Origin: Candidatus Spongiihabitans sp.
GTDB lineage: Bacteria > Pseudomonadota > Gammaproteobacteria > Arenicellales > Poriferihabitantaceae
Direction of reading: 5' to 3'
NCBI GenBank assembly: GCA_965237725.1
Contig: OZ250151.1
Coordinates: 2,755,086 to 2,819,085, forward strand
Length of the DNA stretch: 64,000 nucleotides
Below, in pieces: positions 1 to 64,000 of this stretch. The first letter of the stretch is position 1. Each line of letters begins with the position of its first letter. The notes below the pieces were generated by a model. It was given only the letters and a program-made list of their open reading frames with translations, was not told where the DNA came from and did no database searches. The position numbers were made by a program, and so were the translations under genes.

Positions 1-936
1 AATCAGACCATGCTTTATCCACGCCGAGTAAGCAAAGCAAATCGAAAAATAGATACACAAGATGACGAGAAATTCGCTCGGCAAGGTTAGCGCCAATGCT
101 ATAGAAATTAGGAGGAGGATTGGAACCAGCAAAACCACAAGATCGAGCCGCAAAATACCCGACGCAAAGGGGCGATTTCTCTTTATCGGATGCTTTCGGT
201 CATTCTCCAGGTCGAAGCAATCGTTTAACAGGTAAACTGCGGATGCACACAAACTAAATGAAAGAAAGGCAATTGCAGCCTGAAATAACAAGGGCAACTC
301 GTTAATACGGTGCGCAAATAACAGAGGCAGAAACAGAAGTAGATTCTTGGGCCACTGGTAAACACGAAAGCTTTTTCGTATTGCGCAGATTGATCTGACT
401 CCAGGGCTGAATTCCCTCTCGATTTTCGAATTCTTCCGCGCCTTCTTGGCTATCCAGGAATAGGTATTCACAAGGTACGCATTGACTGCATAGGGGAAGA
501 TTTTCAGGTCAGCGCCCGAATTGCCTGCATAGTCAAACTTACCTTCGGGATGCAATACCCTCAATTTCTCAAGTTTTTGCTTGCCGTTTAGATTGGAACT
601 TCCATCGCTACCCACTGCTTCTTCGAAAATGCCGAGGTGGGCCGCTACAGCATCAGCAACCTTCTGATCGGATGCGGTTACGAGTGCGAGTTTTCTTCCA
701 TCCCGGTGTTGTTCTCCGAGAAACTCTACAAAATCATCGGACCATGGCACTAATTCGTAATCGATGTCGGTACGAAGGGCCACTTGACGTTTGAGATAGG
801 CTTTTCCCCGGAAAAGCCAGATAAGCAGATTAATAATTGAGAGCGGACTTTGCTTGATCAATATAAATACCGATTCAATCAGTGTATCGCTGGTGGTCAG
901 GGTGCCGTCCAGATCTACGCAAAGAGGAGGGGAGTC
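1..936 (-). CDS. HAD-IB-type phosphatase domain fused to a UbiA-family membrane transferase (Rv3806c-like decaprenyl-phosphate phosphoribosyltransferase type); C-terminal part continues beyond window start
   Basis: Absent from the ORF track because there is no stop in the window. My reverse-strand translation from GTG 936 (preceded by an in-frame TAA) stays open to nt 1. It reads VRDFPNRLDTDSPPLCVDLDGTLTTSDTLIES (HAD motif I DxDGT), then ALVTASDQKVADAVAAHLGIF, then YQWPKNLLLFLPLLFAHR and AVYLLNDCFDLENDRKHPIKRNRPFASG (UbiA NDxxDxxxD motif). Confidence 0.65.
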
Positions 937-1067
937 GGTATCCAGTCTATTGGGAAAATCGCGCACTTGTTAGAACATTTTTATATGCAGTTGGGATAGT
1001 TTTCATGCGTCAGTGGAGTAGTTGTCGGGAGCGGTCCGCAACATCACGGAATGCCGTAAACATATGG

Positions 1068-2885
1068 CTAATTTTTCGGGCGCACATATTTCCCGTCCAT
1101 CTGGAACCACGCCAGGTCGACCCATTTGAACGGATTTGTCACTTTGTCGGGTTCATCGAACTCGAGATACTGGTAGTCCGTACCGGGAATCTTTTGGGCA
1201 TGACCCCAGCGCAGCTTTTTACTTCTGTTTTCGCTCAACAGGCGGCGCGGTCGGTGCTGTGGTTTGGCGATCACGAACAGCCTACGGCCGGTTTGGACAG
1301 TCAAGGCGCGGAGGCGGCCGTTGTCTAGATGATGGAGTTCGACGCGCCCGGGTCGCCTCTCTGCGACCGGCGGAAAGTCGTCCAGGAACTGGATCTGGAC
1401 ACCAAACCTGGCTTTGGAGTAGCGTGCCCAGTATGAACTCCAGTCTGTTTTCGAGTTAGCGGCAAATTTGGTATAAAAGAATTCCGGGGAGACAAAGGGG
1501 CCGGGGCCCCATATCTGGTTGCCGAAGCTGATTACCCTGAGCGCCTCCCAGCGGGACACACTCCAATGCTGACGGGAAGTGACTTGCTCGTTGTGGGCGC
1601 GAACGACAGTCCCTCCGATCGCGATCAGCGCGACTAACAGCAAGAACATGGGTCGGACGCGTTCGAAAAGAACGCCACGGTAACACCGCTCGAGCAACCA
1701 GACGACACCGAGGCATATGGGTAGTAATGCGATGCCGCTGGTGAAATAGGTATGGTCCCAGTCGGGAGCCCATTCTCGATACTTGCCGGTCAAACCCAAC
1801 GGTCCATTGATGGCCAGCAACATGGCAAGGATCATGGCCCACCAGAACCAGTCGGATTGGTGGTACGCAACCCGTGTTCCGCGGCGATTAACCGAGCCGC
1901 TGCCCCGATCGTCTTCAGTCAGGGAGTACAACGCGCACACCGCGACGGCGGCGGCGATGTAGAGTACGATGGAAAACGCACCGGTCCGGAACATCGCTTC
2001 GATGATGTTGCGTGCGGACTGAGAAAAACCTCCCCTAGCATCCCACTCGTTTGTGCTGGCGAAAAAGTGTTCGCTGAACGGTAGCCCTCCTATTGTGTAG
2101 GCGATGGTCACGCGCCCGGTCTCGAAAAGGGAGAAAGAGGCTACCGAATGTCCGCCGCCATAGTAGGCACGCCAGCTCACGTAACTGGCCAGGTAGAACA
2201 GTGTTGTTCCAGCGAGTGTCCACCAGAACTTCCTCCTGGTTGTTTCCGGTAAGGGGGTAGAGAGCAATAACCAGACAAACCCCACCATGGAAAGGGCGGT
2301 GATGGACTCGTACTGGAAGTAAGCGCAAAACACAGCCAGCGCGAAGAAGAGCAAGGCCACGGATTCGTTACCGCCCGGTTTGATTTGGGTCCGGACGATC
2401 CAGGCGGCGGCGGCCCAGAACAGAAACGGCAAGTACGCCAGCAACGCCCACGCCGCAGGGGGGAGATGGTTCCATCCCGCCCACACTAATCCCGCATACA
2501 CCCAGACGAAAAGCAGCCGTGGGCCGTGGGTAGGATACATAAGGTAAGCAAAACACAATGGGGTGACGGCGAAAGCAATCAATGCCAACCACTTCGAAAC
2601 CGGTCTGTCGGGGGCGAGTGATCCCAATAGCAGGCCCGCTTTCGTTGCGAGCTGGTAAATACGACCCTGGGCTTTCGCGCCGCCGACGGCCGCAGCGTAC
2701 CCACTTGTGTTCGCCTGCATTGCCCATTTGACCTGGTCGTTCGTGGTGATGTTGACGCCGTAAAATGGTGTCAGGGTCCATATCCACCAAATGACCAGCA
2801 CGATAAGCCAGGGTAAGGCACTTTTCCATTTGGTGGTCGTTACCGGCGCGGGTCTCATACCAGGCTTATCGATCGGAGCCAACAA
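1068..2885 (-). CDS. Large polytopic integral membrane protein; possible GT-C-type glycosyltransferase (function inferred only)
   Basis: 605-aa ORF with many hydrophobic segments (ALPWLIVLVIWWIWTLTPF, LLFVWVYAGLVWAGW, AWALLAYLPFLFWAAAAWIV and others) and a soluble C-terminal region of about 140 aa. It lies on the same strand directly upstream of the HAD-UbiA gene. GC is visibly higher than in its neighbours. Confidence 0.55.
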   Translation of the reverse strand: MLAPIDKPGMRPAPVTTTKWKSALPWLIVLVIWWIWTLTPFYGVNITTNDQVKWAMQANTSGYAAAVGGAKAQGRIYQLATKAGLLLGSLAPDRPVSKWLALIAFAVTPLCFAYLMYPTHGPRLLFVWVYAGLVWAGWNHLPPAAWALLAYLPFLFWAAAAWIVRTQIKPGGNESVALLFFALAVFCAYFQYESITALSMVGFVWLLLSTPLPETTRRKFWWTLAGTTLFYLASYVSWRAYYGGGHSVASFSLFETGRVTIAYTIGGLPFSEHFFASTNEWDARGGFSQSARNIIEAMFRTGAFSIVLYIAAAVAVCALYSLTEDDRGSGSVNRRGTRVAYHQSDWFWWAMILAMLLAINGPLGLTGKYREWAPDWDHTYFTSGIALLPICLGVVWLLERCYRGVLFERVRPMFLLLVALIAIGGTVVRAHNEQVTSRQHWSVSRWEALRVISFGNQIWGPGPFVSPEFFYTKFAANSKTDWSSYWARYSKARFGVQIQFLDDFPPVAERRPGRVELHHLDNGRLRALTVQTGRRLFVIAKPQHRPRRLLSENRSKKLRWGHAQKIPGTDYQYLEFDEPDKVTNPFKWVDLAWFQMDGKYVRPKN

Positions 2886-3053
2886 CCACTGCTTTGCCGT
2901 TTACGTGTATAGGAAGAATATCCGCTCTGCGGCATGGTGAGAAACTGGTTCTGAGCTTGTAGGAATCACTAATTATAGCTGAAATTCTGGCACAGGGACT
3001 GAGGGGATCTTCGTTTGGCCTGGCTTGTGCGGGCTTCATGAATACACTGTAAT

Positions 3054-4308
3054 GGCTGGTTAGGGCTGCGATTTCAATCGGTGGATGCAACATCTAAACT
3101 CTAATCTTAAAGAGTAGGATGTTGACTATGAATTACAGACCAAGGATTTGTTATACCGAAGGGCAAAAAGCATTGATGTGGGATCGCTGGCAAAGAGGTG
3201 AATCTCTTCATTCGATTGCGCGACTGTTTGATCGAGGGCATTCTTCGATTCAAAGGATTCTTGCCCAGACAGGTGGGATACGACCACCGCAACGGACACG
3301 ATCCAGTCGTTCACTCACATTGAAGGAGCGAGAAGAAATATCTCGCGGTGTGGTTGCTGGGTGTTCACTGCGTTCAATCGCAACGTCACTGGAGCGTTCG
3401 CCCTCTACCATCAGCCGCGAGATAAGACGTAATGGTGGTTTGAGATGCTATCGTGCAAACACAGCGGATCAAGCGGCATGGGATCGGGCATGTCGCCCCA
3501 AAATGGGTAAACTGGTGATGAATCGGGCGCTGGCGCGTATCGTAGCCAGGCAGCTCCAGCTACAATGGTCACCAGAACAGATAGCCGGTTGGCTCAAGCA
3601 TACTTATCCACACGACGAAACATATCAGGTGTCACATGAAACCATCTACCGCAGCCTCTTCATACAGGCCCGAGGGGCCTTGAAGAAAGAGTTATTACAA
3701 CACCTAAGACGAACCCGCGTGATGCGTCGTTCCCGCCACCACACACAGAAAACAGCCGATCACGGCAGGATCACTGACACGGTATCGATCCGTGAGCGAC
3801 CGGCCTCAGTTAAAGATCGAGCCGTACCGGGTCACTGGGAGGGCGACCTGCTGTGCGGTAGCCGCAACTCTCAGATCGCGACGCTTGTAGAGCGACATAC
3901 ACGCTATGTGATGCTGGCCAAGGTCAACGCTAAAGACACCGAAACGGTCATCAATGCATTGATCAAGCAGGCACACAAACTACCACGCGAACTATACAAA
4001 TCACTCACCTGGGATCGCGGTAAAGAGATGGCCGATCACAAACGTTTCTCTCTGGCTACGGACATCAAGGTATATTTCTGTGATCCCCACAACCCTTGGC
4101 AGCGAGGTTCGAACGAGAATACGAACGGGCTGTTGAGACAATACTTTCCCAAGGGAATGGATCTCACTAACGTCTCCCAGAACAAACTAAATGCCATCGC
4201 AAAACGACTCAACGAACGACCCAGAAAGACGTTACAATTCGAATCACCAGCAGAACGCTTTAACGCATGTGTTGCGTCGATCAGTTGAAATCGCAGCAAT
4301 AAGCCGAC
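3054..4308 (+). mobile_element. IS30-family insertion sequence, apparently intact
   Basis: A single transposase ORF is flanked by terminal inverted repeats. GCTGCGATTTCAA at 3065-3077 matches its exact reverse complement TTGAAATCGCAGC at 4285-4297. Partial matches continue for about 10 nt further out on both sides. Outer limits are approximate and the target-site duplication was not resolved. Confidence 0.75.
3119..4288 (+). CDS. IS30 family transposase
   Basis: 389 aa. Two N-terminal HTH segments are present (SLHSIARLFDRGHSSIQRIL and SLRSIATSLERSPSTISREIRRNGG). The WSPEQIAGWLK motif and a DDE region (HWEGDLL, TWDRGKEM, NENTNGLLRQYFPKG) are typical of IS30-family enzymes. Confidence 0.9.
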   Translation: MLTMNYRPRICYTEGQKALMWDRWQRGESLHSIARLFDRGHSSIQRILAQTGGIRPPQRTRSSRSLTLKEREEISRGVVAGCSLRSIATSLERSPSTISREIRRNGGLRCYRANTADQAAWDRACRPKMGKLVMNRALARIVARQLQLQWSPEQIAGWLKHTYPHDETYQVSHETIYRSLFIQARGALKKELLQHLRRTRVMRRSRHHTQKTADHGRITDTVSIRERPASVKDRAVPGHWEGDLLCGSRNSQIATLVERHTRYVMLAKVNAKDTETVINALIKQAHKLPRELYKSLTWDRGKEMADHKRFSLATDIKVYFCDPHNPWQRGSNENTNGLLRQYFPKGMDLTNVSQNKLNAIAKRLNERPRKTLQFESPAERFNACVASIS

Positions 4309-4387
4309 CTTCAGATAGTGTTTCTGAACGTCCGCTTTACTTGTATTTGTAAAACAATATCAAGCAGTAACGGTCCCGCTCAAACTT

Positions 4388-5107
4388 TCACGCAAAGGAC
4401 GCCCATGGGCTGTTAATAGGCCGTTCAATATAATGGCTGTCTTTCATATAAGCGACGATCTGTGGTTGAGCTTCATAGATTTTTATAAATTGATAAAGAT
4501 TGGGGCGATTGTTTTCGGTAACGGAATCCGGAACCATGAGACTGGTTTGCCAGATCAATTCATAGAGCACGAAATCAACCAGGGATAGTCCGTTGCCGAC
4601 AAAATGTGTATTACTTTTTTGGTTCGATAAGTATTTTTCAAATCCATCCAGGTGGCGAGGGGCCGCAGTTTCAACAAACTCTGCATAGGCGGCGGGGTAA
4701 TCCTCCCCCAGGGTGTAGGCGGTACTTACAATCTTGTTGCGAAAATCATAAGCCTCTTCTTGCAGTACATCAATGGCAATTCGGTCTGACTCACAATCGC
4801 CATAGAAACCAAACTGGCGGGCGAGGTACCTAATTACGGCATTGCTTTGGGTCAGCTGAACAGGCTCAGACCCGCTGGTGTCGATAAGGTAAGGCAGATT
4901 GGGAAACGCTAAATCCAGGGTGGCTTTGTGCGCTGCCCAGTCAGCAGATTCCTCTTCTATGATGGCACCATCTTGGGTTACCCCAAGGCGAACTTCGGAG
5001 TAGGGCACTTCGGCCATGGCCAGTAGAAATCGAATGGGTTGCGCAAGCCCTCTAATCGCCCAATAACCGAGTTGAATTTCTGCACCAGGTTGTTCGATAA
5101 ACTGCAT
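4388..5107 (-). CDS. Glutathione S-transferase, Mu-class-like
   Basis: 239 aa. LGYWAIRGLAQPIRFLL, FPNLPYLID, LTQSNAVIRYLARQF, VDFVLYE and AYMKDSHYIERPINS line up with the hallmark blocks of mammalian Mu-class GSTs (LGYWDIRGLAHAIRLLL, FPNLPYLIDG, ITQSNAILCYIARKH, VDFLVYD, AYMKSSRFLPRPVFS). Confidence 0.8.
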   Translation of the reverse strand: MQFIEQPGAEIQLGYWAIRGLAQPIRFLLAMAEVPYSEVRLGVTQDGAIIEEESADWAAHKATLDLAFPNLPYLIDTSGSEPVQLTQSNAVIRYLARQFGFYGDCESDRIAIDVLQEEAYDFRNKIVSTAYTLGEDYPAAYAEFVETAAPRHLDGFEKYLSNQKSNTHFVGNGLSLVDFVLYELIWQTSLMVPDSVTENNRPNLYQFIKIYEAQPQIVAYMKDSHYIERPINSPWASFA

Positions 5108-5122
5108 AGCATCAAATTGGTC

Positions 5123-5788
5123 TCAAACACCAACATCAAGATTAATGATACATCGTCTGCCTTTTTCAGGATTGGTGCTGGCATGAAAAAATTTGCCGTT
5201 AAACAGTACCACCCGACCTTTTTTCGGCTGAACTTCCTGTTGAATATTTTTTGACTGGTCATTGGCATTAACCACATCGCGGTCGGTGTCATCGTGGGTT
5301 TTGTTCAAAATCACCGTGGGCCCGCTTGCGTCATTGACGTAGTACAGGCAAACCAGATGAGGGAGATTCAGGTCGGTATGAAATAAATTATGATTAGTAT
5401 TGCCCGTGGCGATGGTCATAAAAATCCGACCCATGTAAATTTGCTTTGGCGTTGCATTAATTTTTGCGCAGCACTCATACAACAACGGCAGCAATGATTC
5501 AGTCATAAAACTCATTGGGCCTTTTTCCATATCAATAAAGTTATGGGTCAGGCCGACGGTATCTGATGCAAGCCGATTTTCCCCTGTGGTCATCCTAGAA
5601 ACATTAGGAACGTAGTACCATGGGAAACTGGTATCCATAATTTTTGTCTCGATGGCGTCCTGAAAGTTTTTTGAGACGGCATCGTCAAATACAAATATTT
5701 CGTCGGTGAGCGGCATCGCGGGTAGCGTGTAATTAAAGATGGGAACAGCAGAATAAACCAACTGCCCATATATGACAAGGGATGACAA
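5123..5788 (-). CDS. Fe(II)/2-oxoglutarate-dependent oxygenase superfamily protein
   Basis: 221-aa ORF. The track start is TTG and an internal ATG at the AMPLTDE position is possible. His-x-Asp occurs in LFHTDLN and a distal His in GKFFHAS, with spacing typical of the double-stranded beta-helix fold. Confidence 0.5.
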   Translation of the reverse strand: MSSLVIYGQLVYSAVPIFNYTLPAMPLTDEIFVFDDAVSKNFQDAIETKIMDTSFPWYYVPNVSRMTTGENRLASDTVGLTHNFIDMEKGPMSFMTESLLPLLYECCAKINATPKQIYMGRIFMTIATGNTNHNLFHTDLNLPHLVCLYYVNDASGPTVILNKTHDDTDRDVVNANDQSKNIQQEVQPKKGRVVLFNGKFFHASTNPEKGRRCIINLDVGV

Positions 5789-5979
5789 GAGATGACAATG
5801 GGAGGCAATGTTGGTGGTAGAGCGTAAGGATTCTAAAACAATAGACAGCGACCATATTCATTGACTGGTATCACAATCGGAATTATTGTTGATTTTCGTG
5901 CTCGAAATTGTAAAGCTACGCCGGTTTAAAGATATCATTTGTGTTACCGAAACAAATACATAAAAGTTGAGCTAAACCG

Positions 5980-6738
5980 ATGAATAAAATCCTGGGCCTT
6001 TGGGCTACGCCGAGATCCACGTCCACCGCATTTGAATGGGTAATGAAAAACCGTGGGGATATGGCATGTTTTCATGAACCCTATAATGAAGCATTTTATT
6101 ACGGCGAAGATCGGCGTATCGATCGCTATTTTATTATCGACCCCGAGCTGAAACCCAAATCTGGACTGACCATAGGGTCGGTGCATGATAATTTATTAAA
6201 ACTGTCACAAACCGGCCAGGTGTTTGTCAAAGATTTTGCCTATTCAATTCTTCATCTGGCTGATAAACAATTTCTCGATGCATTCACTCATACTTTCCTG
6301 ATCCGCGACCCGGATAAAGTGATCACATCCATGTATTCCCGATGGAATGATCTGGCTTTGGGCGAAATCGGATTCGAAGATTTACATACCTTGTTTGATC
6401 GTATTGCCGATAACACGGGTAAGGCGCCACCTCTTTTGGATTCCGATGATTTATTGGAAAGGCCCGAAGCCGGAATGAAAGCCTATTGTGATGCAGTGGG
6501 CATTCCTTATATTGCCGAGTCAATCAGTTGGGAAGACAAAAAAGAAAAAAACCAGGATTTAAATCCAACCTGGAATACTGACGAACATGGGTTTCACGAT
6601 AGTCTCAAGTCGAGTACGGGGCTTGCCAAACAGAAACGCGATTATCCGCCGTTAGAATCCAGCGAGGATATGATGCGATTGTATAAGTCTTCTTTACCCC
6701 ATTACCAGGCGCTCTACGAAAATCGAATTAGGTTTTAA
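5980..6738 (+). CDS. Sulfotransferase-family protein (PAPS-dependent type), substrate unknown
   Basis: 252 aa. N-terminal LWATPRSTSTAF resembles the 5'-phosphosulfate-binding loop. FLIRDPDKV resembles the 3'-phosphate-binding RDP motif. Confidence 0.5.
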   Translation: MNKILGLWATPRSTSTAFEWVMKNRGDMACFHEPYNEAFYYGEDRRIDRYFIIDPELKPKSGLTIGSVHDNLLKLSQTGQVFVKDFAYSILHLADKQFLDAFTHTFLIRDPDKVITSMYSRWNDLALGEIGFEDLHTLFDRIADNTGKAPPLLDSDDLLERPEAGMKAYCDAVGIPYIAESISWEDKKEKNQDLNPTWNTDEHGFHDSLKSSTGLAKQKRDYPPLESSEDMMRLYKSSLPHYQALYENRIRF

Positions 6739-6766
6739 GACCTCGAGGCTACCAAGTTCTTCAGCC

Positions 6767-6803
6767 CGTCATTCCGGAAGACCGAAGGTCTATCCGGAAT
6801 CCA
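6767..6803 (+). repeat. 37-bp nested-hairpin intergenic repeat (R2 family): CGTCATTCCGGAAGACCGAAGGTCTATCCGGAATCCA
   Basis: Outer stem ATTCCGGA/TCCGGAAT and inner stem AGACC/GGTCT. The same element recurs at 9112-9148 and 20192-20228, and in degenerate reverse orientation at 14627-14663. Confidence 0.8.
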
Positions 6804-6826
6804 CTCCAAGGTTAAATCAAGTCAAG

Positions 6827-7618
6827 TCAAGTAGGGCTCAGATTGTCTCCCGGCCTGCGGAAAATTTCACCGAAGCCGTCTATTTTGTCCTCGATTCCCG
6901 CTCGACGAAGGCAGCTCCAGACCTGGGCCTGATTGCTGGTGATGACCGGTTTTCCGGTTAACTGCTCAATTTCATCTGCGACTTCAGCAGCTCGAATACC
7001 GCCGCAACTTAAAAAAATCGCATCGGCTTCGGGCTGATCGATTTCCTGGGCGAATTGTTTCCAGTAGCTGGGGGTTACCGTGCCGAATTCAATTCCGGTT
7101 TCGATATTCAGGCCCTGGATATCAAGAATCTCAAATCCTTTTTCATGAAGAAAAACCGCTTCATTGGTATTTATTTCGTCGAGATAAGGGGTGCCTACCA
7201 CTATTTTTTTTGCGCCAAGTTCATTCAGAGCATCTACTACCCCAGTTACCAGGGTCATGGGTATAGCATAAGGCGCACCAATACGAATTTGTTCGAGAAT
7301 CTTTTGCTCGCCAATAACAATTGAACCCGAAGTGCAACTATAACTAATGACATCGGGTTTGACATCGGGTTGGATGCGTCCGGCGGCATCGGCCATAAAT
7401 TCAATATGTCGGGACAGGGTTTCGTTGGTTGTATAGTCGTCGGTTTTCAAACGAGTGATGTGCACCGCCACATCCCGTGGCACCATGTCGAAAAAATCCG
7501 CTTCTGCTGCAAGGTCAGTAGACATTAGTATAAAGCCGAGTTTGGCGCGATGATGTCGACCCTTATCGAATTCAACTTTCCGCTTTACAGAATTTACTTG
7601 ATCACCTGGTTTAAACAT
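6827..7618 (-). CDS. Asp/Glu/hydantoin-racemase-superfamily protein (maleate isomerase / arylmalonate decarboxylase / EutA-like)
   Basis: 263 aa. Paired catalytic-Cys motifs SYSCTSGS and FLSCGG have the spacing typical of this superfamily. The gene is adjacent and co-oriented with an M24-fold hydrolase, as in eutA-eutD ectoine-utilisation pairs. Confidence 0.6.
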   Translation of the reverse strand: MFKPGDQVNSVKRKVEFDKGRHHRAKLGFILMSTDLAAEADFFDMVPRDVAVHITRLKTDDYTTNETLSRHIEFMADAAGRIQPDVKPDVISYSCTSGSIVIGEQKILEQIRIGAPYAIPMTLVTGVVDALNELGAKKIVVGTPYLDEINTNEAVFLHEKGFEILDIQGLNIETGIEFGTVTPSYWKQFAQEIDQPEADAIFLSCGGIRAAEVADEIEQLTGKPVITSNQAQVWSCLRRAGIEDKIDGFGEIFRRPGDNLSPT

Positions 7619-7641
7619 TGTTCAATCTAATAATTTTCTTT

Positions 7642-8790
7642 CTAATGAATAATCACATCTTCGATTTGTTTCGGATGGGAGGTCAGGAATTCAAAACCAT
7701 CCTCAGTGAGGATGAAACTATCCCCGACCTGGGCGCGAAAGGTATCCGTACTCACCGAACCGTCCACCGCGAAAACCATATTGGGTTGCAATATGGTTTT
7801 ATCTCCAAATACCAGTTGGGGTTTCTCAACAAAGCTGAATCCCGTACCACGACCACAGCGAAATGGATAATCATAGCCTGCGCTTTGAATGACTTCCGCA
7901 TAAGCGGCGTGAACATCTTCGGCAACCACGCCTGGCCCAAGTACTTCTAGTGCAGCAGCCTGGCTGTCTACGGCCACTTGATAAACTGCTTCCTCGGATT
8001 TGTTTTTGACTTCCCCAATCCAGAAGGTTCGGTCGAAGCCCAATTTAAAGCGATGAAAATTGGTCATGCCACAGAAACACAAAAACACCGGTTCACCGTG
8101 GCTCATGGTTCGGGTGGAGGCGCGATGATGGGTCATGGTCAGTTCTTCCCCAGATGCCATGATCTGCAGGAAGTGGGTATTGGGTGACATTCTGCTGCCG
8201 CTATAGTGTTTCTCCAGAAGTTCCGATGATTTACGCGCACCGGCAGCTGAGGTCGCCAGGGCAACTTCAAACTCCTGCACTCCAGCTGCGATGGCATCCC
8301 GCCCCGCAGACATCATGGCATTGGCCACCTGACCAGCGTGACGAGCGAGTTGTAATTCCTGGTCAGACTTGATCATCCGCATATCTGCGACGATACGGGT
8401 GACATCACTAACTTTGTCTTGGTCTATCAAGCTGTCAATATACTCCCGCACCAGCGGAGGCATCTGGTGAGGCTCGATAGCCACTGCGGATTTGCCGTTC
8501 AACATGTCGGGAATGTGTTCACGCCACTCTTTGCCCATGCCGTCATTCCAGGCCTCTATCCGGTCCACAACAGCATCTTCAAGAGCCATGTTTAAATCGA
8601 TGGTTGGGGTAATCAGCAGGCTTTTGCCGTCCCGGGGAATGATCAAAATGGTTGGGCGACCAAACTCCATATGCAGATAGTCGTAGTACCCGGTGAAATA
8701 ATAGACGCTGTCGTCATCGGTAATGATGGCAACATCGGTGTTGGTTTCATCGAGCTTTTGGCGAAGTTGTCGGGTTCGATCTTCAAACAT
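7642..8790 (-). CDS. M24 pita-bread-fold hydrolase, creatinase / ectoine hydrolase (DoeA-EutD)-like
   Basis: 382 aa with a creatinase-N-like domain followed by an M24 C-domain. The canonical paired metal-ligand Asp residues are not evident (FCGMTNFHRFKLGFDRT), as in metal-independent creatinase/DoeA-type members. Confidence 0.6.
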   Translation of the reverse strand: MFEDRTRQLRQKLDETNTDVAIITDDDSVYYFTGYYDYLHMEFGRPTILIIPRDGKSLLITPTIDLNMALEDAVVDRIEAWNDGMGKEWREHIPDMLNGKSAVAIEPHQMPPLVREYIDSLIDQDKVSDVTRIVADMRMIKSDQELQLARHAGQVANAMMSAGRDAIAAGVQEFEVALATSAAGARKSSELLEKHYSGSRMSPNTHFLQIMASGEELTMTHHRASTRTMSHGEPVFLCFCGMTNFHRFKLGFDRTFWIGEVKNKSEEAVYQVAVDSQAAALEVLGPGVVAEDVHAAYAEVIQSAGYDYPFRCGRGTGFSFVEKPQLVFGDKTILQPNMVFAVDGSVSTDTFRAQVGDSFILTEDGFEFLTSHPKQIEDVIIH

Positions 8791-8911
8791 GGATACAGTT
8801 GGTGAAATTTAATCTGGTTGCCAGGAAAACGATCAAGAGAAATTATCATCAATAGTGAGACAATACAAATATCTGTAATTACCCATGGATCCCGGATAAG
8901 TGCTACGCACT

Positions 8912-9074
8912 TTGTTCGTATCATCCCTGATACTCACCCCGTGGGGCTACGCCAAATTCTGCTCCCGGCAGAATTTTCCGGGATGACGGTTGGATTAAGT
9001 ACTTCGCATTTGTTCGTATCATCCCTGATACTCACCCCGTTGGGGCTACGCGAAATTCTGCTCCCGGCAGAATT
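8912..9074 (+). repeat. Two spaced copies (8912-8975, 9010-9074) of the 65-bp three-hairpin unit (R1 family), each followed by TTCCGGGATGACG
   Basis: Unit sequence is TTGTTCGTATCATCCCTGATACTCACCCCGTTGGGGCTACGCGAAATTCTGCTCCCGGCAGAATT. It contains hairpins GTATCA-TCCC-TGATAC, CCCC-GTT-GGGG and AATTCTGC-TCCCG-GCAGAATT. The same unit occurs four times in tandem at 19777-20036. Confidence 0.85.
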
Positions 9075-9111
9075 TTCCGGGATGACGACGAGTGGCGGAT
9101 ATAGTCTAATC

Positions 9112-9148
9112 CGTCATTCCGGAAGACCGCAGGTCTATCCGGAATCCA
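9112..9148 (+). repeat. R2 nested-hairpin repeat copy
   Basis: CGTCATTCCGGAAGACCGCAGGTCTATCCGGAATCCA is identical to the copy at 20192-20228 and differs by 1 nt from the copy at 6767-6803. Confidence 0.8.
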
Positions 9149-9215
9149 CCCCTTCAAAACGCGACTTTCTATACCACAAATATACCGAAATCGCCGATAA
9201 AGCAGGACTTATGCA

Positions 9216-9238
9216 ATCAATCGAAATCCGTGATTGAT
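9216..9238. promoter_or_regulatory. 7-9-7 inverted repeat ATCAATC-N9-GATTGAT about 100 bp upstream of soxB; candidate operator
   Basis: Perfect 7-nt arms read directly from the sequence, in the divergent promoter region between the M24 hydrolase gene and soxB. No known consensus is assigned. Confidence 0.25.
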
Positions 9239-9338
9239 AGTCGGCCCGGATTCTGATAAATATGCGCGCCCGATGATTTATACTCATTAATCTGGGATTG
9301 GTGACACACTATATATAGAACATTTTTGGAAACAAGAC

Positions 9339-10604
9339 ATGACTCGATTTTCCGCATGGTCGGTATTTAAACAGGGCCTTGGTGGCCAAAAGGGTTGGGA
9401 ACGTCAATGGCGTGATCCCGAGCCCAAGAAAGAATATGACGTTGTCATCGTCGGCGCAGGATTGCACGGCCTTGCAACTGCTTTTTACCTGGCCAAAAAT
9501 CACGGCGTTAAAAACATTGCCGTGCTCGAGAAAGGCTGGCTCGGCGGCGGCAATGCCGGTCGAAATACCACCATTGTTCGCTCGAATTATATGATGCCCG
9601 GCAATCGGTCATTCTATGAGCATTCATTGAAGCTGTGGGAAAATCTCAGTCACGAGCTCAACTACAATGTGATGTTCAGCCAGCGCTCCCACGTTGGCTT
9701 GTTCCACACCCCTGCTGCCCGGGATGCTGCAGCACGCCGATATAACACCATGCAATTAACCGATACCGACGGTGAATTGTGGAGCCTGGAAAAATTAAAA
9801 AAAGAAATTCCCCACCTGAACTATGACAATGCGCGTTTCCCGATCATTGGTGCGGCAGTACAACCTCGAGCAGGTAATGCCCGTCACGATTCAGTGGCCT
9901 GGGGATATGCTCGGGGTGCGGATCAACAGGGCGTGGATATTATTCAAAATTGTGAAGTAACCGGGGTCACCCGAAAAGACGGGAAAATTACCGCCCTCGA
10001 AACCTCCCGGGGATCTATCGGCGCGGGCAAAGTCGGGTTTGCGGTTGCCGGCCATTCATCACGACTCTGGCAGATGGCTGAGTTGGGTAATCTGCCCATC
10101 GAAACCCATAAGCTCCAGGCATTTGTATCTGAACCAATCAAACCGCTGCTCGATCACGTTGTGGTCTTCGGTGTGGGCGGTGCACATTTTTACATTTCTC
10201 AGTCTGACAAGGGCGGCATGGTATTTGGCGGCGATCTCGACTGGTATAAGTCATACGCCCAACGTGGAAATCTGCCCATCGTCCAGGATGTGGCGGAATG
10301 CGCAACCTCAATTTTGCCCTGCCTCGGACGGGTTCGATTGTTGCGCCACTGGTCTGGTGTAATGGATATGACCATGGATGGTTCTGCATTTATCTGCAAG
10401 ACACCGCTGGAAAATCTATATTTGAATGCGGGCTGGAATTACGGCGGATTCAAAGCGAGCCCGGCTTCTGGTTGGTATTTTGCTGACCTGATCGCCAATG
10501 ACCGGCCAGATCCAACCATTGAACATTTTGACCTCAAACGGTTTGAGCGCGGTGTGATTATCGATGAACGTGGCGCGGGTCCAGACCCCAAATTGCACGG
10601 TTAA
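9339..10604 (+). CDS. soxB: Sarcosine oxidase beta subunit (heterotetrameric type)
   Basis: 421 aa with an FAD Rossmann motif YDVVIVGAGLHGLATAFYLAK. The soxB-D-A-G gene order has short or overlapping junctions. Confidence 0.9.
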   Translation: MTRFSAWSVFKQGLGGQKGWERQWRDPEPKKEYDVVIVGAGLHGLATAFYLAKNHGVKNIAVLEKGWLGGGNAGRNTTIVRSNYMMPGNRSFYEHSLKLWENLSHELNYNVMFSQRSHVGLFHTPAARDAAARRYNTMQLTDTDGELWSLEKLKKEIPHLNYDNARFPIIGAAVQPRAGNARHDSVAWGYARGADQQGVDIIQNCEVTGVTRKDGKITALETSRGSIGAGKVGFAVAGHSSRLWQMAELGNLPIETHKLQAFVSEPIKPLLDHVVVFGVGGAHFYISQSDKGGMVFGGDLDWYKSYAQRGNLPIVQDVAECATSILPCLGRVRLLRHWSGVMDMTMDGSAFICKTPLENLYLNAGWNYGGFKASPASGWYFADLIANDRPDPTIEHFDLKRFERGVIIDERGAGPDPKLHG

Positions 10605-10618
10605 AGCCAGGAATAGAT

Positions 10619-11005
10619 ATGCTTAGAATTAATTGTCCTTTTTGTGGTGAACGCGATCATAGTGAATTTACCTATGGTGGCGATGCCTCTATTGAATACC
10701 CAGCTCTCGATGGCTCCATTGAAGATTGGCATGATGCCGTATTTATGCGCGAGAATATTCTCGGCGTGCAGTCGGAAACCTGGCATCATGCCAGTGGGTG
10801 CAGAATGTGGTTGGTGATCGAACGCAACACCATGACCCATGAAATCCATTCGGTGCGTCCTGCCCACGAGGGCAATGCCGCATCATTGTCACCGTCAGTG
10901 AAGTCTTCAGCAAAAAAGACAAGTTCAAAAAAGACTACCGCCAAAAAGACCGCGTCAAAAAAGGCTGCGTCTAAAAAGACGACAGGCAAGAGGGATAACA
11001 AATGA
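10619..11005 (+). CDS. soxD: Sarcosine oxidase delta subunit with an added Lys-rich pentapeptide-repeat tail
   Basis: The N-terminal 85 aa form a Zn-ribbon-like SoxD core (CPFCGERDHSEF ... HHASGC). The C-terminal tail reads SAKKT SSKKT TAKKT ASKKA ASKKT. The stop overlaps the soxA ATG (ATGA at 11002-11005). Confidence 0.85.
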   Translation: MLRINCPFCGERDHSEFTYGGDASIEYPALDGSIEDWHDAVFMRENILGVQSETWHHASGCRMWLVIERNTMTHEIHSVRPAHEGNAASLSPSVKSSAKKTSSKKTTAKKTASKKAASKKTTGKRDNK

Positions 11006-14004
11006 GTGCGAAACGATTACCGAGCGGTGGGCGAGTCGATCGCAAATCTTATGTCCAGTTTAGCTGGGATGGTAAAGAACTGTCAGGTTATGCAGGGGAT
11101 ACTCTGGCTTCCGCTTTACTGGCTAATGGCGAGCAGGTGCTGGGCAGGAGTTTTAAATATCACCGACCCCGGGGAATTACCTCAGCGGGGGTTGAAGAAT
11201 CTGGCGCAATGGTCACGATTGGCCACGGCAATCGCCAGGACCCCAATGTCAAGGCAACCATGCAGGAGCTGTATGATGGGCTGACGGCGAGGGGGCAAAA
11301 TGCATGGCCCAATGTACGCAATGACGTCAGTGCAATTAATGGATTATTTGGACGATTCTTTTCTGCCGGGTTTTATTACAAAACTTTTATGGGCCCCCGG
11401 GCCGATTGGCTGCCTTTTGGGCTGGGCAGCGGAACCGGCTTATGGATGAAATGTGAAAGCATTATTCGTAAAGCCGCGGGCATGGGCGCTGCTTCCAGAG
11501 AACCCGATCCGGATCATTATGATCATAGCCACGGATTCTGTGATGTGCTGGTTGTAGGTGCAGGACCGGCGGGTATGTCCGCGGCGATTACAGCTGCCAA
11601 AGATGGACTCGAAGTTATGCTGGTTGAGCAAGACTGGGAGTTGGGCGGTGACCTGTTGTCTCAATCCGATGAGGGTGCAGAGAAAATTCGCGCTAATCTC
11701 GCTGCTGAAGTCGAAAAGGCCGGGGTGAAGGTTATGACCCGAACTACCGCTTTTGGATTATATGACTATGGAACCGTTGGTCTGCTAGAAAGAGTTACCG
11801 ATCATCTGTCAAATCCCTCTACGCATATTCCACGGCAGAGATTTTGGACCGTGCGTACAAAACAAATCATTCTGGCTACTGGCGCTCTGGAACGTCAAAT
11901 TGCATTTGGTAATAATGATCGCCCAGGGATAATGACCGCTTCTGCGGGCCGGACTTATCTTAACCGCTACGGTGTATTACCCGGTGAGCGAATTATCGTA
12001 TCCACCAATAACGACTCAGCCTATCAGGTTGCGGCAGATCTGGCCAATGCCGGTGCAAGTGTGAGCCTGCTTGATGCCCGGGCCACGGTTTCCACTTCAT
12101 TAATGGAGTTGGTTGGCCAAAGCGGAGTTAATCTACGAACCCGTTCTGCTGCCATGTGTGCAGCAGGCGGAGGCCGAGTGAGCGGCCTGGAAATTGCAAC
12201 CTGCCACGATAATAATTGGTCTGCCCAAGGATCAGAGTCCTGTGATCTCGTGCTGGTCTCCGGCGGATGGTCTCCGGTAGTCAATCTGATTTCACATCGA
12301 GGGGTCAAGCCGGTGTGGAATGCTGAGCAAGCTTGTTTTGTGGGCCCGGATACCAGTGAACCTATAACCATGGCGGGTTCAGCCGCGGCAATCTGGAATA
12401 CAAAAGATTGTATTACTTCGGGGGTATCTGCTGGCGCCCTTGCCGCTAAGTCACTTGGCAGTGACTGCAGGCAAAAATCCGCACCTAAAGTGGGTGGATG
12501 GGAAACGCCCATTGAACCGGTTTATGAAATCAAAGTCGCGGGGAGAAAACTCAAATGCTTTGTAGACCCTCAACACGACGTCACCACCGATGATATTCGA
12601 CTGGCACACCAGGAAGGCTTCGTGTCCGTTGAACATTTAAAGCGCTATACCACACTTGGCATGGCGACGGATGGCGGTAAGGTCGGAAATATAATTGGTC
12701 TGGCCTTGATGGCGGAAGCCATGGGCAAAGAAATTCCCGAAGTGGGTACAACCACTTTCCGACCCCCTTATACCCCGGTTTCCATCGGCGCATTAAAAGG
12801 TCGAAACGTCGATGAGCATTTCCGCGCACTACGTCGCACACCCATGCATGACTGGAATTTGGCCCATGGTGCGACTATGACCATGGCAGGACTGTGGCAT
12901 CGCCCGTGGTATTTTGCCAGGGCAGGAGAAGGGATTACCGAGGCCTATATTCGCGAAACCGAAACTACCCGAATAACTGTGGGATTATGCGATGTAACCT
13001 CTCTGGGAAAAATTGCGGTGCAGGGTCCGGGTGCAACAGAATTCCTCAATCGGATTTATACTAACCCGTTTGCCAAATTGGCCATCGGTAAAGCGCGCTA
13101 CGGCATCATGCTGCGTGATGATGGCATCGTTATGGATGACGGCACAACCTGGCGACTTTCCGAGCACGATTATTTTATGACTACCACCACAGCCCATGCC
13201 GGCAAGGTGATGGTCTGGCTGGAAGAATTATTGCAAACCCGGTGGCAGGATTTAAAAGTTCACCTGACTTCTGTTTCCGAGCAATGGGCGGGCAGTGCGG
13301 TGGCGGGACCCAGGTCCCGCGAAGTGTTGAAGGCCTGTGTGGAAGATCCTGGGGTGATGGAAGATGAGGTGTTTCCGTTTATGGGGGTTATCGAAACCAC
13401 CCTTAGTGGCGGGATTCCCTGCCGAATTGCCAGAATTAGCTTCTCCGGCGAAATGGCATTCGAGGTCTATGTCCCTTCAGATTATTCTGAACCATTAATG
13501 GATATGTTATGGGCTGCATCTGAACCCCTGGGTGGCTGTTTATATGGAACGGAAGCTTTGGGTGCCATGCGAATTGAAAAAGGTCATGTTACTGGTGCCG
13601 AGCTCGATGGCCGGGTCACCATAGATGATGCTGGTCTCGGCAAAATGGCCTCGCCGAATAAATCGTTTATCGGCAGTGTATTGCGCAACCGACCCGAACT
13701 GGTTCGCGAAGATCGACCGCGTCTGGTAGGTATAAAACCAAAGAATACCAGCGAAAAATTTAATGCCGGTGCAATTTTGTGTAAGCAGGACGAAGTGTCC
13801 GGATTGGGTGAAGGCTGGATTACCGCAGTAACCCATTCACCCGCTATGGGGCACTGGATTGGATTGGGTTTTATTGCCAGCGGTTACGAGGCCTGGGAAG
13901 GAAAAACCGTTATTGCCGCGGATCCAGTGCGCGAAGGTAATATCGAGGTTGAAATAATTTCACCGCATATGTATGACCCAAGTGGAGAGAGAATGCATGG
14001 TTGA
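11002..14004 (+). CDS. soxA: Sarcosine oxidase alpha subunit
   Basis: 1000 aa. An N-terminal 2Fe-2S-like/SoxA region is followed by the NAD/FAD Rossmann motif DVLVVGAGPAGMSAA. The C-terminal GcvT-like folate-binding domain includes LCDVTSLGKIAVQGP. Confidence 0.9.
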   Translation: MSAKRLPSGGRVDRKSYVQFSWDGKELSGYAGDTLASALLANGEQVLGRSFKYHRPRGITSAGVEESGAMVTIGHGNRQDPNVKATMQELYDGLTARGQNAWPNVRNDVSAINGLFGRFFSAGFYYKTFMGPRADWLPFGLGSGTGLWMKCESIIRKAAGMGAASREPDPDHYDHSHGFCDVLVVGAGPAGMSAAITAAKDGLEVMLVEQDWELGGDLLSQSDEGAEKIRANLAAEVEKAGVKVMTRTTAFGLYDYGTVGLLERVTDHLSNPSTHIPRQRFWTVRTKQIILATGALERQIAFGNNDRPGIMTASAGRTYLNRYGVLPGERIIVSTNNDSAYQVAADLANAGASVSLLDARATVSTSLMELVGQSGVNLRTRSAAMCAAGGGRVSGLEIATCHDNNWSAQGSESCDLVLVSGGWSPVVNLISHRGVKPVWNAEQACFVGPDTSEPITMAGSAAAIWNTKDCITSGVSAGALAAKSLGSDCRQKSAPKVGGWETPIEPVYEIKVAGRKLKCFVDPQHDVTTDDIRLAHQEGFVSVEHLKRYTTLGMATDGGKVGNIIGLALMAEAMGKEIPEVGTTTFRPPYTPVSIGALKGRNVDEHFRALRRTPMHDWNLAHGATMTMAGLWHRPWYFARAGEGITEAYIRETETTRITVGLCDVTSLGKIAVQGPGATEFLNRIYTNPFAKLAIGKARYGIMLRDDGIVMDDGTTWRLSEHDYFMTTTTAHAGKVMVWLEELLQTRWQDLKVHLTSVSEQWAGSAVAGPRSREVLKACVEDPGVMEDEVFPFMGVIETTLSGGIPCRIARISFSGEMAFEVYVPSDYSEPLMDMLWAASEPLGGCLYGTEALGAMRIEKGHVTGAELDGRVTIDDAGLGKMASPNKSFIGSVLRNRPELVREDRPRLVGIKPKNTSEKFNAGAILCKQDEVSGLGEGWITAVTHSPAMGHWIGLGFIASGYEAWEGKTVIAADPVREGNIEVEIISPHMYDPSGERMHG

Positions 14005-14596
14005 TTCAGCACTGAATGAAAGTGGTAAAGCATCCAGGGTGTCGGCGTTAGCCGGACATTATAATGCTGGGCGGTTTGGTGAAGGTATGCCCGATGAAGA
14101 TCCAGGGGTAATCCTGCAGGATATGCATGGATTAATTCTTCATCAGGTCGCGACCTGGCCCGAAGCCATGGTAAAGGCGGGGGATGCGGCGGCGGCAATG
14201 GTCGGCGCCAAAAACGTACCGGGACCCTGTGCGGCAATCACTGGAAGCAAAGGCGCGCTACTGCGCATCGAACCCCTGAAGTGGTGGGTCTATGGCAGCG
14301 ATGCACCAACCCTGACCCCAGAACAAGGGGCTACTCTAGATTTATCCCATTCCCGCACCCACGTCCGGGTTAGTGGCGAGGATGCGGCATTATTTTTGAA
14401 TCGTCTGGTTTCTCTGGATTTAAGAGAAAAGTCTTTCCCTGTGGGCTCGGTCGCTTCTACCGCATTTCATCATTGCGGGATCACCCTTTGGCGATCCGAT
14501 GATGGTTATGAATTGTTTCTACCCCGGGGGTTTGCCTTGGCGTTATGGGAAATGATGGTCGAGATTGCTGAGCAGTTTGGGGTTGAGGTTATTTAA
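13997..14596 (+). CDS. soxG: Sarcosine oxidase gamma subunit
   Basis: The track ORF starts at 13973. ATG 13997 (MVDSALNE) is preferred because GGAGAGAG lies 7-14 nt upstream. Size and position after soxA fit soxG. Confidence 0.8.
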   Translation: MVDSALNESGKASRVSALAGHYNAGRFGEGMPDEDPGVILQDMHGLILHQVATWPEAMVKAGDAAAAMVGAKNVPGPCAAITGSKGALLRIEPLKWWVYGSDAPTLTPEQGATLDLSHSRTHVRVSGEDAALFLNRLVSLDLREKSFPVGSVASTAFHHCGITLWRSDDGYELFLPRGFALALWEMMVEIAEQFGVEVI

Positions 14597-14626
14597 TTTA
14601 TCGCGGTACAAAACAATCGATGACTG

Positions 14627-14663
14627 TGGATTCCGGATTGGTTTCCAGCCTTCCGCAATGACG
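14627..14663 (-). repeat. Degenerate reverse-orientation copy of the R2 hairpin repeat
   Basis: TGGATTCCGGATTGGTTTCCAGCCTTCCGCAATGACG shares the TGGATTCCGGA and AATGACG termini with the reverse complement of R2. Confidence 0.5.
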
Positions 14664-14694
14664 GGTGAAGAGGTTTCCTTCGCTAGTTCTTTAC

Positions 14695-15042
14695 CTATAC
14701 CGCCGCAATAACCCCAATCTCCACCAGCAATCCCGGGGCTGCCAGTCGCGCTTCGATGCAAGCCCGGGCCGGGGCATGACCTTCGGGAACCCATGCGTCC
14801 CAGACTTTATTCATTTCACCAAAATAGGCGATGCTGGATAACCAGATTTGCACACTCAGCATTTTAGTTTTATCGCTGCCGACTTCTGCAAGTAGATTAT
14901 CAATTTTTTCCAGCACCTGTTCGGTCTGCACAGTAATGTCTGCTGAACCATCGTTCGCAACCTGTCCTGCCAGATAAACAGTGTCGCCGTGAACAACGGA
15001 TTGGCTCATGCGGGCTTTGGTATGGTTTCTGGTAATACTCAT
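14695..15042 (-). CDS. Rid/YjgF-family protein (Arg-containing, imine-deaminase-type)
   Basis: 115 aa with a YjgF fold pattern. PARACIEARL retains the Arg that is diagnostic of imine-hydrolysing Rid members. Confidence 0.75.
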   Translation of the reverse strand: MSITRNHTKARMSQSVVHGDTVYLAGQVANDGSADITVQTEQVLEKIDNLLAEVGSDKTKMLSVQIWLSSIAYFGEMNKVWDAWVPEGHAPARACIEARLAAPGLLVEIGVIAAV

Positions 15043-15167
15043 TATGTAATTCCTGTGGGTTAAATAACTCTAGTTTAAATCAATCTGGTGTGTTGAATAA
15101 AATTTATAGAAAATTTAGTTTTAGTTTTTCTGGTGATTAAAGCACCAGATAGATTTGTTAAGCCTGA

Positions 15168-16079
15168 TTAAAAATCCCCTGTCATTTTCAAATTCTTCGA
15201 CATCATCATCAGATTTTTGTCCCGCCAGTTTTCCAGGGCGTCCATGTCCTGATTCCGGGTCATTTTTTGAACCGAATCGAGCAGGTTTTGGCGAGCATCA
15301 TCGCTGCCACGAAATCCAAATTGATCGATCATGGCTTCCAGCCCACCTTTGCCGCCGCCGAGGTGATAACACATGGCTGGACCAGCGAAAGCCCAGCGTA
15401 GACCAGGGCCATAACACATAGCGTCATCGATATCCGAGAAATCACAAATGCCCGCTTCTACCAATGCAGTGGCTTCGTCCAGCACCACATCCTGTAATCG
15501 GTTGGCAATATAGGAGTTAATTTCTTTTTTCAGTCGCAAAGATTTTTTACCGATAGAATCGTAAAACGACATCGCCCAGTCCATCACGGCCGGATCAGTT
15601 TTTTCGCCGCCAACTACTTCAACCAGTGGCATTAAATAGGATGGAGCAAAAGGATGGCCAACAATACATCTTTGGGGATGCAGACATTCACTGGCAAGGC
15701 GGGTCGGCAGGAAGTCCGATGACGAGCTGGCGATTATGCAATCTGCGGGGGCATGGGTATCGATTTCCTTGAAAAGTGCAATTTTTAATTCTTCCCGATC
15801 AGGGGCGCTTTCCTGGATAAAGTCAGCACCTTTTACCGCTTCAGAAAGGTCGGTAGTAAATTGAAGATTAGATTTGTTTTTATCACCGCAGCCATTGAGC
15901 TCAGATACGATTGGCCATGCGTCATCTACAACCCGATGCACGTTTTGCTCTGCGTCCGCACCTGGGTCTGTGGCGATAACATTAAAACCCCGGGACAGAT
16001 AATACGCTGCCCAGCCGGCACCAATGGTGCCAGCGCCCACACAGGTAATCTGTGTTACATTTTCAATCGTAGTTCTCAT
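15168..16079 (-). CDS. 3-hydroxyacyl-CoA dehydrogenase family, L-carnitine dehydrogenase-like
   Basis: 303 aa with an N-terminal Rossmann motif ITCVGAGTIGAGWAAYYLSRGFNVIATDP. Overall it resembles LcdH-type enzymes. Confidence 0.6.
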   Translation of the reverse strand: MRTTIENVTQITCVGAGTIGAGWAAYYLSRGFNVIATDPGADAEQNVHRVVDDAWPIVSELNGCGDKNKSNLQFTTDLSEAVKGADFIQESAPDREELKIALFKEIDTHAPADCIIASSSSDFLPTRLASECLHPQRCIVGHPFAPSYLMPLVEVVGGEKTDPAVMDWAMSFYDSIGKKSLRLKKEINSYIANRLQDVVLDEATALVEAGICDFSDIDDAMCYGPGLRWAFAGPAMCYHLGGGKGGLEAMIDQFGFRGSDDARQNLLDSVQKMTRNQDMDALENWRDKNLMMMSKNLKMTGDF

Positions 16080-16245
16080 ATTGTTCTAACCCTTATAAAT
16101 TTCGTGAATATCATTTCTGGCCTATTCTATGTTATTCCATCAATCTCAATTAAAACAATTTGAAAGGGCTTTGTTGGCAGTAAAACTTTGATTTGATCGG
16201 ACAATTCGGGTTAAATCAGCAGTACAAATTGCGAGTTAATTTACA

Positions 16246-17253
16246 ATGGCCCAAGCATCCAACGCACAACCGAAGTCCAGGCCAAAAGGCCCTTGGAACT
16301 GGCATCCGCCCCTTCCATTGAAAATGCCGCCGATTTTTGTCTGGCCACCCCAGCCAATTGGCGCGCTCAAATATTTACTCGGTCGCGGATTTTTATTGTC
16401 CCAGCAAATGTTCAATGTATTGCTGGCGGTATTAACCTGGATTTATCTTGCCCCCGGGATGGAACAATGGAAAACCTTTTCCTTCGACTGGATCTGGCAG
16501 GTTTTCGCAATAAACATTGGTTTGTCGATATTAATTGCCGGCGGATTGCATCTGTATTTCCATACCTGGAAGTGTCAGGGTGATGTGGAAAAATATGATC
16601 ACCGCGAGCTCGCCAGGAACAACAAGGCGTTCCTGTTCAACAACCAGGTCTGGGATAATATTTTCTGGAGTCTGGTCAGCGGCGTCACAATCTGGAGCGC
16701 ATACCTGGTGGTGTTTATGTGGGCCTATGCCAATGGTTATTTATTCTGGAATGACTGGAATACAAACCCGTATTGGTTTGTGGCCATGTTTTTCCTGCTG
16801 ACTTTTTGGGAGTCTATGCATTTTTATTTTGTCCATCGCCTGATTCACTGGCCGCCGCTGTACAAAATTGCCCACGCCCTGCATCATAAGAATGTCACCA
16901 TCGGACCCTGGTCCGGTCTGGCTATGCATCCCATTGAACACATCTTATATTTCAGTACTATCCTGATTCATTTGGTGGTGGCATCCCATCCCATACATAT
17001 GTTCTACCATATGTATGTCACTGGCATTTCCGCCTACACCGGTCACGTCGGCTATGAAACCCTGGTGCTAAAAGGCAAATCTACTATCGGAATCGCCAAT
17101 TTATTTCATCATTTGCACCATCGATATTTTGAATGCAATTACGGCACGCCCTATATGCCCTGGGATAAATGGCTGGGCACTATGCACGACGGTACCCCTG
17201 ACGACACTGTACGGATCGCCAAACGCCGAATGGCCATGCATGCCAAAAGCTAG
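16246..17253 (+). CDS. Fatty acid hydroxylase / sterol desaturase superfamily membrane di-iron enzyme
   Basis: 335 aa with several TM segments and His boxes HRLIHW, HALHHKN and HHLHHRY. Confidence 0.7.
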   Translation: MAQASNAQPKSRPKGPWNWHPPLPLKMPPIFVWPPQPIGALKYLLGRGFLLSQQMFNVLLAVLTWIYLAPGMEQWKTFSFDWIWQVFAINIGLSILIAGGLHLYFHTWKCQGDVEKYDHRELARNNKAFLFNNQVWDNIFWSLVSGVTIWSAYLVVFMWAYANGYLFWNDWNTNPYWFVAMFFLLTFWESMHFYFVHRLIHWPPLYKIAHALHHKNVTIGPWSGLAMHPIEHILYFSTILIHLVVASHPIHMFYHMYVTGISAYTGHVGYETLVLKGKSTIGIANLFHHLHHRYFECNYGTPYMPWDKWLGTMHDGTPDDTVRIAKRRMAMHAKS

Positions 17254-17273
17254 CGAGTGAAGGCGTAGTTGGT

Positions 17274-18899
17274 ATGAGTCATTCAGAGGCATATGGTTAT
17301 CCGCTTTTAATCAAGCAAATCCTTCTCACCCCACTGGCTAACGCGCCAGATCAGGAAATAGTCAGTGGCGAATCAAAGCGTCACAGTTACAAAGCGTTCT
17401 ATGAACGAATTTGTAAACTGGCTAATGGATTGACTTCTCTTGGAGTCGGCATGGGCAATACCGTGGCAGTTATGGACTGGGATAACCATCGCTATCTGGA
17501 ATGTTATTTCGTTGTGCCCATGCTTGGGGCGATTCTGCATACCGTGAATGTTCGACTTTCGCCAGAGCAAATTCTTTATACCATTAATCACGCAGACGAT
17601 GATGTGATCCTGGTTCATGCTGATTTTGTGCCAATCATCGAACAAATCAGGGATCGGATTGAGCGACCGATAAAGTGGATTTTTATACAGGATGATGGCG
17701 AGGTGTCATTGCCCGATGGGTTTGATGTGGAATACGAAACCCTACTGAATTCTGTTAGTGATGAAATTGAATTCGCGGATTTCGACGAAAACACCAGGGC
17801 GACGACATTTTATACCACAGGTACCACGGGTGATCCTAAAGGTGTTGCCTATACCCATCGACAGCTTGTGTTACATACCCTGGGACTAATTGCCGCATTT
17901 TCCACTGCATCGGGAAACAATCGTTTTCACAAGGGCGACGTCTATATGCTGATGACACCGATGTTTCATGTCCATGGCTGGGGTATGCCCTATGCCGCAA
18001 CCCTGCTTGGGGTCAAACAGGTTTATCCTGGGCGATACGAACCTGCGAAACTATTGCGCCTGATTGAAAAAGAGGGTTCCACTTATTCACACTGCGTGCC
18101 AACAATTTTACAAATGTTATTGTCTGCACCAGAAGCGGCCGAGGTTGATCTGTCAAAATTAAAAATGATTATTGGTGGTGCAGCGTTACCCGAAGGCTTG
18201 AGTAAAATAGCTGCAGATCTTGGGATTGAACTTTTTACAGGTTATGGTCTATCCGAAACCTGCCCTATTATGACCACCTCGGATTTAACCCACAATCACT
18301 ATCCCCGAGGTTCCGACGAAGACCTGGCCATGCGACGCAAACCGGGAAAGCCCGCTGCCCTTGTGGAGGTTCGGGTTGTGGATGAAGACATGAATGACAT
18401 TCCACGGGATGGCAAGACAACTGGAGAGATCGTCACCCGTTCACCGTGGCTGACCCAGACCTATACCAAAAACCCTGAAGCTACGGTCGCGCTGTGGAAG
18501 GGGGGTTATTTGCATACCGGGGATGTTGGCTATTTTGATGAAACCAATTCACTGTTAATCACCGATCGAATCAAAGACGTAATTAAATCTGGTGGAGAAT
18601 GGCTTTCCTCCCTGGATCTGGAAAACATCGTTTCGCGGTGTGATGGCGTGGCCGAGGTCGCGGCCATTGGCATTACTGATGAACGTTGGGGGGAACGCCC
18701 CATGCTGGTTGTTGCGCGCAGTGATAGTGATGAGGAAATTAGCGCTGATGAAATTCGTCATGCCATTGGTGTCCATGTGGACAGCGGTGAGCTATCCAAA
18801 TGGGCAATACCAGAGAGAATCGAATTTGTCGATCAGATCGATAAAACCAGCGTGGGTAAACTGGATAAAAAGGTTTTACGTGCCCGCTATTCAAACTAA
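17274..18899 (+). CDS. AMP-forming acyl-CoA ligase, medium-chain / 3-methylmercaptopropionate-CoA ligase (DmdB)-like
   Basis: 541 aa with ANL motifs YTTGTTGDPKGV, GYGLSET and GDVGYFD. It lies immediately upstream of a DddL-like gene. Confidence 0.7.
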   Translation: MSHSEAYGYPLLIKQILLTPLANAPDQEIVSGESKRHSYKAFYERICKLANGLTSLGVGMGNTVAVMDWDNHRYLECYFVVPMLGAILHTVNVRLSPEQILYTINHADDDVILVHADFVPIIEQIRDRIERPIKWIFIQDDGEVSLPDGFDVEYETLLNSVSDEIEFADFDENTRATTFYTTGTTGDPKGVAYTHRQLVLHTLGLIAAFSTASGNNRFHKGDVYMLMTPMFHVHGWGMPYAATLLGVKQVYPGRYEPAKLLRLIEKEGSTYSHCVPTILQMLLSAPEAAEVDLSKLKMIIGGAALPEGLSKIAADLGIELFTGYGLSETCPIMTTSDLTHNHYPRGSDEDLAMRRKPGKPAALVEVRVVDEDMNDIPRDGKTTGEIVTRSPWLTQTYTKNPEATVALWKGGYLHTGDVGYFDETNSLLITDRIKDVIKSGGEWLSSLDLENIVSRCDGVAEVAAIGITDERWGERPMLVVARSDSDEEISADEIRHAIGVHVDSGELSKWAIPERIEFVDQIDKTSVGKLDKKVLRARYSN

Positions 18900-18929
18900 T
18901 TGGGCAGACTAATTGATTAGGCAGGTGCA

Positions 18930-19592
18930 ATGAGCATCGAAATCATTAATGGGATTCGTAGATATTTGCAGGTCAAGGTTGCGGAAGCTGACGGTGCACA
19001 GGAAGTTCTGAATCATTTAGGCAGTATAGCGTTAACAGATAAAAATCGTTGTTACCGCGAACCGCAGATTCCGGAGAATCTCAGCAGTCAACTTGAAACC
19101 GCAATACAACAGTCGGGCAGTGAACTAGGGAGTTTGGTAGAAGCCATAGCTGCAGCTAAAGATGATCTGCACTGGCGAGTCGACCGCGGTCTATATTATG
19201 AACCCGGTGCCGAGGTTGGATCCGAATACACAGAAAATAATATGCACTGTGAATTAATCGGCCCGAACAGTGCTGATTATTACTGCGAAGATTTCAGGCT
19301 CGGCGTGTTTCTTCTCGGCCCACGGGTGCTCTATCGCGATCACACCCACGCCGCACCGGAATTTTATTTGACCCTAACCGGCCCCACCGGCTGGCGATTC
19401 GATCTTGGGCAATGGCAGGACCATGATTCAGGATCGATGATCTGGAATCATGCGAGTCAGGTTCACGCGATTCGAGTATATGACAAACCATTTTTGTCGG
19501 TTTATTCCTGGACTCAGGATGTCAATGAAAAATGCCAGGTGGTTTCCGCCAGCGACTGGGATGACATACAAAATAATCTGAGGATGAGTTAA
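18930..19592 (+). CDS. dddL: DMSP lyase family cupin (DddL-like)
   Basis: 220 aa. The C-terminal cupin has YRDHTHAAPEFYLTLTGPTGW, WNHASQVH and PFLSVYSWTQDV. I recognise these as the DddL/DMSP_lyase family pattern, but this was not verified by search. Confidence 0.5.
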   Translation: MSIEIINGIRRYLQVKVAEADGAQEVLNHLGSIALTDKNRCYREPQIPENLSSQLETAIQQSGSELGSLVEAIAAAKDDLHWRVDRGLYYEPGAEVGSEYTENNMHCELIGPNSADYYCEDFRLGVFLLGPRVLYRDHTHAAPEFYLTLTGPTGWRFDLGQWQDHDSGSMIWNHASQVHAIRVYDKPFLSVYSWTQDVNEKCQVVSASDWDDIQNNLRMS

Positions 19593-19776
19593 TGGCATTG
19601 CCTTTATCTCGTCGACTGGATTTATTTTTCGTTAAAAATCATGGTGTAGATCGAAAACTAATTTTGGGTTTCACGTGTAGTCTTGAAATACGTTTAGTGT
19701 TTTCTATGGTCAAAAAGTGGATCCCGGATAAGTGCTCAGCACTTTCCGTGATGACGTTAGGATAAGCACTTCGAAT

Positions 19777-20036
19777 TTGTTCGTATCATCCCTGATACTC
19801 ACCCCGCTGGGGCTACGCGAAATTCTGCTCCCGGCAGAATTTTGTTCGTATCATCCTTGATACTCACCCCGTTGGGGCTATGCGAAATTCTGCTCCTGGC
19901 AGAATTTTGTTCGTATCATCCTTGATACTCACCCCGTTGGGGCTATGCGAAATTCTGCTCCTGGCAGAATTTTGTTCGTATCATCCTTGATACTCACCCC
20001 GTTGGGGCTATGCGAAATTCTGCTCCTGGCAGAATT
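19777..20036 (+). repeat. Four head-to-tail copies of the 65-bp three-hairpin R1 unit (starts 19777, 19842, 19907, 19972)
   Basis: The exact 65-nt period was read from the sequence. Copies 2-4 are identical. Copy 1 differs at a few positions (CCCTGATAC versus CCTTGATAC, CCGCTGG versus CCGTTGG, CTACGCG versus CTATGCG, CTCCCGG versus CTCCTGG). There is no unique spacer between units. Confidence 0.9.
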
Positions 20037-20191
20037 TTCCGGGATGACGGGGTGTGAGGACGCTTTCCGGGATGACGATAGGGGCAGTGAGTGGGTTGTA
20101 GTATGACGGTGTGCGGTCGGGTGCGTTGTGGGCCACAACAGGGAAATGGAAGGAAAATATCAAACGCCGACACGGCAAAAATTAACCCCTC

Positions 20192-20228
20192 CGTCATTCC
20201 GGAAGACCGCAGGTCTATCCGGAATCCA
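20192..20228 (+). repeat. R2 nested-hairpin repeat copy
   Basis: CGTCATTCCGGAAGACCGCAGGTCTATCCGGAATCCA. Confidence 0.8.
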
Positions 20229-20260
20229 TAGTTGACGGTATCGGGAGTTGGAAATTAATA

Positions 20261-21490
20261 TTAATCGGCGTCAGCCATGGCGTAGATATCGATTTCGATG
20301 CACATACCTTCATAGGCCAAAACAGGTAACGGCACACCGGTAGTCGCTGGTCCGGGATCATTAAAATAGGATGAGCGAATGGGCAAATTATCGTTTAACG
20401 CCTCGGGACCGCAATCGCCCTGATACACCGTCATGACTTTGGTAACGTCGTCGAAGTCTGCGCCGAGCTCATTTAATATGGTTTTGATATGCGCCATGGC
20501 CTGGTGGGTCTGGGGTGTTAATTCCCCCGGGTGAACTGCACGCCCTTTTTTGTCGATGGAAACCTGGCCGCCGAGAAAAATCATTCGACCACATTTAAGT
20601 CCGTGCTGGTAGGGTAGATGGACGTGCCAATCCCATAGCGATTCCGGCCAGACATGTCGTCGCGGCAAATGCTCGCCATTTTTCCCAAGCATGGCGATTA
20701 CCCCAATTTTGATTAACATATCCGGGTCGCCATGGCGAGGCAGGGGAATGCCCGTCGCCGCAGGACCGGGCTCGCTAAAATTTGCTGCGCAGGCCAGTGC
20801 CGCAGGTTCAAAATCTTCCAGGGCATCACCGCCAGCGTACCAGCGATTTATTTTTACAACGTCATCAAAACCAGCACCGAAATACTTGAGTGTCGATTCA
20901 ATATGGGACATGACCTGATTAGTCTGTTTCAGGATACTTCCCTGGTTGATCAGAGCGCCATCGGGGTTGAACGAGCATTGGGAGGAGACATAGATCATTT
21001 CTTCGCATTGCAACCCGCTGCAGAATTTTTCCGAAATCATTTCGGGATATACCCCTTTGCAATAGTTGCGCTCAAGGGCGCTGCCATCTTCCGCGCTCAT
21101 AACGACCCCTTCAATTTCTACCAGCATGCCATCGTAGGCGAGATAGGGAATTGGAATTGCCGTGACCGCAGTACAGCTGCCATCGGGCAGTGCTGCTGCA
21201 ACTTGTTGCAGAAATTCTTTCTCATCAACACTGCCATCGTTGACATAAAAACAATTCAGGCTGACCAGGTCATTCAAACTGCTGTTCATTTCACCAAGCA
21301 CCCGATCAAAATTATTCATGACGTTTCTGGTTTGAGTGTTGAGGTCACCAAAATTAAGCACTTCTCCCTGTGGGCTCAAATCCACCTGGCCGCCCACCCA
21401 CATCATCTCGCTGCAGCGCACACCATGCTTGTGATTGATTTTAATCGGCCAGTTCCAATGACCTTCAGGCCAGACATGTTGTTTTTTCAT
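20261..21490 (-). CDS. Triple tandem Rid/YjgF-domain protein (three Rid domains on one chain)
   Basis: 409 aa with three Rid-like units of about 130 aa (aa 1-132, 145-268, 277-406). Units 1 and 3 open with HVWPEGHWNWP and HVWPESLWDWH. The units end with LVEIEGVVM, LIKIGVIAM and CIEIDIYAM. The position of the RidA catalytic Arg is not Arg in any unit (TAVTAIP, PAATGIP, PATTGVP). Confidence 0.75.
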   Translation of the reverse strand: MKKQHVWPEGHWNWPIKINHKHGVRCSEMMWVGGQVDLSPQGEVLNFGDLNTQTRNVMNNFDRVLGEMNSSLNDLVSLNCFYVNDGSVDEKEFLQQVAAALPDGSCTAVTAIPIPYLAYDGMLVEIEGVVMSAEDGSALERNYCKGVYPEMISEKFCSGLQCEEMIYVSSQCSFNPDGALINQGSILKQTNQVMSHIESTLKYFGAGFDDVVKINRWYAGGDALEDFEPAALACAANFSEPGPAATGIPLPRHGDPDMLIKIGVIAMLGKNGEHLPRRHVWPESLWDWHVHLPYQHGLKCGRMIFLGGQVSIDKKGRAVHPGELTPQTHQAMAHIKTILNELGADFDDVTKVMTVYQGDCGPEALNDNLPIRSSYFNDPGPATTGVPLPVLAYEGMCIEIDIYAMADAD

Positions 21491-21516
21491 AATTATAAAT
21501 AGGCTAATTTATTGTA

Positions 21517-22566
21517 TTAAATGCTCTGGGCTGCTTCGCACATGTTTTTTAGTTTTGCCATTGCCAAGTCTCTACTCAGCATAATCAGCCCGCAGTCGGG
21601 GGCTGCGAGCAGTCGATCTGAGTCGATATGATCCAAAGCAGAATTCAGTCGTTGTCGAATTTCATCAACAGATTCAATTTTAGAACTGGCTACGGTAATC
21701 ACGCCGAGAATCACAGAAGTGTTTTGGTATTTCTCCAGCAGGCTCAGGTCATTGAGGCAGTGGGCGTCTTCGATGGACACCTGGTTGATGTTGGTGGCAT
21801 CAACTGCAGAAGCCAACTCGAAATAGCTGTTAGGGTCGGCTTTTTTGTAATCGTCGTCGTCCAGATGTCCGGGATAACCACAACACATATGCATCACTCG
21901 GGTGACACTATCCGGAACACCGTGGAAGCATCGGTCGAGACATTCCACGCCATAGTCCAGGGCCTGATCTACTTTGCGTGCAAAAAGAGGCTCATCAACC
22001 TGAATATATTTGCAGCCAGCGTCTGACAGCCCGCGAATTTCATAATTCAGGGCATCTGCAAGATCGAATGCCAGTTTGCGTTCATCATTATAAAATACGT
22101 CTGCAGTGGTATCGATGATGGTCAATGGTCCGGGCACTGTGATTTTCACCGGCTTGCTGGTGAAACTCTGAGCGGTTTTAAAATCGGTATCGAGAAAATG
22201 ATTTTTCCGCGGTGAAATTTTTCCAGCGATGGTGGGAAGCGGCGCAATCGCAGCGCCATTACGATGAACCTTTTCCGTGATGTTTTCAAAATCGATACCT
22301 TCGATATGTCGGCAATGATAGTGAATATAATTTTCACGACGTAGTTCGCCATCGGTGGGGATGTCGATCCCGCAGCTAACCTGGTCCTCGATGGCGGCGG
22401 CCGTAGCCTCATCGAGCAACTCTATAGGGACTTCATCCGCCCGATCATTGGTATAGGTGAACGAACGGCTTTCGTCGTTGCTTTGATCTTCGGTCTCTGC
22501 CCAGTTGCCTGTGGTAATATTTTCGGGCTTTGGATATGCGCCGATGCAGGTGGTTTGAATGGCCAT
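21517..22566 (-). CDS. Cobalamin-independent methionine synthase (MetE C-terminal domain)-like methyltransferase
   Basis: 349 aa. Meth_synt_2-type blocks are GELRRENY, IQVDEPLF, HMCCGYPGH and APDCGL (Zn / thiol-substrate site). Confidence 0.75.
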   Translation of the reverse strand: MAIQTTCIGAYPKPENITTGNWAETEDQSNDESRSFTYTNDRADEVPIELLDEATAAAIEDQVSCGIDIPTDGELRRENYIHYHCRHIEGIDFENITEKVHRNGAAIAPLPTIAGKISPRKNHFLDTDFKTAQSFTSKPVKITVPGPLTIIDTTADVFYNDERKLAFDLADALNYEIRGLSDAGCKYIQVDEPLFARKVDQALDYGVECLDRCFHGVPDSVTRVMHMCCGYPGHLDDDDYKKADPNSYFELASAVDATNINQVSIEDAHCLNDLSLLEKYQNTSVILGVITVASSKIESVDEIRQRLNSALDHIDSDRLLAAPDCGLIMLSRDLAMAKLKNMCEAAQSI

Positions 22567-22601
22567 GATTCAGATTAACAATTGTTTACTAATTTTGATA
22601 G

Positions 22602-23570
22602 CTAACAAGGGGAATGAGGATATGACAGGGCGGAAGCTAATTCAATTATTTTTTTTGGGCCAATCTGGCAACAACCGCCAATAATATTCGCGCCCTGTTT
22701 CATCCATTCCACCCCGGCGGTGTCCAAATTTAATGATGAATGAGCACAATTCCAGGATTTCGTTTGCGGGCTATAACTCTGGCCAGAATTCGGATAGATA
22801 ATCACCGCCTTGTCTGGGGCAGCAGTTTTTACCTGTTCAATCAAGCCCGAGATATATTGGGGTGGGGTGCAGTTAATTCCAACTGCAGCTACGTTGGGAT
22901 GATCATTAAATAACGCCGCTACATTTTTAACTGGCGTGCCATCGTTGATATGCAAATCGTCTTTGCATGAAAAGCTTATCCACGCGGGTTTAGTGGTTTC
23001 CAACAAAAGGTCGTGGAGGACACAGGCTTCTTCAAAACTCGGTATGGTTTCGCAGGCCAGAATACTTGCTTCACTGTTATCCAGCAGGGTCATTCTTGAT
23101 TGATGAAATACTTTTAATGCGATTTCATCCACATCGTAATCACCGGTGTATTCCGAGCCGTCTGCGAGGTAAGCGCCGTATGGACCAATACTGGCTGCGA
23201 CCAAGGGCATAAATTTTAATGGCTTCGGAGATTGTTCGATAAATTGTCTTCGCGCTTCAATTGCCAATGACACGGCTTTGACAATTAAATTCTCCGCATC
23301 GGTTTGGCTTAATCCGGATTCAATAAAGCCGAGTACAGACGCCTGATAACTCGCGCTGGTAATAATTTGTGCGCCGGCGTGAAGGTAGGCCAAATGAGCA
23401 GCAATAATAGAATCGGGATCATCAGCCAGGATTCTTGCAGACCAGAGCTTTGAGTTGAGAACTTGACCCTGGTTTTCAAGTTCCGTTGCCAGACCGCCGT
23501 CGAGAATAAGCGGACAACCCGATGCCAGAGCCTGTAGAAATCGGTTGTCTACAATTGTCTTATGACTCAA
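22602..23570 (-). CDS. Homocysteine S-methyltransferase (MmuM/BHMT family)
   Basis: 322 aa with LILDGGLATELE, LWSARIL, GINCTPP and GGCCQIGP. Confidence 0.85.
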   Translation of the reverse strand: MSHKTIVDNRFLQALASGCPLILDGGLATELENQGQVLNSKLWSARILADDPDSIIAAHLAYLHAGAQIITSASYQASVLGFIESGLSQTDAENLIVKAVSLAIEARRQFIEQSPKPLKFMPLVAASIGPYGAYLADGSEYTGDYDVDEIALKVFHQSRMTLLDNSEASILACETIPSFEEACVLHDLLLETTKPAWISFSCKDDLHINDGTPVKNVAALFNDHPNVAAVGINCTPPQYISGLIEQVKTAAPDKAVIIYPNSGQSYSPQTKSWNCAHSSLNLDTAGVEWMKQGANIIGGCCQIGPKKIIELASALSYPHSPC

Positions 23571-24531
23571 GAGAATGATCTAAGGATTGATCAACGGCGT
23601 AGTCATCACCCAACTGTTTAATTGCTGCGCAAATACGGGCGAAGCTGGACTTTGCTTTCTCGCTGCAATGCCGTGCGCGCAAATAGCCATGAATCAGTCC
23701 CGGTTCAACAATGCAGGTTGCATCGACGTCGGCACCCTGCAATCGTTTCACATATTCAGTGCCGTCATCGCATAACGGGTCATACTCTGCTGCAAAGCAG
23801 GCGCAGGGGGGTAGATCGCCATATTTAACCAGGGCCAGGGGATAATAAATTGGATCATGGGGTAATGGCGCTTCACCCGTGCGTAATTGTCGATATTGAT
23901 CGAGATTCGTAACGCTCAGGCCAGGGGGTGCTGCATGGCGTTTATAGGAATCCAGTTCGAGAAGATCTCCACCAAGCCAGGGATAGATCAAAACCTGGCC
24001 TAACGGTTGCCGATCGCTGCCATGTTGGGCAATACAAACCGCAGCGGCGAGGTTTCCACCGGAAGAATCGCCGGCGACGATAGTATGTCCATGATCCAGT
24101 GCGAGAAAGGCATCCAGCGCGTCTTCGAATTGAACCGGGTGGACAAACTCTGGAGCCAGTCGATAATCTATGGCAATGACCTTGTAACCTGTTGCATCAG
24201 CAATTTCCGCACAAATGGAATCGTGACTGTCCAGATTGCCCATGATGAATCCACCGCCGTGATAATAAATTACCGTGACCGGCGAACGGTGATCTCGATT
24301 TTCGTAGATCCTAATGGGAATAGGGCCATGGCGACCGGGAATTTCATGATCGGTAAGATTGATACCGGCGGCTATGGTTGCCTGGAAAATTTCCGCCATT
24401 TGCAGATACAGACTGCGAATATCTTCAATGCCCAATTTACTGGTATCCGATGGATAAATTTTATCACCGGTATCCAGATAAGTACGAAGTTCAGGGTCTA
24501 TATCGTATTGCTTCATATTATTTTGCGTCAT
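23560..24531 (-). CDS. Alpha/beta hydrolase fold-3 esterase (HSL-like)
   Basis: 323 aa with the oxyanion motif YYHGGGF and the nucleophile elbow GDSSGG. The stop overlaps the next gene's start by 11 nt. Confidence 0.8.
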   Translation of the reverse strand: MTQNNMKQYDIDPELRTYLDTGDKIYPSDTSKLGIEDIRSLYLQMAEIFQATIAAGINLTDHEIPGRHGPIPIRIYENRDHRSPVTVIYYHGGGFIMGNLDSHDSICAEIADATGYKVIAIDYRLAPEFVHPVQFEDALDAFLALDHGHTIVAGDSSGGNLAAAVCIAQHGSDRQPLGQVLIYPWLGGDLLELDSYKRHAAPPGLSVTNLDQYRQLRTGEAPLPHDPIYYPLALVKYGDLPPCACFAAEYDPLCDDGTEYVKRLQGADVDATCIVEPGLIHGYLRARHCSEKAKSSFARICAAIKQLGDDYAVDQSLDHSLES

Positions 24532-24617
24532 ATTAATTATGCCCTAGACCTTATGACTATAAGAGTGCCATGGAATCCTGCTAGTATCAATTCATGATTT
24601 TTAGAATTTTGGAATAA

Positions 24618-25688
24618 ATGCACAATTCGAACCTGAAACTGATGTGCTGGGAAGGCTATGATGCTGCACATATTCTGACCCCATTCGAGAATCGCCACAA
24701 CATCAAGGTCCAGGCGCAGACTTTGTTATCCGATGCGGGGACTGCAGATTTGTTGATGAACACAAATGACCATCGATGGGATGTGTTGAATATTAACAAT
24801 GCCTACGTGCGCGATGCTCTCCACCCGGCGGGAAAAATAAAAACCCTGAATGCTGAAGATTTTGGGGAATATCGCGAACACTGCCATGAGGTTTACAAAA
24901 CGATGCTGCCCTGGAGCTACGATGCCAATGCCAATGCCGATGAAAATGACAAGGGCAATCTGATTGGCATTGGCCAGCGATTTGGGCCATTTAACCTGGT
25001 GGTTAATACCAACCGGGTTAGCAAGTCAACTGCTGAAGATCAGGGTTTTGATTTAGCCAATGATCCAGGGAATGCCGGGCGTTTTGCAATACTGGATTAT
25101 CCAGATTTCAATGTTTTTCAGTTTTGTATCGGCGCCGGGTTGAATCCTTTTGATACTCTGGATGAAAATGCCATTGCAGCGTTTACCGAAACCGCGCGGC
25201 GATGGTATGGCGCTGCAAAAATCGTGAGCGACGATCATCATGATTTAAATCGCAGACTCATCCAAGGTGAAATCGATTTCTATATCAGTGGTGGTATTTA
25301 TACCGCCTCTCCTGCACGGCTCGAGGGCAACGCGAATATTCTTGCAGTAACCCCTAGCCGTGGTCCTATTGATGGCAAAGGTGGGATAGTTTTTAGTGAG
25401 ATCACTTCAGTTCTCAACCACGTACATTCCTCGGCCCATGCAGAATCATTTTTACATTACATGCTCGAGCCCGAAACCGCCATCGCCATTGCCTTCGTTC
25501 AGGGCACCTGCAATCCCGTAGCACAAATGGGCGACCCTGCGGTGTTTAATGGGTTTTCAAAAATTCAGCTTGACGCGATCCAGTGGCCGGGTCTTGAATC
25601 CGATCTCGCTCGCTGTGCCCACTACCAGATTCCTCCCAATAATCACCAATTACTCGATATACTCACCTCCGTAAAATCTGAACATTAA
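24618..25688 (+). CDS. Periplasmic-binding-protein-fold (PotD/family-1 SBP-like) protein without a signal peptide
   Basis: 356 aa. The ORF opens directly with the first SBP beta-strand (LKLMCWEGYDAAHILTPFE). No hydrophobic leader or lipobox is present. No transporter genes are adjacent. Confidence 0.55.
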   Translation: MHNSNLKLMCWEGYDAAHILTPFENRHNIKVQAQTLLSDAGTADLLMNTNDHRWDVLNINNAYVRDALHPAGKIKTLNAEDFGEYREHCHEVYKTMLPWSYDANANADENDKGNLIGIGQRFGPFNLVVNTNRVSKSTAEDQGFDLANDPGNAGRFAILDYPDFNVFQFCIGAGLNPFDTLDENAIAAFTETARRWYGAAKIVSDDHHDLNRRLIQGEIDFYISGGIYTASPARLEGNANILAVTPSRGPIDGKGGIVFSEITSVLNHVHSSAHAESFLHYMLEPETAIAIAFVQGTCNPVAQMGDPAVFNGFSKIQLDAIQWPGLESDLARCAHYQIPPNNHQLLDILTSVKSEH

Positions 25689-25706
25689 TTTCCGCTAGGT
25701 GACATC

Positions 25707-27074
25707 ATGGCAAAATCAAATCAAGCGAAAACCACCGAACAATTAAGAAAACACCTGGAAGGCCACAATATTAAATACCTGCTTCCAAGTTATGTGGACA
25801 TGCACGGTGTGCCAAAAGCAAAAATGGTACCTATCGCCCATCTGGAGAAAATGTTTACAGGTTCGGAGTTATTCACCGGCGCTGCTCTGGACGGCGTGCC
25901 CCAGGATGTTTCAGACGAGGAAGTTGCATCTCATCCCGATCCCGATTCCTGCATGATTGTGCCCTGGCGCTCGGACTGCGCGTGGTTTGCCAGCGATTTG
26001 TGGACCGAGGGAAAACCCTTCGAGCCCTGTAATCGGGGTATTTTAAAACGGGTACTGGCGGAAGCCGCGGACATGGGATACACGGTAAATTGTGGCATCG
26101 AGGCGGAGTTCTATGTATTCGAAGATGACGATGAACGGGTATCGCCCCTGAGTTCTTTACCTCATCTTGGAAAGCCAGCCTACGATACTGTGCGTTTAAT
26201 GGACAACCTGGACCTGTGGTTGAGTGATACCGTAGATGCCATGAATGAGCTGGGCTGGGATGTTTATTCATTTGATCATGAGGACGGAATCGGTCAGTTC
26301 GAGCTGGATTTCAATTATGCCGAAGCCCTGACCATGGCGGACCGATTTGTCTTTCTGCGGGTAATGGCCAATGAAATGGCGCGAAAACATGGTGCCTATG
26401 CCAGCTTTATGCCCAAACCTTTTGGCGACAAGGCAGGCAGTGGTGCGCACTACAATATGTCCCTGGCGTCTGCTGATGGCAAAAATCTGTTTGATGTAGG
26501 TTCGGGTTCCGATCCTCGTGGTTGTGGCTTAACCGAAATCGGTTATCATTTTATTGGCGGCGTGTTGCGCCACCTGCCCGCGGTACAGGCTGTATCGGCG
26601 CCTATGGTGAATAGTTATAAACGACTGATTGTCAAAGGCAGTACTTCGGGATTTACCTGGGCGCCGTGCTTCGTTTCTTATGGCAACAATAACCGCACCA
26701 ACACCCTGCGAATTCCTCGCGGTGGTGGACGAGTTGAGCTTCGTTCTGCGGACAGCGCCTGCAACCCTTATCTTGGCATCGCCATGATGGTGGCAGCGGG
26801 GCTGGAAGGTATTCGGGAAAAAGTGGATCCCGGCGAACCCCATGTTGAGAACCTGTACTATAAAACCGATGAAGAGCGAGCCGACCAAGGGGTGACCTGG
26901 TTGCCACGCACGCTGATTGAGGCGGTGGATGCATTTGAAAAAGATCCATTAAGCAAACAGGTTTTTGGTGATGTGATGTTCGATACCTGGGTTGAGTACA
27001 AGCGTGGGGAATGGCTCAGCTATTTGAATCATGTTTCCGATTGGGAGCGTGATCGTTACTTAAAATTCTTTTAG
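25707..27074 (+). CDS. Glutamine synthetase family gamma-glutamyl-amine ligase (GmaS/PuuA-like)
   Basis: 455 aa with GS catalytic blocks GIEAEFYVF, SFMPKPF, GSGAHYNMSL and NNRTNTLRIP ... RVELRSADSACNPYL. Confidence 0.8.
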   Translation: MAKSNQAKTTEQLRKHLEGHNIKYLLPSYVDMHGVPKAKMVPIAHLEKMFTGSELFTGAALDGVPQDVSDEEVASHPDPDSCMIVPWRSDCAWFASDLWTEGKPFEPCNRGILKRVLAEAADMGYTVNCGIEAEFYVFEDDDERVSPLSSLPHLGKPAYDTVRLMDNLDLWLSDTVDAMNELGWDVYSFDHEDGIGQFELDFNYAEALTMADRFVFLRVMANEMARKHGAYASFMPKPFGDKAGSGAHYNMSLASADGKNLFDVGSGSDPRGCGLTEIGYHFIGGVLRHLPAVQAVSAPMVNSYKRLIVKGSTSGFTWAPCFVSYGNNNRTNTLRIPRGGGRVELRSADSACNPYLGIAMMVAAGLEGIREKVDPGEPHVENLYYKTDEERADQGVTWLPRTLIEAVDAFEKDPLSKQVFGDVMFDTWVEYKRGEWLSYLNHVSDWERDRYLKFF

Positions 27075-27084
27075 GGGCAGCAAA

Positions 27085-27405
27085 ATGTGTGCAAGCAGCA
27101 AGACCGGCACCGCAAGTCCCACGGTTTTTATCGAAAACAATCGAACCCGGGTTACCGAATGGCGATTCAAGAAGCGTGGCGATAATACCGGATGGCATCG
27201 CCATGAATACGATTATGTTGTCATTCCTTTATTTGATGGAGTTCTGGAAATTGATCTGGGCAATGGTGAGCGAACCCGGGCTGAATTAAAAAACGGAATT
27301 CCCTATTTTCGCAATGTTGGCGTGGAGCACGACGTGATTAACGGCAATGATTTTGAATGCGCATTTGTTGAGATCGAATTCCTGGAAGCTCCAGCCCTTG
27401 TCTAA
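27085..27405 (+). CDS. Small cupin-domain protein
   Basis: 106 aa with GWHRHEYDYVVIPL and GVEHDVINGN (cupin His/Glu pattern). Confidence 0.6.
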   Translation: MCASSKTGTASPTVFIENNRTRVTEWRFKKRGDNTGWHRHEYDYVVIPLFDGVLEIDLGNGERTRAELKNGIPYFRNVGVEHDVINGNDFECAFVEIEFLEAPALV

Positions 27406-27423
27406 ATTGCTGGAATCGCGGTC

Positions 27424-28206
27424 ATGAATGTCGAAACAGATTTGGCCGAATCATCGCTGGTCAATGTCGACGAAATAGATTTTGTAAAGCAGATCAAAGA
27501 TGATGGGTTTGCGGAAACCTGGATTGTTAAATACCAGGGCAAGCAATGGTTGCACAAAACCTATCGATTCCGGTTTTGGTGGGGCAGAATGGCCAGGCCC
27601 TTTGCGCGTAAATGGGCGCGAAATGAAATGGCATTATGTGATGCATTGAAAGGCATACCCGGAACTGCCACAGACTATTTGAAAATTACCGATCAGTCTT
27701 TTCTTCGCGGCTGGGTAGAAGGGGTCGATCTGGGGCAGAGAAAATTACAGGGCAAAGTTCCGGGCAATGAATTTTTTGAGGAACTTAGATCAACCGTAGA
27801 GCAGATTCATCAGCGAGGAATTGCCTACAACGATCTGGCCAAGAAATATAATGTTATTGTCACACCCGATGATCATCCGGTGCTGATTGATTACCAGATA
27901 TCTACGCGGAGCTATGCCGGGAATAACCCTTTACGACGCAAGATCAATCAAAAGTTTATTAGTTACATGCAAAGCGAAGATCTTCGCCATGTAATCAAAT
28001 TGAAGCGGCGAAACCGACCAGACCTGTTAAGCGAAGAGGAAAAAACCCAAAGCTACAACTTGCCCAGAGGTGGACGAATGTGGCGTCGAATGGTGACCCA
28101 ACCACTACGATTATTTAAGAGGGCGATTTACCCCAGCGGCTCTAATGAAGCATTTCGATTTGGAAAAAAGTACCGGCAACGCAAGAAAGGATATGTGCAG
28201 AAATAG
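27424..28206 (+). CDS. Small protein-kinase-like-fold protein (Kdo/WaaP/RIO-type), basic C-terminal tail
   Basis: 260 aa. IAYNDLAKKYNVIV and VLIDYQIS resemble the catalytic and Mg-binding loops. The tail reads KKYRQRKKGYVQK. Confidence 0.4.
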   Translation: MNVETDLAESSLVNVDEIDFVKQIKDDGFAETWIVKYQGKQWLHKTYRFRFWWGRMARPFARKWARNEMALCDALKGIPGTATDYLKITDQSFLRGWVEGVDLGQRKLQGKVPGNEFFEELRSTVEQIHQRGIAYNDLAKKYNVIVTPDDHPVLIDYQISTRSYAGNNPLRRKINQKFISYMQSEDLRHVIKLKRRNRPDLLSEEEKTQSYNLPRGGRMWRRMVTQPLRLFKRAIYPSGSNEAFRFGKKYRQRKKGYVQK

Positions 28207-28298
28207 CAGCGGATAAACCCGGTTTTAAGCTGACGACTCTGGCTGTATTGGATACAATAGTTGAACCATCACCTTGAGAATTTTTAAAGCTAACTGAT

Positions 28299-29225
28299 AT
28301 GACGACTATCACCGATAGGATAAACAAAGGGAAAGTTATTTTAATGGATGGTGGCGTCAGCACGGAAATTCAGAAGCGGGGTGCCCAACTGGATCCCAAT
28401 GTATGGAGTGGCTTAACGACCAAGACCCATCCTGACGAAGTCCGCCAGGTTCACGAAGACTATATAAAAGCGGGTTCTGAAGTTATAACTGCAAATACCT
28501 ATTCAACCGCCAGGCATGTTCTTGAGAGTGTCAATATGGGTCATGAATCCAAACTATTGAACTACAAATCCGTGCAGCTGGCGAAAGAAGCCAGGGATAA
28601 TGTGGCAGATGGTGATGTTTGGATAGCAGGATCCATGTCCAGCATGCCGCCACTTTTGAGTAATCACCAGGCGGTTGCAACCAATAAACACAACCAGGCC
28701 AGTTATCAGGAACTGGCGGAAGTGCTGGCCGAGTCCGGGGTTGACTTGATCATCGCGGAAATGATGCGCGACATCGATAATGCAACCATGGTTATCGAAG
28801 CGGCGGTTTCCACCGGATTACCGGTGTGGATTGGTTATAGCACGATGATGGCAGATGACGGTATCGACGTTAAAAGTTTGCGCTGGAGTGATGCCGAAGA
28901 AGGAACCGATACCCATGATTTTGGAAGCCTGGTCAAGACGCTAAGTGAATTGGGAGGCCAGGCTGCGGGAATTATGCATACCCGCATAGGCAATGTTGGT
29001 CCCGCTCTCGAAGTGCTGGGCAATCACTGGTCCGGCCCAAAACTAGCCTATGCTGAAACCGGCAAGACAAAGTTTCCCGAGTGGGTATTTGAAGAAATTT
29101 GTTCCCCGGAAGATTATGCCGGTGAAATCAAAAACTGGATTGAAAATTTCAATGTGCAAATTGTGGGTGGCTGTTGCGGAACGGGGCCCGAACACATTCG
29201 TGCGCTTAAAGATAGTCTGCAATAA
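28299..29225 (+). CDS. Homocysteine S-methyltransferase (second copy)
   Basis: 308 aa with ILMDGGVSTEI, ITANTY and GGCCGTGPEHI. Confidence 0.8.
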   Translation: MTTITDRINKGKVILMDGGVSTEIQKRGAQLDPNVWSGLTTKTHPDEVRQVHEDYIKAGSEVITANTYSTARHVLESVNMGHESKLLNYKSVQLAKEARDNVADGDVWIAGSMSSMPPLLSNHQAVATNKHNQASYQELAEVLAESGVDLIIAEMMRDIDNATMVIEAAVSTGLPVWIGYSTMMADDGIDVKSLRWSDAEEGTDTHDFGSLVKTLSELGGQAAGIMHTRIGNVGPALEVLGNHWSGPKLAYAETGKTKFPEWVFEEICSPEDYAGEIKNWIENFNVQIVGGCCGTGPEHIRALKDSLQ

Positions 29226-29391
29226 GCGTTGGATATTGAATTCGTTTCTGAAAGCGAATTACGGAATGGGTTAATCCAGTTTTGATATTACAAATGGAAA
29301 ATTAAATTCTATATAATTGTAAGAGAACTCGTCAGATCTTATAAAAAATAAGGAGTCATTTTTTAAGAATAAAAAATTTATAAAATCTAAT

Positions 29392-30504
29392 ATGAAAATA
29401 AGGGAAATAATAAAATCATATGGAATAAAATTAAAACGTTATACCAATTCGAAGATCTGGTATTCTTTTTCCGAAACTAAATTAAATACACTGCTTCGTT
29501 TTCGCTCCCAAAAAAATGAAAAAAATAAATTCTTATTGATATGTGAACGAGACGTGGGAATGTTCTCATTATACGGGCAAGTTTTGTCCAATATTAGTTT
29601 GGTATTAAGCGAGAACAAAATTCCGATCGTTTGTTTTGGAGAAAATTGCTGCTACTGGACTCCTGATGGCTATGCAGGAAAACAGTCAGTATGGGAATAT
29701 TACTTTGAACCTCTGTTCTCGAAATATGACTATCACTCACTTCCGGAAAATATCAAAAATAAGCTTCAAATTATTCTTTCTGAGAGAGGCTATGTTAATA
29801 AAGAGGCAATAGAAAGCAATTACGATGCAAATACGCATTATGGTGATCGGCCAAAAAACATAGGAAAAGTTTTGCTTATGCCATACCTGCGTGATCCTTC
29901 AAAAAGGAGGCGTAGAATGTTGAATCGCATCGTTCGAAAATATATAAAACCCAGAGATTTCATTCTAGAAAAGGTGAAAGTTTATTGGGAAAAAAATATG
30001 CAGAATCATTATGTGATAGGCGTTCACATCAGAGGAACGGATGCATTGTCAGACCCAAGGCGAATAGGAATGTTAAATTATGATCGTTACATAATAGCTA
30101 TCAAACAACTGCTCAAATACCACCAAAAAGCAAAAATATTGATAACAACGGATGATGAACGTTCTTTAGAGGTTATGCAGGAAGCTTTTAAAGATAAAAT
30201 TATCTGTTATGACGCTATCCGATATGTAAGCGGTATATCTGTGGGAAAAGGCCCTACGGGTAGTGTAATACCCAGTTATATTGCTAATGATCGAAGTAAG
30301 GCTGCACAAAATGGCGAAGAAGCAGTTATTGAATTTTTACTGCTCAGTAAATGTGACTTTTTGATATTTAATGGCTCTGGTTTGGCTAGAACGACGCTGG
30401 TCGTATCACCGGAATTACCTTATTTAAATATTAACAATAAACGTTATGTTCTCAGGCTTTATGCAATGAAACTTAAGTTGGCAGTAAAGGTAATTGGCTA
30501 CTGA
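29392..30504 (+). CDS. AT-rich hypothetical protein, possibly a fucosyltransferase-type (GT11/GT23/NodZ-like) glycosyltransferase
   Basis: 370-aa uninterrupted ORF with much lower GC than its flanks. IGVHIRGTDA resembles the HxRxxD motif of fucosyltransferase-like enzymes. The functional call is weak. Confidence 0.35.
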   Translation: MKIREIIKSYGIKLKRYTNSKIWYSFSETKLNTLLRFRSQKNEKNKFLLICERDVGMFSLYGQVLSNISLVLSENKIPIVCFGENCCYWTPDGYAGKQSVWEYYFEPLFSKYDYHSLPENIKNKLQIILSERGYVNKEAIESNYDANTHYGDRPKNIGKVLLMPYLRDPSKRRRRMLNRIVRKYIKPRDFILEKVKVYWEKNMQNHYVIGVHIRGTDALSDPRRIGMLNYDRYIIAIKQLLKYHQKAKILITTDDERSLEVMQEAFKDKIICYDAIRYVSGISVGKGPTGSVIPSYIANDRSKAAQNGEEAVIEFLLLSKCDFLIFNGSGLARTTLVVSPELPYLNINNKRYVLRLYAMKLKLAVKVIGY

Positions 30505-30566
30505 TGGCATTGAATTCATTTGGCGCTAATTGAAATAATCCATAGGCACAAAAGTTCTAACTATTC

Positions 30567-31121
30567 CTAATCTATCCAGTCTTTGGAAATGGCTGATTTT
30601 GTAAAAACAATCAAGCCTGCACCAATACAAACTGCCACCAGCGGCATTACTATAGCAGGTGTGCCCATGATGTTGATTGCTTCAGATAAGAAGTAAACAT
30701 AAGAAGTTTGCAGTATTACACCCACAATTGAGATGCTGAATAAAACCAATGCCCACCGTTTCTTGAGTAACAAACATACGCTACCAAGAACGCCACCAAA
30801 CACTTCAGCGGCAAACACCAGATTTACCCACACAGGCATATTAAGATACAAACCCTGTTGTACTTCTGGCATGCCGTTAAGCATGGTTTCCAGCATAAAA
30901 ACCCGCATAATAAATGCAGACATATCCATCAGATACCATAACAATGCAAGGATAGTAACGACCCAGAACCATTTTGGTACCGTTGTATTTGTTTCAGCTA
31001 TCACTGGTTTTTCTCGTCTAAATTTTGACTTATGTGTTGATTCACAGCGATGATAGGTAAATTTCCAACTGTGCCATACCGGCTCCCCAGCCTTTATCAT
31101 GATCGGCGCGAGTCGCTTCAA
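30567..31121 (-). CDS. Small integral membrane protein (4 TM); start uncertain
   Basis: The track ORF is 184 aa, but its first 80 nt overlap the upstream SRPBCC gene. GTG 31004 (VIAETNTT) or an internal ATG is a more likely start. Hydrophobic segments include WFWVVTILALLWYLM, VWVNLVFAAEVFGGVLGSVCLLL, ALVLFSISIVGVILQ and IVMPLVAVCIGAGLIVF. Confidence 0.55.
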   Translation of the reverse strand: MKRLAPIMIKAGEPVWHSWKFTYHRCESTHKSKFRREKPVIAETNTTVPKWFWVVTILALLWYLMDMSAFIMRVFMLETMLNGMPEVQQGLYLNMPVWVNLVFAAEVFGGVLGSVCLLLKKRWALVLFSISIVGVILQTSYVYFLSEAINIMGTPAIVMPLVAVCIGAGLIVFTKSAISKDWID

Positions 31122-31548
31122 AGGCTTCGGCTTCTTCGGGAGTTGGGTTTTGGGGCTCCCAATAAAAGGTCAATTTAGTTTTACTTTCAGAAACTTCTTC
31201 AAACAGAAGGGTGGCCAACATGTCTTTGGGCCAATTGGGTATGTGGCCCATTGGAATGATTTCACTCTGTTCATTTGACATGTACTGTAAAAATACCAGT
31301 TTCTCTGGTGATGTTACTTCTACGTATTTTGTATACAGCCACATCTCATGACCATTTGGCATGGTTATTTTATGCAATGAAGAACCGTCATTCTCAATTT
31401 CCGCGGCTACAAATTCACATGTGCAGCCTTGCATAGGAAACATCCAATTATTTAGATGTTTTACCTGGGTCCATGCATCAAAAACCAATTGTCTCGATGC
31501 GTTGAATTCACGGGTAATTATGGAAGGTTCTATTTTAATTTGGTTCAT
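31042..31548 (-). CDS. SRPBCC / AHSA1-domain protein
   Basis: 168 aa. FNASRQLVFDAWTQVKHLNNW is typical of Aha1-like SRPBCC proteins that follow ArsR regulators. The start overlaps the arsR-like stop. Confidence 0.7.
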   Translation of the reverse strand: MNQIKIEPSIITREFNASRQLVFDAWTQVKHLNNWMFPMQGCTCEFVAAEIENDGSSLHKITMPNGHEMWLYTKYVEVTSPEKLVFLQYMSNEQSEIIPMGHIPNWPKDMLATLLFEEVSESKTKLTFYWEPQNPTPEEAEAFEATRADHDKGWGAGMAQLEIYLSSL

Positions 31549-31882
31549 TTTTTCCTCTCGCTTGAATATCTGTAAGATAGTTGTCTAATTGATCTAATGT
31601 GCTGCCCCAATATTTCTCAAATTGGTGCATCCATTCCTGAATCGGCCGAAATTCCTCAGGCTCTATGCGGTATAACCTGTTGCGTCCCTGCCTTCGTTCA
31701 GAAACAATTCGAACCTGGCGTAAAACACTTAGGTGTTTGGATACCACGGGTTGAGGCCATTTCACAGTTTCTACCAATTCATTGACGGTCATTTCCTTGA
31801 GTACAAGCTGCTCAATGAGAGCTCTGCGCTTTGGCTCACCAATTGCGCTGAAGACGTCATGTGTGGTTTTTAATCGGGCCAT
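31535..31882 (-). CDS. ArsR/SmtB-family transcriptional regulator
   Basis: wHTH segment is FSAIGEPKRRALIEQLVLKEMTVNELVETVKWPQPVVSKHLSVLRQVRIV. ATG 31882 (MARLK) is preferred. The track ORF extends to 31918. Confidence 0.8.
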   Translation of the reverse strand: MARLKTTHDVFSAIGEPKRRALIEQLVLKEMTVNELVETVKWPQPVVSKHLSVLRQVRIVSERRQGRNRLYRIEPEEFRPIQEWMHQFEKYWGSTLDQLDNYLTDIQARGKNEPN

Positions 31883-32054
31883 GACTATAATATTCCCATA
31901 TAGGCATATAATAGTCAATACATGATTTTTCTACCAATACGTCTTGAGCATCTCCATTCCAGATATACTCTAGTTTCCCCCAAAGTAGCCGTATTTGGTT
32001 GCTATAATAAACCACTGTGGAATAACTATTATATATTTTAGACAAATTTATATC

Positions 32055-32690
32055 ATGAATTGTTGCTCTGGAACTGATCGTTTCTTTTCATTTTTTGCAA
32101 AGTCCTATGCCAGGCGTCTGGAAAAGAAGGGGTTTGAAAAATCTCAAAACCAATTGTTTGAGTCGCTTAACAGTATTGGATACGACAATCAGTCCGTGAT
32201 GGAAATTGGATGTGGTACAGGGTACTTTCACCAAAAAATGATTCAATCAGGTGCTTCTAGGGCCACGGGAATCGATATTTCAAAGAAAATGATTGATTAT
32301 GCAAAATCCCTGGCCAGTGAGAAAAGGCTTGAAGACAAAACCAAATACGCAATTGGCGATTTTGTCGAGACCTATGATCAATACGATAGACATGATGTGC
32401 TGGTATTAGATAAAGTCATCTGTTGTTATCCCGACTCAGAAACATTAATTAAATTATCAACAGATAAATGCGGTAAGAGCTATGCGTTGAGTTATCCGCG
32501 AGACTCTTTGATACCGCGTATTTCATTTGGTATCGTGGGTTTTTTTCTTACCTTGGTCAATTCCGGATTTAAACCCAAAATTTATCCCGTTTCATGGGTT
32601 GTGACACAAATTGAAAAAGCTGGATTTCGGCGTAGCAAACACTGGCAGGACTATTTCTGGATCAGCGAAGTTTACCAGCGGGTAGATTAA
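32055..32690 (+). CDS. Class I SAM-dependent methyltransferase
   Basis: SAM motif I is VMEIGCGTGYF. ATG 32055 (MNCCSG) is preferred over the TTG 31995 start in the track. Confidence 0.75.
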   Translation: MNCCSGTDRFFSFFAKSYARRLEKKGFEKSQNQLFESLNSIGYDNQSVMEIGCGTGYFHQKMIQSGASRATGIDISKKMIDYAKSLASEKRLEDKTKYAIGDFVETYDQYDRHDVLVLDKVICCYPDSETLIKLSTDKCGKSYALSYPRDSLIPRISFGIVGFFLTLVNSGFKPKIYPVSWVVTQIEKAGFRRSKHWQDYFWISEVYQRVD

Positions 32691-32862
32691 TCACTATAAA
32701 TATTTGTAAATTCATCCAGCGGTGTTTTCGCCAGACGGTTGGTGAAATTGCTGCTAGATCATTAGAGGGACGTATCTCTAATCTCAATCGAGAGATAACT
32801 AAACTGTGCCTTTAATAACCCCTTTAATAACGCATTATTAAATCCGCACAAGGTTAAACAGC

Positions 32863-35265
32863 CTATTGCTCCTGGGAATATTCCAGGGGATAACCCGCAT
32901 CAATCCAATCGCTCAGACCCCGAGTACCAATGAAATATACTTTCTCATACCCCCAGGAAACCGCTCTTGCGGCTTCCCATGAGCCAGTACACGGAATCGG
33001 GTTTTCGTGACACCAGTAGGAAAAAACCACCTCTTGATTTTTACTCACAACTGTATTTAAGGTAGTCTGATTTAACTTCGGAATGCTTCCGTCCCAGTTT
33101 TCCACAACACTCCAGGCGGAAGGGAGATAGTGGGAATTGGGTATCCGCACTCTTTTCAAAATTTTTTCGATTCCTGTTTCGATGAATGTCACGCCTTTGT
33201 CGAAAAGCATTTTTGCTTGATCTGCGCCAATTCTCGTTGCACCCTCTACTTCCACCCAGGTATCTCCAACCTCTTGACTCGGGTGAACCGTAATCAGGTA
33301 ATGCCAATTCAATGCGGGAATCTGTTTGAGGCTCGTTCGGACTTGGTTTTGTATTTCTTTATTACCGAAAGTTTGAAAATTTATAGTATCGATGCCCGGG
33401 AAGTATCCATCGTTCGACGCACTTTCCATAATCCCCAGTTCGTTCTGCGCCCGGGTGAAGTGAATATAATTTGCATCCTCAATCACCGTCTCCGCATCAT
33501 CGATGCGCCCTAAATTGCTATAGCTTATCGCCAAATACAGATGAGGTAAATCGTGATTTGGATTTCGTTTTATGGCGCGTTTAAGTGTGTCAACCGCCCG
33601 GTCATATTGCTTGAGCCCAAACTGGGCCGCTCCCAGAATTGTTAAGTAGCCGGGAGAATAATAAGGATCGAGCCGCATCGCGTTCTGGATTGATGCAAGC
33701 CCTTGTTCGGGGCGTTGTGAGCGAATAAGTGCATTCGCCAAAGACGCATGGGCAGTGGCGTCGTTATTGTCCAGCGCAACTGCTTTTTCTGCTTCCAGAA
33801 CTGCTTTATCAAACAGCGATTGGGATAAATAAATCCGGGATTGCAGGTCATGGGCTAACGGCGTCGGCGATTTCAGCGCTCTTTGCAGATGCTCGTCGAT
33901 TCGATCCTCAACTTCAAACGAAATCATGCCCAAATTAAAAGCCCAGTCATTGGTCTTTACTTGCCAAAATAGAGATGCCAGGGAAGCATGGGCGAGGCTG
34001 TAATTATTATCGAGACTAACCGCCTTGTCGAAAAAAGGGATTGCAAGGGCGAGGTCCTCAGGCGTACCCAACTTATAATGCGCCCATCCACGCAGGAAGG
34101 CATCATGGGCTTCAACGTTGTCGGTGGCCTTGCTTACCTGCGGCACTTCATCCTCATCTGTCAAATTCACTTTAAGCGCCGCGACAATCTGTCGAGTAAC
34201 CTGATCTTGCAGGGCAAATATATCCTTGTGCAAGCCATCATAACGCTCGGCCCAGACATGGCCTCCTGTGGTCGCATCGATTAGCTGTGCATTGATACGA
34301 ATCTGGTCACCCGCTCGTCGCACACTTCCCTCCAACACATAGCGCACACCGAGTTCTTCGGCCACCTGACTAATCTTCTTATTCTGGCCTTTGTAAGCAA
34401 ATGACGAATTACGAGCGATAACAAATAAGCCTGGAATTTTCGAAAGATCGGTAATCAAGTCCTCTGTCATGCCGTCGGCAAAATAATTCTGACTCAAGTC
34501 GTCAGACATGTTGTCTAATGGTAAAACCGCGATGGATGGTTTGTCGGGCAATGGCAGGGCCATGCGTTCCATCGACGCCGGCTCCTCCCTTGTCTCCCAG
34601 GGCTTAAAACTCAATATCACCGCCACAGCGGCTAACAGCGCAAAGATGAGAACATAGTTCACGAGTGGCAATTGTCTTTTCCCAGATTGCACTACCGGGT
34701 TACTATTCTCGCGGGGACCAGGCAGCACTGCGCCTGACTTAAGGTTTACCTGGTAAGCCCTTATGGGTTCGGCGATATTCTTTAGTGTTTGTGGGCCCAT
34801 GTCGGAATATTCCAGCGGTAATTTACTGCCCACCGATGTATAAACCGATTCGGCAATACAAATTCCTCCCGGCTCTGCCAAACCCTCCAGCCTGGCAGCA
34901 ACATTGACCCCATCGCCAAAGATATCACCATCGTCTTCGATTACATCGCCCAGATTAATGCCTATTCGAAACTGCACTTTTTGTTCATCAGGAATGTTTT
35001 GATTGTACGCAGCAAGATTCTGTTGTACTGCCGCGGCACAAGAGAGCGCGTCCACCGCCGCTTCAAACATAGCCAGCACTGCGTCCCCGGCCGTGCTAAC
35101 AACGCGACCATGATAAGCGGGTACCAAATTAAAAATTTGATTCAAGGAATCTTTCAATCTCCGGTGTGTTGCATCTTCGTCCAGCCCAGCCAGACGACTG
35201 TAACCCGCAACATCGGCGTGCAAAATGACAGCAAGTTTTCGTGGCAGACGGCTTTCTGATTTCAT
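32863..35265 (-). CDS. Membrane class III adenylate/guanylate cyclase with TolB-N-like + TPR sensor region and a C-terminal rhodanese-like domain
   Basis: 800 aa. Cyclase domain spans aa 8-175 (LHADVAGYS, STAGDAVLAMF, GDGVNVAARLEGLAEPGGI). One TM lies at aa 199-220 (LPLVNYVLIFALLAAVAVILSF). The module at aa 244-366 reads SIAVLPLDNMSDDLSQNYFADGMTEDL ... YVLEGSVRR ... WAERYD ... DIFALQDQV. TPR-like helices follow. The C-terminus (WCHENPIPCTGSWEAARAVSWGYEKVYFIGTRGLSDWIDAGYPLE) is rhodanese-like. Confidence 0.85.
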   Translation of the reverse strand: MKSESRLPRKLAVILHADVAGYSRLAGLDEDATHRRLKDSLNQIFNLVPAYHGRVVSTAGDAVLAMFEAAVDALSCAAAVQQNLAAYNQNIPDEQKVQFRIGINLGDVIEDDGDIFGDGVNVAARLEGLAEPGGICIAESVYTSVGSKLPLEYSDMGPQTLKNIAEPIRAYQVNLKSGAVLPGPRENSNPVVQSGKRQLPLVNYVLIFALLAAVAVILSFKPWETREEPASMERMALPLPDKPSIAVLPLDNMSDDLSQNYFADGMTEDLITDLSKIPGLFVIARNSSFAYKGQNKKISQVAEELGVRYVLEGSVRRAGDQIRINAQLIDATTGGHVWAERYDGLHKDIFALQDQVTRQIVAALKVNLTDEDEVPQVSKATDNVEAHDAFLRGWAHYKLGTPEDLALAIPFFDKAVSLDNNYSLAHASLASLFWQVKTNDWAFNLGMISFEVEDRIDEHLQRALKSPTPLAHDLQSRIYLSQSLFDKAVLEAEKAVALDNNDATAHASLANALIRSQRPEQGLASIQNAMRLDPYYSPGYLTILGAAQFGLKQYDRAVDTLKRAIKRNPNHDLPHLYLAISYSNLGRIDDAETVIEDANYIHFTRAQNELGIMESASNDGYFPGIDTINFQTFGNKEIQNQVRTSLKQIPALNWHYLITVHPSQEVGDTWVEVEGATRIGADQAKMLFDKGVTFIETGIEKILKRVRIPNSHYLPSAWSVVENWDGSIPKLNQTTLNTVVSKNQEVVFSYWCHENPIPCTGSWEAARAVSWGYEKVYFIGTRGLSDWIDAGYPLEYSQEQ

Positions 35266-35327
35266 GGTAATTTCCGGATAAAATTATTGCTATCGGAATC
35301 AGCTATGAATATTCGAACAAAGGAAAT

Positions 35328-36272
35328 TCAAGGCTTAACACCATACACCGTTTCGTTAACAATGGGGTCACCAATCACCCCAGGTTGCTTTTCATAGACC
35401 ATGACGCACATCAGGCGCTTTTTGTTGCCCTGGACTTGGGTTACCCGATGAGCAGAATGACAACCGCGAAAAATTACAAGTGCACCTTCCTGGCGCTGAT
35501 AGGATTTCACTCTCGATCGATCACCGAGTAACATGGTTCGAAGCTCGTCAATATTCGGATTATCGTCCGACCGAATATTTGGCACAATCTCAAAATCCCC
35601 ACCCAGTTCCGGCGCCTGTAACATCAATGTCATGGTAAAGGCATTACCTGAATCAAAATGCCAGGCCGACTGATCGCCATCGCCATAACAAATTACATTG
35701 ACCGGCTGATATGGATCATCGCTGGGATATAGTTTTTCCGAGTCGGTAATATCTGTAACAAACTGCTGAAAATATGGATTGAAGTAAAGCGCCTTTAGGT
35801 CTGAATCATTGGGTAAGATGTGGGCGCCAATCATTTTATATTGACCTTCCGCCATGATATTTTTGGGGTGATCATCGGGCAGATCTGGGGTCTTGTCGCG
35901 GTGCAGATAGACATTGCGCATGGAATGAGCCGGGTTGGCCTGATCCTGCAATGCTAAAACCATTTCTATTTCCGACAGTCGACTGGAATCAACCAGGAAA
36001 TTCGGCAGTATGTAAACTTGTTCGCTATTGAGACTGGCCACAGCAGAATCTACAAGGCTGTGATAATCCTCTGAATCCTGCCGATCAATGGGGTAGTGGG
36101 CAAGATTCACAATCTGATCAAGGGTTTGAGAATTGCTGGCTTTGATTGAAGTGGTCATCGATTCTTGCATACCCGGATTTGATTCTGCATGTTTTTGTGA
36201 AACAGGACTGCTATGGTTTTTGACATAATTTCTGAATAATTGTAATAGCAAATCTAGTCTGTAGTATCTCAA
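35328..36272 (-). CDS. Fe(II)/2OG-dependent oxygenase
   Basis: 314-aa track ORF with a TTG start. ATG 36170 (MQESM) is an alternative start. HxD occurs in AWHFDSG and the distal His in GCHSAHRV. Confidence 0.6.
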   Translation of the reverse strand: MRYYRLDLLLQLFRNYVKNHSSPVSQKHAESNPGMQESMTTSIKASNSQTLDQIVNLAHYPIDRQDSEDYHSLVDSAVASLNSEQVYILPNFLVDSSRLSEIEMVLALQDQANPAHSMRNVYLHRDKTPDLPDDHPKNIMAEGQYKMIGAHILPNDSDLKALYFNPYFQQFVTDITDSEKLYPSDDPYQPVNVICYGDGDQSAWHFDSGNAFTMTLMLQAPELGGDFEIVPNIRSDDNPNIDELRTMLLGDRSRVKSYQRQEGALVIFRGCHSAHRVTQVQGNKKRLMCVMVYEKQPGVIGDPIVNETVYGVKP

Positions 36273-36324
36273 GTAGCGCTAGTGTTTGCTTGCGATTTTC
36301 CGCAGACTACAAAGTATCAGAAAG

Positions 36325-36753
36325 CTAATTGTACAATTGCAGTTGTTCTTTGATGGCATCAGGCCATGGCAACGGACTTCGTTTTTGTAGGTCATACAAA
36401 ACGCCGACTACAGTCCCCTGTGCCTTGCATTGATTATTAAGGAAAACACCATTTTCGAGGGTGACCGAACTTGTTCCTATTTTATTTACCCTGGCGCCGA
36501 TATCTAACTCTTGGCGATACGAAAGTTCGCCAATGAAATCTATTTCAAGGTGCACAATTGCGATCGAACTAGTTAAAGGATTAATTTCGATCCCTAAAGA
36601 TGTCAGGAATTCCATTCTGGCGCTCTCGAAATACCCGCAAATGGCGGTATGATTGCAATGCCCCAGAATATCGAGATCAGAAAATCGGACTTTGTCTTTA
36701 ATCCAAAACTTATAGTGTGATCGCTGACGTTGCGTTTCTAGATTTTCGTTCAA
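36325..36753 (-). CDS. Hotdog-fold acyl-CoA/acyl-ACP thioesterase (4HBT/YbgC-like)
   Basis: 142 aa with VRFSDLDILGHCNHTAICGYFESARMEFL. Confidence 0.7.
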   Translation of the reverse strand: MNENLETQRQRSHYKFWIKDKVRFSDLDILGHCNHTAICGYFESARMEFLTSLGIEINPLTSSIAIVHLEIDFIGELSYRQELDIGARVNKIGTSSVTLENGVFLNNQCKAQGTVVGVLYDLQKRSPLPWPDAIKEQLQLYN

Positions 36754-36804
36754 GTATCTATTTGAAAATTATTATTTGAGGATATAATAGTGAATTCTCT
36801 TTGG

Positions 36805-37197
36805 CTAGTAAATCTTCAAGCAAATCGAAGGCCCAGCTGTCAATTGAACATTGGTTTGATTGTTAATAATAACAAAGCTTACTTTGACAGTTCCGTTTGG
36901 CATCATTTGATCTACCGTTAATGTTAAGCCCACAGTGTCGCCAACATAAATCGCAGCCTTGAAGTCTATATTTAAATTCAATATGACGTTACCTTGACCG
37001 AGCAACTCGGTAATCGCAGCAGAAATAAAACTTACTGTTGTCATTTCGTGGGCAATACGTTTTTTGAATACCGTTTTGGAAGCAAACTCATCATCGAAAT
37101 GAATTAGATTTCGATCACCGCTAATTTCTCCAAAGTCTTCAATCAAAGACGAGGCAATCGTTTTTTCTTGTCTAACACTATCTCCAACATTGACCAT
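36805..37197 (-). CDS. MaoC-like (R)-specific dehydratase/hydratase hotdog protein
   Basis: 130 aa with FGEISGDRNLIHFDDEFASKTVFKKRIAHEM. Confidence 0.75.
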   Translation of the reverse strand: MVNVGDSVRQEKTIASSLIEDFGEISGDRNLIHFDDEFASKTVFKKRIAHEMTTVSFISAAITELLGQGNVILNLNIDFKAAIYVGDTVGLTLTVDQMMPNGTVKVSFVIINNQTNVQLTAGPSICLKIY

Positions 37198-37420
37198 GAG
37201 AAAATATTTAACTTTGTTATTATTGACTAATTATATTAGATTTAGATAAATTCTTTGCTATTTTAAGGTCAGCAGATTGGATTATTTTAATTTACATTGA
37301 TTAATATTTAAGCAAGTTCGATGGTTAATTTTCTAAAGATCCAATTTATTTCGACTAGCTTGGTGCAGAGTCGCCCAGAAGGGTTTAAATAATTAGACAA
37401 TACTTAGAATACATATTGGT

Positions 37421-38929
37421 ATGCAAAACATTCTCGATTTGCTGAACATCACTGTTAAACAATTCCCAGATAAAACAGCCATTATCTGTGAGGGCGAGAA
37501 TGTGTCATTTCGAACGTTGGGTGAGTTAGTTGAAAACGTTGCGCAACAAATACGAGAACATTGGAAAATTTGTGCAGGTGACAAGATTGCGATTTTGTTA
37601 CCAAATTGTGCAGAATTCATATTTGTATATCTTGGGATTATTCGGACTGGGGCAATTGCATTGCCCATTAATATTCGTTTAAAACCCCAGGAAATCGCAT
37701 TTATACTGGAAGATGCGAATGTAACAGCGTTAGTCGCACACCATAAGACATGGGAAACGGTCCAACAGGTTATGGCAAATTTTCCGGAATTGCGTCAGAT
37801 CATGTCAGTTGGTTTTGAGAGTGAGCTTACAACTTCTATCAAAAAGTTTTTGACTGGATGTGAATCTAAGCGCAAGATGCCTGAACTGGGACCAGCAGAT
37901 GTTGCCGCAATTATTTACACTTCGGGAACAACCGGGTTGCCCAAAGGTGCAATGATCATGCATAAAAATATTATTTTCAATGCGCGTTGCACAATCGAAG
38001 GATTTGACTTCGAGCACGAAGATCGACATTTAATAACGGTTCCACTTTTCCATGTGACCGGCTTAAATACAATTTTGATAACGTCGCTTATGCTGGGAAG
38101 TACAGTAATCGTTTCAGATAAGACGGCGCCTCGAGATGTTATGACGCTGATAGATCAACACCATGTGACCACCTATTTTGGTGTGCCGACCACCTACGTA
38201 TTGTTAATTGATTTGGGGAATATTATATCTGCGGATTTATCTAGCGTACGAATTTTTGTATATTCCGGGGCGCCTATGCCGCCAGATACAATTTTAAAAT
38301 TGGATAGCCTTTTTCCCCATATCGATTTAGTCAATTTATATGGCTTGACAGAAACCACGTCGGTAACAACAGTTTTGCCTGCGGCAGAAGCATCTGGTAG
38401 AGGGGCGTCAGTAGGAAGACCAGTGCCCAATATTCAGTTAAAAATTATTGACTCAGGGGGAATGGAGTTACCAAAGGGTGAGATTGGTGAGTTGTGCGTA
38501 AAAGGCGATAGCGTGTTTAAGGGTTATTATGGTAACCCGGGTGCCACAGAAGCTGCGATTATAAACGGTTGGTTTAGGACAGGTGATAACGCCATTATCA
38601 ACGAAGAGGGTTATATTTTTCTGAAAAGTCGCAAAAATGAGTTGATTATTGTGGGGGGTGAAAATGTTTATCCAATTGAAGTTGAAAATGTGATTTGTTC
38701 GCTTTCGGAGGTTCTCGAGTCAGCTGTTATTGGCTTAGACCATCCTGTGATGGGCCAGACTGTAAAAGCTGTTGTTGTGCTTGAAAGGAATGCACAACTA
38801 AGTGAAGATGAAATAAAATTACATTGTTCACAGAGGTTAGCGTCTTATAAGGCTCCCCAGGCGATTGAATTCAGAGAACATTTGCCACGTAACCCCTCCG
38901 GCAAAGTAGTGAAACGGTTTTTGAGTTGA
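37421..38929 (+). CDS. AMP-dependent acyl ligase (acyl-CoA or acyl-ACP forming)
   Basis: 502 aa with YTSGTTGLPKGA, YGLTETT and GWFRTGDNA. Its stop lies 7 nt from the convergent hydroxylase gene's stop. Confidence 0.8.
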   Translation: MQNILDLLNITVKQFPDKTAIICEGENVSFRTLGELVENVAQQIREHWKICAGDKIAILLPNCAEFIFVYLGIIRTGAIALPINIRLKPQEIAFILEDANVTALVAHHKTWETVQQVMANFPELRQIMSVGFESELTTSIKKFLTGCESKRKMPELGPADVAAIIYTSGTTGLPKGAMIMHKNIIFNARCTIEGFDFEHEDRHLITVPLFHVTGLNTILITSLMLGSTVIVSDKTAPRDVMTLIDQHHVTTYFGVPTTYVLLIDLGNIISADLSSVRIFVYSGAPMPPDTILKLDSLFPHIDLVNLYGLTETTSVTTVLPAAEASGRGASVGRPVPNIQLKIIDSGGMELPKGEIGELCVKGDSVFKGYYGNPGATEAAIINGWFRTGDNAIINEEGYIFLKSRKNELIIVGGENVYPIEVENVICSLSEVLESAVIGLDHPVMGQTVKAVVVLERNAQLSEDEIKLHCSQRLASYKAPQAIEFREHLPRNPSGKVVKRFLS

Positions 38930-38936
38930 TATTAAT

Positions 38937-39926
38937 TTAATGATCTAGAACGATGTCCGAATTTTTAGATTCTCGATGGTAATTTGCTATTTGAGCAATC
39001 TGGGGTAACGACTGATACGCATTGCGAAATTCTTCGAGAACAGCAATTTCCTGTTCTGAAAAACAGGGATGCCAGAAGTTCAGGAACAAAACAATTCTGA
39101 TTTCATCACTTTTGTTCCAAGCCTGGTGTCTGAACGAATCATCAAATGTTAGAAGCTTGCCTTCAACCAATGGTCGTTCGTCTTCACCTGCTTTAATACC
39201 GCATTTTCCAGGTACAACCAGGGGAAGAAGGGCGCGGATTGCTCCATTCATAGGGCCGTGATGAGGCGAAATGACAGAATGTGGATTCATAGCGGAAAAC
39301 ATGGTGAGCTCTTTTTCGAATCGTGGCAATGACTCAAGTATTCTGGTGGTTTCCGGGCAGAGCGCACAATTTTCTTCCCATTTTTCTCCAAAAAAATAAA
39401 ATAGAAATGTATTCCAACCCGGTACTAGCACTCCGTATTCGTTTCTATAGGTATTGAAAGATTGCTGCGGTTTATTTAATAAATTGAGTAGCTCTCCCTT
39501 TATTACCGGGAAAGCTTGTTCAAGTGGATTTGCCCATTCGAATTGCGCAGGGTCGTAGAACGTTTGGGCCGGTACTCCCGGAATATAAAACGCAGGACGT
39601 TGGAGCGGATGGGTATACTTTGAATTTATCTGGCTGACATTTCTGGAAAAAGTATCAAAAACTGAATCCACACCGAGAGCCTGTAATCCCGTTCTAATAG
39701 TTGGGAGTTGGTCCATATTTAAATAAATATCCCGAAGGCGTTTGGTATCAGTTAGTTTTATCTTGAGTCTGGAATTAGATTTTTCATCAGAAAGATCAGG
39801 TCGAGGAAATTTTAATCTAAGTTTGAATATTAAAACGCCAGCAAGTCCGATAATTTTGGTTCTCAGATAAAGCTGGTAAGGAAAAACCAGCGACGAATTT
39901 ATTATTCTTGAAAATAGCAGTCGCAT
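38937..39926 (-). CDS. Aspartyl/asparaginyl beta-hydroxylase family (LpxO/OlsC-like) oxygenase with an N-terminal membrane anchor
   Basis: 329 aa. Hydrophobic segment is IIGLAGVLIFKL. The C-terminal block is PGWNTFLFYFFGEKWEENCALCPETTRILESLP ... ISPHHGPMNGAIRALLPL ... TFDDSFRHQAWNKSDEIRIVLFLNFWHP. Confidence 0.7.
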   Translation of the reverse strand: MRLLFSRIINSSLVFPYQLYLRTKIIGLAGVLIFKLRLKFPRPDLSDEKSNSRLKIKLTDTKRLRDIYLNMDQLPTIRTGLQALGVDSVFDTFSRNVSQINSKYTHPLQRPAFYIPGVPAQTFYDPAQFEWANPLEQAFPVIKGELLNLLNKPQQSFNTYRNEYGVLVPGWNTFLFYFFGEKWEENCALCPETTRILESLPRFEKELTMFSAMNPHSVISPHHGPMNGAIRALLPLVVPGKCGIKAGEDERPLVEGKLLTFDDSFRHQAWNKSDEIRIVLFLNFWHPCFSEQEIAVLEEFRNAYQSLPQIAQIANYHRESKNSDIVLDH

Positions 39927-39958
39927 TGCATTTAACTGTGGTGGTGTACTCGTTGCAG

Positions 39959-40705
39959 TTATCTAATTTTATGAACGATTGTACCGATTAACTTTCCAAG
40001 GTTTTCGGCGTGAGGGCGCTGTAACATCGAAAATGTATCGCCCGACACACCAAATTCATCAACTGAATTTTTGGTCAGGTTATGCCATCCTCTTAAAATT
40101 TGGTCACTACAGTTCTCTGATCGAATTAATATTATTTTTGAAAATATTGGCCCACTTGTGAATTTCAACCCAGCATTAATATACGAATGGGTAATTATTT
40201 TTAGTCGCTCCGCGATTTCCTCTGGAAGTAAGTTGAGTTGATGGACTGTTCGTTCTTTAACGGTATTGACCATTTTCTCCACTTCAAGCAAAATTTTTTC
40301 GTCCACTTGGTGATTACTGGAGTTTTGTGGATGGGCGATACTGTCTAGTAATATTAAACCGGCTACAGTGCCGCCTTCTTTTTCAATTTGCCTAGCAATT
40401 TCAAATGCAACCGTACCTCCGAAACAATGTCCCGCAATGTAGTAAGGGCCTTGTTCCTGCCTATCCGTTATTTCGGATACATAGGCGCAAGCGATTTCTT
40501 CGATGTTTTCATGGGGCGCTTGATCCACATATAGCCCTGTAGGTTCGAACGAGAAGAAATTAATTGGAGGAGATGTCGCCCGTGCGAGGCTTATAAGTGA
40601 CAACGGGGTGGTTCCTGCTGATGGGATCATGAATAAGCTAGGCCCTGACATATCTTTGGTTAGCTCACAAAGATACTGTTGATTATTTGATTGGCTCGGG
40701 GTCAA
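39959..40705 (-). CDS. Type II thioesterase (alpha/beta hydrolase)
   Basis: 248 aa with the nucleophile elbow GHCFGG. It starts 12 nt downstream of the PKS stop. Confidence 0.75.
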   Translation of the reverse strand: MTPSQSNNQQYLCELTKDMSGPSLFMIPSAGTTPLSLISLARATSPPINFFSFEPTGLYVDQAPHENIEEIACAYVSEITDRQEQGPYYIAGHCFGGTVAFEIARQIEKEGGTVAGLILLDSIAHPQNSSNHQVDEKILLEVEKMVNTVKERTVHQLNLLPEEIAERLKIITHSYINAGLKFTSGPIFSKIILIRSENCSDQILRGWHNLTKNSVDEFGVSGDTFSMLQRPHAENLGKLIGTIVHKIR

Positions 40706-40717
40706 TTTTTTGATTTG

Positions 40718-43700
40718 TTATATCGTAGTTGATTCCCGAATTTTTTGGGACATTTTGCAGACGCTGGGGAAATCAAATAATGCGGTCACAGGGAGATCAA
40801 TATTATATTTTTTGGTAACGGCAAACTGTGCCTGGATAGCAGTTATCGAATCTCCACCAAGATCAAAAAAGTCATCATCCGCACCAATTGGCGTAACACC
40901 CAGAACATTTTCCCATATTTGAGTCAAGTTTATTTCTTCGGGGTCAGTGGGTTCGCGGTAAGCTGTTTCGAGTTCAGGACGAGATCCCCGGCCAATATCC
41001 AACATGTCCATACGTTCGTGTGCCTGGTCGATTGGCAATCCGGTTGCAAGAACATAAGATGGCAGATGATTGCGCGAAACCAGGCTTCGAAACAGCGCCA
41101 TGCCATCTTTTAATGGCACGCCTTTTCCATATTTTTCATTAAACGCTTTGAATATTTCCTGCCACGAATCCGGATGCTTTTGTATTTTAAATACGTTTTT
41201 CCCAATATGTGCTGCCCGGGCTAAACGCTTGAATCCATCGATAGCGTTATCTATTGGAATAACCGTTGTAGGTGCCGGTTTTAGAACTCCAAATTCAATG
41301 TCCTGCACTAATTTGTTTAACATTCGTTGAACCGCTGGATCTCTATTCTTAACTAATTGCCCAAGATCAAATGCATGATATGTGAGGCATTTCTGGAATG
41401 GTAATAGGCCTAGTTCAGTGTTTGAATAAATATCGCGTTTACCAATCTCAAGAAAACGACCTTTGTATCGAAGCAATTCCAAACTCGCGGGTATAAATTC
41501 ACCAGCCAGCGAATTAAGAACAACATCAACTCCTTCATCATTGGTCCAGCTGCGAATATCGTCTACGAAATCAAGTGAGCGCGAATCCGAGACATGCTCA
41601 ATGCCTAGTTGTTTTAGATAATTGCGTTTTTCTTCGCTACCTGCTGTGGCGAAGATTTCAGCGCCAATATTTTTCGCATATTGAATTGCAGCGAGCCCCA
41701 CACCGCCAGATGCAGCATGGATTAATATTCTCTCACCTCTTTTTAACTTTGCCAATTCGTTGATTACATAATCTGCAGTAAGAAAAATTGTTGGCAACCC
41801 CGCGGCATCTTCAAATGGGATGTTAGATGGCATTGGCGAAACTAAATCAAAGCGAGTGGTGATTGACGTAGATATTGTATTATTTCCAATGGCAATAACA
41901 AAATCCCCAGGTGAAAGATCTGTGTTTCCAGGTCCTACGGCATTAACAATTCCAGCGCATTCTCCGCCAATGGATAATTGTTCCCCTTCCATTAGTGGGT
42001 ACTGCCCTAGTGCGCTGAGTAAATCGCGAAAATTCAATCCTGAGGCAATGACATCTATCTGTACTTCTCCCGTCTCCGGAGACTTAGGTTCAAAATTTTC
42101 TGGTCCTATTGAGTCAAGTTCGCCGGGTTCATATACTTTTAGAAATTGATTTCCGAGCAGGTTGGTTGCCGCTACATCAATATTGTCTTGATCACAATCT
42201 GACCGAACGATATCAGTCGCCTGAGCGCTGAGTAATAAGTATTCGTCGATTTCTACTAAAACTTTTCCTTTGTCATTGACAAATTTTATATCGTAGACAT
42301 CGAAATCTTTAGAGCGTCGGCGATTCCCATATACATAAAATTCTTTTCCAGGTGCATCGAAAATTCGCATCGATTTCATTGTGTATGGTAATACACCTTC
42401 GGTGAAAAATCGCCAGCAAGGCACATGTACGGCACGATCGATCAGCGCAGGATGAAACTCAAACTCATTCAGATCAGAAATATATTCATCTGCAAGAATT
42501 ATTTTCCCCCAAGTCTGGTCGCCATCCACGACAATTCCTTCAACACATTCCCAACGATTACCAAAACTAACCAAAGTACCATTTTTTTGCCAGACTGAAT
42601 CTTCGACTAGATTCATAGGCAACGGCGGTTTAAATTCTTTTGACTTGTCGCTAGTAGTCTTGACTGCCCCCGTGGAATTTACGATCCAGTAATCAGCTTG
42701 TAATACACGAGAGCGCACTTCGAAGTACTCGACGTTATTATCATTGAAAAACTTGATTTCTATTTCGGTTCCACAAGTGTCTATAAACAGCGGTCGCAAA
42801 AACCCAACATTACTCAATTCCACACCATAATTTTTTCCACGCAACTCGACGTAAGCCCCACGAACACATTCCAGGATGAATGTTCCAGGTAGTAAGGCGT
42901 GATTTTGGACCCGATGGTTTAGATACCAGCTATTGTCGTCTGCTACTATTCCTGTAAATATGGTTTGATCATTTGAATCTGTTTGGTATTTGCTGAGCAA
43001 TGGGTGATCAAATTCAACTATACCGTCTGAAAAATTTTCAATTTCATCTGTTCGATCAATCTCATTGCGATTCTTGTTCACGGCATTTACCGCCATGCCT
43101 AATTCCTCCAATGGACCAAATCCAATTGCACAACTAAGGCTGCGTCGATCGCGCGAACGTTTGTGTGAAAGTATGTCTAGAACATTATTTGAGGCACTAT
43201 ATGCACATTGGCCAACAGATGGTAGAACCGAGGCCTGTGAAGAAAAATTAACGAATATATCCAGATTATAATCTGCAAAAATTTTCTCAAGATTGAAGGC
43301 CGTATGTACTTTTGCACAAAGTTTCTGGTCGACGTTCTGTTGAGTATCCATATGTGCCAAGCTAATAATACTTTCTCCGGCACAATGAACAACCCCATTT
43401 ACTTTAGAAAAATAATTTTCGGCGATAACGATGGCGGACTTCAGGCTATCGATGTTTGTGACATCCGTGTGAACCACCAGCACCTCGGCTCCCATAGATT
43501 CTAGTGTGAGAATGGCTTTTAAAGCGAAACCAATTTTGTCACTCTCCTTAGCCCTCGAATTCCATTCATCCCGAGGAGGTGGTTGCCAACGGGAAGTTAA
43601 CACCAATCTGCAATTCGAAATAGAATATAATTCTTTTGAAATTTCCAGTCCCAAATAGCCAACGCCACCAGTAATTAAAACTGTGCCGCGGTGGCGAATT

Positions 43701-46700
43701 CTCGGCTCACTGATTGCGAATTCCTTTAGAGGATATATTTCTTCTACATATCGACCACCAGGTCTATGCAAAACAACGTTTTGGGCAGTTCGTGATTCGC
43801 ATTCAATAATTATCGATCCAACTAACCTATCAAAATCTTTTAGATCGGAAAACCCCGAAATTTCGATGCAACGAATGGTGGTTCCAGATAATTCATTGGG
43901 TATGTTCTTAACCGGACCCAGTAGCCCGCCTTTCTCCGCGTGCAGTGGGGTAGACTCCCCGGGCATCTGACGTAGTCCGTCTACAACAATTGATATATCA
44001 AAATCGTCACATATTTTGAGATCAAGCGCGGCTTTTATCAAAGAAATTATGCTGTGATACCCAAGGGTGTTTGCATTTTTAAATGCTTCAATAGAATTAT
44101 GCTCACCATCTGTCCCAGTAACTGACCATAAATGTAATACGCGTGGAGTAAGGTTATCTCTACCCGCTTTGAGTTTTAAAAGTACAGATTTCATGTCTTC
44201 CTTCGACGTTGGTCGGATGCGATATACATCAGCCTCGATTTCAGAAAACGCTTGACCTGGTATGAGTTCTACTACTCGGTTATTGTCAGCTTTTAATCTA
44301 TCGCAAATTTTCTGCCCCAGTCCAACTTCATCTCGGAAAACCAGCCAAGTCTGGCTTTCAATTCTAGATTCGCTGTTTTCGATTTCTTGTTTTCGCCAGC
44401 CGGTTTCATACAACTTGAGTTCCGTCCTGGATCTAGTTTTGGATTCTCCAGATTCCGCCCAATATTTTAAGCGTTCAAATGGATATCCCGGCAAGGTTAG
44501 TTTTTTGCAATTTGAATTAGAATAAAAATTGTCCAAATGTATATTCGCGCCGCTACACCAAAATTTTCCCAGAGCCGCTAGTGCGACGTTAGTGTTATTT
44601 TTTTGGGGTGTTGATTTTGTATCAAGAATGGAAGTAGTGGAAAGGTCTGAATCGTGTTGCTTAACCAGGTCGGATAATCCGGTGCCCGGACCAAGTTCTA
44701 AAAACAGTGATTCAAAATTATTTCGAACATAATCTATAGAATCTGAAAGTCTCACCGGGCGACGTATGTGCTCAGCCCAGTAATCGGCGTTTGTAGCCTG
44801 GTCGTCTGTTAGAGGTAAACCAGTGGTGTTTGAAATGATTGGAATCTCCGGCCGATTTAACTCCATACTATTTACAACGGAGCGAAAACCTGGAATTGCC
44901 GGTTCCATCATCCACGAATGAAAACCATGGGAAGTTTTTAGCTGATGGGTAATTACATTTTCTGAATTTAGTTTCTCGAGAAATTGAGCCATCTGTTCGG
45001 TAGACCCTGAAACTACACATGCATTTGGGCCATTTACAGCAGCGATTTCAACACCAAAATCAAGTTTGTTTAGCAATTCAGATTCAGATTGAAAAACAGC
45101 CGCCATTTTACCTGGATCACACTGTTGCATTAATTTTGCTCGGTTGGCGACCAACACAAGTGCATCATCCAAAGAAAAAACATTGGCGAGGCAAGCCGCC
45201 ACAATTTCTCCAATCGAATGCCCAATAATAGCGGTGGGCTCAATCCCCCAGGACATAAACAGTTTGGCCATGGCGTATTCCACAACAAACAATGCGGGTT
45301 GGGTGTTTGCGGTTTGTTGAAGTAACTCCGACTCAGGATTATTTGGTTGGGTTTGATCTATATGGATAAGAGTACGAATATCTAGACCCAAAAGCTTATG
45401 CAAATGTTCAGCACAATAATCAACTACATCTCTGTAGAATTTCTCGTGGGTATAAATATTTTGTCCCATCCCTAAAAACTGTGCACCTTGGCCTGGAAAC
45501 AAAAATATTGTAGCGCTTTTGTTTTGGTCGACGACACCGGAAAACAGTGGCATTTCATGGATCAGATCCAGTGGCTTGAAATCGTTCTGTCTGGTAATAA
45601 AGCAACAACGGTGTGCCATCTCGGTCCGCCCACACTGCAAGGTATGTGCAATATCAGATAGGCACTCATCCGGATTGACTTCTATATACCATGCTAAATC
45701 AGAAACCCTTCGATCCAGGGATGATGCGGTTGCAGCGGAAAATACAAGTAAATGGTCTTGGCGTGAAGAACCTGAAACTTGAGTTGCACTGAATTCTTGC
45801 AAGATCAAATGTGCATTTGAGCCGCCAAACCCAAAAGCAGAAACGGCGGCCCGCCGCGGGGTACTATTATTTGACCATTCGAGAGACTCAGTCGGAATAT
45901 AAAATGGGCTGGAATCAAGATCGATCAGGGGGTTTCGCCGTGAAAAGTTTGTAAGCGGGGGCAATCGACGTTTTTTAATTGCCAGGCAAGTTTTGATTAA
46001 ACTGACAACACCCGCAGCTGTGCGTAAGTGACCTACGTTGGATTTAACCGATCCAATGGCACAATAGCCCACTTTTTCGGTTTCGTTTCTATATACCTCA
46101 GTGATTGAAGCCACTTCAACTGGATCACCCAATCGGGTGGCGGTACCATGAGCCTCAAGATATTCAATTGATTCAGCATTGACGTTCGCATCATCGAGTG
46201 CGGCTCGAACGACGGCCTTTTGACCCGTTGTGCTCGGGGCGATAAAACTTTCTTTGTAAATGGGCGCACCGTCATTTAATGTTGCAGTACCTTTGATCGT
46301 TGCATAGATATTATTTCCATCCGCTATTGCATCTTCCAGAGGACGAAGTACAACCACGCCACCGCCACTTCCAAAGATTGTGCCGTCGGCATTAGAATCG
46401 AACGGACAAATCCTGCCAGATTCCGACAACATGCCATCAACGGTTGACATGTATCCAGCAATATGTGGAATTTCTACGCCAGCGCCGCCGGCCAGCGCCA
46501 AATTGCATTCTCTGCGTCTCAATGCTTGAGTTGCCATATGAACCGCAACCAGTGAAGTTGCGCAGGCTGCCATTACAGAAATACTTGGTCCATTGAGGTT
46601 TAACTTGTAAGAAACGCGGGTGGTAAAGTAATCAATTACATTGCCAAGTGCATCTGGCAGTATTTCACCGAGATTTTCAACCCTATATCCAATGCTATTA

Positions 46701-47155
46701 GAATTTCCTTGGGGGCTGTTCAGATTCTGTTTTTGATACCAACTTTCAACACCGCCATAAATCCCAGTGACGAACTTTTCTGTTCCCGGCACCACGGCGG
46801 CATTTTCTAATGCCTGCCATGCACATTCTAAAAATAACCGATGACCAGGATCTGTTCGTTCGGTTTCGTATGCCGCCATGTCAAAAAACGCCGAATCAAA
46901 TTCATCCACGTTATCCAGTAAAGGCTTGGTGCGAATGAAGTGTGGATCCGCGAGCTGCGAGCGGTCTATGCCCGCTATACGAAGCTCTTTCGCAGTTGGT
47001 CGTGATAAACAGTCTTTGCCGTTAATGATATTTTCCCAGAATTGCTCAAGGGAATTCGCCCCAGGCACTCTTAATGCCATACCAATTACGGCAATGGGTT
47101 CAGAGTCGAATTGGGACATCAGAATAGTTTTAGGTTGTTGTTCGGCAATACTCAC
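40718..47155 (-). CDS. Single-module type I polyketide synthase, domain order KS-AT-KR-DH-ER-ACP
   Basis: 2145 aa. Coordinates are minus-strand nt.
- KS aa 19-455 (nt 47101-45791): AACATS Cys198, EAHGTAT, KSNVGH.
- AT aa 550-845 (45508-44621): GHSIGE, SHGFHS (malonyl-type HAFH-like).
- KR aa 915-1345 (44413-43121): GTVLITGGVGYLGLE, FVNFSS ... AYSASN.
- DH aa 1380-1645 (43018-42221): DHPLL, LNHRVQNHALLPGT, FHPALIDRAVH.
- ER aa 1690-1995 (42088-41171): GLNFRDLL, LIHAASGGVGLAAIQ.
- ACP aa 2072-2140 (40942-40736): LGGDS, Ser2103. Confidence 0.9.
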   Translation of the reverse strand: MSIAEQQPKTILMSQFDSEPIAVIGMALRVPGANSLEQFWENIINGKDCLSRPTAKELRIAGIDRSQLADPHFIRTKPLLDNVDEFDSAFFDMAAYETERTDPGHRLFLECAWQALENAAVVPGTEKFVTGIYGGVESWYQKQNLNSPQGNSNSIGYRVENLGEILPDALGNVIDYFTTRVSYKLNLNGPSISVMAACATSLVAVHMATQALRRRECNLALAGGAGVEIPHIAGYMSTVDGMLSESGRICPFDSNADGTIFGSGGGVVVLRPLEDAIADGNNIYATIKGTATLNDGAPIYKESFIAPSTTGQKAVVRAALDDANVNAESIEYLEAHGTATRLGDPVEVASITEVYRNETEKVGYCAIGSVKSNVGHLRTAAGVVSLIKTCLAIKKRRLPPLTNFSRRNPLIDLDSSPFYIPTESLEWSNNSTPRRAAVSAFGFGGSNAHLILQEFSATQVSGSSRQDHLLVFSAATASSLDRRVSDLAWYIEVNPDECLSDIAHTLQCGRTEMAHRCCFITRQNDFKPLDLIHEMPLFSGVVDQNKSATIFLFPGQGAQFLGMGQNIYTHEKFYRDVVDYCAEHLHKLLGLDIRTLIHIDQTQPNNPESELLQQTANTQPALFVVEYAMAKLFMSWGIEPTAIIGHSIGEIVAACLANVFSLDDALVLVANRAKLMQQCDPGKMAAVFQSESELLNKLDFGVEIAAVNGPNACVVSGSTEQMAQFLEKLNSENVITHQLKTSHGFHSWMMEPAIPGFRSVVNSMELNRPEIPIISNTTGLPLTDDQATNADYWAEHIRRPVRLSDSIDYVRNNFESLFLELGPGTGLSDLVKQHDSDLSTTSILDTKSTPQKNNTNVALAALGKFWCSGANIHLDNFYSNSNCKKLTLPGYPFERLKYWAESGESKTRSRTELKLYETGWRKQEIENSESRIESQTWLVFRDEVGLGQKICDRLKADNNRVVELIPGQAFSEIEADVYRIRPTSKEDMKSVLLKLKAGRDNLTPRVLHLWSVTGTDGEHNSIEAFKNANTLGYHSIISLIKAALDLKICDDFDISIVVDGLRQMPGESTPLHAEKGGLLGPVKNIPNELSGTTIRCIEISGFSDLKDFDRLVGSIIIECESRTAQNVVLHRPGGRYVEEIYPLKEFAISEPRIRHRGTVLITGGVGYLGLEISKELYSISNCRLVLTSRWQPPPRDEWNSRAKESDKIGFALKAILTLESMGAEVLVVHTDVTNIDSLKSAIVIAENYFSKVNGVVHCAGESIISLAHMDTQQNVDQKLCAKVHTAFNLEKIFADYNLDIFVNFSSQASVLPSVGQCAYSASNNVLDILSHKRSRDRRSLSCAIGFGPLEELGMAVNAVNKNRNEIDRTDEIENFSDGIVEFDHPLLSKYQTDSNDQTIFTGIVADDNSWYLNHRVQNHALLPGTFILECVRGAYVELRGKNYGVELSNVGFLRPLFIDTCGTEIEIKFFNDNNVEYFEVRSRVLQADYWIVNSTGAVKTTSDKSKEFKPPLPMNLVEDSVWQKNGTLVSFGNRWECVEGIVVDGDQTWGKIILADEYISDLNEFEFHPALIDRAVHVPCWRFFTEGVLPYTMKSMRIFDAPGKEFYVYGNRRRSKDFDVYDIKFVNDKGKVLVEIDEYLLLSAQATDIVRSDCDQDNIDVAATNLLGNQFLKVYEPGELDSIGPENFEPKSPETGEVQIDVIASGLNFRDLLSALGQYPLMEGEQLSIGGECAGIVNAVGPGNTDLSPGDFVIAIGNNTISTSITTRFDLVSPMPSNIPFEDAAGLPTIFLTADYVINELAKLKRGERILIHAASGGVGLAAIQYAKNIGAEIFATAGSEEKRNYLKQLGIEHVSDSRSLDFVDDIRSWTNDEGVDVVLNSLAGEFIPASLELLRYKGRFLEIGKRDIYSNTELGLLPFQKCLTYHAFDLGQLVKNRDPAVQRMLNKLVQDIEFGVLKPAPTTVIPIDNAIDGFKRLARAAHIGKNVFKIQKHPDSWQEIFKAFNEKYGKGVPLKDGMALFRSLVSRNHLPSYVLATGLPIDQAHERMDMLDIGRGSRPELETAYREPTDPEEINLTQIWENVLGVTPIGADDDFFDLGGDSITAIQAQFAVTKKYNIDLPVTALFDFPSVCKMSQKIRESTTI

Positions 47156-47268
47156 GATGAACTGATACTTTTACTGATTTATTTAGTTTAGATTATAGAC
47201 CACACAAATTTATTGTTCGACAATTGTGGAGCTGTTAAAAATTTAATTTTGATTTTGTATAATATGCA

Positions 47269-47285
47269 AATCACACGATGTGATT
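47269..47285. promoter_or_regulatory. Perfect 7-3-7 palindrome AATCACA-CGA-TGTGATT in the PKS / ACP-TE divergent promoter region
   Basis: Read directly from the sequence. It lies 114 nt upstream of the PKS start codon in a 449-bp AT-rich intergenic region. Confidence 0.3.
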
Positions 47286-47604
47286 CGTCAATGTCAGAAT
47301 AATATGATAAAAAGTGTAAGTACGCAGAATCAATCTTATATCATTGTTGTTCATGTTCAGTGGGAATTCACAACTAAACTTGTGTTACAACTACAGGGCC
47401 TCTGAGCAAGTTTGGGCGAATCAAATTGCCACTTAAAATGGAGCTGGATAAAATGATCAAGATCAAGGCAAAAAATTATTGCAATAGCAGGGCCCATACA
47501 ATCACTTGGGCGAGGTTTTTTAACATAGATATTGATTATTTTTTGGGCCCAAGTTGATCGGTCTTAAATTGCTCAGAGGTTCCCTGGATTATTGGAATTG
47601 AAAT

Positions 47605-48777
47605 TTGAAAATTGAAGGTGTCGACAACGATTTAGATCCAATTTCGTTATCCAAAATAGAGTTACGGTTAACTGAAATTTGTTGTGAAATTCTTCAGCTG
47701 GAGGCTATGGATGTTAATGACGACCTATTTGATCTCGGTTGTGATTCGGTAAAAGCGATGCAACTTTGCACAATACTTGAAATGGAATTTCAGTACGCTG
47801 GCCGGATAAGTTCGCTTCTGCAATTTTCGACCGTTCGGTTGCTTGCCAAAGAATGCCATACATCGAGTCCCCGTCAATCAACCAATAATTCCTGTACATT
47901 GGTTGATATCCAGGCGTCTGGCAAACTGCCTCCGATAATTGTTATGTATTCGGTAGGGGGTGAGGTTTACTATAGTTTGCCGCTGTTAAATTATCTTGGT
48001 CCTAACCAGCCGGCATATGGCCTTGAGCCGCCTTATGCTTTAGAGCCCCCAGGACCATTGATTGAGCAGATTTCAGGGTATGCAGATAAGTTATGTGAAC
48101 GGTTTCCCAATGGACCGTATTGTCTAATAGGTTATTCGTTTGGTGGCAATATCGCATACGAACTAGCTCAGGAACTTCACAACCGTGGTAAGAAAGTTGA
48201 TCTTGTGGCAATGCTTGATAGTCATGCAGTTGGACAGTCTCAATCTATTCTTGAACGCGCCAAATCGCTTTTGGGGTTTATCGTGAATTTTCCACGTTGG
48301 ATTTTACAAAACTTAGATCCTCGAGATATGCCAGAATTTATTGGTCGATTAAAAAGGAAATGTGCAGCTATCACTAACAGAATTTTAGTAAGTTTGGGTT
48401 ATGCTATTGAAACCTATACTTTCGAATGGGAGGATGTCCCAGAGATGGGAAAAATTTCAGACGATATGGCTACCCATTATTACCATATCCATCGAAGCGT
48501 TTATGAATTTTTTGGCACCCACCAGTCAAAGCCATATAATGGCGATGTCATGATTTTCCGTGCCAAGGTAAGACCCTTGTTCCACGGTTTTAGCAAACAC
48601 CTTGGTTGGAAACAACTTATAAAAGGCAAGCTTACTATCATAGATATCCCTGGAACCCATGGTCATTTGATACGCAAGCCTAATGTTGAAATTGTTGCCA
48701 ATCATCTTGGTGAGGTGCTTCAAAGGATTGAGGACCAATATAAGGCCCAACCAGATTATAGCGCGTCTTTGAATTAG
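47605..48777 (+). CDS. Stand-alone carrier protein fused to a thioesterase (ACP-TE didomain)
   Basis: 390 aa with a TTG start. The carrier motif is DLFDLGCDSVKAMQL (Ser48). The alpha/beta hydrolase part has GYSFGGNIAYE and GTHGHL. Confidence 0.8.
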   Translation: MKIEGVDNDLDPISLSKIELRLTEICCEILQLEAMDVNDDLFDLGCDSVKAMQLCTILEMEFQYAGRISSLLQFSTVRLLAKECHTSSPRQSTNNSCTLVDIQASGKLPPIIVMYSVGGEVYYSLPLLNYLGPNQPAYGLEPPYALEPPGPLIEQISGYADKLCERFPNGPYCLIGYSFGGNIAYELAQELHNRGKKVDLVAMLDSHAVGQSQSILERAKSLLGFIVNFPRWILQNLDPRDMPEFIGRLKRKCAAITNRILVSLGYAIETYTFEWEDVPEMGKISDDMATHYYHIHRSVYEFFGTHQSKPYNGDVMIFRAKVRPLFHGFSKHLGWKQLIKGKLTIIDIPGTHGHLIRKPNVEIVANHLGEVLQRIEDQYKAQPDYSASLN

Positions 48778-48797
48778 CTCGGGATGGTTGATATAAA

Positions 48798-49547
48798 TTG
48801 TTGAAGCAGTGGCATGAATACAAAGCGCCAATTGCGTTATCCGGCGACCGTGTTGATATATGGTGTATTTGGTTTGAAGACGGTAGCGAATCGATTTTAG
48901 ACTATTTAGATATTCTTAGCAGTGAAGAACGAAAGCGTGCGAAACGGTTTCATCGAAAAGTAGATTTCCACAGATTTGTTGTGGCCAGATACGTTTTACG
49001 TACACTACTTGGTGGAATTGTGGGAGCCCAACCGTCGTCTCTGGAATTCAGCACAAATAAATATGGCAAACCAAAGTTGTTGCCCAAGCTGTCTCTTAAT
49101 CAAAATTCTGAATCGATAAATTTCAATCTATCCCATGCAGGTGAATATGGATTAGTTGCAATTTCAACTGCAAAAAAAATTGGTATCGATATTGAGCGAA
49201 TCAGAGAAATTGATAATATTGAAGAACTGGCAAAACGATCATTTTCCAATGATGAGTATTTGCAATTTATTACCCAGCCAGAGTTTGATCGGTTAAATAC
49301 ATTTTTTCGATGCTGGACCCGAAAAGAAGCATTCATAAAGGCTATCGGTAAAGGCCTAAACCAGCCTCTGGATTCTTTCTCGGTATCAAGTTCCCCAGAT
49401 CAAGAAGTTAAATTTTTATCACTGCCTCCAGGATATCAACTAAAAAATTGGGCTCTATACGATATTGGCATTAACCAACATTACCGTGCAGCTTTAGCGA
49501 TAGATCGAGCTATAACGACCGTAGCGTGCTGGCAGTGGCAACAATAA
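48798..49547 (+). CDS. Sfp-type 4'-phosphopantetheinyl transferase
   Basis: 249 aa with a TTG start. Motifs are FNLSHAGEYGLVAIS, IGIDIERI and WTRKEAFIKAIGKGL. Confidence 0.85.
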   Translation: MLKQWHEYKAPIALSGDRVDIWCIWFEDGSESILDYLDILSSEERKRAKRFHRKVDFHRFVVARYVLRTLLGGIVGAQPSSLEFSTNKYGKPKLLPKLSLNQNSESINFNLSHAGEYGLVAISTAKKIGIDIERIREIDNIEELAKRSFSNDEYLQFITQPEFDRLNTFFRCWTRKEAFIKAIGKGLNQPLDSFSVSSSPDQEVKFLSLPPGYQLKNWALYDIGINQHYRAALAIDRAITTVACWQWQQ

Positions 49548-49566
49548 TGATTACTACAGTTCGAAT

Positions 49567-50589
49567 TCATCCCACCGCAAGATAATCCATTTCAGCATTG
49601 TAACCAAATTCAATAAGTATCTGCTCAATTTCTTCCCTCGCGCCATGGTTGGTAACGTAAATCAGTACAAACGGTTTTTTGACTTGATGCTTTAACCAAT
49701 CGGGAGCAAATACTTCAATGCCATTAAGTTTGTTGCCAATCTTTTTGGGGTCAATGTCAATCCAGGCTCGTGGTGTAAACCCTTTTTCTATCAATAGCTG
49801 GCAACGCTTTCGGGTTTTTCTGCCAGCACCCCAATAAACAATTTTACGATCTTGATTGAGTTGGGAATCTTGGGCCATGTATTCTGCCCTGACCCTATCA
49901 AATGCTTGTCGACTATAAGCAGGATGAGTTCGTGACAAACGATTTGGACTATCTCGCCAACGCAATAGAACTTCCGGAAGTTTAACCATGGCGCATCCAT
50001 CAGCGTGCATCCGCAGCCAGAGTTCATAATCTTCGGGGAAGTCGCCTCTGCGATATCCCCCTAATTGTTCAATGGTTGATTTTCTAAACATCACGCTGGG
50101 GTGGGCAAATGGAGATTCAACATAAATCTGTTGGCGAATTTGCTCCGGGGTCAACACGCTATTCTGCCAGCGCATGTATTCTGTGTACCCGCTGAGCATA
50201 GGCGCTTCGGAGAACATTTCAACCTGACTGGAGATTAGATCCATGTCCGGAAACTCTAGCGATGCTTGCATAAGTTTTTCCATGCGCTGGGGATGCATAA
50301 TATCGTCGCCATCCATTCGAACGATCCATGTGGATTGCGCATTTTCAATACCAAAATTCAGCGCATCAACCAGACCTTCACCTGGATTGTTGAATAGTCG
50401 AAAACGCGGATCGTCATAACTGTTTAGTATTTCGCTTGAGCGATCATTACTATGATCGTCTACCGCAATGAGATTGAATTCCGGAAATGTCTGATCTTGA
50501 ATCGAATCCAGAGTTTCCGAAAATGTATTTTCTGCATTTCGAAAGGGCAGAAGAATGGATAATTTAGTTGTAGATTCGTTCAAACGCAT
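49567..50589 (-). CDS. Family 2 glycosyltransferase with an extra C-terminal domain of about 100 aa
   Basis: 340 aa with LSILLPFRNAENTFSETLDSIQDQTFPEFNLIAVDDHSND and the DxD motif in RMDGDDIM. The C-terminal segment KIVYWGAGRKTRKRCQLL is Rossmann-like. Confidence 0.8.
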   Translation of the reverse strand: MRLNESTTKLSILLPFRNAENTFSETLDSIQDQTFPEFNLIAVDDHSNDRSSEILNSYDDPRFRLFNNPGEGLVDALNFGIENAQSTWIVRMDGDDIMHPQRMEKLMQASLEFPDMDLISSQVEMFSEAPMLSGYTEYMRWQNSVLTPEQIRQQIYVESPFAHPSVMFRKSTIEQLGGYRRGDFPEDYELWLRMHADGCAMVKLPEVLLRWRDSPNRLSRTHPAYSRQAFDRVRAEYMAQDSQLNQDRKIVYWGAGRKTRKRCQLLIEKGFTPRAWIDIDPKKIGNKLNGIEVFAPDWLKHQVKKPFVLIYVTNHGAREEIEQILIEFGYNAEMDYLAVG

Positions 50590-51004
50590 CCACGCTGAAT
50601 CCGTTTAGCCTTTTGCTGCCAACCAAAATTACCGGCACACCTCGACCGCCCAATTTATCGTATTCCCGCCTCGCTTTATCTGAGTTTTCGATGTCGTATT
50701 CTTTGTAAGGAATGCCTTTGCTGGCGAAATATTCTTTGGCCTTCTTACAATAGGGACACCAACTGGTCCCATACATTATGACCGTATTTATTGACGAATC
50801 AGAATTTGAATAATTAGACTCGATAGAGGTGCTTTCGTAGCTGTTGATTTTGATTTCTACTTCAGAAAAAGCTTCGGTTTCCGGTGGCGTATCGCTGAAA
50901 TGGGTGACCCCGTTTTCATCTGTCCATTTATATACGTCATTAGCAGAAATGGGGTAATTCAGACATAAAATTATTGACATGGCTATGAATGCCTGGGCTT
51001 TCAT
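50564..51004 (-). CDS. Secreted DUF4124-like domain fused to a glutaredoxin/NrdH-like domain
   Basis: 146 aa. A signal-like N-terminus (MKAQAFIAMSIILCLNYPISA) is followed by VYKWTDENGVTHFSDTPP (DUF4124 signature). The thioredoxin-fold part has MYGTSWCPYCKKAKEYF ... GVPVILVG. The ATG overlaps the upstream stop (ATGA at 51001-51004). Confidence 0.75.
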   Translation of the reverse strand: MKAQAFIAMSIILCLNYPISANDVYKWTDENGVTHFSDTPPETEAFSEVEIKINSYESTSIESNYSNSDSSINTVIMYGTSWCPYCKKAKEYFASKGIPYKEYDIENSDKARREYDKLGGRGVPVILVGSKRLNGFSVDAFERIYN

Positions 51005-54000
51005 GATTGCTCAGTAAATCCCATTGCGGATAAGTTAGATTTAAAGCTATCGCGAATTTCTTTGTTGTAACTGTATGTGCGAATTAGCCCGGAAACGCCA
51101 AATTCAGCGTCCATGCTTTTAATTTCACTGGCGACTCGTTTTGCAGCCGCATTATCACCTGATGCAACCAGGGCATCGACCAGATAAAACCGACATAACG
51201 GTGATTCGGGCTCAACATCGACGGCAGAATTTAGTATCTCAATGGCTTTTGTAATATTCCCGGTTTGTTTGTAAGCATGAGCGCCAGGGAGTAGATACCA
51301 GTTTGGGTAAACCGGACACAGTTGGATAGATTGTTCGAAATGAGAGAAGGATTTTTGGTATTCCCCGGCATAGACATAGGTCATCGCCATCAATGCCTGG
51401 ACCTCGGAATTTCCAGGCGACAATGCAATGGCATTTTCACAAAACTCGATAGCCAGTATGGGTTCACCAGACCTAACATAGGCACAGCCTTTCAAGGATA
51501 AGGCATCCGGGTGTTGTGGATCAATTTCAAGTGCTTTGTCAGCGGCTTCGTGGCATAGACTCAGAGATTCTTCCATTGACTCTCCCCAGCCTGTGTAAGC
51601 TTCCTGCCAGTGGACCCAGCCTTTTATAATCCAGGCCGTAGCATAATCAGGATCAAGCGCCAGCGCTTTTAAGGCCAGGCGTTGCGCTTCCAGGACGTTT
51701 TTACGAATATAACTATCCTGTAACTCAGCCGCTATTGCACATGATTCCCAGGCTTTTATATTGTTTGTCCCCCGCGCCCAGTCCAGGGCAGACAGGCCAT
51801 CGGCAAGTTGAACTCGCATGGCGATGGTTATGTTATTGGTGATTTCATCCTGGACTGCAAAAATATCGTCAAGCTTTCGATCGTATTGTTCAACCCAGCA
51901 ATTATCTCCTGTACGAGAATCGATTAACTGAACGTTAACCCTGATTTTCTTACCGCTTTTTCGTATGCTGCCATCGAGGATGTATCGTACGTTTTGTTCA
52001 TCGGCTATCTGACGAATAGGAGCTTTTCTGTCTTTATAGACGGATGTGGAATAACTCGATACCACACGAATTTGCCGAAAGCGTGACAATATGGTCACCA
52101 GGTCGTTGGCAATGCCATTGCTGAAGTGCGCCTGTTCGGGATCGCCGCTCATATTCTCGAAAGGCAGCACGGCGATGGAAGGTAAGGCATCCGGCGCATT
52201 ATCATTGGAACCTCGCTGTTCGCTAAATCCCATCAATTCCAGATTGTTGTGAAATCGTTGCCGCTCTTCTTCATCCTGACTGTGGAACAGGATGACGCCA
52301 CTGATATTCATCGAATGTTCCAGCGATCGTATTTCATCAGCAATCTGTTTTGCTTTGTCCGGTTTGCCCGCTACCAAATAGGCGTCTATCAAGTAAAATC
52401 GGGTCAGCGGCGATTCGGGTTCATCAGCGATGCTTTTCAGAAACAGGGCAATGGCATCTTCCAGCTTACCCAGATCCTGGTAAATATTGCCGCCTACAAG
52501 GGATAACCAGCTCGGGGAAATGGGGCTCAGGCGAACCGCGGTTTTGTAATAATCCAGGGCCTCTTTGGGTCTCCCGGCATATGAATGAACATAAGCGCAT
52601 AGACCAAGGGCCTCAGAGTTGCCTGGAGAGATTTCTACCGCCCGACGGGCAATTGTAATGGAAATTTCAGGGTCTCCCTTTCGCATCATCACAATAAATG
52701 ATTGCAATATCAATGTGCTGGTGTTGTCGGGATCTAAAGTTATAGATTTTTCAGCAGCTGTTTCGGCTGCTTCGAGCAAGGGTTCCATGGCATTCATGTG
52801 AGAAATATAAGCTTCCTGCCAGTTGATCCATCCCAGGATCGACCAGGCAAGGCCATACTCCGGGTCATATTCAATAGCAATATGGATTAATCGACGAGCC
52901 TCAACGATATTGTCCCTGATATAGGTGTCACTAAGGTCACCCGCCCGAACAGTGTATTCCCAGGCCTTAAGACTTTTGGTTTTTATAGCCTTCTCTCTGG
53001 CTTTATCGCCGTCGGCCAGCTGAATCCGCATGGCGGTGGCGATACTCAGGGTGATTTCGTCCTGCACCGCAAAAATATCATCGAGCTTGCGGTCATAGGT
53101 TTCCGACCAACACATTTCCTCGGTTGTGGAATCAATTAGTTCGGTATTGACACGAACTTTTTTTCCGCTCTTGCGTATCCGACCTTCCAGTATATATCGG
53201 GTGTTCTGTTCGGCGGCAATCTCGGCGATGGTTGCCTTTCGTTCCTTATAGGCATAAGTGGAATGCAGTGCAACTACACGCATATTGCGAAAATGGGATA
53301 ACGTCGAAATAATATCGCTGGTAATACCATCGCTGAAAAATTCCTGTTCTGGATCACCACTCAGATTTTCGAAAGGCAGCACAGCAATGGAAGGAAGTTC
53401 GTCTGAGTTTACTTCAAGATAATCACACAACCCTGCTTTCAATATCAAATCAAAGAACTTTTCAAAATCCTCATCGTATTTATAAGTTAGAAAATCATAA
53501 AAGAACGAACGCCATTGCGCCACAGAATCAGGATACGCGGGCATTTTCTGCCTCGCTAGAACCTGATATTTAGACATTTCAATTTTGGCTTGCTGGGTGT
53601 CACCCATAGCGGCAAGACAAACTGCAATTTGAGCCAAACAACTATCCGGCATGTGTGGCAGTGAACGGAATACTTGAATTGCTTTTTCAAATTTGCCAAG
53701 GTCCCGATAAACTTCACCCACAATCCACCCCGCATAGGCATGTTGAGGGTCAAGTTTTAAGCATTTATCCGCGTAGTCAAGGGCGCTATCGAACTGTCGT
53801 GCAGATGCTAGTCCCCAGGCCTTCATGGCATAACCGTCAGGAAGAGTGGGATTAAGTTCGATCGCTTTATCTGCGTGAAAATCACCACGATCAAATTCTC
53901 TAGCAAAATACAAATATTCACTCATAAAACCATGTACAAAGGCATTTTCTGGGTCGAGCTCCAGGGCACGCTCGATATGGTATTTCCCCTTGGGTAATAT

Positions 54001-57000
54001 GGCTTTTCTGTCAACAGTCCAGTTTTCGTTAAAATTTACATATTGCACAGCTGCAAGATACGCATGTGCGTTCGCATTATCTGGATCAAGTTCAATAGAT
54101 TGCTCTAAAAGCGTCTGGCCTTTTTTATTGTCCTCGGGAGAGAATTTATGCACGTGATAAATTCCTCGAAGGTAGAAATCGTAGCTTTTCAGATTGCTGA
54201 GCGGTTTTCGTGCGGCAGATTGTTGGATGTCCAGGTCAATACGCCCACGCAAGGTGCTAGCGATGGTCTGGCTTAATTCTTCTTCAAGATCAAAAATATC
54301 TTCCAGCTCTGAATCGTAGTGTTTTCCCCATAGCTGATTGCCACTACTTGATTCAATCAGTTGAGCCGCAATACGAAGTCGATTTCCCGATTTGCGCACA
54401 CTGCCGTCAACCATGTATTGCACATTAAGCTGTTCCGCAATATCTAATATAGATTCATTGCTATCACGATAAACAAAACTGGTATGGCTGGACTTAACAA
54501 TTAGTCCTTTAAACATACCTAATCCTTGAATTATGCTTTCGCTGATGCCGTCACTAAAATATTCCTGCTCGGGGTCATTGGAAAGGTTTTTAAACGGCAG
54601 GACAGCAATGGTTGGAAAGATACTCAGGTCGCTGGTGTCAATCGCAGCTGGCTGTAATTCACAAATTCCTGCATTTTCCAATATTTCAAATTGGGCATCG
54701 ATAATTTGTGTGTCTTCAAATGGCATATTGTCACGCCAATAGCTATACCATTCATCCCGCGAACTTGGAAATGCCTTCATTGATTCTCGAGCACCCTTTA
54801 AAAACCTTTGTATGGCTTCTCGTGCTTTTTTTGCTTCACCGTTCTTCATATAACAAATTGACAGGATCGCAAGCAGGTAGTGTGGGGTTGTATTTGATCC
54901 TGAAATTGTTTTTATGGCGTCTTCGTACTTTTCGCTATTTAATTGTGATTCAGCAATTTGCCAATGTCCCCAGGCATGGTGGGGATCAATTTCCATACAT
55001 TTCACTGCGTACCCCAATGCGGAATCGTATTGACCTGTCATGTTCGACAGCAGTGCTTTTTGGGCGAGGGCTTCAGGGTTACCTGGATTATTTTTTATTT
55101 CTTTATCAATTGTGGCACCTGCAGCGTCGTATTTTCGGCTAAAAATCAATTGTTCAGTACATGCGGTGAGTGCAACGCTGCTATTCGGAGTCAAATCAAT
55201 TGCTTTCTCAACATGCTCACGCGCTAGTTGAAATGACTTTTTATGGTTCATTGTCCAACGTTCCAGCCAAATCATGGTGTGGTTGTAGCTAAGAATTGCA
55301 TGTGCGCGAGAATTGCTGGGTTCGAGTCCAATGCATTTATTCAATTTATCTAGTGCAATAATCGAATCTTCTGCCGTGAATCGTTGGGTATGGTAGAGGC
55401 CTTCAAGTAGAAAATCATAGGCTTGGTGATCCCCTGCTCTTTTAGAAATCGCTATTTTCTGAAGATCAGATTCGATTCGACCCGTCACATTTCCAGCAAT
55501 GGTTCTGCTGAGCTCTTCCTCGAGATCGAAGATGTCCTTTAGCTCTGAATCAAATCGACCACTCCAAACCTGATTTCCGTTTTGTGCTGCAACCAACTGA
55601 ACGGAAACTCGAATACGATCGTTGGACTTTCGTATGCTCCCTTCAACCACATAATCAACGTCGAGTTCTTTTGAAATTTCCCCAATGGATTTAATTTGTT
55701 CCTTAAAAGCAAAGCTCGCATTTCTAGATTTGACCAACATATCCGGAAATAGGGAAAGGTTGTTGATGACGCTTTCTGTGATTCCGTCACTGAAATATTC
55801 TTGACTTGGATCACCAGATAAATTATCAAATGGTAGTACCACTATAGCTGGAATCTTGTCGCCGTTATCAGGAATTGCCGTTTCTTCAATATATTGTTCC
55901 AAACCCGCATCACAGAGCGCATCAAAGGGATAGTCGCTGTCGTAATCGTGTTTGGCGGCTGACGTTGCCTGCCAGAGTCTGTGCCAGTCTTCCAGGGTGG
56001 CGGGGGGCGTGACCATGTTCTTACGTACCGTCTCGACGTATTTCTGTAGATGCTTCTCGGCGGTAGTATGTTGGCCCAGTCTCTCGTAGCATGCCGCAAG
56101 CCAACCTTCTATTTCATCAGAAGGATTCGGCATCATTTTGAAGGTATCCAGTGCATCTTGGAAGCGCTTGCCAGTGTAATAGGCAATTCCATTGACCCAG
56201 TCTATCCATGGATGAAATGGATCCAGGGTTCTGCACGCGTCCGCCATTTCCAGAGCAATTTCTACATTGCCAAGTCCAGCGTGCACCGAACTCAAGGTCG
56301 CCAAGGTCTCAATATCATCGGGGTTCAGCCGGTACGCGCGCTCAGCTCGATCTTCGCAACGATCGTAATCTCGATCGAATAAAAGGAATTCCGCGAAACT
56401 TGATAAAATCACCGACTCATCGGGTCCCAGCTCAACCGCTTTTTCAATGTGGTGGCGCGCTCTTTCGAAATTTTCCTGACGGGGTTCGGTCCAGCCTGAT
56501 AACCAGTCGAGGATATTGACGCGATACAAATAGTTATGGGCAAATTCACAATCCGGATCCAGTGCAATACACTTTTCCAGTGCCTCTCTACTGAGCAAGT
56601 TATTTTCAGGGTTAAATTTATTTAGATGATATTTACCTCGCATCAGCAAATCGTAGCTGTCCATATCCTTTGCGGGTTTTCGATAGGCGATTTCCTCATC
56701 AGAAATATCCATCTTGCCTTTGATATTGGAAACGATAGTTCTTATTAGTTCGTCTTCTACATCGAAGATTTTTTCAAGATCGGTATCGAATCGCTTACCC
56801 CAGATCTGCTTACCAGATTCTGTATTGACCAGCTGAGTTGTGATCCTCAGTTTCTTTGGGGTTTTGCGAACGCTGCCTTCGATGATATAGCGGACTTTGT
56901 ACTTGTCGGAAATTTCATTGGCAGTCAGGTTTTGCTGTCCAATGGCATTGGAGTAGTTTCTGGAGAGAATATTGAGAGAAGGGTAGTTGGTTAATCCGAC

Positions 57001-57918
57001 AATGACCCCTTCGGTAATGCCTTCGCTGAAGTATTGTTGTTCTGAATCGTTGGAAAGATTTTCAAAAGGCATAACCAGAATTGCGTTTTCATTCGGATCA
57101 AGACTTTTATCGGCTGGTTTTTTCAGCGGTGATTTCTCCGGACTCGAAGTTTGGGGCTTCGGTGCTACCGGAGTTTGCTTACCGTCACGAATCTCATCTC
57201 GTAGTTCATTGGTCTGGGTTTCGGGTTCAACCCCAAGCTCCAGTTTTAATGTTTCACTACAACGCTTGTACGCCAGTAGTGCATGATTGCGATTGCCTTT
57301 CGCAGCATATGCCTGCATCAGTAGTCGCCATGCAGATTCTTCAAGGGGGTCGTATTCGACCAATCGTTCAGCGGATTCGATTGCCAGTTTGTATTTTTTA
57401 TCAGATATTTGTAATTGGCCAAGGTTTGATAGGATTTCCACAATCAGGCGCTTGAACCGATCTCTTTCGTGGGCTAGCCAGCCCTGGCTTGCAGCATCAC
57501 GAATGGTTATGCCCTCCAAAAACTCACCCTGATACAGTTTTGCCGCTTTGGTCAGGCTTTTTATATCGGTTTCCCCAGCAAGCTGTTCAAATTCCAGGGC
57601 ATCTACCTGAATCAAATCTGCATCCAGGGAAACCGTGGTCCGTTCGATTTCCAGCGGCATCTCGTCCATGCTAACCAGGGTTTTTTTAATGGCGCTTAAG
57701 GCCTGGCGTAGACTATTTCGGGCCTGCTCCTCGCTGCGATTACTCCACAAGAGATTGAGTAAACGTTCCCTTGGATGGCGGATGCCCGGTGCTAATGCAA
57801 GATAAGCCAACAGGACTTCGGCTTTCCGTGTTGACAGGGTAAGCCGATCTCCGGATTTCGCTTTCGAAGACAGTCGGCATTCGATTTGCCCCAGTAACTT
57901 AAGGTTTAGCCCCACCAA
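51001..57918 (-). CDS. Giant SARP/BTAD-type transcriptional regulator with five tandem TolB-N-like + TPR modules
   Basis: Uninterrupted 2305-aa ORF. Residues 1-245 form a winged helix (RKAEVLLAYLALAPGIRHPRERLLNLLW) plus BTAD (YQGEFLEG ... AWRLLMQAYAAKGNRNHALLAYKRCSETLKLELGVEP). The AVLPF-x-N-x-S-x-D module starts at aa 279, 691, 1103, 1511 and 1915, corresponding to minus-strand nt 57084, 55848, 54612, 53388 and 52176. Confidence 0.9.
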   Translation of the reverse strand: MVGLNLKLLGQIECRLSSKAKSGDRLTLSTRKAEVLLAYLALAPGIRHPRERLLNLLWSNRSEEQARNSLRQALSAIKKTLVSMDEMPLEIERTTVSLDADLIQVDALEFEQLAGETDIKSLTKAAKLYQGEFLEGITIRDAASQGWLAHERDRFKRLIVEILSNLGQLQISDKKYKLAIESAERLVEYDPLEESAWRLLMQAYAAKGNRNHALLAYKRCSETLKLELGVEPETQTNELRDEIRDGKQTPVAPKPQTSSPEKSPLKKPADKSLDPNENAILVMPFENLSNDSEQQYFSEGITEGVIVGLTNYPSLNILSRNYSNAIGQQNLTANEISDKYKVRYIIEGSVRKTPKKLRITTQLVNTESGKQIWGKRFDTDLEKIFDVEDELIRTIVSNIKGKMDISDEEIAYRKPAKDMDSYDLLMRGKYHLNKFNPENNLLSREALEKCIALDPDCEFAHNYLYRVNILDWLSGWTEPRQENFERARHHIEKAVELGPDESVILSSFAEFLLFDRDYDRCEDRAERAYRLNPDDIETLATLSSVHAGLGNVEIALEMADACRTLDPFHPWIDWVNGIAYYTGKRFQDALDTFKMMPNPSDEIEGWLAACYERLGQHTTAEKHLQKYVETVRKNMVTPPATLEDWHRLWQATSAAKHDYDSDYPFDALCDAGLEQYIEETAIPDNGDKIPAIVVLPFDNLSGDPSQEYFSDGITESVINNLSLFPDMLVKSRNASFAFKEQIKSIGEISKELDVDYVVEGSIRKSNDRIRVSVQLVAAQNGNQVWSGRFDSELKDIFDLEEELSRTIAGNVTGRIESDLQKIAISKRAGDHQAYDFLLEGLYHTQRFTAEDSIIALDKLNKCIGLEPSNSRAHAILSYNHTMIWLERWTMNHKKSFQLAREHVEKAIDLTPNSSVALTACTEQLIFSRKYDAAGATIDKEIKNNPGNPEALAQKALLSNMTGQYDSALGYAVKCMEIDPHHAWGHWQIAESQLNSEKYEDAIKTISGSNTTPHYLLAILSICYMKNGEAKKAREAIQRFLKGARESMKAFPSSRDEWYSYWRDNMPFEDTQIIDAQFEILENAGICELQPAAIDTSDLSIFPTIAVLPFKNLSNDPEQEYFSDGISESIIQGLGMFKGLIVKSSHTSFVYRDSNESILDIAEQLNVQYMVDGSVRKSGNRLRIAAQLIESSSGNQLWGKHYDSELEDIFDLEEELSQTIASTLRGRIDLDIQQSAARKPLSNLKSYDFYLRGIYHVHKFSPEDNKKGQTLLEQSIELDPDNANAHAYLAAVQYVNFNENWTVDRKAILPKGKYHIERALELDPENAFVHGFMSEYLYFAREFDRGDFHADKAIELNPTLPDGYAMKAWGLASARQFDSALDYADKCLKLDPQHAYAGWIVGEVYRDLGKFEKAIQVFRSLPHMPDSCLAQIAVCLAAMGDTQQAKIEMSKYQVLARQKMPAYPDSVAQWRSFFYDFLTYKYDEDFEKFFDLILKAGLCDYLEVNSDELPSIAVLPFENLSGDPEQEFFSDGITSDIISTLSHFRNMRVVALHSTYAYKERKATIAEIAAEQNTRYILEGRIRKSGKKVRVNTELIDSTTEEMCWSETYDRKLDDIFAVQDEITLSIATAMRIQLADGDKAREKAIKTKSLKAWEYTVRAGDLSDTYIRDNIVEARRLIHIAIEYDPEYGLAWSILGWINWQEAYISHMNAMEPLLEAAETAAEKSITLDPDNTSTLILQSFIVMMRKGDPEISITIARRAVEISPGNSEALGLCAYVHSYAGRPKEALDYYKTAVRLSPISPSWLSLVGGNIYQDLGKLEDAIALFLKSIADEPESPLTRFYLIDAYLVAGKPDKAKQIADEIRSLEHSMNISGVILFHSQDEEERQRFHNNLELMGFSEQRGSNDNAPDALPSIAVLPFENMSGDPEQAHFSNGIANDLVTILSRFRQIRVVSSYSTSVYKDRKAPIRQIADEQNVRYILDGSIRKSGKKIRVNVQLIDSRTGDNCWVEQYDRKLDDIFAVQDEITNNITIAMRVQLADGLSALDWARGTNNIKAWESCAIAAELQDSYIRKNVLEAQRLALKALALDPDYATAWIIKGWVHWQEAYTGWGESMEESLSLCHEAADKALEIDPQHPDALSLKGCAYVRSGEPILAIEFCENAIALSPGNSEVQALMAMTYVYAGEYQKSFSHFEQSIQLCPVYPNWYLLPGAHAYKQTGNITKAIEILNSAVDVEPESPLCRFYLVDALVASGDNAAAKRVASEIKSMDAEFGVSGLIRTYSYNKEIRDSFKSNLSAMGFTEQS

Positions 57919-57981
57919 ATTTGTCCTAATTTCAATTGATTCGCCAAATTTTGAATTAAATTCGACAAATTAGCCCATATA

Positions 57982-58061
57982 TTTCAATGAGTTAAAAAAT
58001 TTAATGATTATTTAATGATTATTTTCGGGTATTTAATGCAAATACGCAAGGAAATTAATGA
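57982..58061 (+). promoter_or_regulatory. Helically phased TTTAATGA-type direct repeats, including a perfect 11-bp tandem TTTAATGATTA x2 at 58000-58021
   Basis: AATGA/AATGC cores occur at 57986, 58003, 58014, 58035 and 58057, giving spacings of 17, 11, 21 and 22 nt. They lie between the divergent giant BTAD regulator gene (start 57918) and the first small gene (start 58118). Confidence 0.35.
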
Positions 58062-58117
58062 CGACCTAAGAGAATGCCTCCATCGAAACCAAACATCACT
58101 TAAACGAGGCAACTAAA

Positions 58118-58363
58118 ATGAGAAAAGTAAACATTAAAAACCGAACCCATAACCACACCGATTCGTTTGCGCAGGGGGTTAAGCAACTGGCTCGAGAAAA
58201 ATCAGTAAGCGAAAGCGCTTATTCAGATTATGAGTTGAACGCCATTCTTCGCTACGAGCAGGAAACCGCCACTCAACCACCAGTACACACACCTAATGCA
58301 GGGTTCCACGTAGTAGACCTGCTTAAAGAATTGAGCTGGATGAGTAAAGGATTCCGGTTCTAA
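58118..58363 (+). CDS. Small hypothetical protein, paralog A (81 aa)
   Basis: A good SD (GAGG) lies 8-11 nt upstream of the ATG. The N-terminal half is paralogous to the next ORF (MRKV-N-x-N ... FAQG-x-x-Q ... VS-x-S-x-Y-x-D-x-EL-x-A). Confidence 0.55.
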   Translation: MRKVNIKNRTHNHTDSFAQGVKQLAREKSVSESAYSDYELNAILRYEQETATQPPVHTPNAGFHVVDLLKELSWMSKGFRF

Positions 58364-58367
58364 GCCA

Positions 58368-58399
58368 TTTATTCACTAACTATTTTATTCACTAACTAT
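58368..58399 (+). promoter_or_regulatory. Perfect 16-bp tandem direct repeat TTTATTCACTAACTAT x2 immediately upstream of small paralog B
   Basis: Copies at 58368-58383 and 58384-58399 were read directly. They end 16 nt before the ATG at 58416. Confidence 0.35.
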
Positions 58400-58415
58400 T
58401 AATGAGAGAACGATC

Positions 58416-58616
58416 ATGAGAAAAGTAAGAAATCAAAATAACCATTATTCACATCCGGCCCTTATGTTTGCCCAGGGCATTGTCCAGGTCACCGAAGATC
58501 ACTTAGTAAGCGGATCGAAGTACGATGATCAGGAGTTAAAAGCAATGAAAAGGGCTCCAAAACAGCCCAAGGCACAAAATAATTTATTTACTGTTTTATT
58601 GAGAAAATTGGCTTGA
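58416..58616 (+). CDS. Small hypothetical protein, paralog B (66 aa)
   Basis: MRKVRNQNNHYSHPALMFAQGIVQVTEDHLVSGSKYDDQELKAM aligns with paralog A MRKVNIKNRTHNHTDSFAQGVKQLAREKSVSESAYSDYELNAI. Confidence 0.5.
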   Translation: MRKVRNQNNHYSHPALMFAQGIVQVTEDHLVSGSKYDDQELKAMKRAPKQPKAQNNLFTVLLRKLA

Positions 58617-58751
58617 GCCAATAACAATTGTTCGGCCCTACAGATTTGCCAAGTTTTAAATCCATTTTTTTCTTGGCTTGTCAATAAATTGGGCGTAGTA
58701 TGAGTTATCCAACACTAGCCAATGGACCTATTTGGTCAGGACGTTATAGTC

Positions 58752-59144
58752 ATGAAATTATTAAAAGTTTCGATTTCTGGGTTAGCTCTAATTTTTGCTG
58801 TTACAGTTCAACCCATTCAGGCAGATGAGTTTGCCATTGAATTTGAATGGTATGACGGGATGAAAGAATGTTTCTCGAAAAAATCCCCAGAGATAAAACT
58901 GATAAATCTACCCGAAGGTGTTACCAAATTTAAGGTTAAGATGGTCGACAAAGATGCGCCGGGATTTGGCCACGGTGGGGGTAAGATCAAATATGAAGGT
59001 GGGGATGTCATCCCCCACGGCGCACTAAAGAGCTGGAAGGGCCCTTGCCCGCCGTCAACTCACACCTACTCATTTCAAGTCCAGGCCTATGCTGAGAAAA
59101 AGAAAGTAGGTTACGCTTCATACGATCAAAAATTTCCCCAATAG
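58752..59144 (+). CDS. Secreted PEBP (YbhB/YbcL) family protein
   Basis: Signal peptide is MKLLKVSISGLALIFAVTVQPIQA. PEBP blocks are VDKDAPGFGHGGG and GPCPPSTHTYSF. The track ORF starts 30 nt earlier, at 58722. Confidence 0.65.
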   Translation: MKLLKVSISGLALIFAVTVQPIQADEFAIEFEWYDGMKECFSKKSPEIKLINLPEGVTKFKVKMVDKDAPGFGHGGGKIKYEGGDVIPHGALKSWKGPCPPSTHTYSFQVQAYAEKKKVGYASYDQKFPQ

Positions 59145-59159
59145 AAGAATATTGATTTC

Positions 59160-60314
59160 TTACTTCTGACTGGCAATTAATCTTTTGATTAGTTCCGGAA
59201 ACCGCGCCTGCTCCAGATTGGCAAAGGCAAATCTAAAATATTGTTCCTGGCCATCGCCAAAATAAGTGCCTGGAAGGCAAACTACTTTAAACTCCTGGGC
59301 CAAACGTTTCGCTACGACGCTGGATGGTTGGTCAAAAGGATGTTTGATATAGGCGAAATAAGCGCCCGCACAAACTAGTTCATATTTCAGATCTGAATTA
59401 TCAAAGGCATCGCGAATTGCCTGAGCACGTACAATCATTTCCAGACCCTTCTCCCTTCTCCAGGCAGTGAGATTTTCCAGCCCAAAAAGTGCTGCGATTT
59501 GTCCCAGATGAGGCGCGTTGATCACCGCACAATCCTGAACCTTACTGAGTTCATTGAGTAATGACTCGCTTGCAACAATGGCGCCAACACGATGACCGGT
59601 CAGGCTGAATGCTTTTGAGAAACTATATAAATGTATAAAGGTGTCTCGCCAGTCTGGTTTTTGGAATAGATTGTGTGGCGGATGGGAATCATCCATAAAA
59701 TCCCGATAGGTTTCATCAATAATCAATGGAATGCCATGTTTTTTGGCAACCTCAAAAAATTTCTCCATCGTGGCTTCACTGTAGATCGCCCCTGTCGGGT
59801 TGTTGGGGGATACCAGAACGATGGCCCGGGTATGCGAATTCACCAGTCCGTCAGCCTGAGATGGGCTTGGCTCTGCAGTCTCCTGATTGAATTCCAGCCA
59901 CTGAATTTCGACGCTGCGAATTGACAACCACATTTCGTGATTAAAATAACAGGGCAGGGGTGCAATGACATTGTCGCCGCTCTGGCAAAGGGTATCGATT
60001 ACGGCACAAAAAGCCTGGTTACATCCTGCGGTAATGAACACTTCATCCGCATTGACAGATCCGTCATAGCGGGAATTGATATCTCCAGCCAGGGCTTTTC
60101 GAAGGGGGTCGATACCAGCAATGTCAGTATAAGTTGCGGCCTCACCCCGTTTGATCGCATCCCCCATATGATCCAGCATGGATTGATGGGGCAGATAAGA
60201 GGGCACCGCCTGGCACACATCGATGAGTTCAGGATCATCGGGGTTATCCAGCCACGACCAGGCCTCGGCAATGGGCGCCGGTGCGCAGTCTTTTACATCG
60301 GGGTTAATTTTCAT
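59160..60314 (-). CDS. PLP-dependent class I/II aminotransferase
   Basis: 384 aa. SFSKAFSLTGHRVG contains the PLP lysine motif. LVSPNNPTG and IIDETY are also present. Confidence 0.8.
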   Translation of the reverse strand: MKINPDVKDCAPAPIAEAWSWLDNPDDPELIDVCQAVPSYLPHQSMLDHMGDAIKRGEAATYTDIAGIDPLRKALAGDINSRYDGSVNADEVFITAGCNQAFCAVIDTLCQSGDNVIAPLPCYFNHEMWLSIRSVEIQWLEFNQETAEPSPSQADGLVNSHTRAIVLVSPNNPTGAIYSEATMEKFFEVAKKHGIPLIIDETYRDFMDDSHPPHNLFQKPDWRDTFIHLYSFSKAFSLTGHRVGAIVASESLLNELSKVQDCAVINAPHLGQIAALFGLENLTAWRREKGLEMIVRAQAIRDAFDNSDLKYELVCAGAYFAYIKHPFDQPSSVVAKRLAQEFKVVCLPGTYFGDGQEQYFRFAFANLEQARFPELIKRLIASQK

Positions 60315-60353
60315 TGTTACTAATCTATATAGTATTCGATAGTGTATTTCACT

Positions 60354-62423
60354 CTAGGGATCTGCGAGGCTAAAAACCCGATCATATTTCACCGAGGGTT
60401 CAATATCTTTTTCAGTGTCAAGTTCCCTGGCCCATCGGTGTCCGGCATAAACCGCATCTGCAATTATAGCGGGCGCGTCGCAATCGCCAATCTTTGATAC
60501 AGTGAACTTTGTTTTATCCGCATTCGATTCGACATAGTGATTCAGATCATAATAAAGTTGATCATCAGGATTTCTTGCGGTAACCAGCACCAAAGCAGCG
60601 GCGTCCAAAGATATCTCAGGACCGCCATAAGTACAACCCAGCTCAGCGCGAGTTCCACCAAATGACTGCAGGTGTTTTGAGGTAACAATCTGAACGCCAA
60701 GTTCCATTAATCGTTTTTGTGCCCGACGTTGCTCGGCGGTGTATGTGCTCCAGGAAGAAACTTTGGTATCCGGAGTCACATAGATGACCGATACATCTTC
60801 GCTGCTTAACTTTTCTGCGATTACGCTGGCCATGTAGTAGCTGTCATCGTCATAAATTATTGTTGTACCGTCAGGCATTCGCCCTTCCATAATATCGTCG
60901 GGGGTGTATAGCGCAGATTCATCACCAAGATTAGGATTGAGCGCTTCATTGTATCGTCCAAATCCATCTCGTCGCCAATGGGCGCCGGTTGCCAGTACAA
61001 CATGGTCCGCGCCCACTTCCACAATTTCCTCAACACCCATATGGCTTTCGCGGAAGATTTCCACTTTAGGCATTTTTTCAATTTGCCCAACACGATAATC
61101 CCGGACTCGCGCCCATTCGCTCAGGCCGGGCAATTTTGATTCTCTAGAAATCCTGCCACCCAGGTCTCGGTTTTTTTCAGCAAGTAATACGTGGTATCCG
61201 CGCAGTCCCAGCGCCCGGGTGGCTTCCAGTCCGGCGGGCCCCGACCCAATAACCAATACGGTAGCGTCTGATGCTTTGTCATTCATATTTTCGGGATGCC
61301 ATCCGCGTCGCCACTCTTCTCCCATAGTCGGGTTTTGGGTGCATCGAATGGGTATACCCAAACCGTCTGAGGCATAACAGATATTGCAACCGATACATTC
61401 GCGAATGTCTTCGATTTGATCGTTTTTAATTTTATTGGGTAAAAACGGATCTGCAATTGACGGGCGGGCCGCCCCAATGAAATCCACAATGCCGCGTTTC
61501 ACCTGGGATACCATGGTATCCGGCGAGGTGAATCGACCGACGGTAACTACGGGTTTGGTGGTTTTGGATTTAACAAAATTCATGTAAGGCTCGAGAGAAG
61601 CGGTTTTAACAAATCGCGACACACCCATCTCATAAGAATAGTCTGCGACATTGATATCCCAAAGATCGGGCAGCTCTGCCAGCATTTCGAACATTTCCCG
61701 CAGTTCGTTGTAAACCGGAGCGCCATCACCACCGCCGCCCTCGTCCACAGAAAATCGAACTGCAACGGCGCATCGGTCTCCGACGGCTTCATTGGTTTCT
61801 TCGATTACCTCCCGAACCAGTCGAACACGATTTTCCAGGCTGCCACCGTATTCATCCGTCCTGGTGTTGGTATGGGATGAAAGAAAGGATGAAAACAGAT
61901 AGCCGTGGGTTGCATAGACATAGACGATATCAAACTCCGCCGCTTTAGCCCTCAACGCGGCCTGGCGATGCCAGTTTCGCAGGTTGCGAATATCCGCCTT
62001 ATCCATGGACCGGGATTGTTTCGGATTGCCTGCCGTATTGGGCATGCTGGAAACACTCAATGGGACTTCCCGACTAAACAGGTTTGACGATCGGGCGCCT
62101 CCGGCCCATAGCTCAACCCCTGCCAGGGCGCCGTGCTGGTGGACTTTCTCCGTCATCAGGGCATGGGATTTTACATCGCCTTCATCCCAGATTGAATGGG
62201 ATATATAAGGCAGGTCGTCGGATGAAGGGTGAATTGAACAATACTCGGTACAGACCACGCCCCAGCCGCCTTCCGCTTTCATGCCGCGCAAGTCAGCAAC
62301 CATTTTTGGCCGCACCCAACCAAGGCCAGTGCAATGAGGCACCTGATAGAAACGGTTCTTTGCTGTGACCGGGCCGATCTTTACCGGCTCAAATAAAATA
62401 TCATAAGGCGATGATGTCGACAT
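60354..62423 (-). CDS. Trimethylamine/dimethylamine/histamine dehydrogenase-family iron-sulfur flavoprotein
   Basis: 689 aa. YDILFEPVKIGPVTAKNRFYQVPHCTG ... KAEGGWGVVCTEYCSIHPSSDD ... IWDEGDV ... GALAGVELW closely parallels the trimethylamine dehydrogenase N-terminus, including the FMN-linking Cys in VPHC. 4Fe-4S cysteines are CIGCNIC...C. The C-terminal ADP-binding fold has VLVIGSGPAGLEA. Confidence 0.8.
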   Translation of the reverse strand: MSTSSPYDILFEPVKIGPVTAKNRFYQVPHCTGLGWVRPKMVADLRGMKAEGGWGVVCTEYCSIHPSSDDLPYISHSIWDEGDVKSHALMTEKVHQHGALAGVELWAGGARSSNLFSREVPLSVSSMPNTAGNPKQSRSMDKADIRNLRNWHRQAALRAKAAEFDIVYVYATHGYLFSSFLSSHTNTRTDEYGGSLENRVRLVREVIEETNEAVGDRCAVAVRFSVDEGGGGDGAPVYNELREMFEMLAELPDLWDINVADYSYEMGVSRFVKTASLEPYMNFVKSKTTKPVVTVGRFTSPDTMVSQVKRGIVDFIGAARPSIADPFLPNKIKNDQIEDIRECIGCNICYASDGLGIPIRCTQNPTMGEEWRRGWHPENMNDKASDATVLVIGSGPAGLEATRALGLRGYHVLLAEKNRDLGGRISRESKLPGLSEWARVRDYRVGQIEKMPKVEIFRESHMGVEEIVEVGADHVVLATGAHWRRDGFGRYNEALNPNLGDESALYTPDDIMEGRMPDGTTIIYDDDSYYMASVIAEKLSSEDVSVIYVTPDTKVSSWSTYTAEQRRAQKRLMELGVQIVTSKHLQSFGGTRAELGCTYGGPEISLDAAALVLVTARNPDDQLYYDLNHYVESNADKTKFTVSKIGDCDAPAIIADAVYAGHRWARELDTEKDIEPSVKYDRVFSLADP

Positions 62424-62549
62424 TTTAGCTACTTATTTATCGAGTCTGTTTTGAGGCGACAGTATATTGTGCGCAGCAGAAACAGTCTACTTGCAGTATA
62501 GTCAGCACTTAAAAATTTTAGGGCGGCCACAATCCTGAGCCGAATAACA

Positions 62550-63773
62550 TTGGAAAAAAATATCCGACTCTATCCATGGTTTCGTGTTGCTTCAGATGTC
62601 CAGGCATGGATATCGGTATTTTTTCTGTATTTCTCCCAGTTTGTATCACTCGAACAAATTTTGCAGCTTTCAGCTGTTTATTATGTTTCGGTATTTATTC
62701 TTGAAGTACCATCGGGGTATTTTTCAGATCGAGTGGGCCGTAAGATTACATTGGCTTTATCCGCGCTTTCATTGGTTTGTGCCCATACACTTTTTCTAAC
62801 GGGCAGTGGCTTCACGATCTTTGCCTTTGGCCAGTTTATGCTGGCTGCGGGAACCGCCTTTCAGTCTGGTACCGATACCGCATTACATTATGATTCTCTG
62901 GTTGCGGTTGGGCGGGAGAATGAGTATGAAAAAAGGGAGGCTCGGGCGGAAAAGTTTGGTATGTTGTCACTGGCGGTTGGCACATTGTTAGGTGGTGCGC
63001 TTGGTCTCATCGACTTGAGATTTGCCTATGTGCTGTCATTGTGTGGGGGAATTGCCGCTTTGATCATCGTAACTCAATTTGCTGAGCCCAGGCATTGCAG
63101 ACACGAAATACCCCAATCGTTTCTCAGGGTCTTAAGCAGTTGTATAAAACGATTGAAAAATCCGTTATTGGCCTGGTTGTTTGTGGCGATGGTAGTGATG
63201 TATTCCATGGAGCATGTGCCATTCGAATTTTATCAACCCTATATCCGATTGCTTGGGCTGGAGTTATTAACCATTCAGGGAAACAATGCTGCATTAATAT
63301 CGGGCGTTGTGATTTCGATTTCCATGTTCGGTGGTGCCATGGGAGCAGCATTGAGCATTCGAATTCGAAATGCAATTGGATTACTTGGCGTGATTGCTCT
63401 CGCTGGGGCAGTTCAGCTTTCAATCATTACTGCATTGGGAACGGTTTTACATTTCGCTGCATTGATGATGGTGTTTGCGCGTAACTTCCCCATGGCCATG
63501 GTCCACGCGCCAGTCAATGCTGCAATAGCGCCATTAATCGATTCCAGTCAACGAGCAACCTATCTTTCCATGCAGGGATTATCCCAGAGGATTATGTTCG
63601 CGATATTGTTATTTTCGTTATCATTTACCGTGAGCGATGTAGATGCGATCAGTTGGCCAACCTTGTCGACCCTGCTACGCACTTGTTTGTTGGTTGGTCT
63701 TGTGACCGTGATTCCGCTTTTGCTGACCAGTAAGAAAATTCTTAGAGAAATTGGTGTGAAGCGTGCTGGCTAA
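62550..63773 (+). CDS. MFS transporter
   Basis: 407 aa with about 12 hydrophobic segments and the GYFSDRVGRK loop motif between TM2 and TM3. Confidence 0.75.
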   Translation: MEKNIRLYPWFRVASDVQAWISVFFLYFSQFVSLEQILQLSAVYYVSVFILEVPSGYFSDRVGRKITLALSALSLVCAHTLFLTGSGFTIFAFGQFMLAAGTAFQSGTDTALHYDSLVAVGRENEYEKREARAEKFGMLSLAVGTLLGGALGLIDLRFAYVLSLCGGIAALIIVTQFAEPRHCRHEIPQSFLRVLSSCIKRLKNPLLAWLFVAMVVMYSMEHVPFEFYQPYIRLLGLELLTIQGNNAALISGVVISISMFGGAMGAALSIRIRNAIGLLGVIALAGAVQLSIITALGTVLHFAALMMVFARNFPMAMVHAPVNAAIAPLIDSSQRATYLSMQGLSQRIMFAILLFSLSFTVSDVDAISWPTLSTLLRTCLLVGLVTVIPLLLTSKKILREIGVKRAG

Positions 63774-63823
63774 AGCCCATACTTAGCATAGTGGAAAATC
63801 TGTGAGGGGCAAAATGTGAAATT

Positions 63824-63840
63824 CCAGGGTGAGCCCCTGG
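63824..63840 (+). terminator. Weak hairpin CCAGGG-TGAGC-CCCTGG downstream of the MFS gene
   Basis: A 6-bp GC-rich stem is followed by ACTGTTTCT. The T-tract is poor. Confidence 0.25.
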
Positions 63841-64000
63841 ACTGTTTCTAAGCGCTATTGCCCCAACTTGATTTATTGAAATCACTCAGCTTCTAACTTG
63901 TACTATTTTGTTCAAAACTTGGCTCATTACTTTAGTTGCGTTGGTTACGTGATCCTGCTTTTTTACCGCCGGGGACCTTGGCCCAGCGTCGCAGATCGAA

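Follow-up and report, generated by a model that had tools for sequence, protein, structure and literature searches.

Gene content and composition of the locus

The locus lies in a 64-kb window (the whole stretch of DNA that was analysed) and contains the genes listed below. All 13 ORFs had been predicted by the first-pass annotation at these coordinates and on these strands, and its domain calls stand after comparison with Pfam and NCBIfam.

32863-35265, minus strand: class III nucleotidyl cyclase with TPR (Pfam Guanylate_cyc, then TPR)
35328-36272, minus strand: 2OG oxygenase, HalD/WelO5-like (Pfam HalD, 6.4e-13)
36325-36753, minus strand: 4HBT_2 hotdog thioesterase (Pfam 4HBT_2, 1e-15; NCBIfam YbgC/FadM subfamily)
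36805-37197, minus strand: MaoC, single hotdog (Pfam MaoC, 2.9e-18)
37421-38929, plus strand: AMP-binding ligase, 502 aa (Pfam AMP-binding, 7.5e-93)
38937-39926, minus strand: Asp_Arg_Hydrox protein, OlsC/LpxO-like, below called AspH-like (Pfam, 2.5e-42)
39959-40705, minus strand: free-standing thioesterase (Pfam Thioesterase, 8e-24)
40718-47155, minus strand: type I PKS, 2145 aa (Pfam KS, AT, KR, DH, ER, ACP)
47605-48777, plus strand: carrier protein-thioesterase didomain (Pfam PP-binding and Thioesterase)
48798-49547, plus strand: Sfp/HetI-type PPTase (Pfam ACPS and AASDHPPT_N)
49567-50589, minus strand: GT2 glycosyltransferase (Pfam/NCBIfam)
50564-51004, minus strand: DUF4124 and glutaredoxin (Pfam/NCBIfam)
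51001-57918, minus strand: giant SARP-like regulator, 2305 aa (BTAD and TPR arrays)

MaoC is the first gene of the left-hand string, the AspH-like gene is the last of the PKS string and GT2 the last of the regulator string. The ligase gene is convergent on the PKS string, the didomain gene is divergent from the PKS and GT2 is convergent to the PPTase gene. A gap of 62 nt separates the 2OG gene from the cyclase gene, GT2 and the glutaredoxin gene overlap by 26 nt and the glutaredoxin and regulator genes by 4 nt. The co-transcription proposed in the first-pass annotation is inferred from such gene spacing only; a promoter and terminator scan of the locus gave counts near or under the level of shuffled sequence.

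The core block from 36805 to 49547 shows a GC3 of 0.32-0.38, compared with 0.45-0.52 for background genes. The cyclase (0.49) and the regulator (0.44) resemble the background, and from the 2OG gene outward both flanking strings are at or near background composition, with GT2 being intermediate. The 4HBT gene is intermediate as well. This difference between the core block and the signalling genes does not agree with the earlier view of the locus as one integrated unit bracketed by regulators. However, the unit boundaries are not clean, because MaoC (0.37) is core-like in composition but the first gene of the string whose last gene is the cyclase. A search for repeats that might mark where the low-GC block was inserted gave no convincing ones on its flanks, and neither tRNA genes nor Rfam families were detected.

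Neither a syntenic cluster nor a close counterpart of the gene set was found in the GTDB representative genomes, the JGI metagenomes, the PLSDB plasmids and the neighbourhoods of 12 homologues. The best matches in the plasmid collection were cyanobacterial PKSs with 38 % identity and without synteny.

The polyketide synthase and its conserved partners

According to motif positions and alignments with MlnE and ClbB, the PKS encoded at 40718-47155 has the non-canonical domain order KS-AT-psiKR-KR-DH-ER-ACP and not the canonical order KS-AT-DH-ER-KR-ACP, with psiKR and KR being contiguous as in MlnE. We identified the KS residues C198/H336/H376, a malonyl-type AT (GHSIG645, HGFH743), a KR with GGVGYLG1163 and Y1319, the DH residues H1414 and D1573, an MDR-type ER (HAASGGVG1813) and a carrier with the motif GGDS2103, which is PCP-like (GGDSI). 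As all catalytic motifs are present on one polypeptide, the protein is a type I (cis-AT) fully reducing PKS. Its earlier description as a fully reducing KS-AT module agrees with the intact catalytic motifs; the domain order is corrected here. The motifs are kept across 45 aligned family members, and the alignment revealed none of the missing catalytic residues that would have pointed to an inactive enzyme.

These motifs also bear on the question whether the locus might be a decaying or silent remnant, acquired horizontally and without a current product. Such an origin would fit the low-GC3 block and the observation that all proteins of the window are singletons at 90 % identity. It would also fit the accessory genes (AspH-like, MaoC, 4HBT, 2OG, GT2, cyclase and giant regulator), none of which is conserved beside the relatives. 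Nevertheless, all ORFs are intact, including the frames of 2145 and 2305 aa, and all checked catalytic motifs are preserved, so that we regard a remnant as very unlikely.

The PKS belongs to a family of widespread synthases of ~2130 aa, for which no characterised stand-alone member was found. The genome of the locus encodes a second PKS of this family (P0112, 39 % identity). In the literature on the exact domain string and on TolB-like/TPR cyclases the description of ClbB was the sole match. A metagenome scan with the alignment of the PKS family yielded 80 loci, with L016, L049 and partly L017 being true family members and the rest being other PKSs. The Roseibacillus/Verrucomicrobiota loci L002-L004 and L007 were rejected as sources of orthologues, as they encode a KS-AT-ACP-aminotransferase-C-A-T-TE hybrid instead.

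The PKS module of ClbB is described with the order KS-AT-KR-DH-ER-carrier (PMC5490422), which is the same non-canonical order as in the PKS studied here. Both are colinear in tblastn with 37 % identity in KS-AT, one unbroken alignment of 1399 columns at 25 % identity spans residues 821-2136, and both combine malonyl extension with full reduction. In contrast, ClbB carries a fused NRPS module upstream and acts once in an assembly line, whereas the PKS here stands alone without an NRPS partner. Beyond the PKS module, in which the reductive half is of low identity, the colibactin locus (the pks island of E. coli) has only the PPTase in common with the locus.

Another stand-alone enzyme of ~2100 aa with a full KS/AT/DH/ER/KR/ACP set is the mycocerosic acid synthase (MAS), and a MAS-like structure (9d2z) is among the top solved-structure matches to the KS-AT part of the PKS (E 2.9e-187). 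The pairing of a MAS-like PKS with a fatty-acid-activating ligase follows a mycobacterial logic. However, the domains of MAS follow the canonical order (KS-AT-DH-ER-KR-ACP) and its extender units are methylmalonyl, while the PKS here carries its KR before DH and ER and has a malonyl-type AT (HGFH). Moreover, the 502-aa ligase lacks a FAAL-length extension, in which it differs from MAS-like systems.

The analogy to heterocyst glycolipid biosynthesis made in the first-pass annotation had to be given up, since all defining components are missing except for a HetI-like PPTase. Like hgl/PUFA-type clusters, the locus has this PPTase, a PKS-type DH placed after a KR and a glycosyltransferase in the vicinity, but it lacks tandem ACPs, the KS-CLF pair, a FabA-type DH, a PfaD-type ER and a thioester reductase. 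An hgl cluster was rejected as neither HglE-type ACP repeats nor HglC/HglD or HglB are present, leaving only the PPTase (170 bits with the NCBIfam HetI model, under the cut-off of 370) and an unlinked GT2; the hgl-type glycosyltransferase is a dedicated part of its island, whereas GT2 here belongs to another operon. A PUFA synthase (Pfa) was rejected as well, because the PfaA model matched KS-AT only, with 340 bits (cut-off 1010), the ER is an MDR-type enzyme and there is no CLF or FabA-type DH.

The closest metagenomic relatives, L097 and L098, both contain genes for ligase, thioesterase and PKS, arranged as they are here. The identities are 54 % for the PKS, 38 % for the thioesterase and 70 % for the C-terminus of the ligase in L097, and 65 % for the ligase, 39 % for the thioesterase and 57 % for the C-terminus of the PKS in L098. 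Both are short contigs (7.8 and 27 kb), and the comparison therefore refers to genes other than those of the right-hand flank. As these three genes are the only ones that recur, the integrated unit proposed earlier finds no counterpart here: MaoC, 4HBT, 2OG and cyclase genes are absent upstream of the ligase in L098, and the AspH-like gene is absent between thioesterase and ligase in both relatives.

The thioesterase encoded after the PKS carries the motif GHCFGG, with Cys in place of the nucleophilic Ser, and a displaced His. It is 33-38 % identical to counterparts next to family PKSs, and GHC[FLW]GG is kept in the equivalent thioesterases of L097, L098, L014 and L049; in L014, L016 and L049 the thioesterase also directly follows the family PKS, always with the motif GHCxGG. 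The ligase is FACL-like, with 472 bits in the NCBIfam model for long-chain-fatty-acid-CoA ligases (cut-off 476). In L098 and L097 its orthologues, with 65-70 % identity, are placed in the same way with respect to thioesterase and PKS, whereas homologues with 60-63 % identity occur in housekeeping contexts, for example beside uppS-cdsA in L099.

We conclude, with a probability of about 0.6, that the locus harbours an orphan fatty-acyl-type PKS cassette with a core of three genes and that the flanking signalling strings probably do not belong to it. In this genome the core is accompanied by the didomain, the PPTase and the AspH-like hydroxylase. The MaoC-4HBT-2OG-cyclase and the regulator-glutaredoxin-GT2 strings are most likely separate transcription units. 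The locus is a genuine, though ordinary, uncharacterised gene cluster of the polyketide/fatty-acid type.

Accessory enzymes and the likely product

The AspH-like oxygenase shows both Fe-binding His residues in the alignment with human AspH and has no predicted TM segment. With OlsC and LpxO it shares the Pfam family (Asp_Arg_Hydrox) and these two His residues, but the equivalog cut-offs of both are not reached (110 against 450 bits for OlsC, 76 against 500 bits for LpxO), and from its sequence the enzyme is assigned to the AspH family at the family level only. The MaoC protein, with its catalytic D and H in a GDRNLIH motif, is of the (R)-hydratase/dehydratase type, and the product of 36325-36753 is predicted to be a hotdog acyl-CoA thioesterase of the YbgC/4HBT type.

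The 2OG enzyme belongs to the BesD/HalB/HalD fold family and possesses an HxD...H triad. Its Pfam matches to HalD and WelO5 had suggested a halogenase, which was ruled out since the enzyme carries HxD where halogenases carry HxG/A; it is therefore of the hydroxylase type. In the alignment with HalB (7u6i), a weak match with E 2.6e-4, its WHFD corresponds to WHWG.

The didomain shows a PCP-like GCDS motif followed by the thioesterase motifs GYSFGG/GTHGH. Among solved structures, the T-TE part of AB3403 (4zxh), a C-A-T-TE NRPS, is its best relative, followed by the TE of Pks13, and a homologue search gave only three distant matches, the best with 28 % identity, which carried no information on synteny. 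Neither a C domain nor a second KS is present that could pass a chain onto the carrier of the didomain.

These features raise the alternative of a lipo-amino-acid or another NRPS-like conjugate, in which the ligase and the didomain would represent a split A-T-TE and the hydroxylase of the BesD family would modify the amino-acid moiety. Family PKSs are indeed adjoined by a C-A-T-TE NRPS in L010, L013, L014/15 and L016 and by an A-T-TE protein in L014. The PCP-like GGDSI of the PKS carrier and the NRPS relative of the didomain point in the same direction, as do the 2OG relatives HalB and HalD, which act on free amino acids. Yet a condensation domain is absent throughout the window and the 2OG enzyme matches HalB only weakly. 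Furthermore, the ligase shares only 22-25 % identity with the NRPS A domains from the PKS-family loci, compared with 60-70 % for FACL-type ligases. We therefore consider such a conjugate distinctly improbable.

The chain-extended and hydroxylated lipid suggested before, taken as a fatty-acyl product that is fully reduced and probably hydroxylated, is a fair reading of the FACL-type ligase, the malonyl-type AT, the intact KR, DH and ER and the AspH-family oxygenase, and judged from these sequences it is plausible. In the proposed biosynthesis the PPTase would activate the two carrier domains, and the ligase would convert a starter, presumably a free fatty acid or a similar acid, via the acyl-adenylate into a thioester that primes the KS. 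The AT would load malonyl units and each extension would be fully reduced by KR, DH and ER in possibly one, possibly several rounds. The chain may be off-loaded by the Cys thioesterase, by the thioesterase part of the didomain or by both, and the AspH-family oxygenase may introduce a hydroxyl group in analogy to the acyl 2-hydroxylases OlsC and LpxO.

A glycosylated product, which had also been proposed, is not supported: GT2 is convergent to the PPTase gene and lies in the regulator string, co-oriented only with the genes for the regulator and the periplasmic glutaredoxin. It encodes an EpsE-like GT-A enzyme of the generic polysaccharide type with a C-terminal Rossmann/CoA-binding-like domain. 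The glutaredoxin has a signal peptide and a CPYC motif and is predicted to be secreted or periplasmic.

An active core cassette would give access to a product of a widespread and unstudied PKS family with a non-canonical domain order, which had been described only for the module embedded in ClbB of the colibactin pathway, and with a Cys thioesterase as partner. Most likely this product would be a fatty acid, modified and hydroxylated, that serves the membrane or the cell surface, which would be useful to know but not surprising.

The flanking signalling genes

The membrane-anchored cyclase consists of a cyclase domain (aa 14-162), a TM segment (201-219), a module at aa 235-600 and a rhodanese-like C-terminus (~705-797). 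Its cyclase domain is of class III (Pfam 44.4 bits, cut-off 21.9; D18, D61 and GVNVAARL), and at the site of the adenine-specifying Lys (K-x-x-G-D) we read S-T-A-G-D by eye. The regulator has no TM segment and shows an N-terminal region with a putative wHTH and a BTAD (aa 1-270; BTAD 97 bits, 1.7e-27) followed by five tandem modules, each CadC-sensor-like with TPR, which are encoded at 57096-56056, 55851-54865, 54615-53566, 53394-52333 and 52194-51181. The module of the cyclase matches these five copies with 28-32 % identity (E 1e-43 to 1e-48).

The first-pass annotation had described a shared, uncharacterised sensor module. Sharing was confirmed, the cyclase containing the module once and the regulator five times, but the module is CadC-sensor-like and very abundant rather than uncharacterised. 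About 28,800 cluster representatives were found at E ≤ 1e-30, tandem arrays are also common and 59 of the best 150 module matches share the cyclase domain. A structure model of the module (pLDDT 81.6) shows an alpha/beta subdomain followed by a helical repeat, and with Foldseek the periplasmic domain of CadC (3ly7/3ly9), a ToxR-like pH/lysine regulator, matched over the whole module (358-366 columns, E 5e-8 to 1e-7), at 13-14 % identity and a TM-score of ~0.3. NCBIfam matches to CadC and HilA were weak. Unlike in CadC, the module is here fused to a cyclase or present five times behind a BTAD without a membrane anchor.

With SARP/AfsR regulators, which are classically cluster-situated activators, the giant regulator has the N-terminal BTAD in common. 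Over the putative winged helix the only alignment is a weak one with AfsR/BagI (E 1e-6; residues 22-265 for AfsR). In contrast to SARP/AfsR it has no NB-ARC ATPase, and its C-terminal part is formed by the five CadC-like/TPR modules. Furthermore, it comes from a low-GC genome with Gram-negative-type genes and not from an actinomycete.

The two signalling genes might nevertheless control the pathway. In that case the whole 25-kb stretch would be one unit, with the cyclase (producing cAMP or cGMP) and the SARP-like regulator sensing the same signal by means of the common module and switching on the formation of a hydroxylated and glycosylated lipid. This would agree with the tight spacing within same-strand strings, the cluster-situated role typical of SARP/BTAD proteins and the core-like MaoC at the head of the cyclase string. 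It would also agree with the position of cyclase and regulator, which flank the core at only ~16 kb from each other and carry the same type of module, of which no further copy occurs in the 64-kb window. Against it, the suggested search for co-occurrence of the PKS with TolB-like/TPR regulators found the cyclase/regulator module at none of the 10 family loci and 95 PKS loci covered. Absence of the left-hand genes from L098, the composition of the signalling genes and the orientation and generic type of GT2 argue in the same way, and chance adjacency is not negligible because the module family is huge. If a genome of 4.41 Mb held ~10 module-bearing genes, chance would place two of them within 25 kb in about half of all cases, and with 2 such genes in about 1 %. 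Finally, judged from the TM prediction the cyclase would expose its module to the periplasm and the regulator would keep its copies in the cytoplasm, and these opposite locations disfavour one shared ligand. Taken together we regard the single unit as rather unlikely and prefer the three-gene cassette with separate signalling strings.

The sharing of the module across the core could still reflect a real functional coupling of the two signalling genes, and control of the PKS by cyclase and regulator is possible from their adjacency in this single genome, although the cyclic-nucleotide and SARP-type control proposed earlier is not supported. As a broader speculation, which we would call a long shot, the ~2130-aa KS-AT-KR-DH-ER-ACP synthases and their Cys thioesterases might form a widespread class of stand-alone iterative lipid synthases. 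Release might then differ from simple hydrolysis and, in analogy to the GXCXG thioesterase of obafluorin synthetase, take place as transthioesterification or lactone formation. Here this class would be governed by a cyclic-nucleotide branch and a SARP branch with one CadC-like module on both sides of the membrane. The regulatory idea would be the more interesting part of the locus; it starts from adjacency in one genome, and the sensor proteins concerned come from a very abundant family. Both signalling proteins have orthologues elsewhere, with 45-64 % identity. Those of the cyclase include P0265 (64 %) and P0349, and full-length relatives of the regulator include P0256 (61 %) and P0252 (45 %).

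An intact orphan PKS with a non-canonical domain order

All ORFs of the first-pass annotation were found at their positions and each of its domain assignments was borne out by profile searches, giving the following layout.

Gene strings around the PKS (window coordinates)
36805-37197, minus, MaoC (left-hand string)
36325-36753, minus, YbgC/4HBT hotdog thioesterase (left-hand string)
35328-36272, minus, Fe/2OG oxygenase (left-hand string)
32863-35265, minus, class III cyclase (left-hand string)
37421-38929, plus, ligase, 223 nt from the divergent MaoC gene and 7 nt from the convergent PKS string
47155-40718, minus, PKS (PKS string)
40705-39959, minus, thioesterase following the PKS (PKS string)
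39926-38937, minus, AspH-family oxygenase following the thioesterase (PKS string)
47605-49547, plus, carrier-thioesterase didomain and Sfp/HetI-type PPTase, 449 nt from the divergent PKS
57918-51001, minus, giant regulator, followed by DUF4124-glutaredoxin and GT2 (right-hand string)

The catalytic motifs of the PKS are all present, namely those of the KS (C198/H336/H376), the AT (GHSIG645 with HGFH743), the KR (GGVGYLG1163/Y1319), the DH (H1414/D1573), the ER (HAASGGVG1813) and the carrier (GGDS2103). According to the HAFH rule the HGFH743 pattern denotes a malonyl-type AT. The domains are arranged as KS-AT-psiKR-KR-DH-ER-ACP and do not follow the canonical DH-ER-KR order, with psiKR and KR forming one contiguous unit, to which MlnE offers a matching stand-alone KR in the alignment. 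The identical non-canonical order has been described for the PKS module of ClbB from colibactin biosynthesis (PMC5490422). We checked this precedent on the CFT073 clbB locus, where KS-AT aligned at 37 % and residues 821-2136 of the PKS gave a single colinear alignment of 1399 columns at 25 %, the order being common to both proteins. From the 120 best database homologues 45 are 2090-2170 aa long and identical to the PKS in order and motifs; they are annotated as Planctomycetes, Burkholderiales and other Betaproteobacteria and include a paralogue in the same genome (P0112, 4.41-Mb contig, 2142 aa, 39 % identity, identical domain order). The PKS is therefore intact and belongs to a populous family, from which no characterised stand-alone member came up. 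Membership of the locus in the hgl or PUFA families is not supported.

The gaps within the left-hand string are 51, 52 and 62 nt and those within the PKS string 12 and 32 nt, and the genes of the right-hand string, which converges on the PPTase at a distance of 19 nt, overlap at their start and stop codons (-4 and -26 nt). Promoter-like and terminator-like sites were not more frequent than in shuffled sequence, and the co-transcription that had been proposed is therefore inferred from this spacing. No tRNA genes or Rfam matches were present in the 64-kb window. The 449-nt region between the PKS and the didomain gene contains a 30-nt inverted repeat (47399-47428/47550-47579, 77 % complementary, arms 121 nt apart), which could be an operator, an RNA structure or chance.

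The conserved ligase-thioesterase-PKS core

Gene neighbourhoods were readable for ten loci of the PKS family. The two nearest metagenomic relatives, L097 and L098, share the arrangement of PKS, thioesterase and convergent ligase (identities of 54 %, 38 % and, for the ligase C-terminus, 70 % in L097; 57 % for the PKS C-terminus, 39 % and 65 % in L098). An AspH-like gene is absent between thioesterase and ligase in both, and upstream of the ligase L098 carries hypothetical genes and a transposase and none of MaoC, 4HBT, 2OG and cyclase. In more distant members a thioesterase often directly follows the PKS, which adjoins a single-module C-A-T-TE NRPS in L010, L013, L014/15 and L016 and an oxygenase in L012 (JmjC/cupin protein) and L049 (Rieske-like fragment); L101 showed no recognisable partner on its single readable flank. 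Among 95 fetched PKS loci an AspH-like neighbour was seen beside one unrelated PKS. Roseibacillus loci, apparent orthologues, were rejected as they encode a different hybrid, and the closest match on plasmids reached 38 %.

The main remaining interest lies in this unstudied family of PKS and Cys thioesterases. GHC[FLW]GG, with Cys replacing the nucleophilic Ser, is invariant in the thioesterases compared (window 39959-40705; L097 6636-7433; L098 11590-12354; L014 16446-17264; L049 17640-18392), and the catalytic His is displaced: in four of the five GDxFSM replaces the usual His motif and a His (PH) follows 7 residues later, whereas in L049 the usual His is retained and there is no His at the later position. 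A Cys is also found in the GXCXG thioesterase of the obafluorin synthetase, which supports beta-lactone formation (PMC6668435), and this parallel may serve as a lead.

The ligase falls just short of the NCBIfam long-chain-fatty-acid-CoA ligase cut-off (472 versus 476 bits) and shows only 22-25 % identity to NRPS A domains, a fatty-acid-type substrate being the best inference. Its homologues at 60-63 % identity stand in housekeeping contexts, with ffh-rpsP-trmD-rplS in both, followed by uppS-cdsA in the homologue locus L099. The didomain has canonical Ser and His residues and almost no close homologues in the homologue search, its best solved relatives being the T-TE part of NRPS AB3403 and the Pks13 TE. 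MaoC and 4HBT retain their catalytic residues. The AspH-family enzyme retains both iron-binding His residues but scores far under the OlsC and LpxO equivalog cut-offs. The 2OG enzyme belongs to the BesD/HalB/HalD fold family, and as its WHFD aligns with the halogenase WHWG, a halogenase is ruled out and the enzyme is a hydroxylase. A fatty acid would prime the PKS, followed by malonyl extension with full reduction, the thioesterases would release the chain and the AspH-like enzyme would add a hydroxyl. Glycosylation of the product, which had been considered possible, is not supported, the GT2 being a generic EpsE-like GT-A. The glutaredoxin has a signal peptide.

An abundant CadC-like module in cyclase and regulator

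In the cyclase a cytoplasmic catalytic domain is followed by one TM segment (201-219), then by a 365-aa module and finally by a rhodanese-like end. The 2305-aa regulator lacks a TM segment and carries, behind a SARP-like wHTH/BTAD head, five tandem module copies, each 28-32 % identical to the cyclase copy; its full-length relatives show 61 % and 45 % identity. Modelled with AlphaFold (pLDDT 81.6), the module folds into an alpha/beta subdomain with helical repeats behind it and matches the CadC periplasmic sensor domain over its full length (E 5e-8 to 1e-7, 13-14 % identity), consistent with weak CadC and HilA profile matches. In an exhaustive search 28,803 cluster representatives reached E ≤ 1e-30, among them many proteins of ~770-800 aa built like the cyclase (up to 64 % identity) as well as many arrays in which 3-9 modules stand in tandem. 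The module proposed as shared and uncharacterised is real and common to both proteins, yet it is abundant and has a known relative. Its predicted location is periplasmic in the cyclase, where it follows the TM segment, and cytoplasmic in the regulator with its DNA-binding head, a difference that sits badly with a single common ligand.

The signalling genes had been taken to bracket the cluster, but homologues of the module, as of MaoC, 4HBT, 2OG enzyme and GT2, were near the PKS in none of the 95 loci, and regulatory wiring of the cyclase and the SARP-like protein to the PKS locus is not supported.

In the catalytic domain of the cyclase (35068-35265, its first 66 residues) the Asp residues that bind metal are present, as are the Asn/Arg. 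At the adenine-specifying Lys position a Ser (STAGD) is read, so that the enzyme may be specific for either cAMP or cGMP formation. Two tandem small ORFs (58118-58363 and 58416-58616, plus, 81 and 66 aa) with similar N-termini (MRKVN.../MRKVR...FAQG) lie upstream of the regulator, and divergent from it, in a gap of 803 nt; a 38-nt direct repeat marks the pair.

Composition and wider window

The core block from MaoC to PPTase (36805-49547) has a GC3 of 0.32-0.38 against 0.45-0.52 in background genes, with 0.49 for the cyclase, 0.45 for the 2OG enzyme, 0.44 for the regulator, 0.47 for the glutaredoxin and 0.40 for the GT2, differences of several standard errors at these gene lengths. The core thus has the look of foreign DNA inserted among resident genes, although a search for boundary repeats around it found none. 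A second low-GC patch left of the cyclase (29392-32690, GC3 0.32-0.41) encodes a 370-aa protein that matched neither Pfam nor NCBIfam, together with an AHSA1/SRPBCC protein, an ArsR regulator and a SAM methyltransferase. Between 29 and 50 kb the composition is thus mosaic. Further upstream are an IS30-type transposase (3119-4288, HTH_38 plus rve), a heterotetrameric sarcosine-oxidase-like operon (9339-14596) and a second AMP-binding ligase (17274-18899), 1.2 kb from a divergent 3-hydroxyacyl-CoA dehydrogenase gene (15168-16079).

What the first reader, a model, noticed from the sequence alone, without database searches (positions are those of the whole stretch)
40718..47155. Non-canonical reducing-loop order in the PKS: KS-AT-KR-DH-ER-ACP
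Seen in the sequence:
- The KR Rossmann motif (GTVLITGGVGYLGLE, aa 1157-1171) and its catalytic region (FVNFSS ... AYSASN) lie directly after the post-AT linker.
- The DH motifs come only afterwards: DHPLL at aa 1383, LNHRVQNHALLPGT at about aa 1412, FHPALIDRAVH at about aa 1567.
- The MDR-type ER follows (LIHAASGGVGLAAIQ, about aa 1811), then the ACP (LGGDS, Ser2103).
- The DH HxxxGxxxxP motif has Asn in place of Gly (H-RVQ-N-HALL-P).

Established knowledge:
- Animal FAS and canonical modular or iterative type I PKSs are ordered DH-ER-KR, with the KR split around the ER.
- KR-before-DH is otherwise a PUFA-synthase (PfaA) trait.
- PfaA lacks a cis MDR ER and has tandem ACPs, which are absent here.

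Inference: this is a distinct fusion lineage of fully reducing synthase, possibly iterative.
Basis: partly seen in the sequence, partly recalled or inferred. Interest (0 to 1): 0.6.

Follow-up and report, generated by a model that had tools for sequence, protein, structure and literature searches.

The report
TubD-type PKS with KR-DH-ER order
The gene encodes an intact polyketide synthase whose three reducing domains really do sit in an unusual order, but the same order occurs in the characterised tubulysin enzyme TubD, so this is an uncharacterised stand-alone member of a known but little-discussed enzyme lineage.

Summary
Pfam, PDB sequence matches and an AlphaFold2/Foldseek model all give KS-AT-[psiKR-KR]-DH-ER-ACP. 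The region after the post-AT linker (aa ~920-1348) is a complete, unsplit two-subdomain ketoreductase, not a hidden dehydratase.

- **Lineage:** in KS, KR and DH trees, proteins with this order separate from canonical DH-psiKR-ER-KR synthases at 99-100% SH-aLRT. About 68 of 119 close database hits and about 40 of the 150 best 50%-identity representatives share the order.
- **Precedent:** the order is not new and is not otherwise confined to PfaA. TubD of the tubulysin pathway has the same Pfam order and aligns colinearly with this protein at 32% identity over its whole length. Papers also write ClbB and a dinoflagellate NRPS/PKS this way.
- **Asn for Gly:** this falls at a variable position of the DH motif. 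The catalytic residues are invariant.

The window protein belongs to a stand-alone ~2.1-kaa subclade. Its named genome matches were all MAGs. It usually lies beside a carrier-thioesterase protein and a type II thioesterase. A paralogous locus exists in the same genome, and 40 related genomes lack the gene. Whether it works iteratively is unresolved.

The parts
40718..47155 (-). Type I PKS gene, 2145 aa from the GTG at 47155 (probably 2133 aa from the ATG at 47119)
45944..47101 (-). KS domain (aa 19-404). Active-site Cys198 lies in AACATS; His in EAHGTAT and SNVGH
44567..45508 (-). AT domain (aa 550-863). Motifs GHSIGE and SHGFHS; the family consensus is HAFH, so malonyl-type by inference
44459..44494 (-). 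Post-AT linker motif LPGYPFERLKYW (aa 888-899)
43823..44308 (-). KR structural subdomain (psiKR, PF21394, aa 950-1111), contiguous with the catalytic KR
43112..43687 (-). KR catalytic subdomain (aa 1157-1348). K1282 and S1306 are invariant; Y1319 and N1323 are conserved in 50 of 51 sequences
42233..43006 (-). DH double-hotdog (aa 1384-1641). H1414 and D1573 are invariant; N1418 sits at the variable Gly position
41186..42073 (-). MDR-type ER (aa 1695-1990). GGVG at 1817-1820. The model superposes on CurK ER with TM 0.89, rmsd 2.4 A, 41% identity
40748..40927 (-). ACP (aa 2077-2136), Ser2103
39959..40705 (-). Type II-like thioesterase directly downstream. Homologues flank 8 of the 10 related PKS loci compared
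47605..48777 (+). Carrier-thioesterase (T-TE) protein, divergent from the PKS. A T-TE or C-A-T-TE lies next to 8 of the 10 related loci compared
48798..49547 (+). Sfp/HetI-type phosphopantetheinyl transferase
37421..38929 (+). FadD-like acyl-CoA/AMP ligase (PRK06187, 472 bits against a cut-off of 476); putative starter activation
38937..39926 (-). OlsC/LpxO-like acyl 2-hydroxylase (Asp_Arg_Hydrox family)
35328..37197 (-). Three small tailoring genes: a 2OG oxygenase (HalD-like by Pfam, but with a WHFD HxD triad), a YbgC-like hotdog thioesterase, and a MaoC/HadB-like dehydratase

Best explanation
The gene encodes an intact, single-module, fully reducing type I PKS of the TubD type.

**Architecture (shown).** After the post-AT linker comes an unsplit ketoreductase, with the structural and catalytic subdomains contiguous. 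A PKS-type double-hotdog DH follows, then an MDR ER, then one ACP. In the canonical mFAS/PKS layout the DH comes first and the ER is inserted between the two KR halves. Chemically the order of reactions is unchanged.

**Reaction cycle (inferred from intact motifs).**
- The KS (Cys198) condenses a malonyl unit, selected by the AT, with a starter.
- The KR (K1282/S1306/Y1319/N1323) reduces the keto group.
- The DH (H1414/D1573) dehydrates.
- The ER saturates the double bond.
- The chain stays on Ser2103 throughout.

**Lineage (shown).** The protein belongs to a lineage distinct from canonical synthases in its KS, KR and DH. That lineage includes TubD and many NRPS-fused, cMT-bearing and TE-fused variants.

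**Origin of the ER (inferred from tree discordance).** The ER was added to a KS-AT-KR-DH scaffold. A small sister group carries a differently related ER in front of the KR.

**Pathway (inferred from context).** The starter is supplied in trans, by the FadD-like ligase and/or the carrier of the divergent T-TE protein. The product is released by the T-TE or the downstream TE. It is then oxidised by the OlsC/LpxO-like and 2OG hydroxylases, giving a hydroxylated lipid-like acid. The number of extension rounds is not determined.
For: **Domain order**
- Pfam gives the order with coordinates.
- PDB sequence matches: KR region to MlnE and A-KR, DH to CurF, CurK and PksJ.
- AF2 model with mean pLDDT 87.3. 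The only low-confidence internal stretches are the KR-DH and DH-ER linkers.
- Foldseek: the full KR superposes on 6ulw and 5d2e, the ER on CurK and JamJ, and the DH-ER part on the MAS-like modifying region.

**Catalytic residues:** invariant or nearly invariant in a 51-sequence family alignment.

**TubD:** same Pfam order, identified by name, 32% identity over 2201 colinear columns.

**Breadth of the family**
- 68 of 119 non-self hits have the same order by domain mapping.
- About 40 of the 150 top 50%-identity representatives give one colinear match over KR-DH-ER.

**Trees**
- Canonical rows fall on one side of a 99-100% SH-aLRT branch for KS, KR and DH.
- 68 of 69 KR-DH-ER-type ERs fall in one 95% set, nested among canonical cis-AT ERs.
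- The ERs of the ER-KR-DH type fall in another 98% set.

**Context**
- Window neighbours are TE, T-TE, PPTase, FadD-like ligase and hydroxylases.
- The same PKS / TE / T-TE trio occurs at the paralogous locus and in five MAG loci from other phyla.
- C-A-T-TE replaces T-TE in two further loci.
Against: - No biochemical data exist for any stand-alone member.
- The trees use a quick search with SH-aLRT support only. They were built on sequences picked by similarity to the query and are unrooted, so the direction of ER gain or loss is inference.
- FAS, PfaA, PKSE and trans-AT reference domains were not in the trees.
- The inter-domain arrangement in the model is unreliable (pTM 0.51).
- The KR lacks the LDD motif that many family members carry, so its stereochemistry is unclear.
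- The role of a carrier-TE protein without C or A domains is unexplained.
- The ligase, hydroxylases and PKS have not been shown to be co-regulated.
Confidence: 0.8

Rival explanations
1. The stand-alone enzyme works iteratively, like a type I fatty-acid synthase. It builds a medium- or long-chain saturated acyl chain from an acyl-CoA or acetyl starter. The TE then releases the chain, or in relatives a C-A-T-TE module passes it to an amino acid to give an N-acyl amino acid. Hydroxylation follows.
For: - The protein is a single module with no loading module, no docking sequences and no other PKS module in the 64-kb window.
- The tailoring genes are lipid-oriented: an OlsC/LpxO-like 2-hydroxylase, a FadD-like ligase, and hotdog and MaoC proteins.
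- Relatives pair with a terminal C-A-T-TE module, which fits lipo-amino-acid logic.
- Two self-contained paralogous loci lie in one genome.
Against: - The only characterised colinear relative found, TubD, performs one extension within an assembly line (my own knowledge of the tubulysin pathway; homology shown).
- Many lineage members are fused to NRPS modules.
- Nothing in the sequence reports chain-length control.
Confidence: 0.35
2. This is a wholly new fusion lineage with no characterised member. Its only precedent for KR-before-DH is the PUFA synthase PfaA.
For: - The order differs from canonical synthases.
- In a genome-contig scan limited to two subclade peptide motifs, the full-length KR-to-DH matches all came from MAGs.
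- The exact string KS-AT-KR-DH-ER-ACP occurs in no searchable paper.
Against: - TubD has the same order and full-length colinear homology.
- ClbB and a dinoflagellate NRPS/PKS are described with this order.
- The PfaA model matches only KS and AT, far below its cut-off.
- The KR and DH resemble modular-PKS domains.
Confidence: 0.05
3. The order is canonical and the domains were mis-called. A DH-like fold would lie after the AT, and the region called DH would be something else.
For: None found.
Against: - aa 950-1111 match PF21394, the KR structural subdomain.
- aa 922-1346 align end to end with solved KRs and superpose on them in the model.
- aa 1384-1641 match PKS_DH_N and PS-DH and the CurF, CurK and PksJ DH structures.
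- The same probes recover DH-psiKR-ER-KR in canonical hits.
Confidence: 0.01

Closest known systems
TubD, the tubulysin PKS/NRPS of Archangium (Angiococcus) disciforme, CAF05649.1 / UniRef100_Q5ZPA8
   Same: - The Pfam order is identical: KS 11-388, AT 537-832, psiKR 965-1113, KR 1155-1366, DH 1391-1660, ER 1697-1988, ACP 2090-2153.
- It shares 32% identity over 2201 colinear columns covering the whole window protein.
- It gives a single colinear HMMER match over KR-DH-ER.
   Different: - TubD continues into a heterocyclisation C-A-oxidase-T NRPS module (3515 aa).
- It works inside a multi-protein assembly line.
- The window protein ends just after its ACP, stands alone, and is partnered with a T-TE, a TE and lipid-type tailoring genes.
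ClbB PKS module of the colibactin pathway
   Same: It is written KS-AT-KR-DH-ER-T and performs one malonyl extension with beta-carbon processing (PMC5490422). NRPS-PKS hybrids of similar size with this order (P0076, P0077, P0254) lie in the same ER subclade or give colinear matches.
   Different: - It is fused behind a C-A-T NRPS module.
- Its sequence-level order was not verified here because the gene was deliberately not fetched.
- P0077 is not in a clb-like neighbourhood.
Dinoflagellate hybrid NRPS/PKS, A-PP-KS-KR-DH-ER-PP-TE (Gambierdiscus, Karenia, Ostreopsis)
   Same: The KR-DH-ER order appears in a table that otherwise writes the canonical split form as KR[ER]KR, so the table reflects sequence order (PMC7159223).
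   Different: It is eukaryotic, fused to A-PP and TE, and its AT is not always called. Homology to the window protein was not tested.
Canonical fully reducing modules and mFAS (MAS-like PKS 5bp4, CurK, JamJ, human FAS)
   Same: The four folds and catalytic motifs are the same. The ER model superposes on CurK ER with TM 0.89 and 41% identity, and the DH-ER part aligns with the MAS-like modifying region.
   Different: The canonical order is DH-psiKR-ER-KR, with the ER inserted into the KR. Here the KR is unsplit and comes first. Canonical KS, KR and DH form the opposite side of 99-100% branches.
PfaA-type PUFA / secondary-lipid synthases and enediyne PKSE
   Same: The KR precedes the DH.
   Different: - Those enzymes place their ACP(s) between the AT and the KR and have no cis MDR ER.
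- TIGR02813 scores 340 bits against a cut-off of 1010 and covers only KS and AT plus a 26-bit KR piece.
- The protein has no C-terminal PPTase.

Membership tests
TubD-type fully reducing module (KS-AT-KR-DH-ER-ACP) | A contiguous structural plus catalytic KR directly after the post-AT linker | tested here: met
   PF21394 at 950-1111 plus KR at 1157-1348. Colinear with the MlnE and 6ulw KRs.
TubD-type fully reducing module (KS-AT-KR-DH-ER-ACP) | A PKS double-hotdog DH after the KR, an MDR ER after the DH, and a single ACP last | tested here: met
   DH 1384-1641, ER 1695-1990, ACP 2077-2136. The folds are confirmed.
TubD-type fully reducing module (KS-AT-KR-DH-ER-ACP) | Full-length colinear homology to TubD, and a position on the non-canonical side of the domain trees | tested here: met
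   32% identity over 2201 columns. KS, KR and DH trees split canonical from non-canonical at 99-100%. TubD itself was not a row in the trees.
TubD-type fully reducing module (KS-AT-KR-DH-ER-ACP) | The KS is primed by an upstream NRPS carrier and performs one extension per chain | not testable with these tools
   The window has no NRPS module. A T-TE protein and a FadD-like ligase lie nearby. Relatives have C-A-T-TE neighbours.
Canonical mFAS-type reducing PKS | The DH directly follows the post-AT linker, and the ER is inserted between psiKR and KR | tested here: not met
   The same probes give DH-psiKR-ER-KR in canonical hits.
PfaA (omega-3 PUFA synthase subunit A, TIGR02813) | A score above the curated cut-off of 1010 bits, and tandem ACPs between AT and KR | tested here: not met
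   The score is 340 bits and only KS and AT are matched. Per-domain matches are 216, 97 and 26 bits. There is one PP-binding domain, at the C-terminus.
Enediyne PKSE | The order KS-AT-ACP-KR-DH-PPTase in one polypeptide | tested here: not met
   There is no internal ACP and no C-terminal PPTase domain, and an ER is present. The PPTase is a separate gene.

The most novel reading that the evidence does not exclude
The stand-alone ~2.1-kaa subclade, always partnered with a carrier-TE protein and a type II TE, is an iterative FAS-like 'secondary lipid' synthase of a kind not yet described. It has been spread by horizontal transfer among uncultured marine Gammaproteobacteria, Deltaproteobacteria, Planctomycetota/Phycisphaerales and Nitrospirales.

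Its lineage would record two independent recruitments of an ER onto a KS-AT-KR-DH scaffold, after the DH in one branch and before the KR in another. That implies a modifying-region architecture different from the mFAS/MAS paradigm. I know of no solved structure of this arrangement, and none appeared among the Foldseek PDB matches.
Probability: 0.3. Interest if true: 0.55.

Novelty: new member of a known kind. Interest (0 to 1): 0.35.

Why it matters
**Engineering.** Reductive-loop swapping is a central problem in PKS engineering, and it is complicated by the ER being inserted inside the KR. This lineage keeps the KR whole and carries DH and ER as appended cassettes. Natural variants lack the DH (KS-AT-KR-ER-ACP) or have the ER moved in front of the KR. 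Such a lineage offers ready-made evidence on which junctions tolerate change. It also predicts a modifying-region topology that I have not seen in any solved structure.

**Biology.** The stand-alone subclade with its T-TE and TE partners is an uncharacterised pathway. It probably makes an oxidised lipid-like acid, and it occurs in several uncultured marine phyla.

**Limit.** The domain order itself is not new, because TubD has it.

Tried and rejected
- **Literature strings.** 'KS-AT-KR-DH-ER-ACP' gave no papers. 'AT-KR-DH-ER' gave only the colibactin paper. 'KS-AT-KR-DH' gave four papers, none relevant beyond ClbB. 'TubD' plus 'tubulysin' gave only a review, because the primary tubulysin paper is not in the library.
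- **ClbB-specific model.** NCBIfam has none. P0076, P0077 and P0254 hit only generic PKS and NRPS models. The neighbourhood of P0077 is another PKS-NRPS line, not a clb-like island. The ClbB link therefore rests on literature only.
- **Scan of named genomes.** The first scan, with a 9-sequence alignment, failed for lack of a conserved 7-10-mer. The 4-sequence version worked but used only two subclade motifs. It returned six full KR-to-DH matches, all from MAGs, and about 70 ordinary actinobacterial KRs.
- **Cluster names.** Look-ups were uninformative for most members. TubD and one Candidatus Parabeggiatoa entry were the exceptions.
- **PfaA reference.** Neither the own genome nor the 14 control genomes holds a pfaA above cut-off, so PfaA domains could not be added to the trees.
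- **Earlier scan notes.** Searches by words and by sequence found nothing on this architecture.
- **HalD Pfam hit.** It suggested a halogenase, but the protein has an HxD triad (WHFD), so it is a hydroxylase-type enzyme.

Full report
**1. The observation**

The minus-strand ORF 40718-47155 is uninterrupted and encodes 2145 aa. Pfam places the domains as follows.

| Domain | Residues | E-value |
|---|---|---|
| KS | 19-404 | 8e-58 / 3e-35 |
| KS-AT linker families | 408-523 | |
| AT | 550-863 | 6e-51 |
| PF21394 (KR structural subdomain) | 950-1111 | 5e-12 |
| Catalytic KR | 1157-1348 | 2e-34 |
| PKS_DH_N + PS-DH | 1384-1483, 1530-1641 | 4e-12 / 2.5e-11 |
| ADH_N + ADH_zinc_N (ER) | 1695-1754, 1818-1988 | 2.5e-24 (zinc_N) |
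| PP-binding (ACP) | 2077-2136 | 5e-13 |

These E-values are far beyond chance. The order KS-AT-KR-DH-ER-ACP is therefore real.

The family alignment begins eight residues before the conserved IAxIGMA. This suggests the ATG at 47119 (M13) is the true start rather than the GTG at 47155.

**2. Is a DH hidden after the AT?**

No, on three lines of evidence.
- A phmmer search of aa 919-1653 against PDB sequences aligns aa ~922-1346 end to end with complete two-subdomain ketoreductases. These are MlnE KR 5d2e (E 2e-18) and the NRPS A-KR 6ulw. The later part of the query matches the CurF, CurK and PksJ dehydratases.
- An AlphaFold2 model of aa 900-2000 was built on a 51-sequence family alignment. 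It has mean pLDDT 87.3. Its only disordered internal stretches are aa 1348-1374 (KR-DH linker) and 1651-1664 (DH-ER linker).
- Foldseek superposes the first ~450 residues on 6ulw and 5d2e (rmsd 3.2-3.6 A). It superposes the ER on CurK, JamJ and CurF ERs (TM 0.88-0.89, rmsd 2.4-2.6 A, up to 41% identity). The DH-ER part aligns with the MAS-like modifying region 5bp4.

The KR is thus whole and unsplit, as in KR-only modules, and DH and ER are appended after it. Inter-domain packing in the model is not reliable (pTM 0.51).

**3. Catalytic integrity**

The 51-sequence alignment shows these residues as invariant or nearly so.
- **KR:** G1163, G1166 and G1169 of the nucleotide-binding site, plus K1282, S1306, Y1319 (50 of 51) and N1323 (50 of 51).
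- **DH:** H1414, H1568, P1569 and D1573.
- **ER:** GGVG at 1817-1820.
- **N1418:** It is a variable position, not a special feature.

The KS has Cys198 and both His motifs. The AT has GHSIGE and SHGFHS, where the family consensus is HAFH. The query and its closest relatives lack the LDD motif that many family members carry. All six domains look functional.

**4. How common is the order?**

A word-seeded search with aa 940-2000 returned 120 proteins. I mapped the query's seven domains onto them with phmmer.

| Order | Non-self hits |
|---|---|
| ...psiKR-KR-DH-ER-ACP (this order) | 68 |
| Canonical KS-AT-DH-psiKR-ER-KR (same probes) | about 45 |
| KS-AT-KR-ER-ACP (no DH) | 2 |
| KS-AT-ER-psiKR-KR-DH-ACP(-TE) (a third order) | 4 |

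- Pfam confirmed the third order for P0074, the DH-less form for P0030 and the query-like order for the paralogue P0032.
- An exhaustive HMMER scan of 1.84 billion 50%-identity representatives was also run. About 40 of the best 150 gave a single colinear match spanning KR-DH-ER.
- Variants include cMT insertions (for example a Symploca protein), C-terminal TE fusions and C-A-T-fused NRPS-PKS hybrids.

**5. A characterised member**

One representative, P0268, is named 'TubD protein [Archangium disciforme]' (CAF05649.1, UniRef100_Q5ZPA8).
- Pfam gives TubD as KS 11-388, AT 537-832, PF21394 965-1113, KR 1155-1366, DH 1391-1660, ER 1697-1988 and ACP 2090-2153. A condensation/heterocyclisation domain, an A domain and a nitroreductase-type oxidase follow.
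- BLASTP aligns the whole window protein with TubD colinearly, at 32% identity over 2201 columns.
- From my own knowledge of the tubulysin pathway, this module extends a valine-derived intermediate by one fully reduced C2 unit.

Two papers add further precedent.
- ClbB's PKS module is written KS-AT-KR-DH-ER-T (PMC5490422).
- A dinoflagellate transcriptome study lists A-PP-KS-KR-DH-ER-PP-TE for Gambierdiscus, Karenia and Ostreopsis. Its architecture table otherwise writes KR[ER]KR for canonical modules (PMC7159223).

The order is therefore documented, although I found no paper that discusses it as a class.

**6. A distinct lineage?**

I built quick maximum-likelihood trees from the domains of these hits.
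- All canonical rows fall on one side of a single branch, with SH-aLRT 100 for KS, 99 for KR and 99 for DH. The KR-DH-ER type and the ER-KR-DH type fall together on the other side.
- The ER tree differs. 68 of 69 KR-DH-ER-type ERs fall in one 95% set, which also holds two canonical rows and is nested among canonical cis-AT ERs.
- The four ER-KR-DH-type ERs sit in a different 98% set, with KS-ER-KR-type proteins.

The simplest reading is a shared KS-AT-psiKR-KR-DH scaffold that acquired ERs of different origin at different positions.

Caveats:
- The searches were quick and gave SH-aLRT support only.
- The trees are unrooted.
- The rows were chosen by similarity to the query.
- FAS, PfaA, PKSE and trans-AT references are absent.

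The query lies in a 34-38-row subclade (97-100%). Almost all its members are stand-alone ~2.1-kaa proteins.

**7. Not a PfaA**

TIGR02813 scores 340 bits against a cut-off of 1010. At the genome level it matches only KS (216 bits), AT (97 bits) and a 26-bit KR fragment. There is one ACP, at the C-terminus, and the ER is an MDR type.

**8. Context and likely function**

Genes around the PKS:
- a 248-aa thioesterase directly downstream
- an OlsC/LpxO-like acyl 2-hydroxylase
- a FadD-like ligase (PRK06187, 472 bits against a cut-off of 476)
- a MaoC/HadB-like dehydratase and a YbgC-like hotdog thioesterase
- a 2OG oxygenase with an HxD triad
- on the other side, a divergent carrier-thioesterase (T-TE) protein, a HetI-type PPTase and a GT2

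The same genome holds a paralogue, P0032 (35% identity over the KR-DH-ER region), about 990 kb away. It has the same arrangement of divergent T-TE, PKS and downstream TE. Its neighbours are a JmjC/cupin protein, a Rieske oxygenase, a PhyH dioxygenase and a B12-radical-SAM enzyme.

Among related loci:
- Five MAG loci again have a T-TE upstream and a TE homologue downstream. They come from a Deltaproteobacteria bacterium, a Planctomycetota bacterium, Proteobacteria bacterium TMED72 and two Phycisphaerales bacteria.
- Two other relatives have a C-A-T-TE NRPS module instead, one with MbtH and one with an extra TE and ACP.
- The Nitrospirales relative has only a cupin/JmjC neighbour.

None of 40 related genomes carries a colinear homologue. 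These comprise 24 from the same family and 16 from other families of the same order. The PKS block is also lower in GC than the first 28 kb of the window. Both points are consistent with an acquired accessory island.

I infer a small pathway with these steps:
1. A starter acid is activated by the ligase and/or held on the T-TE carrier.
2. The PKS extends it with full reduction.
3. A thioesterase releases it.
4. The product is hydroxylated.

Whether the PKS acts once, as TubD does, or iteratively cannot be decided from sequence. I put iteration at about 35%.

**9. Verdict**

The lineage is real and distinct. It is neither unprecedented nor PfaA-related, and it contains a characterised enzyme.
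- The window protein is a new, uncharacterised, stand-alone member of a known module type.
- Specialist interest is modest. It comes from the lineage-level picture (unsplit KR, cassette-like DH and ER, a third domain order) and from the conserved T-TE and TE partnership.

Noticed in passing
L093:8001-15311 (P0074); also P0072, P0075, P0080: A third reducing-loop order, KS-AT-ER-psiKR-KR-DH-ACP-TE, confirmed by Pfam. Its KS, KR and DH group with the KR-DH-ER lineage, but its ER belongs to a different ER clade. The gene follows an NRPS with a luciferase-like monooxygenase domain.
   Followed up: partly
P0030 (1905 aa) and P0063: Natural DH-less variants, KS-AT-psiKR-KR-ER-ACP, in which the ER follows the KR directly. 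This is an odd combination: an enoylreductase with no cis dehydratase.
   Followed up: partly
L011:1235-7663 (-) = G000:C1:1805234-1811662, with L011:434-1210, L011:7900-9174 and L010:13912-18437: A second, paralogous PKS locus in the same genome (35% identity over the KR-DH-ER region). It has the same T-TE / PKS / TE arrangement but different tailoring genes: JmjC/cupin, Rieske oxygenase, PhyH dioxygenase, a B12-binding radical SAM enzyme and an MDR dehydrogenase.
   Followed up: partly
window 47119 vs 47155: The PKS probably starts at the ATG at 47119 (MSQFDSEPIAVIGMA...), which matches the N-termini of family members, not at the GTG at 47155. Neither start has a clear Shine-Dalgarno sequence.
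   Followed up: partly
window 35328-36272 (-): This protein's best Pfam hit is 'Halogenase D', but it carries WHFD (an HxD facial triad). It is predicted to be a hydroxylase rather than a halogenase.
   Followed up: partly
P0049, P0052, P0058 (~3650-3666 aa): C-A-T-KS-AT-KR-DH-ER-ACP-TE hybrids whose precomputed Pfam list includes PF07238 (PilZ). This hints at a c-di-GMP-binding domain inside a megasynthase.
   Followed up: no
window ~28000-58700: The block holding the PKS locus has lower GC (0.38-0.47) than the first 28 kb (0.45-0.54). The PKS has no colinear homologue in 40 related genomes. Both suggest an acquired island.
   Followed up: partly
window 47605-48777 (+) and homologues in L013-L017: A carrier-thioesterase didomain protein without C or A domains is the most constant partner of the stand-alone PKS subclade. 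It lies upstream and co-directional with the PKS in five MAG loci. Its role, whether loading carrier, release or acyl transfer, is unexplained.
   Followed up: partly

Follow-up and report, generated by a model that had tools for sequence, protein, structure and literature searches.

SARPs have been studied almost entirely in actinomycetes, where they are typically cluster-situated. AfsR and other large SARPs carry an N-terminal OmpR-type winged helix (wHTH) and a BTAD domain, followed by a large, TPR-containing C-terminal regulatory region; in AfsR, the C-terminal domains autoinhibit the SARP domain, and the target is a small gene, afsS. At SARP-dependent promoters, the repeats are 11 or 22 bp apart, and the 3′ repeat is located 8 bp from the −10 (PMC10936776). 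Two other described systems are close to the locus treated here. HilA and EilA, virulence regulators of Salmonella and E. coli (PRK12370), are cytoplasmic and consist of a wHTH followed by one unit of an α/β domain and TPRs, and CadC senses pH and cadaverine with a periplasmic α/β sandwich, followed by a TPR-like helical bundle.

The window analysed here is a stretch of 64,000 nt from Candidatus Spongiihabitans sp. (GCA_965237725.1 OZ250151.1:2755086-2819085), in which a SARP-headed regulator of 2305 aa is encoded on the minus strand (51001..57918), with a TTG start at 57918 and the stop codon at 51001-51003. A sequence-only reading of the window had proposed one uninterrupted ORF here, for a DNA-binding head with five concatenated sensor modules, and the ORF is borne out: translation of the window yields no internal stop over the 6.9 kb, and the TTG start lines up with the N-termini of the homologues, many of which have non-ATG starts too. 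As had also been noted, the regulator is without a transmembrane segment, since the maximum 19-residue Kyte–Doolittle mean over the whole protein is 1.22; a transmembrane helix between the wHTH and the sensor, as in ToxR and CadC, is thus lacking. PADLOC returned no match for the regulator protein, and comparison of the whole regulator with PDB sequences gave generic TPR matches only. That the gene is an assembly artefact or a decaying pseudogene is refuted for the window, and we attach next to no weight to it. Degenerate versions do occur in two symbiont genomes, frameshifted in one (L019) and without modules and small ORF in the other (L026); against this, the reading frame is intact in the window, its modules are only 21-48% identical, and the best repeated DNA stretch within the gene is 73 nt at 63-79% identity, which excludes the repeat-driven assembly expansion that the sequence-only reading had cautioned against. 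Moreover, intact orthologues with three to eight modules are extant in many independent assemblies, including a complete chromosome of 3.7 Mb.

The first 245 aa (57184..57918, minus strand) had been assigned to an OmpR-type wHTH and a BTAD domain, i.e., a SARP domain, and Pfam together with profile comparison upholds this. BTAD (PF03704) covers aa 116-244, directly after the wHTH, with an E-value of 2e-24 (87 bits against a cut-off of 22.1); Trans_reg_C alone stays sub-threshold (22.2 bits, cut-off 26.2). The wHTH is recognised by way of a profile built from 11 heads, of which positions 16-243 align to the SARP domain of AfsR (AfsR residues 56-284; E 6e-11) and positions 18-86 match the wHTH of ToxR (E 3e-3); the same profile also matches EmbR (E 8e-13), and NCBIfam gives weak AfsR/SARP matches for the head. 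The segment QARNSLR, predicted to belong to the recognition helix, is invariant in 11 out of 11 heads. The Pro/Lys-rich linker announced behind the head is present as well (about aa 245-278; 57085..57183, minus strand; from direct reading of the sequence), and module 1 follows it. Unlike AfsR and other large SARPs, the family of the window regulator is without a NOD/NB-ARC ATPase domain: no NTPase family occurs among the Pfam and NCBIfam matches listed, which speaks against such a P-loop ATPase in the regulator. Going by its domain composition, the regulator is a predicted cytoplasmic SARP-type gene activator.

The divergent intergenic region of the regulator gene harbours an operator of four direct repeats, TTAATG (58000..58061, plus strand; repeats at 58001, 58012, 58033 and 58055), directed towards the small ORFs. 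The repeats are spaced by 11, 21 and 22 bp, their consensus across loci being TTAAYG, and the identical spacing occurs in 25 out of 34 species-level loci. Amongst the latter, the repeats differ by a pairwise mean of 0.04-0.09 as compared to ~0.5 for the flanks; from the first repeat (DR1) to the −10, the figure is 0.20, as opposed to 0.49-0.50 in the flank on either side. The small-ORF promoter has a putative −10, GAGAAT (58070..58075, plus strand), which is conserved and assigned by consensus only; it lies 9 nt after the TTAATG hexamer, or 8 nt when the repeat is read as a heptamer, TTAATGA. A −35-like hexamer is absent from this promoter, which has no sigma-70 −35/−10 pair. Repeats at 11/22-bp spacing, a 3′ repeat at ~8 bp from the −10 and the want of a good −35 are all shared with AfsR and other large SARPs, and the layout of operator and GAGAAT, as assessed in silico in about 30 genomes, matches canonical SARP promoter geometry. 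The differences from AfsR are the number of repeats (four instead of two), their sequence (TTAAYG) and the hosts: what would be a textbook SARP promoter is found here in marine, sponge- or worm-associated Gammaproteobacteria, and the direct target of a gammaproteobacterial SARP becomes predictable from sequence.

In the 64-kb window, the SARP-type operator pattern occurs once, in this intergenic region. A scan of metagenome contigs, which required the DR1-DR2 pattern so that any divergent sites (a wider regulon, possibly including the polyketide cluster) would escape it, returned at least 56 operator-like sites, all beside a small ORF and/or a SARP head. Fifty-four of the 56 listed have both; one is without a detected small ORF, and the last has an upstream flank of just 143 bp. 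Neither small ORF nor SARP head adjoins the 69 chance AT-rich matches in the same listing. The layout is the same beside regulators of one or seven modules, so that the DNA site does not depend on the module array for its definition. Rfam gave no match at E ≤ 1 for the intergenic region and the small ORFs.

Two small ORFs follow in tandem on the plus strand, which is the only such case among 88 loci. Small ORF a (58118..58363) specifies a basic protein of 81 aa (pI 9.1) of the “long” subtype, as in the closest relatives, and small ORF b (58416..58616) one of 66 aa (pI 10.1) of the canonical subtype MRKVRN...NP.LMFAQG...NLF..LLR. In nearly all loci, the small ORF begins 60-65 bp after the last repeat; across loci, its product is basic, counts 66-88 aa and belongs to an unnamed family. 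The divergence at the three codon positions (0.33/0.21/0.56) identifies it as protein-coding. The family is defined here by 275 database clusters, all of them “hypothetical” and none with a Pfam domain; the small ORFs themselves had no match in Pfam, NCBIfam or PADLOC. Queried as a single sequence, small ORF b found only itself in the database, its relatives being found with an alignment query. AF2 models the small protein with low confidence (pLDDT 69, pTM 0.29), suggesting a helical, non-compact chain; two helices, N-terminal and C-terminal, are conserved. A signal peptide or hydrophobic export segment is absent from the small proteins (maximum KD15 0.67-0.83). The arrangement recalls AfsR-afsS, where the target is likewise a neighbour that encodes a very small protein, but by its sequence the small protein of the window belongs with no named family. 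Judged by the position of the operator, the regulator probably acts directly on the small divergent gene and not on the neighbouring polyketide cluster. This conserved cassette partner, a small ORF behind a direct-repeat operator, was absent from the sequence-only reading.

We consider it reasonably probable that the locus specifies a cytoplasmic one-component SARP activator in a three-part cassette, in which the head binds the operator and drives the small ORF, and the module array regulates the head. The wHTH and BTAD would bind the four TTAAYG repeats, which all face the same side of the helix and directly precede a promoter that has a −10 only; protomers on the promoter-proximal repeats would replace the missing −35 contact and recruit RNA polymerase, as they do in AfsR and other SARPs. 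The gene switched on would be that of the divergent small basic protein, in two tandem copies in the window, and the system may have its real output in this protein, much as AfsR has in AfsS. Autoregulation is likely, because the two upstream repeats abut the presumed promoter of the regulator gene itself. The module array, analogous to the NOD-TPR part of AfsR, may hold the head inactive, or control its oligomerisation, until its partner or partners are engaged. It is from these sequence features that we infer DNA binding and activation, as well as autoregulation and whatever the modules contribute.

The C-terminal region sets the window family apart from AfsR, since it consists of one to eight tandem modules of an α/β domain and TPRs. 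In the window regulator, the motif [IV][AVL]V[LM]PF.N[LM]S.D recurs at aa 280, 692, 1104, 1511 and 1915 with a period of 404-412 aa, the five starts given beforehand being right to within one residue. An HMM built on the modules' first ~135 aa finds exactly five matches in the regulator ORF (E 1e-64 to 1e-66), in support of the repeated-module assignment, and one further match in the 64-kb window, at 34147-34533; the latter is located inside the cyclase ORF at 32863-35265, which, as stated earlier, carries the same unit once. In an all-against-all alignment, modules 1-3 are 34-38% identical among themselves and modules 4 and 5 48%, as compared to 21-27% between the two groups. The two tail types recognised by eye, therefore, reflect two real module types, A and B, because the identities split in the same way.

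All five modules are encoded on the minus strand. Module 1 (type A1; aa 279-690; 55849..57084), delimited by the repeat of ~412 aa and the HMM, has its orthologue in the first module of the closest homologues, at 70-73% identity. Module 2 (A2; aa 691-1102; 54613..55848) was assigned by module comparison and HMM, and module 3 (A3; aa 1103-1510; 53389..54612) by its AF2 model, Foldseek and the HilA/EilA profile. Module 4 (B; aa 1511-1914; 52177..53388) is internal in the window regulator, type B being normally terminal; module 5 (B; aa 1915-2305; 51004..52176), typed by module comparison, is terminal. A recent tandem duplication of modules 4 and 5 was rejected, for each of them is closer to the terminal modules of other species (53-59% identity) than to the other (48%).

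The AF2 model of module 3 (pLDDT 87.3) shows an α/β sandwich (residues 1-102) with a long helix behind it, followed by ~13 TPR-like helices, an order of secondary structures that agrees with the description of the CadC sensor fold (PMC9214523). Foldseek with this model retrieved the periplasmic sensor of CadC (3LY7, 3LY8, 3LY9 and 3LYA; E 3e-6 to ~1e-5 over 338-345 aligned columns) as the only whole-module match among PDB structures, albeit at low TM-scores (0.32-0.48) and 11-15% identity. The CadC profile matches three of the modules and the HilA/EilA profile all five; in module 3, the latter aligns by its positions 123-409 (E 7e-20). Its scores of 70.9 bits per module and 161 bits for the whole protein (in five stretches) are far below the cut-off of 589, which therefore indicates module homology to HilA/EilA rather than membership of that family. 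With TolB, only profile positions 12-160 of 418 are matched, i.e., the N-terminal domain and not the C-terminal six-bladed β-propeller. Pfam TolB_N scores 17.5 bits against a cut-off of 22.4, and the isolated α/β domains match FlgO, FlgT_M and TolB_N only, all sub-threshold. From the model and the profiles, each module is predicted to be an α/β sandwich and TPR unit, kin to the CadC sensor and to the post-wHTH part of HilA, and the TolB-N-like + TPR nature claimed for the five modules stands. HilA, unlike the window regulator, has a single unit and no BTAD, and the sensor of CadC is periplasmic, single and placed behind a transmembrane helix, in contrast to the cytoplasmic, repeated unit of the window.

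The same module, with the same invariant motif, is also found in TolB-like + TPR cyclases, Ser/Thr kinases and wHTH proteins, of which the cyclases and kinases have other output domains and usually one or two copies (kinase-headed proteins reach two to four); literature searches found no characterised member. The SARP head is fused to a unit of more than 100,000 protein clusters, including cyclases, kinases, HilA and CadC-like regulators, whose ligand is essentially known for CadC only. The invariant residues of the modules are almost all located in the α/β domain (near-invariant motif VLPF.N.S.D...YF..G) and are common to every module; the regulator may be the multi-input integrator suggested beforehand, but these residues would speak for a single shared partner no less than for five different inputs. 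Module positions are orthologous across species, by which each of them appears to be kept by selection.

The regulator family occurs in uncultured marine Gammaproteobacteria; it is extant in databases, and none of its members is characterised. Proteins with the same head and one to eight modules are found in dozens of gammaproteobacterial MAGs, amongst them at least 11 further five-module proteins; versions with one to four, six, seven and eight modules are on record. As a rule, the head is followed by A1-A2(n)-A3(n)-B; the window regulator has A1-A2-A3-B-B, and no other complete protein in the set has two B modules. One- and two-module versions without a B module exist, and no single module type is, therefore, indispensable; that the B module would be obligatory is contradicted by a one-module protein whose sole module is of A3 type. 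With its constant head, operator and target, this range of one to eight modules offers a ready-made natural series for the study of module function. A profile search for the module domain in 1.84 billion representatives yielded 103,777 proteins. The best 150 of these all carry at least two copies (mostly two; about 24 with three, seven with four, and single cases with five, six, seven and nine), so that the earlier claim of one unit per protein as the norm is only partly right. Likewise, the remark that no protein with five such units was described is correct in that none is characterised, and the literature searched on TolB-like, TPR and BTAD modules does not describe this architecture of head and tandem modules, but such proteins are present in the databases.

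RRNPP regulators (e.g., Rgg/SHP and PlcR/PapR) are TPR-containing DNA-binding regulators encoded next to a small ORF, and a similar peptide-receptor feedback is an unlikely reading of the window locus: the TPR modules would take the small protein or a fragment of it as their ligand, the regulator would sense the product of the very neighbour that it induces, and the duplicated B module and duplicated small ORF would be matched pairs. The strict linkage of a TPR receptor gene to a divergent, probably activated small ORF suits this logic, as do the acidic modules (pI ~5) facing basic small proteins (pI 9-10), the predicted non-compact helices, which could fold on a partner, and the coincidence in the window of the two small ORFs and the two B modules. 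The resemblance to RRNPP is in logic only, as the DNA-binding domain is another one, the hosts are Gram-negative and the small proteins are devoid of the export signal that marks the pro-peptides of those systems. Near-identical small proteins accompany a one-module and a three-module regulator, and the pairing of two B modules with two small ORFs finds no backing in P0040, a protein ending at a contig edge that has two B-type modules as well and one small ORF. Of similarly low probability is the broader proposal of a Gram-negative signalling system in which a SARP activator would read the small protein, or several partners, through an expandable CadC-like array, each position having its own specificity and the window displaying a matched duplication of terminal module and ligand. 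TPR arrays are common scaffolds, and the array could instead be mainly architectural: in place of ligand sensing, it would form a long solenoid or an oligomerisation scaffold that fixes the stoichiometry of the heads on the four repeats, or their spacing. Up to four protomers could be bound at these repeats, and module number is free to vary from one to eight at a constant operator. We find this improbable, given that each module has a near-invariant α/β motif as expected of a specific binding site, that module positions are individually conserved between species and that CadC, according to the literature, uses the homologous unit as a sensor.

The sequence-only reading had tied the regulator to the adjacent biosynthetic locus (about 35.3-51.0 kb), and a cluster-situated SARP integrating several inputs for these polyketide and glycosyltransferase genes would be in keeping with actinomycete practice. 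The cluster, which adjoins the regulator gene, includes a halogenase-like 2OG oxygenase, an AMP ligase, an Asp/Arg hydroxylase, thioesterases, a 2145-aa type I PKS, an ACP-TE, a PPTase and a GT2; the next ORF (DUF4124-glutaredoxin), taken at its longest, has a start that overlaps the stop codon of the regulator, and it overlaps in turn the GT2 ORF on the same strand. We nevertheless deem such a role quite improbable and retain the small divergent gene as the predicted target of the cassette; regulators of this kind should not be assigned to a neighbouring biosynthetic cluster by proximity. At five homologue loci, the neighbours are unrelated and without PKS, the operator of the regulator has no second counterpart anywhere in the 64-kb window, and the true operators elsewhere, among the sites listed, are all situated between a regulator and a small ORF.

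The regulator gene occupies window positions 51001-57918 on the minus strand and is, as the sequence-only reading had it, a single uninterrupted ORF, which opens with a TTG codon and specifies 2305 amino acids. The five-fold motif described there recurs at aa 280, 692, 1104, 1511 and 1915, and the Pro/Lys-rich linker is present at aa 245-278. An HMM of the N-terminal ~135 aa of each module has exactly five matches in the regulator, at the motif sites (E about 1e-64 to 1e-66). It has one further match in the window (34147-34533), the alpha/beta domain of the one module of a class III cyclase of 800 aa (32863-35265, minus strand); the C-terminal region of this cyclase shows weak rhodanese/CXXCW-motif matches, and only via the module does it weakly resemble the "peptide modification system cyclase" (TIGR04510). 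In the regulator, pairwise identity is 34-38% amongst modules M1 to M3 and 48% between M4 and M5, as against 21-27% between these two groups; judged from their sequences, the window modules are old paralogues. At the DNA level, the comparison proposed by the earlier reading found as the best shared stretch only 73 nt at 63-79% identity, and a repeat-induced expansion of the assembly is therefore excluded. The hydropathy mean never exceeds 1.22 in any 19-residue stretch of the regulator, which therefore has no membrane segment, again as proposed.

TTG or GTG starts, rather than ATG, are apparent in many members of the family: besides the window gene, they are seen in the homologues P0001, P0003, P0004, P0008, P0020 and P0050, the database translations of which begin with L or V. 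Non-ATG starts hint at a deliberately weak translation of the regulator.

The head is the best-conserved part of the regulator (53-65% identity among homologues), and its QARNSLR segment is invariant. Pfam identifies a BTAD domain at aa 116-244 (E 2e-24), while Trans_reg_C scores 22.2 bits, below the cut-off of 26.2. A profile of 11 heads matches the SARP domain of AfsR over profile positions 16-243 (E 6e-11), and also EmbR (E 8e-13) and the winged helix of ToxR (E 3e-3); the best named NCBIfam matches are AfsR/SARP models, with scores far under their cut-offs. We take the head to be a SARP domain.

The AlphaFold2 model of module 3, obtained with 27 module sequences as input (mean pLDDT 87.3), predicts a beta-alpha unit, a beta-meander of three strands and a long helix, followed by ~13 TPR-like helices. 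Most PDB matches to this model cover the TPR part alone; over its whole length, the module has a single counterpart among solved structures, the periplasmic CadC sensor (3LY7, 3LY8, 3LY9 and 3LYA; E 3e-6 to 9e-6 over 338-345 aligned columns, with TM-scores of only 0.32-0.48). The published domain order of that sensor, an alpha/beta sandwich (with a meander of three strands and a C-terminal helix) and then a TPR domain (PMC9214523), agrees with that of our model. In profile searches, one module matched positions 123-409 of HilA/EilA (E 7e-20), positions 217-395 of CadC (E 1e-6) and the TolB N-terminal domain (E 5e-5), and all five window modules matched the HilA profile. No Pfam family was found for the alpha/beta domain at the gathering threshold; 11 of the 12 invariant columns of the module alignment fall in this domain. 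The regulator is described as a large SARP in which CadC/HilA-like units, in a variable array arranged in tandem, take the place of NOD-TPR as the regulatory region.

A word-indexed search identified 58 proteins with the same head, the lengths of which cluster at ~1480, 1890, 2300, 2710, 3090 and 3526 aa; HMM counts give 3, 4, 5, 6, 7 and 8 modules for these classes, respectively. Species-representative genomes also specify intact one- and two-module versions, all in one frame, and a seven-module protein is encoded, likewise in one frame, on a complete chromosome. The names given to all these proteins are merely generic. A profile search found the alpha/beta domain in 103,777 proteins among 1.84 billion cluster representatives. 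The best 150 of these all have at least two copies, mostly two (three in ~24, four in seven), with single representatives carrying 5, 6, 7 and 9. Five copies are therefore rare, but neither unique nor the maximum. Arrays also occur behind other outputs: among the module-carrying proteins P0059-P0066, P0057, P0125 and P0163, Ser/Thr kinase heads carry two to four modules, one BTAD protein with a cyclase domain in addition carries four, and two long proteins, with 6 and 9 matched stretches, have no recognised output domain.

Clustering of 234 modules revealed a collinear plan: A1, then at least one A2, at least one A3 and a single terminal B. In the closest homologues, the best counterparts of M1, M2 and M3 are the modules at the same position (72%, 67% and 58% identity to P0008). 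The window regulator has the order A1-A2-A3-B-B and is the only one in the set with two B modules, besides P0040, which is cut off at a contig end. M4 and M5 did not arise by recent copying of one from the other: each shares 53-59% identity with terminal modules of other species, as against 48% with its neighbour. Nor is the B module obligatory: a 667-aa member has an A3-type module only. One two-module member consists of A1 and B.

The genes around the regulator at four homologue loci are related neither to one another nor to the polyketide genes of the window. All four loci include an unannotated small gene ~200 bp upstream of the regulator, divergently transcribed, whose products start with MRKVRN and have P..MFAQG.E in common. 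The window carries two such small ORFs on the plus strand, tandem paralogues behind one operator: ORF a (58118-58363; 81 aa, "long" subtype) and ORF b (58416-58616; 66 aa, canonical subtype). It is alone in this among the 88 loci with a small ORF. The window is unusual twice, in its two small ORFs and in the two B-type modules of its regulator. In 74 distinct small-ORF sequences, codon positions 1, 2 and 3 diverge by 0.33, 0.21 and 0.56, respectively, around the conserved motif; judged by this codon-position signature, the small ORF is a translated gene. A profile search with the small protein yielded 275 clusters, each of them annotated "hypothetical" and lacking Pfam domains. The small proteins are basic (pI 9-10) and the modules acidic (pI about 5). 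A low-confidence AlphaFold2 model of three helices (pLDDT 69, pTM 0.29) suggests that the small protein by itself would not be compact. Between the two small ORFs, immediately ahead of the ribosome-binding region of ORF b, the 16-mer TTTATTCACTAACTAT is exactly duplicated in tandem (58368-58399). Just downstream of both small ORFs, a PEBP-family protein of 140 aa with a hydrophobic N-terminus is encoded (58722-59144, plus strand); other loci do not conserve the gene at that place.

The intergenic DNA is conserved far better than the proteins. In the window, TTAATG occurs at 58001, 58012, 58033 and 58055 (spacings of 11, 21 and 22 bp), and 33 loci give the consensus TTTAATGATTt TTTAAtGaTtA TTTTg.g..at TTAAcGc.attcgGCAAGg.aa TTAAcG, with GAgAAT 8-9 bp further. 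The repeat spacing is identical in 25 of 34 loci, and the last repeat is 60-65 bp from the start of the small ORF. Pairwise differences average 0.04-0.09 within the repeats, 0.11 in GAGAAT, 0.20 over the whole element and 0.49-0.50 in both flanks. We found no sigma-70-like -35/-10 pair at the putative small-ORF promoter. SARP promoters are described as having direct repeats at intervals of 11 or 22 bp, the 3' one lying 8 bp from the -10 (PMC10936776), and the predicted layout upstream of the small ORF is that published geometry; it is the same with one-module and seven-module proteins. The two-repeat pattern occurs once within the 64-kb window. Among the matches listed from metagenome contigs, 56 are true operators, 54 of which adjoin both a small ORF and a SARP head; of the remaining two, one is without a detected small ORF and one has only 143 bp of upstream flank. 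The other 69 matches among those listed, AT-rich, have neither. Operator geometry and linkage are computed results; so are the assignments to family and fold and the small ORF's coding status. The regulator, operator and small protein constitute a conserved, previously undescribed cassette.

In the window, a 12-nt direct repeat, ATTCGCCAAATT and ATTCGACAAATT, 21 bp apart (57939-57971), lies between the regulator start codon and the operator, in a region poorly conserved in other loci. TGCCTC (58075-58080), overlapping the putative -10 at the latter's end, complements GAGGCA (58106-58111) at the Shine-Dalgarno of the small ORF; because the complementary stretch is missing from the other common sequence variant of the region, a conserved hairpin sequestering the ribosome-binding site seems unlikely.

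Next downstream, in the regulator's orientation, are an ORF for DUF4124 plus glutaredoxin (50564-51004, minus strand), whose start, taken as the longest ORF, forms an ATGA overlap with the regulator stop codon, and the ORF it overlaps in turn, for a GT2 glycosyltransferase with a C-terminal CoA-binding-like region (49567-50589, minus strand). Co-transcription of the regulator with these two genes, as an operon in this genome only, is possible. Beyond GT2, the biosynthetic cluster (about 35300-49550) comprises, in this order, a PPTase (48798-49547), an ACP-thioesterase (47605-48777), a type I PKS of 2145 aa (KS-AT-KR-DH-ER-ACP; 40718-47155), a thioesterase (39959-40705), an Asp/Arg beta-hydroxylase (38937-39926), an AMP ligase (37421-38929) and a halogenase-like 2OG oxygenase (35328-36272). 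The sequence-only reading, sound in its observations and supported in part in its interpretation, suggested that the regulator may be a multi-input integrator or scaffold for this locus. A link to the locus found no support: the association of regulator and polyketide cluster is specific to this genome, and a pattern scan of the 64-kb window found no operator within the cluster.

The best-supported reading is a mechanism in three steps. The head would bind the four repeats and switch on a -10-only promoter of the small ORF(s), as AfsR does at afsS, where SARP protomers sitting on the repeats replace the -35 contact. The output would be the small basic protein. The module array would gate the head, by analogy with AfsR, the C-terminal domains of which are autoinhibitory, and with CadC, where the unit homologous to the module has a sensor role (PMC9214523). 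Binding, activation and gating, like the identity of any ligand, are what we infer here. Autoregulation of the regulator is also plausible, because a TATAA-like element, on the strand of the regulator, adjoins the first two repeats.

The bacteria that carry the cassette are uncultured Gammaproteobacteria, which come from marine sediments and from symbioses with sponges and gutless worms. The cassette looks degenerate in two host-associated genomes: in a Ca. Poriferihabitaceae MAG (locus L019), a frameshift interrupts the regulator, which retains one module, and in the Olavius algarvensis Gamma 3 symbiont (locus L026), a 247-aa head ORF without modules stands by a truncated operator without a small ORF.
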